From contig MQRK01242463.1 in the NCBI GenBank assembly GCA_001938485.1, forward strand, positions 1 to 55,863: DNA of 55,863 nt. The letters run 5' to 3'. The notes beneath the pieces are model-generated. The model did no database searches and was not told where the DNA came from. It saw only the letters and a list, made by a program, of their open reading frames with translations. How positions within the stretch are numbered: position 1 is the first letter of the stretch; every line of letters begins with the position of its first letter. The DNA comes from Girardia tigrina. Taxonomy: Eukaryota. This document shows, piece after piece, positions 1-55,863 of this stretch. Position numbers and translations under genes: made by a program.

Positions 1-935
1 TACTTAATTTTAATGCCTCGATTTCAGCACTTTAAAAATCTGTACGTACCACTGTAAAATAATGCTTATTACAAAGGTTACACCATCTCTTAGAAAATCC
101 AAAAAACTAAGTTATACACATAATATATTGTTTTTAATTAAAATTGTAAAAAAACATTTTTTATATAAAATTCTGGAAAAGTCAAGTGTTTGTTTAACTA
201 CAGAAGCATTTTTTCAAAACTTATTGAACAATATAATTGACGCAAAGTTGAAGAAATTATACTTTTTAAATGAAAATTTCATTTCGAAGACTGCGCAAAA
301 CCGACCGAATTTTTTAAAATATTTATTTTAATTTTAATTTTTTAATTTTAATTTATTTAAATTCATTTAAATGAATTTTGTAAACTTTCACCCAAAAATT
401 TCTATTGCCTTAGAATCTTTTTAACCATAGCAGTAAGCGTAGCAAGGACGGAGAGAGAGATTTTAGCGTTCTCGAACGAATTAAATTTTTTTTGAGATTA
501 ACAATGATCCAGGATCGTGTAATTGGTCTACCGATTTTAAATATTAATTGGGATATAGCGAAAATTTCGGATTATTCAAATTAATAAATTCTTTCGCAGC
601 TCTAAGGGCTCAAAAAGTGATTTTGTAATTTTTATTCATTAGTTTTAGTTTTCGTATTTTGTTATTTTGATTCATATTTTTATTTATGTATTTTGGTAAA
701 TAAATTTTTGATCAATAAAGACATACTATTTTTATTTTTTTCTGAACATAGGGGTCACATAAATTACCTGACCTTGGCCTCCAAGAGGCTCTTACAGTCT
801 CTGCTGGTGATTATCTCTTGCGGTGAACTACTTTGTTGATGTCATATATATTTAATTGGTTTTATCATATTCATATAGTTTTTTTCAAATACAAATACAA
901 AATGGTGCTACTTTTTATGCTCTATTTGCATTTAG

Positions 936-1181
936 ATAATCCGATTGTATTTTATCCTGATCTTCATTTTTATATAAGAATGCATCACATTGAAATTAAC
1001 TGTCTTCTTGATCCCGATACAAAAGTATTAGATCTCATGATGTCGTGGTGGATGAATATGAACATATCCAAATCGCGTTTTATAACCGTTTACGACCATA
1101 AGATAATTATTTATAAATCCATTCTTCAAAGTTTTATCAATATTAGCTGCCAATTAGTATGGGATAAAAATGAGGAAGAAC
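936..1181 (+). CDS. IgSF gene exon: Ig-like domain 1 (DNPIVFYP...IEINC...MSW...INISCQL)
   Basis: Acceptor ttgcatttag ends at 935, donor c|gtagaa at 1182; 246 nt, phase 1-1; lies inside ORF 833..1216. Confidence 0.7.
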
Positions 1182-3027
1182 GTAGAAATATATTTTTTCA
1201 GATTTTAATTTTTTAATTTTTATTTTAGATATCATTATTTTTCAAATTAAGAAAACAGGTATATTTACGTTTTGTCATACGTTTCGTTTATATATATAGT
1301 CAATCCTGTTCAATATGAACACCAGTATTCCAACTTTTTCAAGTGTTCATATTAAGAAATAATATGAACACTTATTAACACAACTATATTAATAAAAAAT
1401 AAGAGGAATATGTATTTACACAAGAATAGTAAAGATATGTTTATTACAATATTTATTAAAATTTCAATATTTTTTGTGTATAATAAAGTCTGTAATTTTC
1501 AATTGTCTGGATGCCTTTTCTCCTTGAATTTCATCAATCAAGTCCCATATTTTGTTCATCTTATCAGGAAAATGGTCCTGAAAATATTTTTCAAGTTTTT
1601 TTGCATACTTATATGCTTCAAATCCTTTTATTACTGTATCTTCTTCTACATCTTCAACAGAATTATCATTTACTTCTTCTTTTTCAGAACATTCATTCTC
1701 ATAATTTTCCACTAGATAATATAAGATATTTTCATCATTTTTTGGATTAGCCTAGAAACATGGAAAATCACCATGTTCCGTAATCCCTTGTTTAACACAT
1801 GCATTTTCGAAAGACATGGTACAACAATTACAGATTGTCTCTAGTTTTACATTATTCCATGATTTCAAAATCCAAACCATTAATTCATACAAATCAATTT
1901 TCATGCACCATGTTCTCTTGTGTAACATTATTATCTAAATGGAAATTCAGTGACAAGCTCAAAGTATTCTTATAATAGTCTTTAAAATTTTTATATTATA
2001 CTTTGATCAAGAGGTTGTATAAGAGATTATTTGTTTGGTGGGAAAAAATAATTCGATATAGCTTAATTCAGTCTTTTGGATGAATGGGTGCGTTATCTAA
2101 CAAAAATAAAATTATTCAGCTGACATCTTACTGTTCAAATCTTTTAACAATTCTGGAAAAATTGTTAACGTCATCCAATATACATAAATGTTTTTATTCA
2201 ATGTTCATAATAGATAGATTATAAATGAATATTTAAACAATAATTTGATTAATAATATTTTTTTATATTTTACACTAATTACATTGTTTTATATTGTTCA
2301 TTGTTCAAAATAAACAGTATTCGTATTATCAAATGAACTTTACAATTAAATCAATATGGTTGTTGCAAATTTTCAACTTAGACTTTCCTATTAAAGTATG
2401 TTCATATGGAACAGGTTTAACGATATATATACAGTCAGGTGCAAAAGTTTGTCAACGCTTGTTGTTAAATTGTCTTTTGCACCCAACTGCAATTATATTG
2501 ACAAAAGCACACCAAAATACAAACATTATAATAAGACACAAATTGTGACGGATTAACCATTTGATGATGGTTTGCAAGTGCTGAGACAGCCTACTGTGAA
2601 GTTGCACTGCTGTAACATGAGGGGTTCTTTCAGCCTCCTGTAATTTTTTTTCTGTCATCTCTTTGACTGGTTGATCTTGGACGACCAGATCGAAATCTTG
2701 AACATATGGAACCAATGTCCCTTTTTCTCTGAACAGTCTGACACACAACTCCAAGAGAAACATGAAGAGTTGTAGTTATTTGTCGATAAGAAACGTCGTG
2801 CTTCTGCAATACCAAATCTGCTGCACGCTGTTCTGTTGTTAGTTCCTTTCCGTGGACAGGCATGACTCTAAAATAAATAATGACAAATTATAACTTGAAA
2901 AGTAATAAAAATAAAATATGCATTTAATAATTTAAATGGTTTATGTATACTTAACAGGAATACACAAACATGCAGTGCAACAACAAAAAGATGTATAGAA
3001 ACAAGCGTTCACAAACTTTTGAACCTG

Positions 3028-3076
<49 letters not shown>

Positions 3077-6000
3077 ATGTGTGTCTATATACATTTGAGG
3101 CGACTTNNNNNNNNNNNNNNNNNNNNNNNNNNNNNNNNNNNNNNNNNNNNNNNNNNNNNNNNNNNNNNNNACATACATATTTATACCAAAAAATTATTTT
3201 TACAATGTAAAATGAAAAATATCGCATTTATTTTTCAATGGTATTTTCAATGCGATTACTATTATTAGGTATATAACTTAGTTTTTTGGATTTTCTAAGA
3301 GATGGTGTAACCTTTGTAATAAGCATTATTTTACAGTAGTACAGATTTTTAAAGTGCTGTAAGTCGACGAGAGATACATGTACTTAGGATCATTTATGGG
3401 TCGCATTGTCGCATACACTCCTGAGAAAATATTCTCTGACGTCCTCGCTGACTTAAACTATATAAATATGCCCCTCCTCCTTCCTTGGCAAAAACTGCAT
3501 TCATACATGTTATTTGACCTCTCTAAATTTATATTTAACTTTAGAAACTTGTTCATTCCCTTTGGCAAATTAATAGAGTCTGTTACAGGATGGGATATCA
3601 ACATTAGGAGATTTTTCAAGGATGTACTAGGAGTACCTCACAACACATCAACACCCTACATCTATGTATCTCATTCAAATGGAGGAGTTGTAATGACTTC
3701 TGCCATAGATGAATACATAATCCAGTCCATCAGTCACTCCTTTTACATGTTAAACTCCACTGACCCAAATATTTCAGAAGCTGCCAATGTCACAATTAGA
3801 CACTCTTTACCAGACAGATCTGTTGGTTTTGATGATGTACTAAGCTGGCTAAACACTTACAATAAAGAACGTAACTCGTGGTGGAATAAAATACATCAGG
3901 CCATCCATATATTTAAAGATACTCATGGAGTTATAATTCAATTTCTTTATAGCTACCCTAGAGTAGTGATATTAATCTCACAGAATGTTGGTGGCAGAGT
4001 GACTCTTGAGACTTTTAATTCTAACAATAAAGATAAATTAACTAAAATCTTAAGGAATTGTGTGCCAAACTCCGATTTGGAGCCGTGGGATAAGCAGAAC
4101 AGTGCTGGTAAATATTCAGTCGCTCTATTACAATCTGCCTAATCTACCTCACCAATATATAAAGATCGACTCACAATTTCTGAATGCAATTTATTCATCA
4201 TTCACGCTCATAAACTATTCCTGTTAAGTGCAGACCGAGTGTAATCATTCGTATTCCTTGTTATCGAGGTTGCTCTAAAGATGAGACTCTTGTTCACGTG
4301 TTGGTGGGCTGTAATTTTTTGAGTAACTTCCGGAATGCACGACACAACGCTGTGCTTGATATCTTCGCTGCTGAAATTAAAGCACACTCGGGTGGTGTAA
4401 TACATTTGAATAAAACCTGTCGGTATGTTCCTTCCACGAAGCATGTTGATTTGCAAATCTTCTTTGAATCAATAAATACTTTGTTTCTTCATACCATCAA
4501 ATGCCCCTAATCTAGAGAATGCTGATTTAAAGAATGTGAACAAATAATTCCCATTAATGTTACAAATTAAAGATATATGTGGGTAAAAAGTCGTCTTTGA
4601 TACAATCATTGTTGGTGCTCTTGGTTCATGGTGGACCCACAATGAGGACATCCTGAACGACCTTAATTTTTCATTTAGAAAGAAAGTCATAGCCAATGCC
4701 TGCGATGAGTCCAACATTCGCTGCTCCTGTCGTCAATGATAAGCCTTTCAGGATCCGCGGGAAAAGCAGAACACACATAGATATGAAGATGTTACGCACG
4801 ATCCAAATGCTGGCTTCGAAGTCCTTCAAGGAGGACTTCTTTTCGGTGAGTACGACTCTGACTCTGTGTTTGGGTTATGGTAGCTGTGTTCTTAACATTC
4901 TGAGGATTTATATTAGTATTGGGATCAAGGTTTAAAATGTTTGTGTTAGGGACAATGACCCAACTTAAGTGTGTTCACATGAGTTTAACTGCTATGTATG
5001 GCAGAGGTGAGAGCTTTTTATGTATGATGGATCCCATGTTCTATAACTCAGTTTGTTTGACATCACAATTGATGTCCTTTGTGTTTCCGCTTTGAACATA
5101 GAAGCAGATGAATGCTTGCAATTTTGGGTCCACGAGCGCTGGTCTGCTTTCCTGCTCCGCAAAGTTCCAATGCTGGTAATTAGGAGCCCTTCTCTCTTTT
5201 TCTTCTTTGCCCCCTTCATCTTCCACTCAGAAAAGGTGCTGCAAAGAACTAAAACTAAATTTTAACAAATCACTGTGTTTACAATAAACATTTTGCAAAA
5301 AAAAATTTTATGATAAATGTATAAAGTGAGTAAAAATGATTTCTAAAATTGATGTTATAAACACTATAAATGTTGACTGGATATGTTCATCATTGAATTT
5401 TCCATTTGCAACTTCTTCGAGTGTAAGTTTTCTAAAACTTTGACTTTTTTTAATTTAATTTTTCATAAATACTTTTATAAATTTTTTTTATAAATTCTTT
5501 TAAATTGCATTATTAATGTTTCAACTAAAAACATTTCATGATCTTCAGCTGACTGAATTTGTTTTTAAAACTTTTAATACAAACCTAAATGAAATCAGAT
5601 GAGCAAAAATCTTAGGACTACCCTAAAAATCTGTTTTACCGTTACTATAATATAATCATTATACTATTTGTTCGAAGATTAATTATATCAATCTTGATTT
5701 TTGAACTGATTTAGATTGTTTTTCGTTGTAGTAATCATTGTTGATCCCTTTGAGTTATATTTTTATAATAAATCGAATTATTTACTTAATGAAAGCATTT
5801 CGTGCAATATTTTGTCACACATACTCACTTCATATCCACATTTATACCAAATTGAATGGCAAAGTGAAGAACCTTTAAAGTTTACCTCAAGGATCATAAA
5901 TAATATCCACCATTTAATAATTGACAAAAGAAATGTTCCAGGCAGTTACAATATTACATGTGCTTTAATATATTATGATTACAAAAACATCGTTTTCAGA

Positions 6001-9000
6001 AATCGACTTTCAGTTACAAAATTGTTTTTCATTACAGGTAAATTTTTTTAATTAAAATTCAATAGAATTCTATTAAAAATATTTCAATTTATTAAAAGTT
6101 TTTTATAAATAAATTTTAATTTATTTTAACCTTCTGTGACGTGCAACGTAATAATGCGTTTTTTAACCTAGGCCGTTCGGCCGTGGGTACACCCAGCATG
6201 CGGGCGGAACTCAACTTGGCCAACAGAATTTTTTAAATTTTTTATTGTTTCTTTTCATGGTTAGAATTCTAACCCAATTTTAATAACAATAATGTTAATT
6301 AATAATATTTTTTAATTATTTTTTTAGATTTAATTATTTAAATTAATTTTAAAATATTGCTATTTACACATATAACTATCTATTAATAAAAGCAAGTAGC
6401 AATAAGTCAGCTATTTTGTCAGTCAACTCTGAGTCTTGAAATTGAACAGAAAGAATATGATCATTGGATTAAGGAAACGGTTGATTCTTGAACATTAAAA
6501 GAGATGGATGTCAATATATATATATATGCAGCAATAACAAATACAATATAAATAATGCTTTTTGTGAGCGCCGATCCCGGCCAGTAAATTAACGTCCGAC
6601 ATCAATAAAATAGCTTCGCTTTAAAAAAGAATAATTCGATGAAAACGGTTCCAAACTTTATTTAAAAAAAATTCTACACTATTCGAATATTTAAACAAAA
6701 ATATTTTTGTTCATATATATTTTTTAGAACCCGTTCATTAATTTTTTTAAGTTTTCGAACTAAAGATTTTAGTATATAAATATTAATGTTGTAAATATTG
6801 TTATTGATTTTATGTATTAAATATTTATGGATTATTTTACTTCAAATTTTTTTTATTTTTTTTATAGATATTTTTTTATTATTACAAAACGAAATTTTAA
6901 AATAATTCTATTTTAAATATCTCACATCCCCCCTTTTTAAGAATTTTAATTGCTCCACATTTCGTGTCACACCTTTCCATCTATCGTTTTCCATTCTATA
7001 ACATCTATCGTGTACTTTCTGTTATCCGATACGGTCCTTCATATTTATGATCTTCTTTATTCCTAACTTCCTTTTTTACCCATACTTCTTCTCCAATTTC
7101 CAACTTTCTCCTTGTGTCCCATGTATCTAGCTTACATGTCTTTTCTCTCACTTACGTATTATTTCCCCTCACCCTTCCTGTGTTCTATCATTCCATTGAA
7201 ACCTGTCTATTCACTTACCGAACACTATTTCTGCCGGCCTCTTCCCCGTCGTCTTCTGAACAGTACTTTTCAAGATGTATTCTATTTCTGGTAAAATATC
7301 CGCGGGTAAAATACCCTTTCTATCTCTTAGAGTCGCCATCCAGTATTCTCTTATTGTCCGAAACTGTCGTTTGATAATTCCGTTTGTTTTATGATGGCAG
7401 TGGCTCGAGAATAACAATTTGATTTTGAGTCTCTCCATCATTTCTCGAATCACTTGTGATTCAAAGCTTTTTCCACAATCTACATGAATTTCCTTTGGTG
7501 AACCGAATTTGAGTATCAATTATTCTGTATTATTTTTTGTATTGTGTTCTCGTCCTGCTTCCTTATAGCCGTGAGTGATATATATTTACTGAATTGGTCA
7601 ATTATGGTTATGATGTATCGTTCTCGGTGAAATTTTTCTTTCGATATGTCGATATATATTTTCTCAAATATTTCATCTGCCTTCATATGTATCCGATCTT
7701 CTTTTGTTTTCTGCGTCACTGTTTTGGTTCGGGGATAAGCTTCACAGTTATTGATTGTTTCTTGGATCAATCTCTTCAAATCCTTCATATCATATGTTTC
7801 CCACATATGTTACCATGTGTTCTCTCCTCCTGTGTGACGTATTCCTTGGTGAATTTCTTTGATTATTGCCATACGTTTCCTTGCTGTTATCCATTTCTTC
7901 CCCATCATGGTGTAAATTTCTCCATTTTTCATGATAAATTTATCCGTCCGCTGAATCTCTATGTCTTTCCGTATCTCTCGTCGTCTGGTGTTGCCATGCT
8001 TGCCAGTAGCCTTGTTTTTGGTTTCTCTTTCTTTGCGTCTTCATGACTCGTCATACATTGTGGACATGTCTCACACATTCTCCTTGACATCACATCTGCA
8101 TTTGTATGCAATGTCCCTTTTCGGAATTGTAAATCAATGTCCAAACTGGAAAAATAGTTTATCTACGTTTGAAATTGTGCGGTGATTGGTTTTTTGGTCG
8201 TTATCATGAAGGTTATCACTTTATGGTCTGTCCTCAGAGTGAATCTCCTCCATACAAATAATGATTGAAGTGTTGGCAAAAGTAATATACAGTAGGAGAC
8301 AAATTATTACATACACCTCTATTTTTAATGTTCTTCTTTTATAAATATTTTATTAAAATGAATATCTTTCTGATATTTTTATACAATATTCTTTATGAAC
8401 ATGAACATATTTTCGCAAAATTTCGTATATATATGTTCATTTTTTAAAAAGGTATAACACTTTGAACATAAAATATGATGGACAAATTATTAAATACACA
8501 AAGACGCTGTTACACAATAAAGGTAGGAAAAGCCAAATAATACACAAAACACATATATTTAAGGTACAAAACTTTAGCTTAATGTTTCTAATATCTTATA
8601 TTACCTCCTTTAGCTTTAATTACTGCATCAATCCGTCGTGGCATGCTTTCAATAACGTTCTTTATTGTCACAGTAAGGCCGACATCTTGAAACCAAACCC
8701 GATTAAGTTCGGCGACCAGACCCTCTTTGGTAGTTATGGTTTGTCGTGATAGACGGTCTTTGACCAAAGCCCATATATTTTCGATGGGATTCAAGTCAGG
8801 GCTGTTACGCGGCCAAGGCAACATCGGAACCTTTTGCGTTTCTAAATATGTCTTCACAATCTTTGCTGTATGGCAGGGTGCCCCATCCTGCATGAATATG
8901 AAATCTTTACTTCTTGGAAACCATTTCTTTATTTGAGGAATTGCTGAATTACGTATGACATCTAAATATTTTTCCGAATTCATAATGTCATCACAGACGT

Positions 9001-11837
9001 GAAGTGAACTAAGGTCCTTGCAACTGATCATCCCCTACACCATTGCCTTAGTTGGATGCTTAACAAATTCGAGGCCGCTCTGCATAACTGCATTCGAAAG
9101 TGCTTTCGTCACTAAAACATACCTTGTTCCATTGATCTTGAGTTCATTCACGATGCAGAAGAGCAAAAGCTAAACGTTTTCGTTTCATTGCAGGAGTCAG
9201 CTTTGGTACTCGTCTTGCCTTAACTGATCGACAACCCAATTGATTGAGACGGCGGCACACGGTGCGAGTAGATACACGAACTCCATAAGAATTCCATTCA
9301 TTTTGAAGTTGAGCTGCAGTTGCTAAAGGATTTATTCTGAGGTTACGAACCAGTATTCTATCCTCACTTGTTGTAGAAGCCTTTTTGCGATCACTTTTTC
9401 CTACTCTTATAGCATCGCTAGTCGAGTATACAGGGTCATTCTTGCATTTTTGATACTGTCATCACGCTAACATCGATTCATCTAGCTATTTCTCGCATTG
9501 AAAGTTCAGTATTTTTCAACAAAACCAATATTGTCACCTTCTTTTCTTTTGATATATCTTGAGACCTTCCCATTCTTTACTAAATACTGTGCTAGTTGAT
9601 AAAATGATTGTAATTACACAAATTTACACATCAATTATACTACCTAGGTTACATAACAACATTACATAATAACTCAAGTTACACAATTTAAATCGTAAAT
9701 CACATTTCCGACCTTTATTGCGTAACCGTGTCTTTGTGTATTTAATAATTTGTCCATCATATTTTATGTTCAAAGTGTAATAACTTTTTAAAAAGTGAAC
9801 ATATATATACGAAATTTTACGAAAATGTGTTCATGTTCATAAAGAATATTGTATAAAAATATCAGAAAAATATTCATTTTAATAAAATATTTATAAAAGA
9901 AAAACATTAAAAATAGAGGTGTATGTAATAATTTGTCTCCTACTGTATGGCCAACAGTCCTTTCCGGGTAATATACTATCCTTTTTCGTGCGTTCCCATT
10001 GCATGAGATTCCTATGCTATCACCCTTTCGTTTCCTACTTCATCTCTCTGTGCTAATACTGCTCCAATTGTGTCGAAACTTGCGTCGGTATCTAATATAA
10101 ACTCCATCTTAACATCTGGGAATGTCAATACTGGTGTATTCATTAATGCGGTTTTTAATTTCCTGAAATGCTTTATCACAACCCTCAGTCCAAATTAATT
10201 TCTCTTTATTCCGTCCGCATAGTTCTTCCAAAACTTTCGACTTCTTTGAATATTCTTTTATAAATCGTCTATAATAGTTGCATATCCCTAGAAAACTACG
10301 AAGGTTTTTTACATATTTCGGTCTTTCAAATGATTTAATAGCCTCAATTTTCCCAGGGTCTGTTTTAATCCCGTCTTTATTTACAACATGTCCTAAGAAC
10401 TTGATTTCTGTCCGTAACCGTTTGCATTTATCTGGTATCACTGGTAATCCTGTTCGTCCAATCCTTTCAAGCACTTTCTCTAACACCTCGTAATATCGAT
10501 CAATTGTTTCCTTGAAAATAAATATATCGTCCAAGTATACTGCCGTTCCATCCGTATAAATGTCTCCTAAAATCTTCATTATCAGTTTCTGGAATGTACC
10601 TGGAGCTGCCGCTATTCCAAATGGCATTTGTTGAAAACAAAATTGTCCCGATTTGGTCGAAAAAGCCGTTTTTTCTTGTGATTCTCTGTCTAACTGTCCG
10701 TGGTAAAACGCATTACCGAGGTCAATGGAACTGAAAAATTTTGCACCATGTAGCGCGTCCAGCATTTCTTATATGCTCGGCATCGGAAATGCTTGTCTCT
10801 CCGTTATTCGTTTCAGCTGCCTAAAGTCCAAACACAACCGTATATCCTGTTTATCTTTCTTCCAGACGCAAACCAATGGTGTGTTCCATGTCGAATTGCA
10901 TCTCCTGATCACTCCATTCTCAAGAAGATTCCATATGGCCTCATCTATTTTTTGTTCCATATTCATGGGTTGTCGACGTGGCTTCATCCAAATCGGTCCT
11001 CCTTTCGTTTCTATTCTGTGTTTTATTAATTCAGTACAACCTATGTCCCATTTATCCGCCATAAATACATTTTTATTCCGTTCGACTATTCCTTATAACT
11101 TATCTTCCTTCTTTATTTTTAGTATTTTTATTGCGTTCTGCATTCTCTCCTCCTCTGAAATATTTCCAAATCTTGGTTCGATCTCAAATACGTACTCTGC
11201 GTGGTCCTTGTCCTGTGTTTCCCATCTCAACTGAATTCCAAAATGTATTTGCATGTCTATACCAGCAATGATGCTTGGGTTTATTTTTTCAACTACCGTG
11301 AATTCTATCGTCCTACATCTATTACCTATGTGAACCTCCACTGTAATTTTTCCCAATGTATTTGGTGCACTATCATTTACACATGTCAACCTCTCTGTTG
11401 TGGGTCATACTACTATATTTCATAATTGTTGTACAATATCATTCCCTATCACGTTCACTCGTGCTCCGGTATCAAGAAAACAATCCCATCTCTTATTTTG
11501 TATTACTATCTCTAAACTTGGTCTGCCTTGCATACGATTATAGACTATTTCTAACACTTTCCATTTCTTCAATGTCATTATTTCTATTTCCCCTATTATT
11601 TCTTCACTTATTTTATCTGTTCTATCATTTAAATATTTATTAGTGTTATTTTGTCTCTCTCGTTTATGATCTCTTGTCATGAATTTATAAGTTGATTCAA
11701 AAGTTCTCATCTCTACTGTTAAATTATCATTATCTCCTACTATCTCTTCTCTCTTTTCATTATTTAAAATCTCATTCTGATTATTATTTAATATAGTATT
11801 GATATTATAAATATTATATATATTACTTTATATATTA

Positions 11838-11886
<49 letters not shown>

Positions 11887-11936
11887 NNNNNNNNNNNNNN
11901 NNNNNNNNNNNNNNNNNNNNNNNNNNNNNNNNNNNN

Positions 11937-11986
<50 letters not shown>

Positions 11987-14900
11987 CTTTTAAAATCATT
12001 ATGTCGAAAATCATCAAAAACTAACATATCGCTCGCATCATGGTCCCGGCTGACGGAGCGTCTTCTTTTGGGTATTCGTCATAGATCTCGATATTCTCGT
12101 TTGATGCATCTGACTTCAGCGATCCGGATCGTCCACCATAGAATTCTCGTCTCCTGTCATCAGTTCTGTCCCCGATAGCTGCCACTGTTCTGTCCTGTCT
12201 CCGTCTCCTGTCGAACTGCTATCCATTTCCGAATATTCGTCATCTGTTCTAGCTGTGTAGTCTGTTTTCAAAACTGTTATCTCGATGTCGATATCTCTCT
12301 TGATCATTTTTCTGTCTCCTGTCGTAATCCTTTTGGTATCCATCATGTTGCATTTGTCGCCCGTATCTTTCCAGTATTCTTGTCTCAAATCGTCTTCTCT
12401 CCAAGTTCGTATAGCATCCGTCTTCTAAATGTCCGTTTAAGAGGCATCGTCTACATCAAAATGTCGTGCAATTCCTGCGAATGTGGCCCTGTTATCCACA
12501 TCAATGGCAGATTATTGATCTCCTTTTTACACAATTTCTGTTCAGGTGCCCTTCCTCACGACATGTCCAGCATTCTATTGTTATATTTGGGTATCTTTGT
12601 TCAGGTTTCACATTTATGTTAACTGTTGTTCTGTCAAATCGCCTTCCGTTATTCGTCACTGCCTCCTTGTACAATCGGAACACATTTATCTTCTCTATAT
12701 CAGCATTGATATTCTCCATTTGTTTAATCGTCTTTTGAATTTCTTCGACCAAAAAATTCGACTTCGACTTCGACCATATTCTGTTCCCTCATTTTTATTT
12801 CTTTCTTTGTATCCTTGTCATCAACGCAATGTATCAACAAATGAATTGTAATGACATTTCCTTCCCATTTGTGGCATAAGATTCGATCCGTCAATTCTTC
12901 TATTTTCTCGAAAAAATTTTCTGCTGAATCTTACTGATATTCAAGCGCCGCTGATATATCTTCTAATATATTACTCTGTTTTTTTAACGCTGCTCGGAGT
13001 TGTGCTTCATAACCGACAATAGATTCGTCCACCTTCTCGTAATCCTTGAGGAGCTCCCGATCCAGAAGGGTTTTTATAATATGTTCCCTCAATTTCTTCA
13101 AGGTTTGAGCGGCGTCAAAAGATCTATTGCATTCTTTAATATATTCTTCGATATTGTCATCTGTAAAAGCAACCTAAAGTTTAGTGATTGTTAACTTGAA
13201 ATTACTTTTACAATAGAATAAATAAATAAAAAAAAGACCAAACAATCAAAAAATGTTAACTATTCAACAATAACAGAAAGTATTAAAAAAATAATAATTA
13301 AAGTCGATCACAGTTAACAAAAAAACGAAATGAGGTCAGTGAGAGGACTGAATAAAAATGTTACTTCGAGATTTTGGTTGTAAATTTTAAGTGATCGTAA
13401 ACTTGAATTTGTTATGCGACAGTTATGACTAATAAAATAAGATCTGGGAATGTATGCTTCCTAAAATTAAACATTTGTAATGTTATTTTACCTGAAATTA
13501 ATTATAATAAGGTAGAAATAGCTTTTGGTTTACAATCAATAAAGAATGGAGTGATAATGATCCACGAATAATAGAGCTGAACAAACAAAAACAGCAATAA
13601 AGATCAAAATTTTGTTAGTTATCAAAATGAAAATACTAGATGTAGACATTTTAAAATAAATTAATATGTTTTAATTTATAAAAAATGTCAAGGGTTGTTC
13701 CGGATTAAGATTTTAAAAAAAAGAAATTTTTGAAATTATTTTTGTATAAAAGAAAAAAATATATGTATATAGATAAGAGTTTGTTTTTGTAAGAAAGTTT
13801 ATTTGTTTATCGAAAAAAATTGTTTTCTGGAAAATTTCAGAATGTTTTAATAATGTTTATTTAAATAATATTTTGCGTGACAACATTGCTTGTTTTGTTA
13901 TGTAAAAGAAAATAAATACTGTTTGCGTTTAAAAAATTTTTATATATATTATTGAAATTAAAAAAAAATATTCCATTGAATTTTAAAATAAAAAGTCAAA
14001 TGCTAAAAATAATCGAAACGAGTTCGTATCTCAACAAAATTTCTGTTCAAGAAGAAGGGAATCGCAGCAAATTAATCTGCTCAAAATGTAAGACGTTTTT
14101 CACCGTCCTCCGAATCGAATTCGAATCGCATCCTCTAAAATCACTCTCATTGACTTCAATCAACTCAAATGCATTTTTTTGCTACTCGAATTTCGATTTC
14201 CAAACACATCGAATCTTACTTAAACGAAAATTGCCGCTCGATGAACATTTGCAACTTGTTTAATGTCTTCATAGAAATGCACAAGCAAAAAGTGATCGTC
14301 ACAACAACAAATTCGTTTGTCCGATATGCTGCACTCAATTTACTGACGAATCTCAACTGATCGAGCACATCAAGTCAAATTTTATGAAGATTTACCACTG
14401 CACATTTAACAATAGTTACATGAAAACCACCCTCATCGATTTTATCATTAGTAAATCGGATATTATGGCAGGTTTTTGTGCCGGTCATGCTCAATTCACA
14501 GACTCACGAAAAGATAATTTGGCAAAAGACTGTTAAAGGGGGGTTCATTCCTGTGGGCCTGAACAAGCCGAGCTCAATCTCCGGAATTCTGATTTAATAA
14601 GGGTAAAATAATAACGGATTTGAATAACGTTATCGAGGAGCTTTGAATATTCAGGATAGAAGTTTTGAATCGGAAAATAACATTGGTCGAAAAATGATAC
14701 GAAGTTTAGAGCGACTAAAATCTTTTTTAAAAAGTGGGATTTTAAGAATTATATTGTTATAAGACGAAATTCCACACGAAAATATATTTGAGTAAAATAG
14801 CATAGATACACGCATGCATCTTAAATATAATAAAGAAATGAGAGTCGCCACAATTTAAAAGACTAATTGAATTCAAAACAATTCAGTAAGTAACTCGATC

Positions 14901-17900
14901 AGTATTTCATCATTTCTGCAAACAACGATTCGAAAGTTTTTTAAGCGGCCGTCGTACGCAGTTCTTAAACGTAACGGTTGGTTATTGGAAATGTATATTT
15001 TTATTAAATGTTATTTAAATTTTCCTGTTCCTAATTTCTTATATTTTGAAATAAAATAAGCTATAATAATGAAAATATACCCTTTGGCCCACGGAGATAT
15101 ACATATCATATATACATATGGCAGCTAACGCGTTAAATTAAACAAGTTAAATTTGAGTTTTGACTTAATGTTATATATCAATAAACAGCAACTGTCGAAA
15201 TGTCCTAAAATAATATAATATACAGTAAAACCTCTCTATAAGTAGTTATTTGTGACCGAGAAAACTACCTTTCAATAAGAAAAGTTGCTTATAGAGAAGG
15301 AAGGAATATAAATTAAATTAATAAATACAATAAAACCTCTCTATTAGGAGTTATTTTGGACCGAAATAATAAAAAACTTTATTCCTTATAGTGAATTACA
15401 TCTTATAAAGAGGGAACTTTCTAGAAAGGTTTTACTGTAAATATTATTTTCAAACTAAACATTATTTTTGTAGAGTACCAAATATGAAATTTTTTCTTTA
15501 TATAGGAGTTTCTATTTTTCAAATTATACCTGATTTGGATGTAGTATTGTGCTATGATGTAATTTGTTGTGATGTTACTGCAGTTGTGGAGGTTCAAATT
15601 ACCTTAATGGTTTATAATACATCAATTACAGGAATATACAATGTCTGCTATGTATTACCACCTGTGATTCGTAGTTACTTAGGGTTTGTATCATGTAATA
15701 TAACGTACAATACAATCGAAGAACATAAACATAAGCCAGTTGTTTATTTAAGTAAGTGTGGAATTTTCTTTTATTTTAGTTTTTTTCATTTATGCACAAT
15801 TGAAGCAAAATCTTGTTGTAAATTTTAAGAATTTTTGTTATAAAATATTTTTCGTCCTTGTGATCGTACTGCTTGTTACGATGTTGTTTCTGTTTATATA
15901 ATAACATGAATTTTACATCATTCATATCTGGGATCAGTATACCTTTGCCCAAGGGAGGACAAAATATTTTTATTGATAGACATGTTTAATACTTACTTAC
16001 TATCAGGGTGTTGTATCTCAGCAGATGCTTTTTCGGTTTCTTCACCAAGAATAGCTGACCACCAACAAATTCCCGGAGCACGTGCCCACACGATTGGTCC
16101 CATCTGTAGTTCCGTCGATATGTCATCACATTTCTCTGACTGAACTTCAAATAACTTGATGATTTTAAATTGTTCATCGGTGATTATCGTAATCTTTAAA
16201 CATTGAAACAATTTCACGGCCGAATTAAACAGTTCGACAAATTGATAAATAACATTCGCATTCAAATCGACATCGATCTCATCCATATTGCAGAAAATCG
16301 ATTTTTTGACAAAATGGCCGTCTTTAATATCGAAATGTACAATTACGGTTGGAGAGTCTCTTTTGATCTTCTCGATTTGGTTGACTACTTGATGAGCTCT
16401 ACTCAATTTCAAACTGCATATTTGCACGCCCATATCGATTCTGTTGCTGAAATTTATGACCTTTGGAGCCTGATTCTGCGTGTTATCATTAGAAACAGAT
16501 TGAACTGGTTTTTTATTATCTCTCGGTTTACTGGAATTATTATCTTTATCATCGTCACTTTTAAAATTAATATTTTTTATTTTAATCGGTCGATTTATGA
16601 AGTCGTTATCGTGACTGAAGTACACTTGTAATGAGTCTCGATTGAATACTCGACTCAAAACAGTCTAGTTAAAATCGTCGTGTTTCGCCCGATATTCACA
16701 TCGGGATTAAACTTTAAGACACTTTATTTTGTGGTCAAAGCTTTCAATTTGCCTACACGCTTTTTTTCGAAACAAAAACTGACTGTTTAAATTACTCACA
16801 TCAATTGTGTCTAAATCGAGCACAGTTATGTTTTTGAAGTGCCACATTACGAGATTTTTTAGCAATTCATATCCGATACCGCCCGCTCCAACGACCAAAA
16901 CATTACTTCTTTCAACAGCATTCATTGTAATTTTTTATTTTTTATAAACATTGTTTTTCAATTGTGATCATTTTTGATTAGCAATATTTTCATTTATTTA
17001 AATTTAAATGAGACAGATCGATTCATAAAGCTGCAATCATCACAAAACCATATGAACGTGATGATCATATACATTTATTTATATATATACTTATATATAT
17101 TAAATTATTTAATTCAATTAAATCTTATTTAATTTTTTATTTCTTTTTTATTTTAATTACTTATTTAATTATTTAATTTTATTAGTTTAATTATTTTTTT
17201 TATTTAAATTACAAATAAAGGGTTTAAGGCTATCGCAGCGCGACCACAGGATCCGCGTGAATATAATGCCTACTTTAGTTACAATTTAAAACGTAATGTA
17301 TGAATTAATGGTACATACAAATAGAAGGTATTCATGTTGATCCCACCGTTTCTTCGTTTTATTTTGGAAGAAATTAAACAAAACTACAAATTTATAGAAC
17401 AGGTTCAACGTTTTGTATATAAATGAAGATTGCAATAAATGGCATATAAATGTTTTTTAAACGTATAAATTGTCCAATAGGCCTTAAGAGACAGTATGAA
17501 AATAAATAGTAACATGAAAATTGTACTCACGTTGACATAATTAAACATTACACAATAACAATCACACAACAGTGTCTAGAAAAGTGAACAATTTTATAAA
17601 AATTGCTGAAAGTAACCACCAGCATGTTCCTGAAACAATGAGTTTTGGCGGATAAAAGAATGATACACTCTCCGTATTATGGCAACATCAGTAGCCTTTA
17701 AAAGGTTGGATAATCGAGCCTTCAACTCTACAATAGTAACAGGACAGGGTGCTGATGAAGATTGTTTCGTATTGACCCTCATAACCAAAAATCCATGACA
17801 GGCAAGTGCGGACTTCTTGGAGGCAATAGACCTGTACTTCCTGGGCCAGTCCTACGATTTGGCAATTCATGATTTAGATCCTGTCTAACAACATTAGAAA

Positions 17901-20900
17901 AATGCGATGGGTCGCCATCCTGTTGTTACGTAAGTCTCATGTATGGTCTTTCTTTAAATAATGGAAAACAATACCATAGAGAATTTTTAAGTAACTATCG
18001 TCATTCATTGTGGCATCGAAAATTTTAAAGTGCACTCTAAATCGAGGTAACACCATATCCCAACAAGTTATTGATGGAGATTTATGCGGTTTTTCTAAAA
18101 CTGCTAATGGATTTTCCTTACAATAAATAAATTGGTTGTGGGTATTAACACAACAGCGTCATCACTAAAAGCTATGTTAAACTCGAAATTAATGTAGAAG
18201 ACGCGGCGGTCGAATAGTTTGACGAGTGAGGATGGGAATCGTGGAATTTGGATTGTGATTGATATTGAAAATTTCTGTTGGTAAATTGTCCAACATTTAT
18301 ATCACAAGAAATGTGTTAAAATCGAAGAAACGAATATATAGGAATTGTGGATGAAAAGTGTGAGGAAGTTTGGTATGATGTGTTGTATGATTTGATTTGT
18401 TGTCTCGCCAAAAAATAATTGCCGAAGTAGTAATTTATCTTTGAAATAATTTATCAAGACAAATTAAATTTAACAATAGTTAAATTTAACTAAAATCTTA
18501 AAATAAAGATTAATGAAATATAAGATTAATGAAAGCTGGTTGAGACTACCGATTGAACATTGATTTTAGGGCAACGTGAGCTGGTAAACTTCCTCCGATA
18601 AAAGATGATGAATTTCTTAGTTCTTTATTATCAAATCTTAATAAACAGGGTCATATTTGTGATAATCTTGTAAAAGTTTTGCATCCAAGTGTTTCTCAAC
18701 CAGCTAAATTATATAGACTTCCAAAGGTACATAAAAATGAAATACCTTTAAGACCCGTTTTATAGATGATTAGAACGTCTCAATATATGGTAACGAAATA
18801 TCTAGATTCAAAATTAAAACCATTATTATCATCTGATTTTTTGTGTCACGATAGTTTTGAATTCGCTGATTTCATTTCTAATTATAAAGTACAGAATGAA
18901 GGTGAATTTATGGTTTCTTTCGACATCTCTAGTTTATTTACAAATGTTCATTTGGTTGAAACTTTGAATTTGTGTTGTGATCTTTGGAAAAATAATTAAT
19001 CAGAACATCATATTGTCGACGTGGTTGGGTTTTGTGAGTTATTAAGTTTTGCAACATCAAATGTTCATTTTCTTTTTAATAAAGAGTGGTATAAGCAAAC
19101 TGATGGGGTTGCTATGGCTTCACCGTTAGCACCAACGTTAGCTTCTGTTTTTCTTTCCAAGATTAAAAATAAAATTAAATTGTTTGATAGAAATCAACCT
19201 TTAGTATATAAAAGATATGTTGATGATATATTTCTAGTTTTTAAAAATCAGGCTGATGTACTTCCATTTTTAAATTTTATGAATTCTTTACATCCAAATG
19301 TTACCTTTACAGTTGAAAATAAATAGAATGGAGTCTTACCTTTTCTGGATCTTTTGGTCGAAATAAAATCTCGTAGTTACGAGACTGGAATTTATAGGAA
19401 GCAAACTGATACAGATTTATATACTTCACCGGACAGTTTTTTGTGAACTGAAGTATAAAAGAAACATGATTAAAAGCTTAATTTATCGCTCCTGATCGTT
19501 GTATTCCACTTTTGTTAAATCTGTAGAAAGTGTTAATAAACTAAGTTCCTTATTAAATCAGATGGTTATTCTAAATCTTTTCTGGAAAAATTAATAAAGG
19601 AAACAGTAGATAAAATACTTTTGAAAGATATTTCGAAAAATCAGAGTTTGGCTTCTCCTGATGGATATAAGAAAGAAATCGAATGATCGTTAGATATGAA
19701 TAATATGCCTAAATATTATTTAATTGTACCTTATTCTGAAGGATTTAAAAACTTTAAAAATGCATTGTTAAAAGCAACTAATAATGAATTAAATTTAAAA
19801 ATTATATCACGATCTCATAAAATTCAAAATATGTTCAGTAATAAATCTATTACACCTTTAACACTTTGTTCTGATATTGTCTATGAATATAAATGTAATG
19901 GGTGCGATGTCACATACATTGGAGAGACTGCCCGTCATCTTTGTAAACGAATTCAAGAACATGGTCGAAAAGAGAGTAAGAGTAATATTGCAGAACATAG
20001 GAAAAAATGTAAGTGTGATATTAATTTTGATAATTTCAAAATTCTGTGTGAGCATTTTGACAGTTATTGGGAGTGTCGTATGAAGCATTTTTAATTAGGT
20101 CTCATTGCCCTAAAATCAATGTTCAACCGGTAGTCTCAACCAGCTTATATTAATTAGTGACATGAAGATGACGGTTGATCCGTCGAAATATTTTATCTTT
20201 AATTATATTTTTTAATGGATGAGTTTTGTTTTCAGTAAAAAGTTATCATCCGGATTTCATTTTATGAATGAAATATTTGTTTAAATATTAGAGAATTCGG
20301 TAATTATTTTAAAATTCTCAGTCTATAAAAAGTGTTCCAGATTCCAATGCATAAGAAGATAACCGATTTTTATTGTATAAATGAATCGTTTCTGTCTGGA
20401 GTTTAGTCTTCTTTTAACAAAAAGAAAGGATCTACGGCCGACTAGCGTAGACAAGATAATTATTTAATTACTAGTAAATAACCCGTCATATGACGGGTAA
20501 AAATTTTTGAGAAAAGTTTAAATTATGACGCATGAAAAACAACAGTCTCCCTGTTAAATTTGGTATGTTATATTAGAAAAATAAATATAACATACAGTTT
20601 ATATTATACAGTTTATATTATTAAAATAAGTTAAAATAAATTATAAAATAATTAGAGAAACATGTTTACAAAAATAAATAAATTAATAATATTCTAAATG
20701 TAAATTCACAAAACCTTTTTTTATCATTATATCATTAAAAAACATGAATTTTAATTNNNNNNNNNNNNNNNNNNNNNNNNNNNNNNNNNNNNNNNNNNNN
20801 NNNNNNNNNNNNNNNNNNNNNNNNNNNNNNNNNNNNNNNNNNNNNNNNNNNNNNNNNNNNNNNNNNNNNNNNNNNNNNNNNNNNNNNNNNNNNNNNNNNN

Positions 20901-20925
20901 NNNNNNNNNNNNNNNNNNNNNNNNN

Positions 20926-20962
<37 letters not shown>

Positions 20963-23900
20963 AAACACTTTCTGTGAATTTTCATTCAAAATTAATGAAC
21001 AAGACGATTTTGAGTTTAAAAAAAATGTTATAACAATAGGCGATTTTAATTTAACTCGGAAAGACTGTTAACTGATGCTTGAAGAGAAAGTGATGTGGTT
21101 ATAAATATGAATCATATTAACAAAGTAAAGATTGATTCAATTTCGAAATTCCGAAACACCCAGATTAAAGTTTTAATTAATATTGTATACATTTTATATT
21201 TCAAATACGTTTTGATTAACTTTTTACTTAACAGGTTGAGTGTGATACGACCCACCAGTGGGTCGTTGCTGATTTCCATCTGCAGTGAAACGATCCACGG
21301 GCGGGTAGTTTATAAAAATAATACGGAATATTTAAAAGAACCCTCAAAGTTGGCATTATTGCCATTTTGAAATCTCACACTCGGCTGCGAACAGATCCAC
21401 TGGTGGATCGCATTCCACTCAACGTGTTAATCATTGTTTTATACGAGTTAGTCAAGTGATGGTATAAGGGAAAATTCTGGGTAGACAGTAATAAATATTA
21501 CATTTTATATATTTGAACTGTTATCTTAGTTAGAGTTCCGGTAAAATATAGTAATACATTTTAGTAAGAGGAATATGTTAAAAAAATTTAAATAATTTTG
21601 AAAAACCATAAAAATTTTCACTAATATAAATTTAGTATTTAAAGGAATTACTTATAATATACCAGAATTTCCCGTAAGTTGTTCAACTAAATCAATTTAT
21701 TGAATAGAGAAAATGATATTTTAAACTGATTTAAAAAGAAAAAACGAAGTAAAAAAGAAACTTCAAGTGCATAACAAAAATACTACTATTACCCTGTATA
21801 GGAGAAAAGGTTTAGTTCTTTTACCTGTTAACGATTCAGATTCAGGAATCACTTGAAGCTTATTGTGTATTGAATGACTATTTGAATTGAGCTTTGTTCT
21901 TAGTTGTGTTTCATTAAAATAAATTATTTTAATGAATAGTTTGTGTTCACTTTACATATACTTATTGTTGGAAGAACCTTTTTGAAATTGACAGTCAGAT
22001 AATTGATAAAGTGCAATAAAGATACAATGCGTTTCATTTAACAACAGCAAAATGTTATAACGTGCACATTTAATTACAGTAAAATCAATCATAATTTTGC
22101 TTTATGATTGCTTTAATGTACTGTTATAAAATATTGCAAAAGATTTATTGAATGTTATTCAATTTTATGATATAATTTTATGTACTGTCGATATGTAAAA
22201 AGGTGAATAAAAAGAAGCCAGTTATCTAAATATCTTTTATAACTAAATAAGTGATAGATAAAAAGGCATTCATTAATAGTACTATTTTTTAGTATTTATT
22301 AAATACTATTTAATAACAAAATACAATAACGTTTTCAGACGATCCGGAAAACTTATATATTTTCCCAAGTACTCCCAAATTAGGAAGCCAAATAATATGT
22401 TTTCCCTATGAAACGATTTTCGATTACAAAATCTTCAAAGATATCAAATTAGATTTTGAATGGAGTGTTCTTCAAAGTCCTAAACTGGATCCAGAATTGT
22501 TCGGGGATACAATTAATTTAACGTTTTACTCAACTGAAGAAAATGTTTTAATTTTATTAGAGGAAATTTCAATATTTGGGATATACATCTTACGGTGCCT
22601 TTGTCGAATAACATTAAGGAATTTAACATTTGAGTTGGATAAAAATGCTACTTACTTCATCACAGGTTTTTAATTATATTTTGTATTCCTAAATGAACTA
22701 AGTACATAATTCTTAAAGATTTTCGAGATGATTTTTCCTCGCTTCAACTCAGACGCCGCGGATCTTTATCATTGTTTAACCTAATTTTAGTCTTATTTAT
22801 TATTAGTCATTTAATAATTTGTCTTACTATTGCATTTAACCAGACTATGGAACGTAATATGAAAACATGTGTGGAAAAATATTTGTTCCAAACGGGATTT
22901 TATAAATCATTTAAAGATAAAACGGTAATTATATGTTCTTATATATAAAATTTAATTAATAAAGTTTAATTGTATGAGAGATACATATACTCTTTATAGC
23001 ACCTATAAGACGTACAAATAAAAATGGTACGTCTACAATAAAATGAGAATAAGAAACAGCATCGAAATTATAAAATTACATATAAACTATTAAAAACATT
23101 GAAGGAACAACAAGATAAAATAACAATAAATTCTTATTATCTTAAGACTATTAATTGGATAGTTTAACATGTTGTTTCTAATAAAATAAATAAATAAAAG
23201 TTAAGGTAGTTCTCCTGAGAAACTTATGCCAATCCAAAGCATTTGGTTAACACAAAAATAACTAGTAAATCAAAACAAAATGATATCCTTTCTTTATTCT
23301 AGCAGAACTCTATTTGGTCAAGATAATTTTTTGTTATCTTTTGTAGAAGGGAAAATTACAATTGCATTTATTAATATCATTAATATTTATTAATTCATTA
23401 ATACTTTTTTATCTTTACTTTGCGTAATATAAACTACTTATAATTTATAAGTAGATCTTTTGCAATTAATTTTGTTCAGGAACTCCGATGTGACCGTTTT
23501 TTCCAAATTCTGAGACCTTAAAAAAGTTTTTTTTGATCAAATTATCACATAATCATTTATTGTCATCAAAAATGAGTAAAAGTGCAAAGTTTGAAGAAAT
23601 TTTATTGAGTAACAAGGGTACGCCGACTTTACCGCGGACGACTTTACCGCGGCGACTTTACCGCGGGCGACTTTACCGCGGAAAATTTACAACAAAATTG
23701 TCAAAAAGTAAACAATGTCATCTAAAATATATATAAAAAATTTTAATTATGTAATGATAAAACAAGGAATCATAATAATTTGAAAACATAAATGGATAGA
23801 AAATTTCAGATGGACATGACATTTAATTATTCTTTTTAATAAAAAAAATAAACAAACAACATACGAAAAATTAGTAAATTCCTAATTTAAAAAAAATCAA

Positions 23901-25055
23901 ATAACCCAAAAAATGTGATGTGTAAATTGAAGAAAGATACAAAAACATTAAACTGTTTCTTTTATTTTTTTCCAAATTGATTGGTTCAGATGAAAAAAAC
24001 AGCCTTTAACAGTAGCATTACAAAATACAGTGGAAACAGTGTTCATTGCTCCTTTTTCAAAATCCATCATAATAGTTTGTAGATTTAAATTTGGTTGTTC
24101 TCTTAAAAGCTCTTCAAACATACGAGTGTAATTTAATTGAGTTTTATTGGTCATCAATGCATAAACAAGAGGGAATACTTTGTTTGATTTTAAAGCATGT
24201 ATAGTATAAACTTGGTAAAATAATCGAGGGACGACAGAGAATGATCCATCCATAAACCAATTTTCACAAGAAGCCATCAGATTTATGTTTGCAGTTGTAC
24301 TGAAGAGCATTATCCGGTTGGCATCATTAGATCCAGAATCGAGTATCAAAAAAGATTCATTTCTAGTTGTAAACNNNNNNNNNNNNNNNNNNNNNNNNNN
24401 NNNNNNNNGATTTGGATTTGGCCAAGGAGCATTCTCTTGTTTTCTTTTTCGTTGAATTGTACGTTGACTAGAGTGATAACTTGGAAGAAATATTGCAACG
24501 TCAAGTGGAATCCCAGTCTTAGATTTCTGAATAATTTGCCTCGGGACCTCTACTGTCTGCGATGCACGAGTTGCAACCACCTGAGCAATGTGCCTAGCGA
24601 TACTTTACCTGGCTCAGGAGCATGATTATGCTCAGAAGGGTGACCTAAAATGTTGTTGTTTGAAGTACGAATTTTTCCTTTACATTTATGTTGTTCATAA
24701 GCAACACAGCGCCAGAATTTTCCATCTAGAGATTTTAAATCATAATCAAAGCGATAAGAATAACCTGCATACGCAACAATCGGATTTCCAGATTTTGAAG
24801 TAAAGAATTGAAGATTCATGCTGAAAAAACAGTGGGAGAAAAATTTTAAGAAATTTATAATATTTTAAGATATATTTTTAAACGTAAGTCGATAATTTTA
24901 TTATAATTATTATGTTTTAATAATTCGGTAATTATTCGGTAATAATGGCAAAAAATATCTTAATTAAAAATCTGAAAAAATCCGCTGTAAAGTCACCCGC
25001 GGTAAAGTCGCCTCACCAGTAACAAGCTTTCAAAAATAGGTTTCTAAATTTCCGT

Positions 25056-25102
<47 letters not shown>

Positions 25103-25670
25103 AAAAATCATTTCTAAATCTTACAAAATTCAAAGTATGTTCAGCAATAAATCTCGTACTCCTTTGAGTTCATGTTCCAATCTCATGCATCAATTTTCGT
25201 GTAATGGGTGCAACGCCACATACATTGGAGAGACATTTCGTCATGTCTGTAAACGGATTCAGGAGCATGGACGATATTTAATAAATATAATACTTAACCA
25301 ATCAGACTGCATTGATAAAATGAATGACATATTAGGTACAGATAAAGTCAAATATTATTTTGTTTGCTATCGTAGACTATTTGATAACTTTTTATTCAAG
25401 TTTTGTTAATTTTACTTTTAATCTTTGTAGAAACTTGATTTGCCATTGAAAACTTTTTATTTTCGGGATAATTACATGAAACGAATCGATTATTTCAACT
25501 GTTACAGAATGATAGAAATGACCATTAATAGAAGTAAATCCAAACAAAGTTTAAGTTCTAAGCCAACCGAATTCAAATTTGGTCTAATCAAATTAAGAGA
25601 GAAAACATATAGTCCGAAATATAAAGTAAGACTTAGAAAAGTTTTTAATTTTAACTTAAATTTAATCGTT

Positions 25671-25705
<35 letters not shown>

Positions 25706-28500
25706 TCCACCCTCGTTTCCGGGACATTCTTTATGGTGGGGCACCTTGATTTGTGGGGAAATTTTGGTTTTTGGGGCAAGTTTTAAGAATCACACTATTA
25801 CATATTATTTATATTGTGTTTTTATTCCAAAAGTACAATTATGTTTCGTTTTTTGGGGCATATTTTTTAACCTAAAAATGATATTAAATCTTGGTCTGAA
25901 ATAATTATCAAAATTTCCCCAAATTTAAAATATTACAAGCTTTTTTTTAAAAAATAATGGATAAACTTTTATTATTCTATTAATTAACTGTTTATTTTTT
26001 TAACTTGTGCTTTCATTAAACATTATGCCAAATAACAAAAGTTCAAATCGTTATTAATTGAATATTATTACAAAAATATTTCTAACTTGGTGATAAGAAA
26101 TTTATTCAAAAAGTTAATTTTAAAGTAACTAAAGACAAAGAGGGCCGAATTTTATTATCGGATTGTTGTTGGAAGTGTGTTGTAATTTATAAAGAAAAAA
26201 CATTCAGTTTGGAAACACAAGACAAAAAACACAACTTCCATAACACAACGATTGGATATGGGTTTGATAAAGGCATTCAAGGATCATTACAATAATTCTC
26301 TTGTTGATTTTTTGGCAACTGAAGAACCGCTGGAGGATACCGGAACAGCTGAAATTTGTGAAAAAGTTCGTTATGATAAACTAAAGCTGGGATGGGAAAA
26401 ACTTAAAGAATTGGAAAATTTCATTGAATAAAAAAAAGAATACATCAAAAAGAATACATCAAGTTTAGAATGCAATTTAATAATTTTTTAAAGAAGGAAT
26501 TTAAATTTGAGAAAACAATAACTGATTATTTTAAAAAATTGGAATAAATTTTATTTAGTTTTTCGATGTTTTTTAATTTTTTGGGTGTTTTTTGGTTTTG
26601 GGGGCAAAATTTGATATTTTTTGCCCAAAACCGAGGGTGGATTGTATATATATATATATATATATATNNNNNNNNNNNNNNNNNNNNNNNNNNNNNNNNN
26701 NNNNNNNNNNNNNNNNNATATATATTATAAAAAAATAATTAAAAATCCATTCAAATTAGAAAATTAAGAGAATGGTGAAACTTTGCTTTAGAATAAAATA
26801 AAACACTTTATTGAGGAAAACATTCGTGTATCATGTTAAAATAAATATTTTTTTACATATTTTATAGTACCTATCATATTTCATGGTGACTCACCTTGAT
26901 TTTGATCACTTTTGAGTCGTGTTAATAACAATTATGACTGTTGTTTTTTTAATATTTTTAGATCGCCAATTTAGAGCTTTGAATATTGAACGAAGAATTT
27001 TAATACAAAAGCACTTGCTATTGAGATTGTAGCGCTTAAGGTGAAGGTACGGAATCAGAGAAAATTGCAAAGAATTATTTAAGCATTCAGCCAAAAAACC
27101 GTGTTTTGTTGATAAGAAAAGTATATTTCTAAAAAGGAATAGTTATGATTCCAAATTTATTCATATCCTATATCATAAATATATGACATATTAGGTGCAA
27201 CGAACTGTGGATGATGATGCAACGTCTTAAGGAGTTGAAATCTGATACGCCTGCACTAAACTCTTTAAATTATGCTTGCAAGGGTCTGTAACAAATATTT
27301 GGGATAACCACATCTTGCTGATGAAGATACACTGTCAGTGTTGATATATCTGCGAATGGTGTCCACCACTGCTACTTTCGGATGTCCTACTAACCTTATC
27401 GTTTTTCACTTGGATTTTCCTCTAATAAAAATCCCACAATGACGCCCCTTTCCAAATCATTCAGGTCGTAATGCTTCATATACAGGGAAGTTACATAATA
27501 TGCATATAATATATCACAATTCGATTGATTATTAATAGCAGAACAATGAAAAAAGACTTAATAAGAGGATAAATATCACTAGTTGCTGAGCATCTAGATA
27601 GGTGAATTTTTAACACATAATCTCCTTGTGTTATATTAGAAAATATCATAATTAAGTGAGCTCCAGATGACATTCTGTTCCCGAAAATGAAGTGCGTTAC
27701 TAGTGGTGTATGTAATGTATTCTTATTGCAACGCCGTGTAAAATGAATAATTATAAACATTTTATTACAAATGATACTGGCTTACATCTTCATGATAAAA
27801 TATATCAGGCAGAGTGAAATAGGAAATAAAAGTATTCATTATTATTAAATTCATTGGTAGTCGTGGTTTATGAAGAATAAATTTTAACGGAAATTAATAG
27901 AAATTTTGTACAAATGGTCAAGAAAAATACATAAATACCAATTTAACCCCTTTACCGTGGAAAAAAATTTTTTTTGGAAACTGTGTAATTGTTTTCTTTC
28001 ATTATTTGATTTGTTATGTTGTCCTGACAAAATAAAACATCATTGTGAGTGAAAATGAATTGCCATGTAGAATTTATGAAGTAAAGTAATTATGAATTTT
28101 TTCATATGACCAGTTAACTCGTGACACACGGTAAAGGAGTTAAAACGATGATAATTAGTGAAAGCTCTGTTGAGAATTGTCCCGAAGACAATTCAAATTG
28201 TGTTATAAATAAAAGTCTTGAAAAATATATTTGTACTCTTAATAATATATATATATGAATTAGTATTTTTCTTTTTATTTATAGTTGCAGTTATATTTTC
28301 AGAATATGAAGGTGTCATCTAGCTCTGGAAATGTCAATTTAATTGATAATATTTTTGAAGGTTCTGATGATGAAGTAGCGAAAAAGTATAGAATGACAAA
28401 AAAGAGTATCACAATTCAAATTAAGCCGCCTCTATCAGACAAAACTGATTTGACATCTTCGACTAGTACTAAAGTTTCCGAAAATCTACATATATTATAA
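936..28500 (+). CDS. Multi-exon gene (5' end not resolved): single-pass membrane protein with four divergent Ig-like domains; exons 936-1181, 1229-1258, 5732-6037, 15506-15751, 22339-22665, 22719-22924, 25431-25625, 28285-28500
   Basis: All junctions are GT-AG with matching phases (1-1 for the Ig exons, then 0). The spliced frame has no stop for about 589 codons. Domains show Ig-like C...W...C spacing (domain 3 lacks the Trp) and 10 N-x-S/T sequons, then a hydrophobic TM segment [24 protein letters not shown] and a cytoplasmic tail. Confidence 0.8.
1229..1258 (+). CDS. IgSF gene 30-nt micro-exon ([10 protein letters not shown]), probable last strand of Ig domain 1
   Basis: Follows a 47-nt intron (1182-1228) ending tattttag; donor acag|gtatat; phase 1-1. 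Confidence 0.55.
1297..2423 (-). mobile_element. Decayed pogo/Tigger-type DNA transposon
   Basis: Imperfect TIRs (tagtcaatcctgttcaatatgaac / reverse of gttcatatggaacaggtttaacga) in TA context; minus-strand DDE_1 remnants [22 protein letters not shown] and C-terminal QLKITDF. Confidence 0.75.
2432..3031 (-). mobile_element. Internally deleted Tc1-like element (600 bp)
   Basis: About 32-bp TIRs CAGTCAGGTGCAAAAGTTTGTCAACGCTTGTT with TA flanks; paired-like HTH N-terminus with GRPR motif (ORF 2630..2863); no catalytic domain. Confidence 0.85.
3032..3090. repeat. (TA)n/(TG)n microsatellite next to an assembly gap
   Basis: Visible directly; similar (TA)n tracts at ~11840-11983, 20928-20958, 25058-25098, 25674-25702 and 26645-26667. 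Confidence 0.95.
3365..4790 (+). mobile_element. 5'-truncated RLE non-LTR retrotransposon (NeSL/Utopia-like), decayed
   Basis: RT C-terminal region (ORF 3378..4142), CCHC-type remnant [10 protein letters not shown]...RNARHNAVL, restriction-like endonuclease motifs KHVDLQI, IKCP and IIVGALGSW; stops and frameshifts. Confidence 0.8.
5732..6037 (+). CDS. IgSF gene exon: Ig-like domain 2 (LLNESISC...IEW...PGSYNITC)
   Basis: Acceptor ttttcgttgtag, donor acag|gtaaat; 306 nt, phase 1-1; lies inside ORF 5716..6051. Confidence 0.8.
6375..6585 (+). mobile_element. Possible small non-autonomous Helitron
   Basis: 5' ctatctattaataaaagc resembles Helitron 5' ends; 3' short GC hairpin ccgatcccgg followed by ccagt (CTAG variant). 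Degenerate. Confidence 0.3.
6927..13170 (-). mobile_element. Decayed Ty3/Gypsy LTR retrotransposon internal region (gag-PR-RT-RH-IN)
   Basis: Gag CCHC knuckle [14 protein letters not shown], protease FLDTGA, RT MPFG and YLDD, RNase H FTLRTDHK, integrase IIDQFSK and IHVDCG. A polypurine tract aaaaagggggga is followed by TGTGAG (3' LTR start at 6926). Many stops and frameshifts; no 5' LTR seen. Confidence 0.93.
8290..9945 (-). mobile_element. Full-length Tc1 (DD34E) element with ~240-bp TIRs, nested in the Gypsy RNase H region
   Basis: Ends CAGTAGGAGACAAATTATTAC on both sides with TA duplication; transposase 9573->8588 (frameshifted) with FSDES and QDGAPCH-34-E (SPDLNPIE); removing it restores Gypsy LLAIYYFCQHF. 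Confidence 0.95.
14000..14410 (+). pseudogene. Degenerate multi-C2H2 zinc-finger gene fragment
   Basis: [10 protein letters not shown]...FESH and [22 protein letters not shown] plus two more degraded fingers; stop at 14261-14263 and frameshifts. Confidence 0.65.
14423..14515 (+). pseudogene. EEF2: Elongation factor 2 (eEF2) G-domain fragment, in frame with the ZnF fragment
   Basis: [31 protein letters not shown] aligns by eye to eEF2 KSTLTDSLVxKAGIIAxxRAGxxRFTDTRKD. Confidence 0.7.
15223..15437. mobile_element. Tigger/pogo-type MITE
   Basis: TIR CAGTAAAACCT ... AGGTTTTACTG with TA flanks; a second left-end copy inside at ~15328. Confidence 0.75.
15506..15751 (+). CDS. IgSF gene exon: Ig-like domain 3 (DVICCDVT...[10 protein letters not shown])
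   Basis: Acceptor tttttctttatatag, donor tta a|gtaagt; 246 nt, phase 1-1; lies inside ORF 15484..15828. Confidence 0.72.
16001..16677 (-). pseudogene. Chimeric open frame downstream of the UBA2 fragment: unassigned domain plus degenerate PWWP N-terminus
   Basis: ORF 15993..16658 has no visible UBA2 similarity; it ends [21 protein letters not shown] (PWWP-like) followed by a GTAAGT donor at 16000. Confidence 0.55.
16678..16925 (-). pseudogene. UBA2: SUMO-activating enzyme subunit 2 (UBA2/SAE2) N-terminal fragment
   Basis: [18 protein letters not shown]...[20 protein letters not shown], continuing after a frameshift as [22 protein letters not shown] and AKHD; truncated, with substitutions in conserved positions. 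Confidence 0.85.
17560..18290 (-). mobile_element. Decayed DD41D (rosa/Visitor-type) Tc1/mariner transposase
   Basis: FSDDA, then QQDG...[11 protein letters not shown] with exactly 41 residues between the 2nd and 3rd Asp; stops and frameshifts; boundaries approximate. Confidence 0.75.
18590..20200 (+). mobile_element. Penelope-like element (RT + GIY-YIG endonuclease), decayed
   Basis: [41 protein letters not shown]; endonuclease [25 protein letters not shown]; several stops. Confidence 0.93.
20158..20197 (+). ncRNA. Degenerate minimal hammerhead-ribozyme-like motif at the PLE 3' end
   Basis: (C>A)TGAAGA-T-GACGG-ttgat-CCGTC-GAAA-TAT; perfect stem II; located where PLE hammerheads are known to occur. 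Confidence 0.6.
20471..20756 (-). mobile_element. Helitron 3' terminus and adjacent non-autonomous element (5' end in or near the gap)
   Basis: Minus strand reads ACCCGTCA-TA-TGACGGGT hairpin, then tattta, CTAG|T: the canonical Helitron 3' end. Confidence 0.75.
21232..21426. mobile_element. piggyBac-type MITE (195 bp)
   Basis: TTAA on both flanks; ~30-bp imperfect TIRs CA(G/C)GTTGAGTG...CGA(C/T)CCACCAGTGG. Confidence 0.8.
22339..22665 (+). CDS. IgSF gene exon: Ig-like domain 4 (GSQIIC...DFEW...GIYILRC)
   Basis: Acceptor gttttcag, donor acag|gttttt; 327 nt open, phase 1-1; absent from the ORF track. Confidence 0.82.
22719..22924 (+). CDS. IgSF gene exon: transmembrane segment and juxtamembrane region
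   Basis: Follows a 53-nt intron (22666-22718) with a ctaa branch-like site; encodes a 24-aa hydrophobic stretch; donor acg|gtaatt, phase 0. Confidence 0.8.
23617..25017 (-). mobile_element. Mutator-like element (MULE) with FLYWCH + MULE transposase, frameshifted and 3'-deleted
   Basis: 9-bp TSD AGTAACAAG (23608-23616 and 25018-25026); TIRs GGT..G.CGACTTTACCGCGG with tandem subrepeats; FLYWCH-like YSY...FWRC....C.G...H.H; WFMDGSF, IMMDFE and GCFFH. Confidence 0.93.
25098..25346 (+). mobile_element. Penelope-like fragment: GIY-YIG piece joined to a pre-RT piece
   Basis: [24 protein letters not shown] is closely similar to 19830-19965; it is followed by [16 protein letters not shown], which resembles the PLE pre-RT motif. 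Confidence 0.75.
25431..25625 (+). CDS. IgSF gene exon: cytoplasmic tail part 1
   Basis: Acceptor atctttgtag, donor aaa|gtaaga; 195 nt, phase 0-0; in frame with ORF 25440..25673. Confidence 0.65.
25703..26644 (+). mobile_element. Non-autonomous pogo/Tigger-type element inserted in (TA)n
   Basis: TIR CA(G/A)TCCACCCTCG.TT; remnant of a transposase C-terminus (KTITDYFKK). Confidence 0.75.
27200..27480 (-). mobile_element. Tc1 transposase N-terminal remnant
   Basis: [16 protein letters not shown]...[21 protein letters not shown] across a frameshift. Confidence 0.5.
27947..28139. mobile_element. piggyBac-type MITE (193 bp)
   Basis: TTAA|CCCCTTTACCGTG ... CACGGTAAAGGAG|TTAA. Confidence 0.8.
28285..28500 (+). 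CDS. IgSF gene terminal exon: Ser/Thr/Lys-rich cytoplasmic tail
   Basis: Polypyrimidine tract plus tag at 28284, phase 0, ends TAA at 28500; equals ORF 28285..28500. Confidence 0.6.
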   Translation: MQLYFQNMKVSSSSGNVNLIDNIFEGSDDEVAKKYRMTKKSITIQIKPPLSDKTDLTSSTSTKVSENLHIL

Positions 28501-30116
28501 TTAATTATGTTTGTTTTTACTGTGACGATTAATGTTGACTGAACTTTTTATGGACTCTATGATATTTTAATGATATAAAGATTTATTTTAAATTTATTAA
28601 CATGAGAAGCACCAGATGATTTTGATATGCATTTAAAATCATCAATTTAAAGAAGTTAATTAACGGAAAATTCAAAGTAATATTCAAAGTAAATTCACAA
28701 TTTATCCTATTAAGTCTCGTCAGATATCATAATGCGTTGGGGACATATAGTTATTTTTTGTAATACATTCGATCGGTTGGCTATTTTTTCTATATACATT
28801 TCTATGATTTCCCACCAAGAGAAATAAAAGTTGACGGATATTAAATTTACAAACCAAAGTTTGAGGCTTGCAGAACCAACTGTCCTTGTAAAAGTGTATT
28901 TATATTTCCATAATGTTCATCGGATATGAGCCCCTTGAGTTACAGTATTTAATTTTGAATTTTTCTATTGAAATCAACAGAATTAAATGTTGAAAATTTT
29001 AAAAAGTATGTTTTGTAGGATTTTTATTGAAAATGTTTACAGAATATTTGTTTAAAAAAATAAAGAACAAAAATTGACTGCTTTTTGTTAAAAAAAACTT
29101 GTTAAATAATGAAAAAGTGAGCATAAGAATTTTTATTTGGTATATACATATACATTTTGACGCGTATATTAGAATATTACCCTTTTCGTTGATCCATGAT
29201 TGCAGTGACCAAAAAATTTAATTATGTCAATATTTACAATTAATTACCTCGCCATAAATTAATCCACCAAACTCTTTGATTCAATTTTCAAAATCTTGCA
29301 AATTTATTAAATAATTTTCACATAAAACTAAAAATTTATTTTAAAACTTATTTAAAATTGTTTCATAACTTCTATTAAAATATATAAATTGTTATGGCAG
29401 TAAAAATATTTTTATTTGTAAATAAATATTTAATATTTAATGGTTTTCTTATCATTTTTAATTTTAAGATATTTAATAGATACATTAGAAAGATATTTAA
29501 ATTTTTTATGAATTTCTTTTATTATATCATTTTTAATTTTAAAATATTTAATAAGCATATTAACATTAAAATATTTTACCTTTTAAATTAAAAAAATAAT
29601 AAATTATTCTGGCGAGATGCAAATTTAAATTAAGTCTTCATAGTAAGTAGAGCGGAGAATTGCTTATTTGACCGAACATTTTTGCTAGTTTCCGGAAAAT
29701 ATAAATAAAAAATATAATTAACTTAATAAACTAAATAATTAATTAAATTAAAAGTAAATAATTAAATAAAGTTAAAAATAAACAAATTAAAAAAAATAAA
29801 TAAATTAAATTAAATAAATAATAAATAAATAAGTCGATGGTGAATTCACCAACAGAAAAAGTGTCACTTCGTTCACAGTCGATATTATTATCATTATCCA
29901 TTGTTAGAGAAGAAAGAAACAAATCGATTGTTAATTAAATTGTGGTGAGCCTCATTGTTATTTATCTAATGGAAAAGGATTTTCTCTGCATGTAAGTGTG
30001 TTTGTGTGTTGTATGAATGAATTGTCTGCATGCATGTGTGTTAAAGTCTGAAATGTAAATAATGATTGGTATGATATGTGAATTTGATTGGATGTGTGTG
30101 TAAAGAAATTTTTAAA

Positions 30117-30780
30117 GTGAGTCAATCACAAAAAAAAGTGTGTGAAGTTTAAATCAGTTTAAATCAATTTCAAAAACGGTGATTGTTGTTCAATAAAGTC
30201 TTCAAATAATTTTTCGTATATTTATTATCATGAAGACATGTGTAACATTGTCGAAAGCTTATGAGCAATATGAAAAATTTCCTCTCAAAAAAGATGAGGA
30301 AATAGTGTACATCTATGTCATGAAATTCCTGACGATGCTTTCTGAAGTTAAAAAGTTATTTAAAAGCGATAGAAAATACATTAACGTGATGTGCAATTCC
30401 GAGAAAGTCAATCAGGCATTTGAGAAAGTAGAAAAGTTAAAAGATAGTTTACAAGCGCGATATGAGCTCGATAAACAAAGAAAAATAAAAATGAAAAAGG
30501 AGCAGTGAAAGACTTCAATAATGTTGTGAAGGAATTCGTTAACGTGAAAGAATTCCACAAATGTATCAAACAGAATGAGAATGTATTGATTATTGATTCG
30601 CGATCGGAATCAGAATTTGCCGCGTGTCACATTTCTCACATACGAATTCTTAATAGCCCGCTGATTCGCTGAGTGTTTTAGAAGATGAATCGACAAACAT
30701 TTTTTCTTCTCCCAAAATATCGTGGAGACACGGCTTCCTGTCCAGTAAGGATGTCGATTTTCTAAAGCTTATTTTTTTGT
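30117..30780 (+). pseudogene. USP8: USP8-like N-terminal fragment (USP8 dimerisation/MIT-like + rhodanese domain), disrupted
   Basis: KKDEEIVYIYVMKFL...EKLKDSLQARYE matches the USP8 N-terminus; after a frameshift, VLIIDSRSESEFAACHI matches the rhodanese domain; no catalytic domain. Confidence 0.75.
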
Positions 30781-31000
30781 AATATTTGATTAATGAGAAT
30801 TTTTTTCAATTTCAGATATATCTTTGAAAAGACGAATGACAAATTTTATTAAAGTCAAGGGTAGCGCATTTCAAATACATTTTAAATGACAATAAATATA
30901 ATTGTCCAATGAATTACTAACTCTTTTATTCACTTGTAAATAAATGCAAAAAATGATGATTGTATATTCAATTATATGAAGTCATTCTGAACTAACGGTC

Positions 31001-31041
31001 TACACTGACTGTGACGATTGATCCGTCAAAATATATTGTCA
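31001..31041 (+). ncRNA. Second, orphan copy of the hammerhead-like motif (core mutated)
   Basis: CTGActg-T-GACGa-ttgat-CCGTC-aAAA-TATATT-GTCA, clearly homologous to 20158-20197. Confidence 0.5.
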
Positions 31042-31473
31042 TCTACAAAAACAATTTTATTTATTTATTTTAAAAAATTTTACTAATCGAAACAGAAAAA
31101 CTGTGAGATGTTGAGCAGTATCATTTTTAATTGAACGTTTAATACTTTTATTGCTGATCGCATACTATTGTGAGATGTGATGTGATCAAATGTTGGATTA
31201 TCCCGTATTATTGTATAATAGAACTTATGCAAACAAGTGTTATCCTTTTGGCAATTCTTAGGCTCTTAAAAAAGTTGTTTTTCCGATTAACTGTTACAAG
31301 TCAGACCTAACAAAAAGCGTACTAAAGTATTTGAATATCCGTTTACATGTGTTTATTCTCTTATTTACATTCAATAATGTGAATTTCATATAAAAGATAA
31401 CCCATAAGTAAGTAAAAAATATTTTCTTTAAAATATATTATGTCAAATTTGTGATCGAATTTACGAAATTAAT

Positions 31474-31655
31474 TTAAAAAATATAAACTTATCAAATCAT
31501 TATTTTAATTGTGTTCGAATAATTAATCACTGTGGATATAAAAAATACCAATTTCCATCTGGATGGAAGAATTACCATTCTAAGTCCAGCATACTCAGAT
31601 CAACATACAGCATCCATACATTAACACATCAATACAACTTAAAATATTCCTCACA
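31474..31655 (+). repeat. Unclassified interspersed repeat, copy A
   Basis: About 180 bp align by eye with 47040-47225 (minus); shorter copies at 34330-34451 (+), 51400-51492 (+), 18358-18420 (-) and 37395-37432 (+). Confidence 0.8.
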
Positions 31656-31899
31656 ATAATAATAATTTTTTAAATAATAAATAATTACGTATAAAAAATT
31701 GAAACAGAAACTTTCAAAGTCAAAAATTTAACTCATCCGTCATACATGACAAATTCTTTGATAGTATTTAAATATTTGAAAACATTTTGTTATTACTAAA
31801 CCATTTTCAATTTATCGACGTTTAATTTCAATTTATTAATATAGTACAGTATGCCCGATTAGTACGTATAATATTAAGGCAATCATACCAGAGTTTTGT

Positions 31900-32960
31900 A
31901 ACAATCGATATACAGTAAACAACGTTTATTTAATGAACAAATAAACTCGAACAAATAATTTGTATCATAAATTTTCGAGGTTACCGCCATCTGCGTCGAT
32001 ACAGGCTTGAATTCCCTTCTTGACCGACTCATCCCAGCACCAGAAGTACATCAGATCCGAATCAGTCTAAACCTTTAACAATTATCGACGAAGAAATTGC
32101 AAATTTTTGATTTTCTGGTGAGATAAATGTTTATCTAAAATGTACCAAACTGAAAACTGGAATGATGATAAATCGGGACTATTCGGAGTTCTCAAATCAT
32201 TCTTAATTTAATCCTTGACTTTTGGTACATTTTAACAGGTTATCAGTCTTGCTAACAGACCATTTCTGGGTTTTTGGTTCCATGGATTGATGGTCTTCTT
32301 AATATGCTCATCTTTGTAAGTTTGGAGTTTATATTAATGTTTTGTCGATAAAAGTCCGCTCAATAATGGTGTTTGTCTAAACTACTTACTACATCAAAAA
32401 ACTTTTTGGAAACAGCATCTTTGTTGAAAATTCTCTTCTGTTTTTTAGACATGGTGACAAAAATTTCCAGTGATATTCAGAGTTTTTGGAGACGTCAATG
32501 GTAAAAATATTTATGTTCCACCATATGACATTCTCAAGGCGTTGTAGTCGAAAGAAAATCAATTTCCGGCCTTTTTCGAAATTTGTTTGTTTTCCTTGAT
32601 CTGTTAGCAGTTGTTCATTTAAGATTCGATAGCTTTAGAATCAAAACTATTGTGCACAATTGATTGAAGATTCAATAGAGCCATTCCGAGACTTTTACCA
32701 TTTAATTAAGATTCACTCCTTCATTTCTGGTGATATACATTTTGACTATTTTTTTAGCCTTCTTGGATTGCATAGTGTTTGGGTGATCTTGTTTTATCTT
32801 CTCCTTCATGTCACCTATTTTTCTTCATTTTGCAAAAACTTTGTAGACCAATGGAATTGAAAACTTGAATCTTGTTTCGATCACAGCTGCTTTCATTCTA
32901 GAACGGCATAAATTAACAAATTCAATCCGATTTTGTGAGACCTTAATCAAACTTAATGTT
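31900..32960 (-). mobile_element. Highly decayed Tc1/mariner-superfamily (possibly DD37D/maT-like) transposase remnant
   Basis: Minus-strand SPDLSSFQFSVWYIL, LLTDQ and IFTID remnants; many stops; limits approximate. Confidence 0.5.
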
Positions 32961-35687
32961 CACAAACAAAATAACGTAGCAATACAGTAGAATAAATTTA
33001 AATTTACAACCAAAATACACTAAATTTACAGTAGAAAATCAGCGACAGAAAAAAACTTTGTAATGAGTAAAGATAAGATATTAGATATACTTATCTGTCA
33101 CATGGTATTTTTTAAATTATTTAGATTTAATTTTCAACTACTAAAATTTAAATATCAAATTTTTTTCGAACAATCTGAATCATAAATCACTGAAAAATAT
33201 CAATCGACCTTCCTGATGATAGAGACAGAATACCAAAAACAACTTACAAAATGCAGTACACTGAATGTTTCTAAATATTCCTCGCATGGGTTGATTACTT
33301 TATTTCGGCAAATAATTGCTTAATTTTTTGATTACACAAATTTAACATAACATAAAAATACATCTTCATTTTTTGTAATTCAACATTATTTTAGAATATA
33401 AATTAAACATGTTTAGTACTTCGCGCTTACAAAAATATTTGAACGTTATAAATTAAAGTTGTAAAATTTTAAAAAATTTTAAAACTGTAAAATTCGGAAA
33501 TCGTAAATTTGAAAATTGTGAGATTGAAAAGTTTAAATACAAATTTTAAAGTATTCATATTTAAATTATACAATATTTATTTAAAGGTTTGTGAATAGAA
33601 AATAATACTCCTCGGAAATTTGTTTTAAGAAACAGAAGTTTGTATAGAAATAAAATTTTGAAGTTATGTGCCTAAATTTGAGTTTGATCCGAATAAGGGT
33701 TCATCAAATACGTCTGAACGTAACAAACGTTATGGCAATAATTAATTTTAAAAAAGTTTAAATTATGTTGTTGCTGTCCATAAATGAAGTCACGCGATTT
33801 TAACAAATTTCAAAACCCCCCTTCCCCTCGTCACATTTCGTCTCAAAATGCCTGACCCCCTTAAATATGACATCAAAATGCTTTGACAACCCTCACATTT
33901 TTCTTTTGTTATCGTAAATTGCTAAAAAAAATAAGTTTTTTATAAGATTTTTTTTACAAAATTACACATATATGTATAGCCTTTATTAACAGCATCACAA
34001 TTTGAATGCAAACATTTATTGACAACACAAACAGTTTCTTCACAACAATTTTCATTGGTCATCTTTCTTTGATTGATATAGTTTTTTGTTAATATATTCA
34101 AATCTAAAAAAAACAATGAATGGGAAAGTTTAATAATAAATTTTAATTTCTCATAATTTTTATTGGATAAAAGTCATTACATAATTTTTTAAATGAACAT
34201 TAATTTTTAAAATATATTAAATTTAATAAGTTTATTTTATTTTTTAAGTTTTTTTATTTACTGAAAATATTATTAAAATTCATAATTATCAAACTTTAAT
34301 TAATTAGTACTTAAAATTAATATCATTAAATTAATTTCATTAGATTCAAATAATTAATCAAATAACATATCAACCCAATCTGAGTAGGAGAGTCACAAAT
34401 CTAAACAACATACAAACAACAAACTTACAACATTCCAAATTATCCCTCACAGCCTTCATTTTTTAAGAAGATGTTATGTTTTTTTTCATCAGTAAACTTA
34501 ATGATAAATTCTGATAAAAAGACTAATAAATTGGGGTATTGAAACATGTGCATCATTCAGTGTTGTCATCGAGTCGAGTCACTCTAAATATTTTACAAGT
34601 CGAGTAGCTAAAATTTTTAAAATAACTAAATAACGATCAACTTTATAAAACAATTCATAAATGATATTACAAAAGAAATGTTACAATTGTCATTTAATCT
34701 TTATTTAAATCATTTTCACACCGAATTTTATCGTTACAATTTTTAAAGCAACAAAACTTTGTTAAATAAAAATAAAGTGTCACAAAAATTAAAAATATTA
34801 AAATAACGATTAACAAATATATTTTCACACTCAATGGCACTAAAATATATAAAATAAAATAAACTAAAAGGTTTAATAACTTACTGAAAGTAAAAAAATT
34901 AAATGTTGTTTCATTTAAATTTAGATTAATTGACATTTTTGTAAAGAAATATTTAATAATCAGCAATAAATATAAATGGTTCAAATAGGGGTCACATTAT
35001 AGTTATGCTGGTTCGAGTGGACGAATTATAATTCTTTTTATAATTATAAAATAATGCAAAGAATAACTGTTTGTGTTAACAGTGGATTAATTATAACTTT
35101 GTCTCAAGTAAAATATATTACAATTTCAAAACATCAGACTTCTCTTGAAGTTTGAAAAATGATCTTAATACATATGACCAAATATAAGAAAATTCGAGAA
35201 TTAAGCAAAAAAAGGCGGACAAAATTTAAAAATGTACTTTTTCAAAATTAAAAAAAACTTTATTAAATTAAATTCGAATAGAAAATTACGAAAAAAATAG
35301 AGAATTTAAATCGATATAAATCTATTGGTTATGTGGTTTCCCTAAATAATGTAATGAATTGACCGTAATAAAGTTCAGGTAGACCTGTTCCTTCCCGAGC
35401 TTTAGCTACATCCGCATAATTCGGCACCGTATCTCTGGGTTGCTGATTATCCGAGAACAATTATAATTTAATATTTTCGGATTTCTTGATTTTAATATCA
35501 GTTCCATTGCTTGATAATTTGTTGAAATTACGAATTTAAGTCCACGTTGCCTAATTTAAATTTAACGGTTCACCTTTTTCATTTGGAAAGGTTAATGTAA
35601 TAATGTTTTTAAATATTCGAAATTAATTGTTTTTAAGTACATGATAAAAAGCGTAAAAACAGAATTTCATTTTTTGTGTTGTACTTA

Positions 35688-36951
35688 TTAAGGTGAACAA
35701 AAGTCTTTTCGTATTTTCTACGTCTTTTTGTTAAATTGTTCTTTATTACCAAATAAAGATATTTTATACACATGTGTCATATTTTTTTAAAGCTCTTGAA
35801 CTGCTCTATCACAATATATATTAAAACTTCTAATTAGTCGTTAATATAATTTTTATGGTCTTTTAGAAAAATTAGGGAAAATTTTGAAATTCGTGTTCTT
35901 TTGCGCCATTACTGGAAACAGAGCTTAAACGCAACTGCAGCAACAAAGAATATATGTAAAGTTGAAGGCGATAATGGGGTCTCAAATCGTATGCACGAAA
36001 TTAGTTCAAAAGGTTCAACGAAGGCGACATTGACCTCGGAGACAATGCACGTTCAGGCCGACCTTCACCGTAGATTCCGGAGCAATTCGTGAAGCCGTCG
36101 AGACAAATCCGTCAATAAGTACTCGCAAATTGTCGGTCGAACTCGATATTTCTCAAACATCCATTTTACGACACCTTCACGCTCTTGGCAAGGTCAATAG
36201 ACGATGTAAAGAAGAGCCTCATGAAATGACACAAATTCAAGCCAAAAAGCGTTTCTAAACTTGTCAAAAATTGCTTGAAAATCCGCATGATGACCGTTTC
36301 ATCCGTCGAATTGTAACTTGCAATGAAAAGTGGGTTTACTTCAGTAATCCAGACCAACAAAATCAATGGTTGGATCCCGGATAAATGGCGAAACCGGTAG
36401 CGAAACGAGATCGTTTCTCAAGGAAGTCACTTTTGTGTGTTTGGTGGAATTTCGAAGGCGTGATTCACTTCGAGCTGGTTCCAAATGGTCGTACCATCGA
36501 CGCTGACCTTTACTGCGCCAAACTTGATCGAATGTATGCGGCACTTGGTGAGAAATACCCCGCTTTGATCAATCGAAAGCGAGTTCTTCTACAACAGGAC
36601 AATGCAAAACCGCACACCGCAAAACAAAAAAAGGAAAAAATCAAAAATCTCGACGCCTTTGAACTTCTTCCACACCCAGCGTATAGTCCAGATCTTGCAC
36701 CATCCGACTATCACCTTTTACGCTGTATGGCACACTTTCTTCGTGGCTGAGGTCGAAAACGGGTGTCCCCAATTCTTCGCTTCTAAGAACAAGGATTGGT
36801 ACCGCAGCGGGATCGCACAACTTGCCCATAGATGGGTTCAAGCTATAGATTCAAATGGCCTTTACTTTGAGACTTAAATGTTTTTTATTTGTTGTAAAAT
36901 TATGTTTAAATTTTTAATAAAAAATACGAAAAGACTTTTGGTTCTCCCTAA
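35688..36951 (+). mobile_element. Full-length mariner element, decayed
   Basis: About 30-bp TIRs (AAAAGTCTTTTCGTATTTT core) with TA flanks; TCNEKW, QQDNAKPH and YSPDLAPSDY (35-residue spacing); stops and frameshifts. Confidence 0.93.
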
Positions 36952-37078
36952 TAAATAAACTTTGTTGTTGCTTAGTGCTGTTCTATTTCTGGTGAAACTA
37001 CAGTTAATTTTGATAATTTGTTTTGTTATAAGAAAAACGAATAAAACAATAATGAATTATATTTTACAGTGGCGAACA

Positions 37079-37545
37079 GGGAAACGGTCAAATGACCGAA
37101 TCCCGAAAAAACCGAATTCGCCAAAGATTGAATTCCCAAATGACCGAATTCTTAATTGCCCGAATCGCAAAAGACTGAAATTATTACAAAATTATTTTCA
37201 TAAATCAAATAAGGCTTTTTATCATTTAAAATTGAGATTCTTTATTTTAAAAGGAAATTTTTTCATTTATAATTGAGAATCTTTTATTTTCTTTATTTTT
37301 ATAATTTAAATGGAATTTAAAATCTGAATTTTATTGAAAAGAAATTTTAAAATGAAAAAAATATTAATTTAAAAGGAAAAATAAAATAATACTACATACA
37401 GCGACGTGCATAACATTTAAAATATTCCTCATAACAACTTATTTTAAATTAATTGTATTTTAGAATAATAAATTTTGGTATTTTGGGAATTCGGTCATTT
37501 TGGAATTCTGTCATTTGGAAATTCGGTCTTTTTGGAATTCTGACA
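37079..37545. mobile_element. Non-autonomous TIR element with tandem subterminal repeats (MULE-like MITE)
   Basis: Left array of aaatgaccgaat(t)cc units is mirrored by a right array of ggaattcggtcattt units. Confidence 0.65.
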
Positions 37546-37672
37546 TTAAAAAATGTATAAAATTTAATTTATCATCAATTATTAAATTGTGGAAATTACA
37601 TTCTATAACGTTTTTAATTGTAAAATTTTGAATAAATTAATGACAAAAATTTCTTAAAATGTTTTTTTATTA

Positions 37673-37880
37673 CCGTATCTTATACCATGTATAAGGTCCC
37701 CCTTATTTTTGGGTGTGCATTTTTGGAAAAGAAGTTTAAAAAAGTACTTTAATTCATTCCAGAAAATAAATTGAAATCTTTTGTGTTGGAGAAATATTTC
37801 AAATATTTACTAATTTACTAAAATTCGCATCAAATGTTCATTAAATTTTGACAAAAAAATTTTGACACGGAAAAATACGG
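37673..37880. mobile_element. Tigger-type MITE
   Basis: TA|CCGTAT ... ATACGG|TA termini. Confidence 0.55.
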
Positions 37881-38299
37881 TAATATACACAATAAATTGA
37901 TTTAAATTATTCATTTCCTTAATTTTTATAAGGATTTTTGGAATAATTTTAGTTTTGTTTTTCTAATGAAATTCCAAATGAATAAAAAGGATCACTCGTT
38001 AAAATATTTTAAATAAAATATGTGCAAGAAAGAAATTTTTTTAAATAATTTTATAATAAACTGATATTTTATACATAATATTAATTTTATATAAAAAAAT
38101 TAACTTTTAAGATACATTATATTTTTAAATATATAAAGACATGAACTGTATCACAAGATTGTAAAAAATGTTATTTATCTTTTTAAAATAAATTAGTAAA
38201 TTAAAATTAAACTTTAAAATATAATATAAACTATGGTCTAAAAATAATAATAAAATGTTTAATAATAAAGCAAACAAATGTCATTTTATATTGTTAAAT

Positions 38300-38480
38300 T
38301 TATTCCCAAAACAAACACGTCGGAACTGTTTTATCCAATAAATCTATCAAATGAAATTCAGTTTATCAATTCAAATATCACAAATACGAAGCATTATACA
38401 TTGAAGAGACAAGTCGTCGTCTTCGAACTAGAATTTCTGAACATATTCAATCGTGTAAAAATAGTTCGATTTCCAGACGT
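38300..38480 (+). mobile_element. Penelope-like GIY-YIG remnant
   Basis: An alternative frame reads VYQFKYHKYEALYIEETSRRLRTRISEH...NSSISR. Confidence 0.65.
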
Positions 38481-38988
38481 ATTGAAAATATCAGGGTAAT
38501 TATAATTATCATAATGAAGATTTTTAAGTTATTTTAATTAATGTTGGCACAAATTTAGAAATGGTTATTGTTGAAGAATAATATTAAAATAATATTAAAA
38601 CATTTTTAATCATGTTTTTGAGACACATTGTAATAGATTTTCAACTATTTAAAATAGTAATTAATCACTTTTTTATTTTACTAAAAACGCCGTAATGGTG
38701 AAACTCGTTTGTTTAGGAAATAAATTTAATATTAAACAAAGATCTTTTCCTAAATATATAAATTATAAAAAAATTAAATATTTAAATAAAAATATGCGTT
38801 AACTTTATTTTCCTAATAAATAACAGGAATATGTATTTTATCCAATAAAATATAAATTAAAGATTAAAATAGAATTTTTTTCCTTATACATTTTTGATTT
38901 TTATTTTTTTAAAAATTTTAGACAAAAAAATATAAGGTTAATATAGTTTAATAATTATTAAATAAATAATATTATTATTTTTAGAATA

Positions 38989-39507
38989 ATGAGTATTGAA
39001 TTGGAAACATTTTACGATATTCTCGGAGTAACTTCCGGCTGCTCGGGAACTGAGATTCGAAAACAATTTTTAATAAAATCACGACAACTTCATCCCGACA
39101 AAGCCCTACACTCAAACTCAGAATCTTTTATCAAGTTGAAGGAAGCATATGACTGCTTGAAAAATGAAAATTCGAGAAAATTGTATGATGAATTGATTAA
39201 TATTAAATTTATTGAAAAGGAAAGAGAATTAAAAAAGAAAAATAAGAAGATAATTGAGGAGGAAACTAAACCGAAAGTCAACTTACAAAAAGAAAATAAT
39301 AAATATAAAGTTAATTTTTCTGACGATTTAGAAGAAATGGAAGAGATAAAAATCCAATTGAAAAAATTGGATTTGAAATTAAAGACGATGGAAATAGAAA
39401 CTGAGCGCCTAAAGCAAACTGTGGCCGACCGAATAGCCGATCATAAATCAAATCCGCACGTTAAATTTATTAAAGAAGAAATGAGGAAGATGTTTCTGAA
39501 TCGCTGA
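38989..39507 (+). CDS. J-domain (DnaJ/Hsp40 class C) protein with C-terminal coiled coil, 172 aa, possibly DNAJC17-related
   Basis: FYDILGV...QLHPDK...LKEAYDCL....SRKLYD; intact ORF; possible 48-nt 5'UTR intron 38937-38984; AATAAA about 30 nt after the stop. Confidence 0.85.
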   Translation: MSIELETFYDILGVTSGCSGTEIRKQFLIKSRQLHPDKALHSNSESFIKLKEAYDCLKNENSRKLYDELINIKFIEKERELKKKNKKIIEEETKPKVNLQKENNKYKVNFSDDLEEMEEIKIQLKKLDLKLKTMEIETERLKQTVADRIADHKSNPHVKFIKEEMRKMFLNR

Positions 39508-39799
39508 GATAAATTTCTATTATATTTGTTTAAATGAATAAATTGTATTTTTAATGACTTATTTTATGATAACTTATTGTTTCAAACAATGATAATCGAA
39601 TAAATCAGTGCTTTCATTTATTCATATATTTTTAAGAAGATTTGTCAGTAATTATCTATATTTTTAAATATAAAATCTTATTTATCCTTTAGTTATTTTT
39701 TATTTACCATTTGTGTTATGTATTTTTCTATATCATTTCTATTTGCTTTGTAATTGTAAGAGAAGTTAATTATAACTCAGTTAATCTTCCTGGCAGTGA

Positions 39800-40950
39800 C
39801 ATGATTCCACGTTCATAAAATATTTGTTCTTTGCTGCTAAAAACTTTTCCAGGTGATTTTATAATCTTCATTTGATCCAAAAGTGTTACTATCTAAATAA
39901 TTTTGTAGAGACCGGAACAAATGATAATCAGAAGATGCGAGGTCTGGAGAATATGGTCGGTGAGGCATGATGTTCCATCCAAGCTGTAAAAGCTTTTGGC
40001 GAGTTACCAAACTTGTATGAGGTCTGACATTATCTTGGTGAAACACTATACATTTTCTAATGATCAATTCTGGCCTTTTGTGTTTAAGAGACTCATTTAA
40101 TTTGTCCAGCTGATGACAGTAGACGTCCGAATTGATCGTAGTTTTGTCCAGAAGAAGCTCATAAAATACGATTCCGTTGAAATCCCACCAAACAGATAGC
40201 ATCACTTTTTTTTATGAATGTCAGCTTTCGAAGTGCTTTGAGCAGGTTGATCTTTTTTACTCCAAGATCTCTTGTGTTTTACATTATTGTAGACTATCTA
40301 TTTCTCATCTCCAGTGACGATGCGCTTCAAAAATGGATCATTTTCTTGACGTTTGAGAAGCATATCGCAGATGTCTAAACGACAGCATAAATTTCGTTCG
40401 GTAAGAATATGAGGAATCCAGGTGTCGAGTTTTGATGTAAAACCTAGGCGCTTCAAAGGATCATGGACGGTCGAATTAGATAAATGTAATATCTAGGCAG
40501 TTTCGCGAGTTGTTATTCGCCGGTTTGAATCAATTAATGCCTTTATCATGTTTTCGTTGGCCTCAATGGGTCTTCCGGAACGTGAAGAATCTTCAACATC
40601 AAAATTTCCGGATCTAAATTTTTTAAACCAGTTTTGGCATTGGCGTTCTGTCAACACATCTTCTCCATACACTTCGCATAATTTTCTTCTTGCTTGTACA
40701 GCATTTTTACCTTTTCGGAAGTAAAAAAGTAATTCATGCCGTAGATGCTGATTCTCACTTTCCATCTTTGATAGGTCAAGAATCAAATATAAATGTTTTT
40801 AATTTATTCCAAAATTTTCCAAATTTAACCTTGGTTACCAACTGCTAAAATAAATGATATAGTCAATGATTATTAATGATTATTAATATAAAAAAATACA
40901 TTTAAAACAAGTATTAAAAAAAACGAAAGGACTTTCCGAAAAAAACCTAA
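39800..40950 (-). mobile_element. mariner (DD34D) element, 3'-truncated, decayed
   Basis: HTH N-terminus (ORF 40493..40786), VTGDEK, HQDNVRPH-34-D (YSPDLASSDY); one TIR at 40920-40950. Confidence 0.92.
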
Positions 40951-41279
40951 TAAATATAAAGATAATTTTTAAATTAGTATATTAACGTCGACAAAAAAAG
41001 CAAATAATCATTTCTTTAGATAACCTTTGAAATAAGATTAATTAAGACAATAAATGTTGAAGTAAAATATAAGATCTTATGCCCATTTTTATCATGAAAA
41101 TTACAAATTTATTTATGTAAAAAGTCAACAAATTACCGTAACTTTATAAAAGAATAAATCAGCAGATCAAGAAATATATATTACATTAAGACTCTATCCT
41201 ACCAATAAATTATAAATCAACATCATATTTCATCTCGTCAATATAGAATTCAAGTTTAAATTGACTTAAAACGTTAACT

Positions 41280-41560
41280 ACTATGAGGTTCACATTATAT
41301 GTCTAACTAAAATGTCAATGTATGGCTTTCAACTGTATAAGTCATGGCTTTATGGAAGAAATATTACTCCTGGAAATTTGGTTAATCTCCATAATTAGGA
41401 TTGTTGAATCACACTGTGTAAATAAGGCTTCTCAAAAGGCAACAATAGCCCAAACACCTCAATTTTTCTTAATGATGGTTGTTGACATGTTCATTAAAAA
41501 AATATCCTTTGAAAAAAATATCCAAAGATTAAGGATATCTTTTCATTAATATTTGATCTT
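41280..41560 (-). mobile_element. hAT transposase C-terminal remnant
   Basis: LLLPFEKPYL...TKF...KPYIDILV resembles the dimerisation/C-terminal region of Charlie/Buster-type hATs; very degraded. Confidence 0.4.
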
Positions 41561-43489
41561 ATAAAGTAAACATTAACACTGTTAAATTTTAATTTATTAG
41601 AGGCAATAATTTACTTGGTTCCTTACATAGGTAATCAAATGTTCCAGAACATAAACGGTTATTTAGATTTTTTTTCATCACTTTTATTAATTAATTTGAG
41701 TTTGTGACAATATAAGAACATTCATCAAAAGAACTAAAATACGGAATATAAAGTAAGGAAAAAATAATTAAGTTTCTTAAAAAAAATTTATTTTGTAAAA
41801 ATTTTAGTACATAAAAATAAAAAATATTTATTTATTAAAACAAATAACGTAATGAAATTCCACACTTCGATGTTTTGTTTGAATGTATCATATATTTTTT
41901 TGTATGTTGATTTGGGATTGTGTCTCTCCTAATTAGATGGATGATTAATATTTTAATTCTTATTACCTGAAACTAATTTATTTTAATTTAGATTTAATGT
42001 TCAAACTTTTAATTTATTATGAAATTAAATTTTAAATGATTTTATTAATTTTATTTTTTTTAATTTGTAAATAATCAAATCAAATTAATAATTTCCTATT
42101 GCTAATATTCATTTTATTTTAACCATTAACTTTTGTAGTAAATATTTTACAAAATAATATATAGTTTCAAATTAGGTTTTGGAATGAGAAGTCTTAAACA
42201 TTGATTGATGAATACAAGCGAAAGTACTATTACTGATTGTCATAAAGATGATCCAAATTTTTATTGTAATAAATGTATGAGTTCTCTTTACACTCTTGAT
42301 GGACATTATCCTGCGGTCTATGTCGAGATTAATTTCGTCTTTAGATATACGTGTTTTGTAATCTCGCATGTAGTTTGTGACTAGGTCAACGTATCAGTCA
42401 AACTCTTGCTAAGTACTTAAGTTGGTTGTTGTTTTAATATCATGGACATTGAGTTCCAATAGCAAAAGAGTTGATTAAAATCTTTTTTCCATGGATATGT
42501 TCAATTTCTTCTTTGGTTCTGATGTATTTGAAGTTGTTTCTGCAACTTTTTGGTTCACTTAAAAATGTTTATGTGAAGCAGTTTGAAATTTGGTGAATAT
42601 TGGGCAAGAAATTTTTATTGTTCTCTCATTTTTCTTCTTTATAATTGATCTATTTTTATATTTTATGTTAATTAGAACTGAAATAAGAGGTAGAAAATTG
42701 TAATAAAATAAAAAATACTTTAAATTTATTCAAAAAGATTTTATATTTTCATTTGTAAATTATAAATTATATTTGTAGTTGATATATATGTATTTAAGTT
42801 CGTATTTTAATGTCTGAATATTAGATGAATAAAATTATTAAGAGTTTATTAAAGGAAAAAGTCTGAAGTAAATATCCTTTTTCCGATTGTATAATACTAT
42901 TATTTATTTGTACGTTTATAAATTACGTCACATGTCTAGGGGAAGAGGGTTAAGAAATGTGTGTAATATTAGAATTAAAGTTAAGGAAATGTGTCTAGAG
43001 AAATGTTTGAAATGATTTTGTTATTTTCTCTCATTATTATACATACTTCTACATGCAAATGTGGATTATTGTGCTGTTGATGAAATTCTATTTTGAATCA
43101 ATTTAAATCTTTTGTTCTGATTTCAACGAAAAATTTTAATCAACAGACAACAATTTATCAATATGCACGAAATGATAAATTGATGTTTGACAAAGAGGGA
43201 AAGTGTTAAAAAATCGTGTTTTGTATGACATCATTTATGAATGGGCAATAATATTTCGGAGATAGTTAATATTATTAAAATATTTTACCTGAATTTCGAT
43301 AAAAGTTTATTAAAAAGACCACAAGCAAGTCTTACATTAACTAACAATAATATAATTTGATAGTTATGCAGTATATGAGAAATTTGTAAAACCATACTCA
43401 CAATTTTATGAAGAAAGTTTTATTTTTATGGTTGATTCCACCCTTAATGACCCATATGTTTCAACCTTTAGATGTTTAAAAAAACAAAC

Positions 43490-46200
43490 TTTATTTCAAA
43501 CAAGGTATAGTTGTTGCCCGTGGGCAATCATCCGATACTACGAACTAGCTCGTCCATTTCAGCATTACGCGCCGATCACGACTCAGCCATCGGTTACTTA
43601 AGTCGGGTTCCATTGGTCGGTATTGTGCTTGTGCCAGGTTGTTGCACAATATTTGATGTTGGAGATAACACACATTCTTCGAAGGTTTGTTAGAGTTGTA
43701 TTTTTTCTCGTTGTTCTCTTGGGGTTTGTGCAGTAGCCCCTTTGTGTCGTATGGGGTTTTTACGTCAATTAATCATAATTCTTTACTACCTTCTTTCTTG
43801 ATGTGAAGGTATATTCACTAGTGAATTATTGACCATGAGCATTCTCTATTGGTTTTTCGATCAGCAGTTGCTTCCGTGAAGATCGTTTGGATTGCATTGT
43901 GGCATGCCAATATCATGGACCTCTTCCTATTTAATAAACAACAGATGTGAAATAATTCTCCACATTAGTACAACAGCCCCGGCATCTCGTTTCACTTGCC
44001 GGCATGTTTAGGATAAAATTGGTTGGTAGGCTGTTCGTCCTTGTCGCGTGGAGGAATCTCTATTCTTCATCGGTGATGTCTGCGTTGTATAATGCGGTTA
44101 TGCTGACTTTGCTCTCCGATATTACCACCGCCGATATACCTGCTACCTTTTGACGTCTCCACTTGTTAAATTTCAATTGGTCTTATGCTCTATGGATTTG
44201 AAAGCAAACAGCGTCCAAATTTACCTGACTAATAAGCAAAGAGTCTGAACTGGTGTGTATTTTTAGCAAATCACTAACTCATAGGTCACAAACCGAACTA
44301 GCAATCCAATGCCATCCAGGTATCTTATTTTCGTATCTTAGTCCACCAGGATTTATAGACATTTTCCTTATCACCCTCGTTCAGCCATGTGAGACAATCA
44401 TATAATGACCAGTTTCATAGTATTTGGCCATCGTATTGTGCAGGTTAATAAGGGTCAGATCTCGTGTTGTATAATCTGAGCAAGTAATATTTCTAAACGT
44501 CTGTATGATTGACTGAATGGCGTACTCATCACGGACCGAGACAAGTCCAAGTCCTCCCAAGTCTTTGTCTGCATAAATATATTCATTGGTAGAGTTCGTT
44601 ACCATCCCGCAGATGTCCTCTATATGTCTTCTTATTTTAATGTCAAGTCCACTCTAAAATACAGCTGTGGTTGTATCATGGAGACCGTAGTCCGACAGCT
44701 CACGGTTTGCGATGTTGTAGTTCCTAAAGAAGAAAATGAGTCTAGAGTGCAGGAATATTCTAAAAGCATCCAATTTATGCCATGGAAATAGGATTGGTTT
44801 TGCTCTCTTTTGTAAATCCCAAATTAAGTCTTTGAATAACTTCTCCGGTGTATTCTTAGTCTTTCTGGTGAAGTCAACACTTAAATAGCGATACCCTTCC
44901 TCGTCTGTTACTATTGGGATGGTTGAGTCTTCAATAAAGACCGAATCAGCCTCTAGCGGAACTGACAGATATCGACATGTAAAGGCCTTAAATTTCTTGA
45001 AGGACCAAGTGACTAGTTTCGTTGCAACATTCCCTGTAATGTGTAGCGCTCGGGTGCGATTAAGCCAATATCATCCGTGTATGCGCGACATGTTATTTTA
45101 CCCGCTTCAGTCATTATTCGAAAAGAATCGTTCCTTTCAAGTGTGGTTAGGACAGGATCAATGTCGATGCTGAATAAAAGCATTGAAAGAAGACAATTTT
45201 GTCTTACTCCTCTTTTAATTGGTGTGGAGGATATCGAGCAGTCATTACATGTGTATACCGAAGAACAGTCTATGTATAAATTTCTAATGAGACAACAAGA
45301 AAGGTCATCAAGCCCCTTTTTCAGGATAGCCAAAATATGTTCAATCGCTATACTACCAAAGGCATCTGTTAAATCTAAGATGGCAATATATACATCATTG
45401 TTGTCATCAAATAGAGTGCGTAGAACTTTGTTGTGTTCTGCACACCCACCAGACGAGCTAGTACCTTTCTGAAATATCTACATCAGTCCGTTCTCTACAA
45501 TCCACTTCTTAAATTGACTGCACAGACACGATGGGAAAAGTTTTGCTATGCATTCAAGTAGAGCAATGGGACACCAAGAGTTCATTTTAGTTAACACACT
45601 TTCCAGGCTTTTGGATCATAACTGTGAGAAACTTCCTCAATCGTGTTGGTATGATATCGGCATCTATAATTTTGTTAAATAGGATAGTTAGAAATTGACA
45701 GCCGGGGTCGCAATAATCAATATTTGAGTAAGTCACAATTGATAAGTCAGGGCTGGTGTTTTTCGTTTTTTCAGTATTCCGGTCACTTCTTCGGGTGACA
45801 CGTGACGAAAAGAGAATCCTGGCCCAGGGTTTATTCGGGGTAAGTTTTTTCAGTTACTTTCTGGTGAATCACAAGCCTTTGACATCGCATAGGCTTCTAA
45901 TTCTTTCAATGGAAGTATACAATCGACCGCTGTTTCTTGAAGGATTAGCTCAATAGTTTTTTTTCGGTTGGACATTATATAGGAAACGTAGATTTTTATC
46001 TTTTTATATCTATTTTTTAAGTTTCCGAGAGTTATTCAGGTTTTTGCTTCTTTTACTTCGTGTTTTCAAAATGTAATCCGAAAATATATTTTCTAAATTT
46101 TCAATATTACAATGTTTATTATCATTAATAAATTTAGTCACCAAGTCGAATCTTTCATTTCTGTCTAGTGATTCCGTAATCAGTGAAAGTCTTTGTTTAC
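43490..46200 (-). mobile_element. RLE non-LTR retrotransposon (NeSL/Utopia-like), decayed
   Basis: RT motifs WCPIALL, LDLTDAFGSI, GVRQ..LLSMLLF, AYTDDI, RYLSV and DLGGLGL; CRGC knuckle remnant; DVKTPYD; 3'UTR ending in AATAAA. Confidence 0.88.
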
Positions 46201-46589
46201 TTTTCTTATGGTTCCTAAGCTTTATGATTTGACATAAAATATTTCGGACATCAGAGTTTACTCGTTGGATATCGGATATAGTTGATGAACGGATATCAAA
46301 AATTTTTTGTATATTAAAACGCTTTTAAAAACCTTTTTACTTTATTTTTTTATCTAAATAATATGCCCGCGTAAAATAAAGGGTGAGCAAATTATTCGAT
46401 TAATTTTAAAAAACTTTAAGAAAATTGATTTTTTTAAATTTGGTTAGTTTGCGCGAGTAAACTATTTGGAGTAACACTGTGTTCGTCTACTCTTAAACTT
46501 GAATTCGATACAATAATGGGTTCATCAAATGTCCGAACTTAACATACTAACCATAACCAGCAACTCAGAACAACTGGTTTCACAAAAAC

Positions 46590-46990
46590 TTCCGGAGAGA
46601 AATGATATATAGAAAGATGATATAGAAACTTTTATATCCGCTTCTTCAAGATACTTTAATGGCATGAACTAGTTTCAATATACGAAAGCTTATCGGTTGA
46701 AATAAAAATGTTTAAAGGCCGCCTTCAAGAAGCATTCGAAAAAAAAGTTCAATGATGGAGGATCTGAAAATTATTTTAATCTTTGAAAGATCCGAAGAAT
46801 CAGTGGAAGAAAATCAGCATTAAAATGTTTAAGACAAATATGTGTCGAAGACGAATTGGAATAACGTCTATTAATACATAGTTTGAAAAACAGTTATGGA
46901 AGGAAAATATTCACATATACTGTCAAAAAAGGATTAACTATCGGAAGTCAAACAATGATTGAAAAACAAAATCAAGTGCTGGAAATGAAT
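46590..46990 (+). mobile_element. Highly decayed Gypsy gag remnant
   Basis: DDIETFISASSRYF, FKGRLQEAFEKK and KIKCWK resemble the gag at ~13165-12500 ([23 protein letters not shown]). Confidence 0.5.
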
Positions 46991-47039
46991 TTGAAAATAA
47001 AAATTTATGGATTTATTATCTTTTGAGGTATTAACGAAT

Positions 47040-47225
47040 GTGAGGAATATTTAAAATTGTTTGAATGTGTAAATGTATGGATGCTGTATGTTGATTTAAG
47101 TATGTATTAAGTATTTAGAATGGTGATTCTCCCACCCAGATGGAAATTGGTACTTTTTTATTAAATTTAAAGGATTGACTATTCGAACATAATTAAAATA
47201 ATCATTTGATAAGTTCATATTTTTA
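47040..47225 (-). repeat. Unclassified interspersed repeat, copy B
   Basis: Reverse complement shares accaatttccatctgg.tgg.agaat.accattctaa and atcaacatacagcatccatacat...aaatattcctcaca with copy A. Confidence 0.8.
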
Positions 47226-47999
47226 ATTTCATAATTAAAATTAAGTTTAATAATTTTTAGTAAAATTTAAATTAAATGCATTTTTAATAATTTGATGTCA
47301 TTTTTATTATTTTTGGATTTGTTGAGAAATGGTAAAAATTAATATTTTTTAAAGGTTAAATATTTTAAAAAATAACTTTGAAAAATTGTTCGAATAATCA
47401 TGATTAAAAACAGAAATAAGAAAACCAATTAGAACGATGACAAACGATGAAAGACCTTCTGTGAGTTCTAATGACTCTAAATGTGATTGTAATAAAAATT
47501 CAAACGAGACTTGCTTAAATATTGTTAATAACGAAAATCGCTAATCTTCCCACTTCTATCAAGAACTGGAATTCTGATTTTCAGAATAACTTCAAATAAC
47601 CGAAAAATACTTTTGAAATTAGGCATTGCACCATGCCAAAATAAAACGTGACAGAGAATTAGGATCTCAATAATTTAATTACGAAATTTGACATTTTTGA
47701 TCAAATATATTTTGAAGATTAATTGTTTATTGTCAGTTGCGAACTGCAGATTCCTTTTGTCAAAACCGTGGCGTACGGGTATGATAACACTTGTCTTTGT
47801 TAAGAATAAAAGGATGAAAACGCATTCCATCCTGAAACACAGTGGATAGTAATGTAAGGTGAACATAAAAAGGTGAAAGCAGCACGTAATAAATATATTA
47901 AAATGTTCAATTTTCATACAAACGAAATACGAAATCAGACAAATCGGCAAATAAAAAATAATTCAAGGAATCCTCAATCAGTTCAATTATATTATTTTA

Positions 48000-48465
48000 T
48001 CAAAGAAGCTCCACGACATTGTTCGATTCGCCAAAGAACAGTGTATTGAACACATCATTGAAGAAGCTCGGGTGGTACTGGCAGGCTCTAGTGCAGTCCG
48101 GACAGTAATTAACCTCACAAACGCGCGGAACAATCGAGACATCCCGGCCGTCTGAACAAACAATGCAGAAGTTCACCGAATTTCAATCAATAATGATTCC
48201 ATTTATTTACCTTTATTCCATTCCAGCATCAAATCAACGGCATACATTCCTCGAGACTGCGGACTGTGCTGTATGCGCATCGGATCTGGGCGCTTAGTTA
48301 CATCCTCCATCATTTGTCGCAACATTTTATGGATGGATTTCTTCAAATAACAAATGATCGATAGATCGATCAAGATTCAATCAACACATAGCTTACTTCA
48401 ACACCGGCCCAAGGATATTTTGGATACTGGCTGTCGAACATTCCCACAAATTCTTCGCACATTAT
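48000..48465 (-). CDS. TTLL12: TTLL12 last three exons (56- and 59-nt introns), stop TGA at 48002-48000
   Basis: IMCEEFVGMFDSQYPKYPW...AVDLMLEWNKDGR...NVVELL*; absent from the ORF track. Confidence 0.93.
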
Positions 48466-51400
48466 CTAAATCAATAGTCAACCTTGTCCTTATTTGCAAC
48501 AATAGATGCTGTGTATCTTTCAATTATACAATTAATTATATATCAGTATTAAAGGCGTTGATGTTTCTACTGCTTGTGTATATATTTCTATATGGAATTT
48601 TTAATACAAATTGAAGTCTTTTGTAATGATAGTTCAGAACAATAGTCCCATGAAACAATAGTTTTAGTCATTTTTATATTTTTACCAACTAATACTGAAA
48701 TTTAGCGACTGGTTTAAATCATCAGTAGGAGTAAGACAAGGTTGCATTCTTTCGCCAACACTTTTCAAACTTTTCCTTGAGGGAACTGTTATGGTAGCAA
48801 TAGACGATCTAGACGACGTTGGAATAAGCTGCGGAGGAACAAGAACCAACCTAAGATTTGCTGATGACATAGACCTAATCGATAAAGATTAGGCAGAGAT
48901 TCAGGAACTGACGAATAGACTACACACAGCGTCAAACAAATTCGGAATGGAAATCAACAGACAAAAAGCAAAATAATGGTTTCAGGAATCCATAACGAGG
49001 TTAAACTGGAAATTTACATTGAAGGGAGAAACTGGAACAAGTCAAGAGTTTCAAGTACTTAGGCTCTATTATCACAGAGAATGTGGGAAGCGAAGAAATA
49101 ATCAGAAACCGGATTGGTATATCAACAAGCGCAATGATTAAACTTAGCACAGTTTTTAACCTCGAAGAAATCCATCTCAAGAGCAGATTGAAGATCACTA
49201 AGGCTATTGTCTGGGCAACACTCCTCTATGGATGCGAGAGTTGGACAATAAATCAGAAGAGCATGGATAGACTTAAAGCGCTTGAAATGAAGTGCTACAG
49301 GAGAATGCTGAAGATCACTTGGAAAGAAAAGAAAACAAACGACTTTGTGACAGAAATACTATAGATAAAAGACCGGAATCAATAGAAAAGATCATTAAGA
49401 GAAGGAAGCTGAAATTCTACGGACATCAAATATGAAAACAAGCACTAGCAATGGTTATGATTGAGGGAAGAGTGGACGGAGAAAGACCAAGAGGAAGACC
49501 AAAGAGGCAATGGATAGACGATTTAAAAGAATGGAGTGGATTGAGAACGGAATGTCTGAGAAAAGAAGGTACAAATAGAGAAATGTAGCGAAGGCTTGTT
49601 TATAATTGGGTGCGCCCACGGCCCAATGGCACCAAGAAGAATACTGAAAACGATTCCATAAAGTCGAGTAATTTATGGTGTATACAATGTGTACTGATTA
49701 AGAAAGACTAAATTAAATACGTAGATGAAGGATGTATAGAATCTTCGAATCCGATCGCGATGCATGATGTATCAGTGCCCCTCGACGGTACCAGAGACGA
49801 TCTCAGGAGTGATTCAAAGGGTGGTCCTTGATTTTTCATTAAGTAATACAAATAATGTGAGAGATTTCGGTGTCGCTTTACTCATTGTACGAAATGTGTT
49901 TACACAGCCAAAGCTCTACAGCATCACGGTACGAGGGATCATGACTGGGAAACCGAAGCGTGCCCGTGCAATGAAAGCTCACATTCTTGCATCTAAAGCC
50001 GTGCGAGAAAGTCAGTAGGCTCTGTATTGTCTATTTATGGTTTCTACCCGAGACAATCTATGACTCACTACCCTGTACCCCAATACTGGTACTGTCGTCT
50101 CTACGATACACAGTTATCCGTTATGTCGGGGGAGGCATGTTTATAAATTAAAAAAGGTATTATGAAATGACTTTGAAGGCTTATATTTGAAAGAAAATAT
50201 CCTGATAATGCATTTGATAGATCGCTACAATCAAGAATGTGATGAAAGAGCAAAATAGTCATTAAAAACTATTCGTATTTATTATAATCATGTAAGTTTG
50301 GAAATAACAACAAGGTATTGTCGTATTTGATCACGTAAGCAAGATTATACTATCTCTTAATTCAGTCAATTTGTTAACGATTTGTCTATAAATTGTAGCA
50401 AATATAACACAACCAAAAATATGGAATAATAAAATAATAATTGAACATTACATTTTTCAGTTGACATTCGCCTCTGTAATTCATGACCGTGAAGTGAGTC
50501 TCGTAGTCATCCCAGTTTCCTAATACGAACTCCCTGAAATTAAACGGTAAACACGAAATATTTATAACACGATATTTATATCAAATCACTTGTTTGCGAA
50601 TCTCAACCAAAACACGCGAGTGGTATACACTTTCAAAGGTTCCACAGAACTCAACAGAACCATATATCGAATATCGAATTTGACATTTGCTTTCAGTTCA
50701 GATCGATAGAATAAAACTGGTTCGGTAATATATTTGCAAGCGATCTGAACATTAAATAACAGGTTATTGATAATAATGACACAATTTAAAAATCTCAATT
50801 GCAGATTAGATAAAAGCTTAGATTATGATAATATTTTGTGACTATAGATCTGTGCATTGGTGTTTTTCTAACACAGGTTTGTACTCTTCAATTTGTTGTT
50901 TTTATTTGAAACATTTACTAGAGAAGGCTCCTGGGGCACAATGAATTTGAGAAACACTGATTTATTTTTTTATTATTATTCAATCTGATTCTAGCACATT
51001 ATCTTTTTCATGTCCATCAAAATATTTCTATTCAGTTGAGTATTCAGCAATTGTTCCGAATTGTGTATTTGAATTTTCAGATTTTTATTTAAACAACAAT
51101 TTTGATTGTCCTTAAGACAATCTTTGTCAAAGCTTTCGTACGATTGCATTCTAAACAAAAGTGATTAATAAATTAATTCTTATTATTTTTTAGCAAATGG
51201 AGAAATAAATATTTTATTAAAATATTTACTCAAAACTTATTGGATAATAATTAAAATGATTATTAATTATTTAAAAAATATTAATTTGATTTATTTATTA
51301 AAAATTGTAAAAATTTATTAACTTATGTAAAATTTTAAAATTATTTGAAATTAGAAATAATTTTAAACATTACATATTTTAGATAATAAGAATTAAAATA

Positions 51401-54400
51401 TTAATCATCCATCTGGGTAGGAGAGACGCATTTCCAAATCAACATACACATTCAAACACAAAACATCAAACATTCAAAATATTCTTCACATTGTGAAAAC
51501 CGTTTGTTTTGTTAACAAATTTAATAAAAAAAAACATTTGTTGGATCCGAGTTGAAGTTAGTGAAAATCATGATATGTTATAACAGTTATTCAAATATTA
51601 CTGTATTATAAGAATAGAAAAATCATACTGGTGACACCGTACCTGATTCCAGATACGATAGTCAAACTCGAAAAACACCAGAGAGTACGTGCAAAAAGAA
51701 ACTGAGAGTCGTATTATAAAAATAAAATCAATTCTAGATTTAATGAAAGACCTCGTTAGTTGTGAGTACGTTTTAGACTACAGGTCAGTTATATGATACA
51801 TACGTACAACCAAACTACAAACTTTAATTTATTTTATTAATTTTCCAGTCAATTACACCATTTTGTCAGTCAACATTTCAACATTTAAATAACATGTGTA
51901 ATATTAAAGTAATTCATTAAGAATAAAATTAAATTAATAATAAAAAACTGATAAAACCCAGGTTAAATTGAAATATTTTCTTCATTGCCGGCCATTAACT
52001 TGATCACCTGTAAACATGAGTAAATTTTTTTTTAAAAAAATGTAATTTCATATTTAATTTAACATTAATTTAAATGTTTCTGTTTTAATTTAACTGATTC
52101 TGTTTTTAATTTATTTATTAAAATTTCTTAGAATAATTTTATTTACTGTGCAAATTTATTTTTTTATTTCTTATTAATTTTATATTATATAATTTTTGAG
52201 TAAATAGTTTAATATTACTTGTGACTAGTCACTTATATATTTATATTAAAATTAAATATTTAAATATATATTATTATTAAATTAAATTAAAAATAATCAT
52301 TTTTTAATTATTTGATTGTTTGGATTTAATAATTAGTAATTATGATGTCATTTGTCATTTCTGTGCATATTAGACATTTGTTATACGAATAAATTAATTT
52401 CAAAACAGATTTAATCTTAGAAGTAAAATCTAGTTTCAACATATGAAAAAGAATTATCAAATTCCAATTTCAACGGCAGTTTTGATTTTAAATCAACGGA
52501 AAAAGATAGCTGTAAAAACTCACTAGGATTATTTTATGTCGCGCTCTCTCTTTCAATATCTCAGTTTCAAATCAAACAATCGTTTCAATTCAAATTCAAA
52601 TAACCTTTTAATCTATCCACACATTCAATTATTCCTTTATTTAACCCGTAATTTTGAACAATATCAAATTCCTAGTAAACATAATTCTATTTTGTTGTTC
52701 TTGTTTTTCTTGTGTATTATTTTTATACTAGTAAATAACCCGTCATGTATGACGAATATAATTATATAGTTATATAATTACAATTGTAAGTAGATAATTA
52801 TATTAATAATAATTCATATGGAAAATTATCATGAATAATTCTGCTAATAATAATTTTCCATATGAATTATTATTAATATAAATATCTACTTACAATTGTA
52901 AGTAGATAATATGAGCGTTAGTGAAGCAGTGAGTGACTTGGGCTTTTATAATTTTTATTATATCATGTCTGAGATGACCAGGATCACTGATCTTGTACAA
53001 ACGGAAGTGCGTATCCAAGGGTTGTTTGATGAATTGGTGATACATATCTTGCAATATTAATATTGCGAAAATTCACTACTACCATAAAATGAGTGCATGA
53101 AATTCCAAAATCACAATTTTTGAATATTTTATTGTTTTGAATAAATCGTGGTAGTTTTCATTGTTAAAGTAAGTTTCTGGTACTTTAGTTATTTTTTGGT
53201 GAATTTCTAATAATTTCGTAAAATTTGTCTATTTTGGCAAAATTAAAAATAATTGGGTGTTTTCAATTTTGTTTCTTTAATTATTACTCAAAAATTAGAT
53301 GTAAATGAATAAAAAAAAAGAAACTTTTGTATTTTTGAACTCGCTTTTATCAGAACATGACATTGTTGATAAGATCATGTGATCCAAAATCAATCTTCAA
53401 ACAGCTCTCTCAACTAATTTGTTAAGAGTTATTATGTGATTACATAATCGTTCATTTTATGTGACTAAATCGTAGAAATATATTATCAAAAAATATTTTC
53501 TTAATGGCTTTTTTTGTCTTTAATAAATTAAAATGTTGTTTGGCTGAAAGTCACGCTATATCATCGTCTACTTATAATTACAAGTACATAATATATTATT
53601 ATATAAAATTAGAATTTTTAAAGGAAAAATAAAAATAAATTAACACAAAAGAACTAATTAAAAATTTTTCCAAATTTAAAAAATTGACGAATAAAATTCA
53701 TGACAAATCATTTGTTAGTAAACAGATAAATAAGCCAATTTACCTTCGGTTCATTCGGATAGGCCTCGACCATTCTCAAAATATGATCGACATTGTCGCT
53801 GATAAATATTCCCATACCCCGTGCAAGATTCCACGGCTTGACAATCCAGACAGGTCGCTGCAGCTGCATCCCGGGCGCTTTGATCGGGTGGACGCACGAG
53901 GATGCGTCCCCGCTCTCCTCGACCGCACACAGTCCGCAGGCGACTCCACCGAGATTGTGACAATTGCACGGACAATCGCACTCCGATTCCGATTGGTCTT
54001 GGTTATCGGCGCCGTTTTCATGACAGAAATTGATGAACTCCATCAACTCGGTCTTGAGATTGAATGTCTGGACGATCCAATCGGATCCCGAGCCCAGTGC
54101 CGCCAGCAGGTCCTTGATTGTCATGACACTCTCCGATGGGAACTGGTTGATGAGACAGCGCGGTTTGTCGCGGGACAACTGCTCGAATTCCTTGAAATGA
54201 TCGAAGAGCCAGAGAATGTCGGCCGATTCGCGATTATCGGTCAATTTATAGCGTGGATCTGTGACGGTGTTGCGGACAAATGCGACATCAGTGTACACGA
54301 GCAGCGGCGATTTCGAGTGATCGAGTTGACCGAGATTGGCGACCGATAAATCCGGGTTCGATTCCTGGACTCGATGGCTCTGGTGGTTGTTTTGGTTTTG

Positions 54401-54562
54401 ATTATCATTATTATCTTTTTAATAGTATTACTGTGAAAAATTCATTGGATAATGTTTTCGTATCAGATGGTTGTGAGGGAGGCTGTCTGGTCCATATATA
54501 CGAGATACAATTTCGTAAATACGGATCCGATATATGTTCGACACGATTCACGGATAGCGTTT
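48000..54562 (-). CDS. TTLL12: Tubulin tyrosine ligase-like 12, 3' seven exons: 54562-54432, 54379-53744, 50744-50590, 50533-50452, 48465-48397, 48340-48211, 48151-48000; 5' exons not found in the window
   Basis: GT-AG junctions with consistent phase, four introns of 52-59 nt, no stops. Motifs VYTDV, INQFPSE, WIVKPWNLARG, KFDIRY, VFWLRF, HFTVMNY, SRGMYAVDLML and EVNYCPDCTRACQYHPSFFNDVF match TTLL12. Confidence 0.95.
48701..49639 (+). mobile_element. 5'-truncated RTE-like LINE in a TTLL12 intron (antisense to the gene)
   Basis: GVRQGCILSPTLF, LRFADDIDL, FKYLGS, LLYGCESW and GERPRGRP; AAG-type tail; 10-bp TSD AATACTGAAA (48691-48700 and 49640-49649). Confidence 0.92.
50452..50744 (-). CDS. TTLL12: TTLL12 exons 50744-50590 and 50533-50452 (56-nt intron)
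   Basis: IACKYITEPVLF...VFWLRFANK|EFVLGNWDDYETHFTVMNY. Confidence 0.93.
52728..52963 (-). mobile_element. Non-autonomous Helitron in a TTLL12 intron, containing a long fold-back
   Basis: Same 3' end as 20471 (cgtcatacatgacgggttattta-CTAG); 5' end atataataaaaattataaaagcccaagtcactcac is typical of non-autonomous Helitron heads. Confidence 0.7.
53744..54379 (-). CDS. TTLL12: TTLL12 large exon (636 nt, phase 0-0)
   Basis: Acceptor caccag|agc, donor aag|gtaaat; contains most of ORF 53708..54298. Confidence 0.93.
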
Positions 54563-55774
54563 CTGAATGATATTCCCGTCAAAATGAAATAGAAAACGAA
54601 ATAAATCGCGAAATTTCGGATTAAATTAAACATTTTTTGTAGTTGCTACTAATTAATTAACTTAAATTGCTAAGACGAAATAAATAATAATTGTGAATCG
54701 ATAATTGATTTTTATTTAAATTTAAATAAATATATATAATATTTGAGTTGCTAAAGCGAATATTTCGTCATTAATTTTGAAATTTTACAAAATATATTGT
54801 ATTTTGATAAGTCAGTGCTTTTGAATGCCGTAAATTTATAGTTATGAAAGAAATTGTTATAAAAAAGATAATAATAATAAGCGGTAATTCTTATTATATG
54901 TTGTTTTATAAATAGTAAATTGGTTGAAAAAATAGATTTTGTTTATATATTTTAAATCAATTATCGATTCACAATTATTATTTTTATATTTAAATTTATA
55001 TAATTATATTTAAATTTTGGTTTGATCGAGCATTTGCCTTTTGAAAGGAAAGTATATAAATAAAATATAATAAATTAAATAAATAAATTAAAAACTTTAA
55101 AAGAAAATTAAATAATGAAATAATTTAAGCGACATTCAAAAAGTATGCAGTTGTTTAAATGCATCAATGTAGAATAAATAGTATAGTGCTGGCCTCTAAA
55201 AAAAACCCACTTCAATTTGTGTCCTAAAAAAACCCCACTCCATAAATCAGCGAAAGTGCATGGGTTTGGCAATTTTCCTAGTGCACACTATGTTATAGGG
55301 ATACTCTGNNNNNNNNNNNNNNNNNNNNNNNNNNNNNNNNNNNNNNNNNNNNNNNNNNNNNNNNNNNNNNNNNNNNNNNNNNNNNNNNNNNNNNNNNNNN
55401 NNNNNNNNNNNNNNNNNNNNNNNNNNNNNNNNNNNNNNNNNNNNNNNNNNNNNNNNNNNNNNNNNNACTGTATATGTTTGTTCGCATCCAATACTCTTCA
55501 TTAAAAAAGTTTTACTCGTGAATACTCTGTCAAGGTCACATGGGACATATGAGAAGTGGCATTAAAAAAAACCCATGTGGGTTCTAAAAAACCCACTGAC
55601 GAACGTAAAATAAGTGGATTTAATGAGCTTCGTTTGAATGCAAAACTCATTCTTAATGAGGGTCGGGATGTTGCCACAAAAATAATAATCCTGAAAAATA
55701 TGATCGTTCCATTTTCGACCACATCTTGCTTAAACAATATGAGCAATTCAAGTTTTAATATAATATAGTGTAAA

Positions 55775-55812
55775 GTGGGGTAGAATGCCCACAGTGGGGC
55801 AGAATGCCCATA
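55775..55812 (+). repeat. 19-bp tandem duplication, probable left end of a DNA transposon running out of the window
   Basis: gtggggtagaatgcccaca followed by gtggggcagaatgcccata. Confidence 0.45.
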
Positions 55813-55863
55813 GGGTATAGATAGCGAAGCAAGCAAAATATCGAAAATCTGTCTGAACACATG

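What the first reader, a model, noticed from the sequence alone, without database searches (positions are those of the whole stretch)
936..28500. Hidden 27.5-kb gene for a divergent four-Ig-domain single-pass receptor or adhesion protein
Seen: eight exons scattered among TEs splice with GT-AG ends and matching phases into one stop-free frame of about 589 aa. Each extracellular module sits on a phase 1-1 exon, the Cys pairs are Ig-like, there are 10 N-glycosylation sequons, then a 24-aa TM segment and a ~180-aa tail. The ORF track misses three exons entirely and shows the others as unrelated ORFs. Established: one domain per phase 1-1 exon is the classic IgSF architecture. Inference: I recognise no known family, so this may be a lineage-specific, fast-evolving surface protein (adhesion, gamete or self/non-self recognition). 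The RRR just N-terminal of the TM segment is atypical for type I topology, and no canonical ITIM is evident.
Basis: partly seen in the sequence, partly recalled or inferred. Interest (0 to 1): 0.8.

Follow-up and report, generated by a model that had tools for sequence, protein, structure and literature searches.

The report
Probable orphan membrane glycoprotein gene
Five exons scattered among transposons probably form a real gene for a sugar-coated, single-pass membrane protein. Its "immunoglobulin" identity, its long tail and even its expression remain unproven, and no relative was found anywhere.

Summary
The window is AT-rich (30% GC), transposon-laden invertebrate-type DNA. It is not human. 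The first four have phase 1-1 AG/GT borders. No junction codon is a stop. The four module exons carry exactly 10 N-x-S/T sequons, and an RRR plus a 24-aa hydrophobic segment follows. All five assembly gaps lie in introns, at least 1.4 kb from any exon.

Open-frame length, GT-AG ends and matching phases are close to chance expectation here. The co-occurrence of features is not. Two exons rank first and second of 89 open stretches for sequon density. The membrane segment ranks first of 188. Three modules carry a Cys...Trp...Cys pattern.

The Ig assignment is untested in substance. No Pfam or PDB match appeared at E<=10, AlphaFold pLDDT was 37-40, and the modules are not demonstrably related to one another.

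The 180-aa tail cannot be reproduced: 12,693 alternative exon chains fit equally well. A stop at 22946 followed by AATAAA gives a simpler 36-aa tail.

No homologue was found, but the databases also lack this organism.

Verdict: probably a real orphan gene (about 0.5), of modest interest.

The parts
902..935 (+). Possible start of the coding sequence. ATG at 902-904 (another at 839-841) is in frame with exon A and encodes MVLLFMLYLHL, a short and weak signal-peptide-like segment.
   Evidence: direct reading. The h-region has only 8 residues and there are no small residues at -3/-1, so this is not established.
936..1181 (+). Exon A (module 1), phase 1-1, 81 full codons. Cys22, Trp37/38, Cys71. 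Two sequons. The donor AAC|gtagaa is weak.
   Evidence: The composition looks noncoding (G at codon position 1 = 0.17). Beta-periodicity z = 1.66.
1229..1258 (+). Speculative 30-nt mini-exon (ttattttag|A ... CAG|gtatat), phase 1-1. It would add [10 protein letters not shown], a G-strand-like end resembling the ...FFIT and ...YFIT ends of B and D. It would also replace the weak A donor as the site joined to B.
   Evidence: direct reading and phase arithmetic. Inference only.
5732..6037 (+). Exon B (module 2), phase 1-1, 101 codons. Cys24, Trp42, Cys76. Three sequons. Good splice sites.
   Evidence: Highest sequon density of 89 stop-free stretches. No relative in 1.84 billion representative proteins. 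G at position 1 = 0.14, noncoding-like.
15506..15751 (+). Exon C (module 3), phase 1-1, 81 codons. Five Cys, no Trp, two sequons. Consensus donor TAA|gtaagt. NAGNAG acceptor (15506 or 15509).
   Evidence: G at position 1 = 0.31, coding-like. This is the least Ig-like module.
22339..22665 (+). Exon D (module 4), phase 1-1, 108 codons. Cys20, Trp41, Cys86/88. Three sequons.
   Evidence: Second-highest sequon density of 89. Beta-periodicity z = 1.64.
22666..22718 (+). 53-nt intron between D and E (gtttttaa...cttaaag), about 19% GC. Retaining it would place a stop at 22671-22673.
   Evidence: direct reading.
22719..22945 (+). Exon E. RRR at 22751-22759. 24-aa hydrophobic segment at 22766-22837. 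It then either splices at 22924 (ACG|gtaatt, phase 0) or reads on to the stop at 22946-22948, which gives a 36-aa tail.
   Evidence: Most hydrophobic 19-mer of 188 stop-free stretches (Kyte-Doolittle 2.92).
22946..22963 (+). In-frame TAA (22946-22948) and AATAAA (22958-22963). This is a candidate true 3' end for a five-exon, roughly 462-aa model starting at ATG 902.
   Evidence: direct reading. AATAAA is common by chance in this composition, so this is only a hint.
28118..28255 (+). Linkage to the gene is not supported.
   Evidence: The composition is coding-like, but there is no phase-0 donor of any quality and no Pfam hit.
28303..28500 (+). Terminal ORF claimed as the last exon (ttttcag|AATATG..., stop at 28498-28500). 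It is Ser/Thr/Asp/Lys-rich. It has its own ATG at 28306, so it could equally be a separate small ORF.
   Evidence: The connection to E is not unique.

Best explanation
A + strand protein-coding gene whose reproducible core is five exons: 936-1181, 5732-6037, 15506-15751, 22339-22665 and 22719-22924/22945. The exons are separated by 4.5, 9.5 and 6.6-kb introns filled with transposons, plus one 53-nt intron.

The gene encodes four 80-110-residue modules rich in N-glycosylation sequons, one per phase 1-1 exon. Three of the modules carry a Cys...Trp...Cys spacing. One strongly hydrophobic membrane-spanning helix and a cytoplasmic tail follow.

The inferred mechanism is a type I surface glycoprotein that displays a stalk of disulphide-bonded beta-rich modules for binding (adhesion or recognition). 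This mechanism is inference only.

Shown: the exon borders, the phases, the sequon excess and the hydrophobic segment. Inferred: that the exons are spliced together, that the modules are Ig-like sandwiches, the topology, and any function.

The tail is more simply read as 36 residues ending at the stop at 22946, with AATAAA at 22958, than as 180 residues from three further exons 5.5 kb away.
For: Exons and phases. Junction codons L, G, N, D with no stop.

Ten sequons in 371 residues against 3.0 expected from residue shuffles (0 of 2000 shuffles reach 10), and against 0.76 per 100 aa in 16,656 aa of other open stretches. B and D rank first and second of 89 stretches for sequon density.

The hydrophobic segment ranks first of 188 and lies 53 nt after module D, on the same strand and in matching phase.

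A, B and D each combine C-x(10-22)-W-x(20-48)-[YF]-x(1-4)-C with at least 2 sequons. Only 3 of 300 simulated windows have two such stretches on one strand, and a reversed decoy has one.

Exon GC is 27-31% against 19-29% in the 300-nt flanks. Beta-strand periodicity summed over the four modules gives z of about 1.95. The introns are filled with identifiable transposons and none of them overlaps an exon.
Against: There is no transcript evidence of any kind.

About 2.4 open stretches of this length are expected by chance per strand. The Cys-Trp-Cys pattern occurs in 5-8% of random stretches. AG/GT sites in every phase are plentiful.

Codon-position composition of A, B and E resembles noncoding stretches: G1 is 0.14-0.17 and T1 up to 0.34, against G1 0.26-0.31 and T1 0.17-0.21 in the homology-supported exons of the window.

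No Pfam family matched at E<=10. There was no PDB match. There was no homologue by word search, by the full HMMER search or in metagenomes. AlphaFold confidence was 37-40.

The modules are not significantly alike. The best pair, A-B, has z = 3.5. However, A matches an unrelated LINE ORF piece at z = 3.95, and true leave-one-out profiles fail.

The donors of A (gtagaa) and D (gttttt) are poor. No convincing signal peptide was found. The neighbouring 'genes' in the window (a ThiF exon, a USP8 N-terminus) look like broken fragments, so this may be a gene-fragment graveyard.
Confidence: 0.5

Rival explanations
1. Not a gene. Chance open frames in AT-rich, transposon-laden intergenic DNA were stitched together through the many available AG and GT dinucleotides. 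The Ig-like look comes from T-rich and A-rich codons (Ile, Asn, Tyr, Phe, Leu, Cys) and from choosing the stretches that look best.
For: Chance expectation for open frames. The Cys-Trp-Cys pattern in random stretches. 12,693 alternative exon chains fit the tail. Codon-position composition of A, B and E is noncoding-like. No family, structure or homologue matched. Low-confidence folds. Module similarity is at noise level. 15% of open stretches carry a membrane-like hydrophobic segment.
Against: The features co-occur. The two stretches richest in sequons among 89 both carry the Cys-Trp-Cys pattern and lie on one strand. The single most hydrophobic segment of 188 sits 53 nt downstream of one of them, in compatible phase. 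The sequon excess survives residue shuffling.
Confidence: 0.3
2. One reading: eight exons, about 589 aa, four genuine Ig-superfamily domains, and a 180-aa cytoplasmic tail ending at 28500.
For: The first five exons and the sequon count match exactly. The stretches at 28118-28255 and 28303-28497 have coding-like codon-position composition.
Against: The tail chain is one of thousands, and its sites are poor. It crosses two assembly gaps and three transposon fragments. An in-frame stop plus AATAAA lie right after exon E. The Ig sequence criteria are not met. The terminal ORF has its own ATG.
Confidence: 0.08
3. A decaying relic: a former gene, or pieces of mobile-element coding sequence, that are no longer spliced or expressed. 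For example, exon A could be a remnant of a LINE ORF.
For: A resembles the LINE ORF piece at 44384-44653(-) (z = 3.95, P = 0.0025). A 105-bp inverted repeat pair (18-125 and 3263-3367) brackets exon A. Other host-gene pieces in the window are broken. The donors of A and D are weak.
Against: The A-LINE match covers only 23 residues, and the second LINE copy does not share it. Frames A-E are intact, with no stops or frameshifts. B, C, D and E have no mobile-element match.
Confidence: 0.12

Closest known systems
Immunoglobulin-superfamily single-pass cell-surface receptors and adhesion molecules (the CD4/CD2/nectin/hemolin type of layout)
   Same: A string of roughly 100-residue modules, one per phase 1-1 exon. 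A Cys-Cys pair 49-66 residues apart, with a Trp 15-21 residues after the first Cys, in three modules. Many N-glycan sequons. One membrane helix after the last module, then a cytoplasmic tail. That phase 1-1 modular exons are typical of IgSF ectodomains is established knowledge, recalled here and not tested.
   Different: No Ig-clan HMM matched, even weakly. There was no PDB Ig hit. The F-strand motif reads G-x-Y-x3-C rather than D-x-G-x-Y-x-C. Module C lacks the Trp. Module A has only 10 residues after the second Cys unless the speculative mini-exon is added. No signal peptide was shown. The basic cluster lies on the presumed outer side of the membrane helix.
Taxonomically restricted ('orphan') secreted or membrane glycoprotein genes of AT-rich invertebrate genomes
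   Same: No detectable relatives, composition drifting toward what AT-rich DNA encodes, long transposon-filled introns, and a signal-plus-membrane glycoprotein layout.
   Different: Orphan status cannot be claimed here, because the collections searched do not hold this organism or close kin.

Membership tests
Immunoglobulin superfamily (Pfam clan CL0011 Ig-like) | Significant sequence match of each module to an Ig-clan profile (V-set, I-set, C2-set, Ig_2/3, ig) | tested here: not met
   hmmscan of all candidate exons at E<=10 gave no Ig family. phmmer and a four-module profile against all PDB chains at E<=10 gave no Ig protein.
Immunoglobulin superfamily (Pfam clan CL0011 Ig-like) | Two-sheet Greek-key beta-sandwich fold | tested here: inconclusive
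   AlphaFold2 on exon D alone gave pLDDT 37.5. On exon B with the four-module alignment it gave pLDDT 39.9. Both models show mixed helix and strand. No real alignment was available. A fold search was not run because models this poor give meaningless matches.
Immunoglobulin superfamily (Pfam clan CL0011 Ig-like) | Conserved B-strand Cys, C-strand Trp and F-strand Cys with canonical spacing | tested here: inconclusive
   Present in A (C22, W37/38, C71), B (C24, W42, C76) and D (C20, W41, C86). Absent in C, which has no Trp. The pattern occurs in 5-8% of random open stretches.
Immunoglobulin superfamily (Pfam clan CL0011 Ig-like) | F-strand motif D-x-G-x-Y-x-C | tested here: not met
   B reads PGSYNITC, D reads FGIYILRC, C reads TGIYNVC and A reads QSFINISC. 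The Tyr-to-Cys spacing is 4, 4 and 3 in B, D and C rather than 2. A has Phe in place of Tyr, 5 residues before the Cys. The shared 16-mer scores at chance level.
Immunoglobulin superfamily (Pfam clan CL0011 Ig-like) | One domain per exon, flanked by phase 1 introns | tested here: met
   A-D all have AG/GT borders in phase 1. This is weak evidence, because such sites are abundant in this composition.
Type I single-pass membrane glycoprotein | Cleavable N-terminal signal peptide | tested here: inconclusive
   Only a short hydrophobic start (MVLLFMLYLHL from ATG 902) lies in frame upstream of exon A. A 5' exon may lie outside the window.
Type I single-pass membrane glycoprotein | One hydrophobic membrane-spanning helix after the ectodomain, with the positive charge excess on the cytoplasmic side | tested here: inconclusive
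   The helix is present and is the strongest in the window. The charge balance is ambiguous: the outer flank has RRR (net about +2) and the inner flank has net about +1.
Type I single-pass membrane glycoprotein | N-glycosylation of the ectodomain | not testable with these tools
   A sequon excess is shown. Site occupancy needs biochemistry.

The most novel reading that the evidence does not exclude
A taxonomically restricted, fast-evolving surface receptor built of Ig-like modules so diverged that no profile recognises them. It would be a lineage-specific recognition molecule (self/non-self, gamete or host-parasite interface) in an AT-rich invertebrate, with no relative among 1.84 billion representative proteins.
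Probability: 0.15. Interest if true: 0.6.

Novelty: new member of a known kind. Interest (0 to 1): 0.3.

Why it matters
If the gene is real, automatic annotation would miss it. Two of its exons give only 58-aa ORFs, and the exons are separated by up to 9.5 kb of transposons. Orphan surface glycoproteins of this layout are the usual raw material for species-specific recognition systems. As it stands, the finding mainly shows how little GT-AG ends and matching phases prove in 30%-GC DNA. Feature co-occurrence (sequons, membrane helix, Cys-Trp-Cys) is the better guide.

Tried and rejected
(1) Word searches with exons D and B found nothing. The full HMMER search of 1.84 billion representatives with exon B gave 0 hits at E<=0.001. 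These are not read as 'no relatives exist'. A control DnaJ gene of the window (Pfam 4e-16) also found nothing by word search. It has no exact record. None of 10 window ORFs is in the collection.

(2) Metagenome scans with D and C found nothing.

(3) A scan of bacterial and archaeal genomes with the Tc1 transposase, meant to trace the host through contaminating contigs, returned only distant IS630-like hits. The organism remains unidentified.

(4) Rfam and tRNA scans of the window found nothing.

(5) A leave-one-out profile test first appeared to recover B (E = 0.001) and C. That was an artefact of columns shaped by the left-out row. With re-alignment the ranks are 97, 561, 8 and 633 of 915, so the result was rejected.

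(6) A shared E-F strand motif seen by eye in B, C and D scores at chance level in an unbiased 16-mer comparison, so it was rejected as evidence.

(7) Exon A as a LINE remnant: a 23-residue match at z = 3.95 that the second LINE copy does not share. This is kept only as a minor rival.

(8) A search for UBA2 exons on the minus strand interleaved with exons A-C found none.

(9) No splice-site matrix could be derived from neighbouring genes, because no USP8 catalytic exons were found.

(10) The bacterial promoter scan is irrelevant here.

(11) A fold search was not run on models with pLDDT below 40.

Only single exons were used, by reference, and junction codons were checked one at a time.

Full report
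CONTEXT. The window is 55,863 bp, 30% GC, with a CpG observed/expected ratio near 1 and six N runs. It carries a Tc1 element with 244-bp inverted ends nested in a gypsy-type LTR element. It also carries Penelope-like elements, a FLYWCH-MULE transposase, mariner copies and LINE fragments. This is invertebrate-type eukaryotic DNA and I do not take it for human. The organism could not be identified.

GAPS FIRST. All five gaps in the finding's span lie in proposed introns, at least 1.4 kb from any exon. No frame crosses a gap. Only the order and linkage of the exons depend on the scaffold. Two gaps sit inside single collinear transposons: 11887-11936 in the LTR element and 24375-24408 in the MULE. 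Gaps 11887-11936 and 26668-26717 have (TA)n on both flanks, and 20757-20925 has it on its right flank. This is consistent with local assembly failure rather than a false join. Gaps 3107-3170 and 20757-20925 cannot be tested. No gap was filled or looked up.

THE OBSERVATION. I rebuilt the model from stop-free stretches and AG/GT sites. Exons A 936-1181, B 5732-6037, C 15506-15751 and D 22339-22665 are all phase 1-1. E runs from 22719. Exon E carries RRR followed by a 24-aa hydrophobic segment at 22766-22837. D and E give only 58-aa ORFs.

The remaining three exons and the 180-aa tail could not be recovered. 12,693 phase-consistent GT-AG chains with two intermediate exons link E to the terminal ORF at 28303-28500. 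Only four have decent sites. Exon E also reads on to a TAA at 22946-22948, with AATAAA at 22958-22963. This gives a simpler five-exon model of about 462 aa if ATG 902 is the start.

MORE THAN CHANCE?
- About 2.4 open stretches of at least 100 codons are expected per strand.
- The Cys...Trp...Cys pattern occurs in 5-8% of random stretches.
- 15% of open stretches have a membrane-like segment.
- The codon-position composition of A, B and E looks noncoding.

Three measures are not explained by chance:
- The sequon count is 10 against 3.0 expected (0 of 2000 shuffles reach it). B and D rank first and second of 89 stretches in the whole window.
- The hydrophobic segment is the strongest of 188 and sits 53 nt after D, in matching phase.
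- A, B and D each combine the Cys-Trp-Cys pattern with at least 2 sequons on one strand. Only 1% of simulated windows show even two such stretches.

Beta-strand periodicity adds a little. I take this co-occurrence as the main reason to think the core is a real gene.

WHAT IT IS. The Ig label is not confirmed. No Pfam hit appeared at E<=10 for any exon. No PDB hit appeared with single exons or with the four-module profile. AlphaFold confidence was 37.5 and 39.9, without a sandwich.

The modules cannot be shown to be paralogous. The A-B pair reaches z = 3.5 and C-D reaches P = 0.046. However, A matches an unrelated LINE piece at z = 3.95. True leave-one-out profiles fail. An unbiased 16-mer test is unremarkable.

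By direct reading, B and D both end ...FFIT| and ...YFIT| at their donors. A speculative 30-nt phase 1-1 mini-exon at 1229-1258, with a good CAG|gtatat donor, would give module A a similar end. These points are hints, not tests.

HOMOLOGUES. The following all came back blank: word searches, the full HMMER search with exon B and the metagenome scans. A control DnaJ gene from the same window is equally invisible, and none of ten window ORFs is in the collection. 'Lineage-specific' therefore cannot be claimed.

STEPS LEFT OUT. The joined protein was never built, searched or folded, and junction codons were checked singly. Fold search was omitted because the models were too poor.

VERDICT. This is probably a real, unannotated gene for a single-pass membrane glycoprotein with four Cys-paired modules (confidence about 0.5). 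Chance stitching remains a serious rival (0.3). Ig membership is unproven, and the long tail is unsupported. Interest is modest until transcripts or orthologues are seen.

Noticed in passing
window 16710-16934 (-): An exon-like piece matches the ThiF/E1 N-terminus (PF00899, 1.4e-18; UBA2/SAE2-like). It lies on the opposite strand, inside the finding's 'intron 3'. The conserved NRQFLF motif reads NSQFLF. After a run of seven A the homology continues in another frame ([10 protein letters not shown]) and then hits a stop. No further UBA2-like exons were found downstream. It looks like a broken gene fragment or a homopolymer sequencing error.
   Followed up: partly
window 15996-16664 (-): A 223-codon open frame with coding-like composition (G at position 1 = 0.28) ends in a consensus donor (GAT A|gtaagtaagt). 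Its last residues resemble the start of a PWWP domain ([17 protein letters not shown]). No Pfam family matched. It lies only 245 nt from exon C, on the other strand.
   Followed up: partly
window 30197-30669 (+): A USP8 dimerisation domain (1.5e-12) and a weak rhodanese start appear in two overlapping frames, which implies a frameshift near an A-rich run at 30475-30505. No ubiquitin-hydrolase catalytic exons were seen in the next 8 kb. This is possibly a truncated copy or a pseudogene.
   Followed up: partly
window 38989-39504 (+): An intronless 172-aa J-domain protein (DnaJ, 4.2e-16) with a coiled-coil-like tail. It was used here as a database control.
   Followed up: partly
window 53800-54500: A GC island (47-55% GC in a 30% GC window) carries 236-codon open frames on both strands. 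The minus frame matches tubulin-tyrosine-ligase (TTL), and a second TTL exon lies at 50589-50822 (-).
   Followed up: partly
window 8287-9948: A complete-looking Tc1-type element with 244-bp terminal inverted repeats (95% identical) and HTH plus DDE_3 ORFs. It is inserted inside the minus-strand gypsy-type LTR element that spans about 7200-12800.
   Followed up: partly
window 18-125 and 3263-3367: A pair of inverted copies, about 105 bp long and 92% identical, brackets exon A, a degenerate Tc1-like HTH ORF (2633-2887, -) and gap 3107-3170. These could be the ends of a large DNA transposon or two copies of a miniature element.
   Followed up: partly
window 13916-14533 (+): A degenerate C2H2 zinc-finger open frame (zf-met, 6.8e-06) is interrupted by one stop.
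   Followed up: partly
window 18580-20091 (+) and 25023-25406 (+): Two Penelope-like element pieces (reverse transcriptase plus a GIY-YIG-type motif, YIGET.RH.CKRIQEH) are 76% identical over 177 bp. Two LINE copies, 3363-4800 (+) and 44384-45477 (-), share ORF2-tail similarity.
   Followed up: partly
window 22751-22762: The RRRG before the membrane segment is encoded by AGA CGC CGC GGA. This is a GC-rich, CpG-containing patch (CCGCGG) that is unusual in this AT-rich exon.
   Followed up: no

Follow-up and report, generated by a model that had tools for sequence, protein, structure and literature searches.

Host-gene fragments within the LTRs of two sister BEL/Pao retrotransposon families of Girardia tigrina

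The window analysed here, a 55,863-nt stretch of Girardia tigrina DNA (contig MQRK01242463.1), contains three decayed host-gene fragments, as a preliminary description had proposed, with Pfam matches to a C2H2 finger at 14267 (+; E = 6.7e-6), to ThiF at 16925 (-; E = 1.7e-18) and to USP8_dimer at 30197 (+; E = 1.5e-12). Each of these cassettes recurs as a unit in multiple copies, bounded by TG...CA and flanked by a 5-bp target-site duplication (TSD), with one terminal letter altered in the window copies of cassettes 1 and 3. Cassettes 2 and 3 are leftover solo LTRs of retrotransposons and cassette 1 is solo-LTR-like (Table 1). Cassette 2 (a UBA2 chimera) and cassette 3 (USP8) come from the LTRs of a pair of sister BEL/Pao families, here called c2 and c3, and cassette 1 (a zinc-finger gene) belongs to a third, older family. 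The layout of a GC patch followed by (AAAT)n that had been remarked on is real and is the 5' end of the LTR. The suggested search for shared ends yielded TG...CA termini with a 5-bp TSD, those of c2 and c3 being LTRs. It yielded no single carrier, and the idea that one mobile family carries all three fragments fails, the three families having no DNA similarity to each other once low-complexity sequence is masked. Each BEL/Pao family has about 1,000 exact LTR ends. The presence of two of the ~1,981 exact c2/c3 ends inside one 56-kb window (P = 0.003 under a random spacing model) is not taken as meaningful, because the window was chosen out of many.

Table 1. Positions of the three cassettes, their parts and neighbouring elements in the window.
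Feature	Position	Strand	Remarks
Cassette 1, old solo-LTR-like element, 904 nt	13696..14599	+	TGTT...AATA (AACA in relatives); exact 5-bp TSD AGGGT
Cassette 1 cargo, 5' ~460 nt of a 978-aa C2H2 zinc-finger ORF (G000:C215530)	13982..14440	+	74% DNA identity
Cassette 2, solo LTR, 1,238 nt, BEL/Pao family c2	16009..17246	-	TG...CA; TSD 4/5 match
Further cassette 2 cargo: coding segment, UBA2 C-terminal remnant, PWWP fragment	16039..16673	-	
UBA2 (SUMO E1 subunit) exons 1-3, spliced	16674..16926	-	Frameshift-broken
Fixed 5' frame of c2 LTR: GC patch and AATAAA-rich tract	17060..17246	-	Putative U3/R
Decayed Penelope-like element with inverted terminal repeats	18533..20148	+	Bystander; classed by eye from RT and GIY-YIG-like motifs
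Helitron-like 3' end (hairpin and CTAG)	20468..20503	-	Bystander; 3.2 kb from cassette 2
Cassette 3, solo LTR, 1,097 nt, BEL/Pao family c3	29648..30744	+	TA (for TG)...CA; exact 5-bp TSD GTAAG
Fixed 5' frame of c3 LTR: GC patch and (AAAT)n tract, 9 AATAAA	29648..29830	+	Covered in 64-69 of 69 complete LTRs
USP8 fragment: N-terminal MIT/dimer domain and start of rhodanese domain	30226..30670	+	Frameshifts and stops
Older SNARE (SEC22-like) cargo remnant, then fixed ~22-nt LTR end	30671..30744	+	Terminal peptides across cargo types
Degenerate Helitron-like 3' end	31737..31765	+	Bystander; 1 kb past cassette 3 TSD

Cassette 2 is an internally deleted variant of its family, in which related LTRs reach 2.8 kb. 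Its three UBA2 exons are exactly joined; both GT..AG introns that separate them in the host gene (G000:C246788) are absent, and identity to the host exons is 95, 91 and 94%. The captured sequence starts at about codon 17, within the coding region (the upstream host ATG was read from the sequence by eye), and leaves the host mRNA 8 nt short of the end of exon 3. The earlier label of a 3'-truncated fragment understates this cassette, which is chimeric and includes a PWWP piece as well; its further cargo sits in a 218-codon open frame extending to the LTR end.

The cargo of cassette 3 opens inside the USP8 N-terminal domain, at model position 32-33 of 114, with longer variants spanning positions 2-112. 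Of the host exons, only the next one was located, on G000:C231246; searches for those corresponding to the window copy came up empty. Homolog searches with the USP8 cargo and with the Gag part returned nothing at E <= 0.01, which is weak evidence, and no RNA holder was listed for this cassette. The SNARE remnant at its end is presumably SEC22, to judge from Longin and Synaptobrevin matches.

The zinc-finger cargo of cassette 1 is in frame with the element end, contains two stops and ends inside one long exon of its parent. Full-length relatives of this cassette are 70-78% identical (40 of 112 candidates scored), and the TSD is exact in five of the nine copies having both ends located. Neither an internal region with a primer site or Gag nor variable cargo was found for this family. 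One LTR start behind a purine tract resembles it, at 89% over 27 nt. Atlas searches gave weak zinc-finger leads or nothing. That all fragments begin near a host 5' end, as first described, is right for cassette 1, which begins 18 nt ahead of the host ATG, and wrong for cassettes 2 and 3, which begin inside coding regions. Their intron-free state stands for UBA2 and, for USP8, is demonstrated only in a sister variant and not in the window copy; the parent of cassette 1 has no intron within the captured part.

Beyond the window, the c2 and c3 LTR units also flank internal regions with a primer site and a purine tract, the flanks at both being shared. Complete elements read LTR, primer site, leader, ubiquitin ending in GG, Gag, protease, RNase H, integrase, purine tract and LTR. 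Both LTRs of full elements bear the same cargo, and in one of them (L118) the LTRs are 98-99% identical, cargo included, and the TSD is exact. Pfam detects Peptidase_A17 (E = 7e-41), DUF1759, DUF1758, rve and ubiquitin in the elements. All four components of the BEL/Pao set (DUF1759 Gag, DUF1758 protease, Peptidase_A17 RNase H region, and integrase after RNase H) occur in c3, while c2 has Gag and protease homologous to those of c3; this assignment is by domain content and order, several E-values lying below curated cut-offs. The tail ORFs of the two families are 50% identical and their Gag/protease regions 32-35%. A 5-bp TSD with at most one mismatch flanks 44 of 45 solo c3 copies and 22 of 22 solo c2 copies, compared with 4-5% of shuffled pairs, and exact repeats of 4, 6 or 7 bp occur at one solo copy at most. 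Fixed sequence in each family's LTR is limited to the first ~170-210 nt and the last 20-25 nt, and the middle is variable. Over a part of L118 that lies between its 5'-terminal 400 nt and its 3' LTR, contigs cover 28-30 of 30 bins, in runs whose RNA status is a guess. Host-mRNA-like contigs match its cargo and Hsp90 pieces and are silent on start, strand and level.

Open reading frames of 638 codons (L135) and 407 codons (L121) extend from cargo in the LTR across the primer site and on into ubiquitin-Gag. The ubiquitin GG is retained in 18 of 21 copies, and an intact frame between the LTR end and ubiquitin is seen in only 5/10 c2 and 1/11 c3 copies. In c3 the frame breaks at differing places in each copy, as decay predicts; yet 7/11 finish in one same shifted frame. 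Gag might be made without cargo, because methionines exist downstream (in c2 in the leader and right after GG, in c3 before the Hsp90 piece). A ubiquitin-plus-Gag query against representative proteins was swamped by polyubiquitins and is uninformative on such fusions elsewhere.

The variable middle of the c2 and c3 LTRs comprises intron-free pieces of 24 host-gene types stacked as chimeras, a count from which three reverse-transcriptase pieces were omitted and in which duplicate labels were merged (ARP6/actin and three SEC22 labels). Single families hold pieces of many housekeeping and chromatin genes, which bears out the earlier proposal of a capture and shuffling system. The terminal cargo is of 16 types in 90 c3 ends and of 29 types in 61 c2 ends, and introns are missing relative to the host genes in UBA2, a Sec1-family gene and USP8. 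Ubiquitin/SUMO and chromatin genes are represented by UBA2, UBA1, USP8, USP9X/24, cullin, HAT1 and PWWP; the names SEC22, ARP6, LSM12, DHDDS, Sly1/SCFD1, ZCWPW and RPB10 are presumptive, based on Pfam domains. A piece of an element's own Gag and antisense pieces also occur as cargo. Short singletons, 311 of the 697 ORF representatives, were kept out of the Pfam scan along with 90 of the 218 antisense ones, so that antisense cargo is under-counted.

Host types lie in sense orientation in 22 of 24 cases (p = 2e-5), the other two being antisense. Eighteen of the 22 sense types are in frame 0 with the element ORF (p = 4e-6), or 16 if two ties are scored as misses (p = 2e-4); the types not in frame 0 by majority are prenyltransferase, UBA2 N-terminal, RNA polymerase N and tubulin. 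Frame 0 is open for 60 or more codons at 60 of 110 c3 ends (other frames, 2 and 6) and at 34 of 69 c2 ends (6 and 2). The protein sequence of the cargo is not under selection; the N/S ratio is 2.64 in shared and 2.94 in private variants (p = 0.45), in totals that exclude the cassette 1 family and with a shared set that may contain homoplasy, duplicated haplotypes and host copies. Stop codons are depleted among shared variants (8/394 against 53/991 private; p = 0.0055), and frameshifting indels are not significantly so (22/35 against 81/104; p = 0.12).

On these sequence patterns we consider it probable that the variable LTR middle consists of spliced host mRNA pieces, mostly in frame with ubiquitin-Gag, that were captured by template switching and would be cut off by deubiquitinases. 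Transcription would start near the AATAAA tract, so that the long remainder of the LTR (U5) would be the 5' end of both the RNA and ORF1. During minus-strand strong-stop synthesis, reverse transcriptase would start at the primer site, copy at least 20 nt of the LTR end, jump to a co-packaged host mRNA and then return to the R region; because of such jump-and-return copying, only the LTR ends would stay fixed and new cargo would be layered on old remnants. Out-of-frame cargo would place stops or upstream ORFs ahead of Gag and spread less, which may be the cause of the observed frame bias, and in-frame cargo would be a disposable N-terminal extension of Gag. Its tolerance is likely due to host deubiquitinases, which would cut the extra piece from Gag. 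In cytopathic pestiviruses, a ubiquitin insertion acts as a cleavage signal. LTR-LTR recombination, a known process, would then leave solo LTRs to decay, as seen in the window. More tentatively, and at slightly less than even weight, the system may be a natural, ongoing library of in-frame exon shuffling. An LTR promoter and start codon would be joined to an exchangeable slot that samples the host transcriptome, translation would select open-frame chimeras, ubiquitin cleavage would free Gag and a chimeric host polypeptide, and thousands of promoter-equipped open-frame mosaics would be seeded as solo LTRs.

Capture into the same LTR carrier could instead have proceeded by splicing into the element RNA, through exon trapping or trans-splicing, with exon phase biasing the frame. 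The Sec1-family cargo does end at a host exon end, the c3 LTR has a GT..AG pair at 29993-30117, and one ATG context precedes several c3 cargos in common. However, the UBA2 cargo both starts and ends within exons, a longer USP8 variant exits inside an exon, the zinc-finger cargo ends within a single long exon, and splicing fits poorly with Gag and antisense pieces as cargo; we regard it as unlikely. An equally doubtful alternative is that cargo is kept for a benefit, whether as protein (for example decoys of SUMO E1, ubiquitin or ESCRT that counter silencing) or as RNA camouflage, which would raise the cost of piRNA silencing to the host. The several cargos from ubiquitin/SUMO and chromatin genes would suit it, as would a comparable TE-gene silencing conflict described in the available part of a maize study (10.1101/777037). 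Against it, cargo is replaced repeatedly, many cargos bear no relation to silencing, and the neutral N/S in shared variants leaves a protein-decoy role unsupported.

That all three fragments belong to a single carrier family of Helitron, Penelope or Pack-TIR type, or that they are independent retrocopies, we hold to be extremely improbable. Helitron-like and Penelope ends are present in the region, as first described, but at distances of 1.0-3.2 kb from the cassettes, beyond the TSDs of the latter, and are unrelated to them; no Helitron of the form TC...hairpin-CTRR without a TSD encloses the cargo. A Pack-TIR carrier was likewise rejected, the window's 25 longest inverted repeats including no terminal inverted repeats of this kind and the cassette ends matching by 2-4 nt. 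Every cassette is delimited by TG..CA ends and a 5-bp TSD of its own, with no poly(A) and no long inverted repeats, and c2 and c3 are joined elsewhere to BEL/Pao internal regions, which refutes this rival for those two families.

Template-switch capture into LTRs, the reading we prefer, has partial precedents, compared here with the available parts of each source. LTR-mediated retroposition in animals produces partial intron-free mRNA copies and multi-gene chimeras by template switching, with amplification and one Pao case, BATUMI (Tan et al. 2016, PMC5131818). Partial intron-free mRNA is joined to LTR element sequence here too; there, part of the internal ORFs was replaced in few copies, whereas here the cargo lies inside both LTRs, in hundreds of solo LTRs, with serial replacement and in the Gag ORF frame. 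Cassandra, Helenus and Ajax likewise have host-derived sequence in LTRs and solo LTRs with a 5-bp TSD, but theirs is one fixed piece of 5S rRNA or tRNA in non-coding elements (PMC10886601), in contrast to variable protein-coding mRNA in elements with Gag-Pol. Multi-fragment shuffling in a mobile family, with possible small-RNA cross-talk, is shared with Pack-MULEs, Helitrons, Sirevirus capture and maize Bs1; only 3% of Sireviruses hold gene fragments, without orientation bias (10.1101/777037, PMC13317346), whereas here cargo is present in most LTR copies and is strongly biased in sense and frame. Cytopathic pestiviruses have captured host ubiquitin directly ahead of a viral protein, as before Gag here, but sporadically and in an RNA virus (PMC2850149), whereas both sister families here have the fusion as a fixed feature. 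The giant Gypsy element Burro of planarians also has host-like ubiquitin-pathway domains in its polyprotein, fixed in an internal ORF, and the available part of its description makes no mention of swappable LTR cargo (PMC6431247). Swappable LTR cargo combined with ubiquitin-Gag was not found in the literature searched (titles and listings, with Repbase and subscription papers outside).

If the proposed mechanism holds, a ubiquitin joint before Gag and a long translated LTR would make a retrotransposon tolerant of arbitrary host coding sequence. It would account for the abundance in this genome of open-frame housekeeping-gene mosaics in multiple copies, would favour in-frame shuffling of domains through a filter that requires no selection on the host, and would offer an animal test bed for TE-gene small-RNA conflict. 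Solo LTRs of this kind are prone to mis-annotation as gene duplicates; among 87 USP8-domain matches, nearly all were LTR copies where checked.

The three decayed host-gene fragments described in the window (contig C242463 of an AT-rich, 1.43 Gb genome) were confirmed by translation and Pfam searches, and a homologue search placed the ThiF piece closest to UBA2, the SUMO E1 subunit. Each of the three cassettes is a repeat with sharp ends, starting with TG and ending with CA across copies (40 scored per cassette, from 112, 1,745 and 2,842 own-genome DNA search candidates for cassettes 1, 2 and 3). For copies complete at both ends and lacking a primer-site or purine flank, a 5-bp duplication differing at no more than one base is present in 22/22 of cassette 2 and 44/45 of cassette 3, compared with 4-5% of mismatched pairs; the duplication is exact in 5 of 9 cassette 1 copies. 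The exact 18-nt 3' end occurs 1,035 times (cassette 2) and 946 times (cassette 3) in the genome, and reversed controls gave none. Helitron-like ends and a Penelope-like element are present nearby, but lie 1.0-3.2 kb away, outside the cassettes' 5-bp duplications.

Cassettes and other features (window positions unless a locus, L, is named)
Feature	Position	Strand	Basis or flanking 5-mers
Cassette 1 ends	13696-14599	+	AGGGT/AGGGT
Cassette 1 C2H2 zinc-finger piece	14000	+	translation, Pfam
Cassette 2 ends	17246-16009	-	TCCTG/CCCTG
Cassette 2 ThiF domain	16925	-	translation, Pfam
Cassette 3 ends	29648-30744	+	GTAAG/GTAAG
Cassette 3 USP8 N-terminal domain, weak rhodanese match	30197	+	translation, Pfam
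Intronless 172-codon ORF, DnaJ domain	38989-39507	+	Pfam E=5e-16
Tubulin-tyrosine-ligase domain in GC-rich exon	53708-54418	-	Pfam
DNA transposon relics, inverted ends, Tc1/mariner- and MULE-like	8287-9948, 46-3342, 23621-25020, 25702-26646
Antisense cargo, ARMET and DJ-1	L164:619-1155, L248:1229-1489
Intronless 379-codon USP8_dimer+JAB (AMSH-like) ORF	L076:4756-5892	+

Some copies of cassettes 2 and 3 share a primer-site-like sequence directly 3', and others a purine tract 5'. The internal regions of these families (c2 and c3) encode ubiquitin, a DUF1759 Gag, CCCH fingers, a DUF1758 protease, Peptidase_A17 and integrase, with an Hsp90 piece ahead of ubiquitin also in c3 elements. By coding content (DUF1759, DUF1758, Peptidase_A17 and integrase) the carriers are BEL/Pao retrotransposons. 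Judged by protein identity (tail ORF 50%, Gag/protease 32-35%), c2 and c3 are sister families; comparison of their LTRs found no DNA similarity. The full element L118 has an LTR pair 98-99% identical, cargo included, and an exact target-site duplication. The LTRs of L116 share 478 nt at 96%, the L131 3' LTR is reduced by deletion to 61 nt, and those of L128 are only 87-89% alike, in parts. Many elements (L118, L072, L129, L131) have the protease followed by a shared lysine-rich tail ORF, which had no Pfam match, and lack RT and integrase.

The LTRs of both families have fixed ends around a variable middle. In 69 complete c3 LTRs the first 160 nt are common to 64-69 and the last 25 nt to 67-69, whereas each of positions 210-1010 of the window copy is common to only 7-27. 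When copies were picked by LTR end alone and the preceding 200 nt classified, 90 c3 copies gave 16 terminal types (USP8 in 5) and 61 c2 copies gave 29. Running Pfam on all 168 selected sense ORF representatives, and on 128 of the 218 antisense ones, revealed 24 types of host cargo: in c3, USP8, longin/SNARE, 14-3-3, kinase, Sec1, ankyrin, Usp, LSm and ARMET; in c2, two E1 enzymes, PWWP, anticodon-binding, SH3, actin-like, prenyltransferase, symplekin, USP9X/24, WDR3, RNA polymerase N, cullin, HAT1, tubulin and DJ-1. Cargo pieces lie in layers: UBA2 N-terminal, unknown, UBA2 C-terminal, PWWP and UBA1 pieces are joined in the longest c2 LTRs, and a 14-3-3 remnant underlies LSm and USP8 pieces. 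L130 (LTR end 2311) carries a piece of its own element's Gag as in-frame cargo, and the strand opposite the L164 cargo retains two open 90-codon stretches.

Comparison with host genes indicates that the variable cargo derives from spliced RNA. Two introns of the host UBA2 gene (C246788) are exactly absent from the window copy, the Sec1-family cargo lacks the host introns, and a USP8 cargo variant lacks the intron preceding the host exon on C231246; the claim of intron-free fragments thus holds for the UBA2 window copy and, for USP8, in one variant. Capture purely by splicing would fit the Sec1 junction, which lies at an exon end, but is less favoured by the UBA2, USP8 and zinc-finger junctions, all inside exons. 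Since junctions are mostly of this kind, template switching, a capture route described in PMC5131818, is favoured over pure splicing. At three cargo 3' junctions (window 16674, L111, L357) the switch lies 0-45 nt before host exon ends, although cases are few and exons short; these points resemble the near-junction switching in PMC5131818.

Sense orientation is found in 22 of the 24 host cargo types, and 18 of these 22 are in the frame continuing through the LTR end (p=4e-6; 16/22, p=2e-4, with ties as misses). This frame is open for 60 or more codons at 60/110 c3 and 34/69 c2 ends, against 2-6 for the other frames. It also gives the longest open stretch in 12/16 c3 (one tie) and 23/29 c2 terminal types, which have tail remnants in common and are hence not fully independent. 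Beyond the LTR this frame crosses the primer site and the leader and reaches ubiquitin and then Gag, intact in 5/10 c2 and 1/11 c3 copies, the c3 breaks being at copy-specific places. The ubiquitin C-terminal GG is retained in 18/21, and one ATG context opens two c3 cargo types (5 LTRs). For shared cargo variants N/S is neutral (2.64 vs 2.94 for private ones), as it is for UBA2 cargo by itself, and stops are rarer than among private variants (8/394 vs 53/991, p=0.0055); selection therefore appears to act on openness of the frame, not on protein sequence. Frameshift depletion among shared variants was not significant (p=0.12).

The LTR identity, BEL/Pao partner, variable cargo of spliced origin, frame bias and ubiquitin-Gag joint are established by these data. 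In the model we propose, transcription would start near the AATAAA tract, host sequence would be captured in strong-stop synthesis, cargo would be selected through translation, and cleavage would fall directly after the ubiquitin GG. Cleavage at this position is established for ubiquitin fusions. Gag could, from its sequence, start at internal methionines, bypassing the cargo, which counts against the model. In the LTR models of PMC3601003, AATAAA lies before U5; BEL/Pao is outside those models.

The system resembles LTR-mediated retroposition (PMC5131818) in its working, but there cargo replaces the internal ORF, whereas here it lies inside the LTR and the defining layout is absent. Cassandra/Helenus likewise place host sequence in LTRs; unlike theirs, the c2/c3 cargo is variable and coding. 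Among the papers that literature searches listed, none described this architecture.

Cassette 1 represents a separate family of the same build, with older copies (70-78%) and cargo from a 978-codon zinc-finger ORF; a genome search for its internal region found none. At L368 and L370 (about 1510), two more LTR-like starts, TGTTCCGGATT, stand behind a c2/c3-like purine tract and are possible relatives of cassette 1.

The DnaJ ORF, which had no match to c2/c3 LTRs, is either a small gene or a retrocopy, and the tubulin-tyrosine-ligase exon is probably part of a real host gene. The AMSH-like ORF adjoins a Gypsy-type RT/integrase and is possibly an internal capture by a different element. UBA1-type E1 gene copies are plentiful in the genome (PF10585 search, 55 matches), several of them broken.

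Follow-up and report, generated by a model that had tools for sequence, protein, structure and literature searches.

A mosaic of host gene fragments in Girardia tigrina read as a solo BEL/Pao retrotransposon LTR

We analysed a stretch of 55,863 nucleotides from Girardia tigrina (contig MQRK01242463.1, hereafter the window), in which a first-pass annotation had described a local mosaic pseudogene. From its ends, its copies and what adjoins them elsewhere in the genome, we identify this mosaic as a solo LTR that belongs to a BEL/Pao retrotransposon family and carries pieces of host mRNA as internal cargo; what had been taken for a one-off pseudogene is the cargo of a multi-copy LTR. The best explanation as a whole, to which we assign a probability of about 0.72, is that of a BEL/Pao solo LTR whose cargo would have been acquired by template switching and whose reading frame would have been kept for the ubiquitin-Gag protein encoded behind it. 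That the family consists of LTRs carrying cargo is, taken by itself, close to certain, and the arrangement of such cargo in frame with ubiquitin-Gag is apparently an undescribed variant. The window copy is a dead member of this unusual variant, broken and decayed after insertion. Its parts are listed in Table 1.

Table 1. Features of the solo LTR and its surroundings in the window.
Feature	Position	Strand	Basis or remark
Solo LTR, BEL/Pao family (by sequence), 1238 bp, TG...CA	16009..17246	-	shared copy ends; same ends flank PPT/PBS elsewhere
Target-site duplication, 5' copy, TCCTG	17247..17251	-	
Target-site duplication, 3' copy, CCCTG	16004..16008	-	4/5 match to 5' copy
Conserved LTR 5' core, putative U3: fixed GC-rich start, AT-rich spacer, TATA-like tract	17066..17246	-	
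TATA-like tract	17087-17073	-	putative promoter role
Hairpin, 8-bp stem and 14-nt loop, putative transcript start (R)	17036..17065	-	cargo begins behind hairpin
Leader	16926..17035	-	3' 75 bp common to many copies
UBA2 fragment, three joined exons, two introns absent, broken in window copy	16674..16925	-	parent G000:C246788
Gene B fragment, 48-bp intron absent, 45-bp in-frame deletion	16131..16681	-	parent G000:C123594
33-bp exon remnant	16098..16130	-	G000:C87751 and two identical places
PWWP domain start, ZCWPW-like (zf-CW and PWWP) gene	16039..16102	-	parent G000:C210773
UBA1 fragment remnant	16032..16048	-	assignment from longer copies
Conserved 19-bp LTR 3' end, SAEIQ in cargo frame	16009..16027	-	
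GTAAGT, flank outside element	15995..16000	-	
Host-gene exon; LTR sits in intron of same gene	15506..15751	+	AG/GT bounds, exact contig coverage

Several observations of the first-pass annotation hold. The start at 16925 is derived from UBA2, with a ThiF match (E=1.6e-18), UBA2 proteins as the best named relatives and 91-95% DNA identity to the UBA2 gene of the same genome; the switch out of UBA2 at AKHD is borne out at 16681-16674, all pieces do lie on the minus strand, and the PWWP start is real. The boundaries and the frame need to be redrawn. The ATG taken as the start corresponds to an internal Met of the parent UBA2, and the splice donor at which the mosaic was said to end is a GTAAGT in the flank, while the feature itself spans up to 17246. 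Nor does an open frame run across the junctions as claimed, since the UBA2 part contains stops and a frameshift and the UBA2 junction is not crossed: the UBA2-like stretch from 16925 (minus strand) holds for 71 codons up to a frameshift near 16765, and further breaks follow at a stop (16712-16710), a second indel (near 16690) and another stop (16667-16665). The 221-codon open frame exists as a frame of 223 codons from stop to stop (16664-15996, minus strand) that is not due to chance, being longer than any in 2000 base shuffles, none of which reached 218 codons, but its closing codons belong to the flank. This frame had been read as a hint of recent origin; it reflects the past of the element instead, the nearest copies standing at 93-95% and most at 83-92%.

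A DNA search of the animal's own genome returned 653 candidates, and all 40 that were scored match at 83-95%. The ends of the copies coincide, at 17246 on the 5' side and at 16009 on the 3' side, and exact 18-mers from the 3' and the 5' end occur 1035 and 227 times, respectively, compared with 0 for reversed controls; the search for multi-copy versions that had been recommended thus uncovers a family of about a thousand LTRs, with lengths of 630-4794 bp. There are 37 two-ended copies, 24 of which were classed as solo; the 5-bp duplication is perfect in 15/24 and matches at 4/5 positions in 7/24, the window copy among them, and the 2/24 without a duplication are one 3' LTR and one 5' LTR with damaged PPT or PBS. 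Elsewhere, copies lacking the duplication have a polypurine tract (PPT) ahead of, or a PBS behind, the same ends. The shared PPT with the LTR start occurs exactly 39 times, and the PBS, which we presume to be of the initiator-Met type, follows the LTR end at a distance of 3 nt in 24/24 junctions. Full elements are present at L182 (outer duplication CAACT), L185, L189 and L284, and LTR pairs agree at 98% over 161 and 175 bp and at 87-89% over about 490 bp, comparisons whose extent is bounded by assembly gaps. The family hence displays TG...CA ends with a duplication of fixed length, a PPT before and a PBS after, and a pair of similar LTRs enclosing an internal region; by counts, solo LTRs make up over nine in ten of the LTR ends. 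A hairpin is found in 48/57 LTR starts. Across 59 aligned copies, 4/8 of its base pairs show changes in both partners and 95% of cells are paired, and pairing exceeds 498-500 of 500 shuffled controls for four of the five measures as well as every slid control, covariation figures that are inflated by the kinship of the copies. The variable cargo starts directly after this hairpin and stops 19 bp short of the LTR end.

The internal region, 3.4-3.5 kb in length, encodes ubiquitin (Pfam, 7e-26), a DUF1759 Gag, CCCH fingers and sometimes a DUF1758 protease, and at L179 a broken reverse transcriptase (RVT_1), a Pao Peptidase_A17 (1e-24) and an integrase (rve) stand ahead of the same PPT and LTR start. 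The BEL/Pao set of DUF1759, DUF1758, RT, A17 and integrase is thus found, but spread over different broken copies, and no intact autonomous element was seen among the retrieved copies. Judged by these Pfam domains, the family is a member of BEL/Pao. The ubiquitin is located exactly at Gag's Met, with a visible GG-Met junction whose GG is kept in most copies; its end is mostly LKGG, not LRGG, and one open copy ends in GC. The interiors of L175, L176, L180, L181 and L284 are non-autonomous variants in which a long coiled-coil stretch replaces pol, and they carry ubiquitin-Gag with two CCCH fingers and sometimes a protease. At L177 (G000:C224516:24051-26059), two ORFs of 238 and 482 codons that overlap each other are unrelated to the element.

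The suggestion that several source genes were fused is upheld, four parents having been traced in the genome, and the recommended comparison of intron positions reveals that four introns are absent from the copy; it is because of these missing introns that we favour capture via mRNA. From its UBA2 parent, the copy joins three exons without the intervening introns of 62 and 53 bp. A real UBA2 or another single parent with the whole architecture had been named as the finding that would overturn a mosaic, but the UBA2 of this genome is normally structured. Over 8 shared bases the UBA2 piece is joined in frame to a piece of what we call gene B, the segment for which a VPS13/BLTP-like origin had been considered. 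That origin has to be abandoned: the parent, the sole match in the genome, has two exons, some 210 codons and a start and a stop of its own, and gives no Pfam match, and searches for its family returned no relative apart from one element copy. Single-sequence structure predictions of gene B gave pLDDT values of 35 and 41, and matches to SPATA22-like and other OB folds from the atlas (at most 0.86) serve as a lead only. From the ZCWPW-like parent, two exons are joined at 16073 over an intron of 7958 bp, and the 33-bp piece at 16130-16098 probably comes from an exon further upstream in that gene. A fifth parent for this piece was considered and rejected, as in longer copies it is joined precisely at the splice sites to the ZCWPW-like exon. 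The UBA1 remnant consists of the last 17 bases of a piece that measures 149 bp in longer copies; the genome holds several intron-poor UBA1 paralogues (L083-L091), of which the C233121 type is the cargo donor.

Longer copies additionally carry a C-terminal piece of UBA2 (E=5e-05), and the window copy descends from such a longer chain, composed of the UBA2 start, gene B, the UBA2 C-terminal piece, the ZCWPW-like exons and UBA1. Shared deletions of 45, 321 and 369 bp, all multiples of three, shortened this chain, along with a fourth without a definite size (long forms 418-435). As in LTR-mediated retrocopies, introns are lost, there is no poly(A), and the joins show microsimilarity, which besides the UBA2/B switch comprises an imperfect match at PWWP/UBA1 and 2 nt at UBA1/LTR end. 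By Pfam, other cargos (L183, L179, L173, L043, L186, L028, L029, L287) include symplekin, Nop, WDR3, cullin, chromo, SH3 and actin, and by eye we recognised further pieces that we take to be Hsp90, USP24-like, MTHFD1 and the start of a kinase. At L283 (G000:C216376), the LTR carries part of the gag of the element itself as cargo.

It appears very probable that selection has acted on the reading frame across the family. Where 300 clean bases precede the LTR end (63 cases), the frame that reads SAEIQ stays open over 99 codons in 21, compared with 1, 2, 1, 0 and 0 for the other five frames. This frame is favoured by 19/24 terminal cargo types, which are nested and hence not independent; the window's end type (40 copies) lies outside the 19 and ties with another frame (medians 42.5 vs 43). 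A frame without a stop passes from the LTR via PBS and ubiquitin into Gag at 5/24 junctions (L155, L185, L286, L287, L288), the one at L287 extending over 638 codons with SH3 and actin scraps running into Gag, and the remaining 19/24 PBS junctions are broken or cut off. The spacing between UBA2 and gene B is in frame in 49/52 copies, and no frameshift is shared within the linker between PBS and ubiquitin. For changes common to at least three copies, N/S is 0.26 in ubiquitin, 0.30 in Gag, 0.98 in this linker and 0.41-1.0 within the cargo; for private changes it is 0.9-1.6. Open frames from ATG to end are found in 0/31 UBA2-type LTRs, whose lengths modulo 3 divide as 11/10/10, and some cargo frameshifts are common to several copies; the depletion of disruptive cargo changes is only modest (p=0.04), with p=0.30 for stops and p=0.51 for indels taken separately. 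In most copies an in-frame Met follows shortly behind the PBS, and Gag may consequently not need a start supplied by the cargo.

Transcripts had been suggested as a further check. Contigs from 4 of 7 listed runs were compared, three of these runs being of one sample, and that they stem from RNA is a guess. Contigs of one sample match the host exon at 15506-15751 exactly and leave the single-copy intron flank empty. The contigs carry spliced parents, and two in X1 (records 5 and 6) bridge the UBA2/B join, whereas none among the 4 runs links the window copy to its own flank; we take this as a weak sign that some family copies are transcribed, though not that the window copy is. The annotation's placement of the mosaic antisense within an intron of an IgSF gene stands as far as the intron of a plus-strand gene is concerned, but the IgSF identity is unconfirmed, there being no Pfam match for three candidate exons. 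These candidate host-gene exons (5710-6051, 15506-15751 and 22317-22673, plus strand) have Ig-like Cys/Trp spacing. Elsewhere in the window lie a fragment of the USP8 dimerisation domain (30197-30505, plus strand; E=1.5e-12) not bounded by LTR end motifs, a DnaJ-domain ORF of 181 codons (38962-39507, plus strand) that is possibly the cargo of another carrier, and a fragment of the Tubulin-tyrosine-ligase family (53708-54418, minus strand).

We propose that the transcript would start at the hairpin (R), which would place the cargo in the transcribed leader (U5/R). The reverse transcriptase, while copying the leader from its tRNA primer, would switch to a co-packaged mRNA and return at short matches of the kind seen at template switches in LTR-mediated retrocopies, as reported in PMC5131818; if this capture occurs during first-strand synthesis, the new leader would be copied into both LTRs. 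Gag would be translated behind the cargo, and leaders with start codons leading out of frame would either lose Gag or have their transcript degraded, from which we infer a need in cis for Gag, or for escape from nonsense-mediated decay. Host deubiquitinases are predicted to cut after GG and thereby free Gag from the cargo, and we consider such a release of Gag by ubiquitin probable. Finally, LTR-LTR recombination would give rise to the solo LTRs. Only tentatively, and at somewhat less than even odds, do we extend this to an LTR that serves as an exchangeable, translated exon-shuffling cassette, in which whatever host mRNA piece enters the leader in frame is tolerated since ubiquitin frees Gag, and hundreds of promoter-bearing, multi-gene, in-frame chimeras persist as solo LTRs across the genome, giving mosaic proteins and host-matching germline small RNAs.

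The frame could instead be kept solely against nonsense-mediated decay or a blocking upstream ORF, with ubiquitin as a stabilising or incidental domain of Gag. A linker that keeps its frame at an N/S of about 1, the in-frame Met behind the PBS and a ubiquitin end unlike the host type all agree with this view, which we nevertheless regard as unlikely given that the constraint on ubiquitin equals that on Gag, that it is placed exactly at Gag's Met with GG mostly kept, and that a cleavable ubiquitin would be the simplest way to tolerate arbitrary N-terminal cargo, by analogy with the viruses described in PMC8310069. Selection of the cargo proteins themselves, as decoys or fragments of SUMO/ubiquitin, chromatin or meiotic factors that help the element or the host, seems to us distinctly improbable. 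Many cargos are indeed ubiquitin, chromatin or RNA factors, and shared changes lean synonymous (N/S 0.41 for UBA2 and 0.69 for gene B; p=4e-5 versus private changes), but this skew could stem from repeated re-capture of parent alleles, the domains are truncated within the fold and further reduced by deletions (18 PWWP codons, 6 UBA1 codons), and cargo is swapped freely.

Chimeras of the Pack-TIR, Helitron or LINE type formed by capture at the DNA level, a mosaic pseudogene of local origin, or an assembly artefact, the last of which the first-pass annotation had itself raised, might be entertained in view of the fragmented assembly, yet we give such readings hardly any credence. Pack-TIR, Helitron and LINE carriers were rejected, as there are no TIRs, no Helitron ends and no poly(A) and the 5-bp duplications are fixed in length; introns are gone, PPT and PBS adjoin the same ends, dozens of scattered copies show the same joins, within a family of hundreds of copies, and contigs of a separate data set bridge the UBA2/B join. 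The solo LTR with template-switch cargo, its frame kept for ubiquitin-Gag, is the reading that we retain.

Transducing retroviruses are known for Gag-onc fusions, and the present family resembles them in having host domains in frame in a retroelement polyprotein; their cargo is internal and fixed, whereas here it lies in the LTR upstream of Gag and is freely exchanged. The same likeness and the same difference apply to Burro/GYPSM1, giant Gypsy elements of planarians (PMC6431247). Template-switch capture has been documented for LTR-mediated retrocopies, including Pao BATUMI CG4799_CG11924 (Tan et al. 2016, PMC5131818). According to that article, these share with our cargos the partial intronless mRNA pieces, the microsimilarity at switches, several parents per chimera, the sense orientation and further rounds of retroposition; there, however, the retrocopy takes the place of some internal ORF sequence between the LTRs and occurs in few copies, whereas here the cargo is found inside the LTR, persists as solo LTRs numbering about a thousand and is joined in frame with an internal ubiquitin-Gag that is retained. 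Like BEL/Pao elements (Belpaoviridae; PMC8742986), the family has LTRs, PBS and PPT and the order Gag, protease, RT, integrase; unlike them, it has ubiquitin ahead of Gag and variable host cargo, and its LTRs measure 0.6-4.8 kb against the 0.2-1.2 kb of the ICTV profile, a descriptive trait, the excess being cargo. The PBS in that profile is for tRNA-Arg or tRNA-Gly. Cytopathic pestiviruses also possess a captured ubiquitin in a polyprotein, where host cleavage frees the downstream protein, but these (PMC8310069) are unrelated RNA viruses and single accidents, whereas the ubiquitin of the family is diverged and fixed and its cleavage is predicted only. We found no literature description of cargo inside an LTR in frame with ubiquitin-Gag: the arrangement is absent from PMC8742986 and was not met in the accessible parts of PMC3118150 or PMC6431247, and the word 'ubiquitin' does not appear in the available main text of PMC3118150, although Repbase and supplements, which lay outside the search, may hold such a case.

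LTR cargo is a source of false gene models, as the public predicted proteins P0121, P0122 and P0123 are cargo of the family's LTRs, with P0122 and P0123 terminating in the LTR end or extending across it. Beyond annotation, capture of genes by LTR elements is already known, but a position within the LTR alters the outcome, in that each insertion doubles the cargo and recombination leaves a compact unit of promoter, start and pre-selected open frame as raw material for new genes. If ubiquitin indeed acts as a release adaptor for Gag, it would explain how foreign frames are kept open without any function of the fragments themselves.
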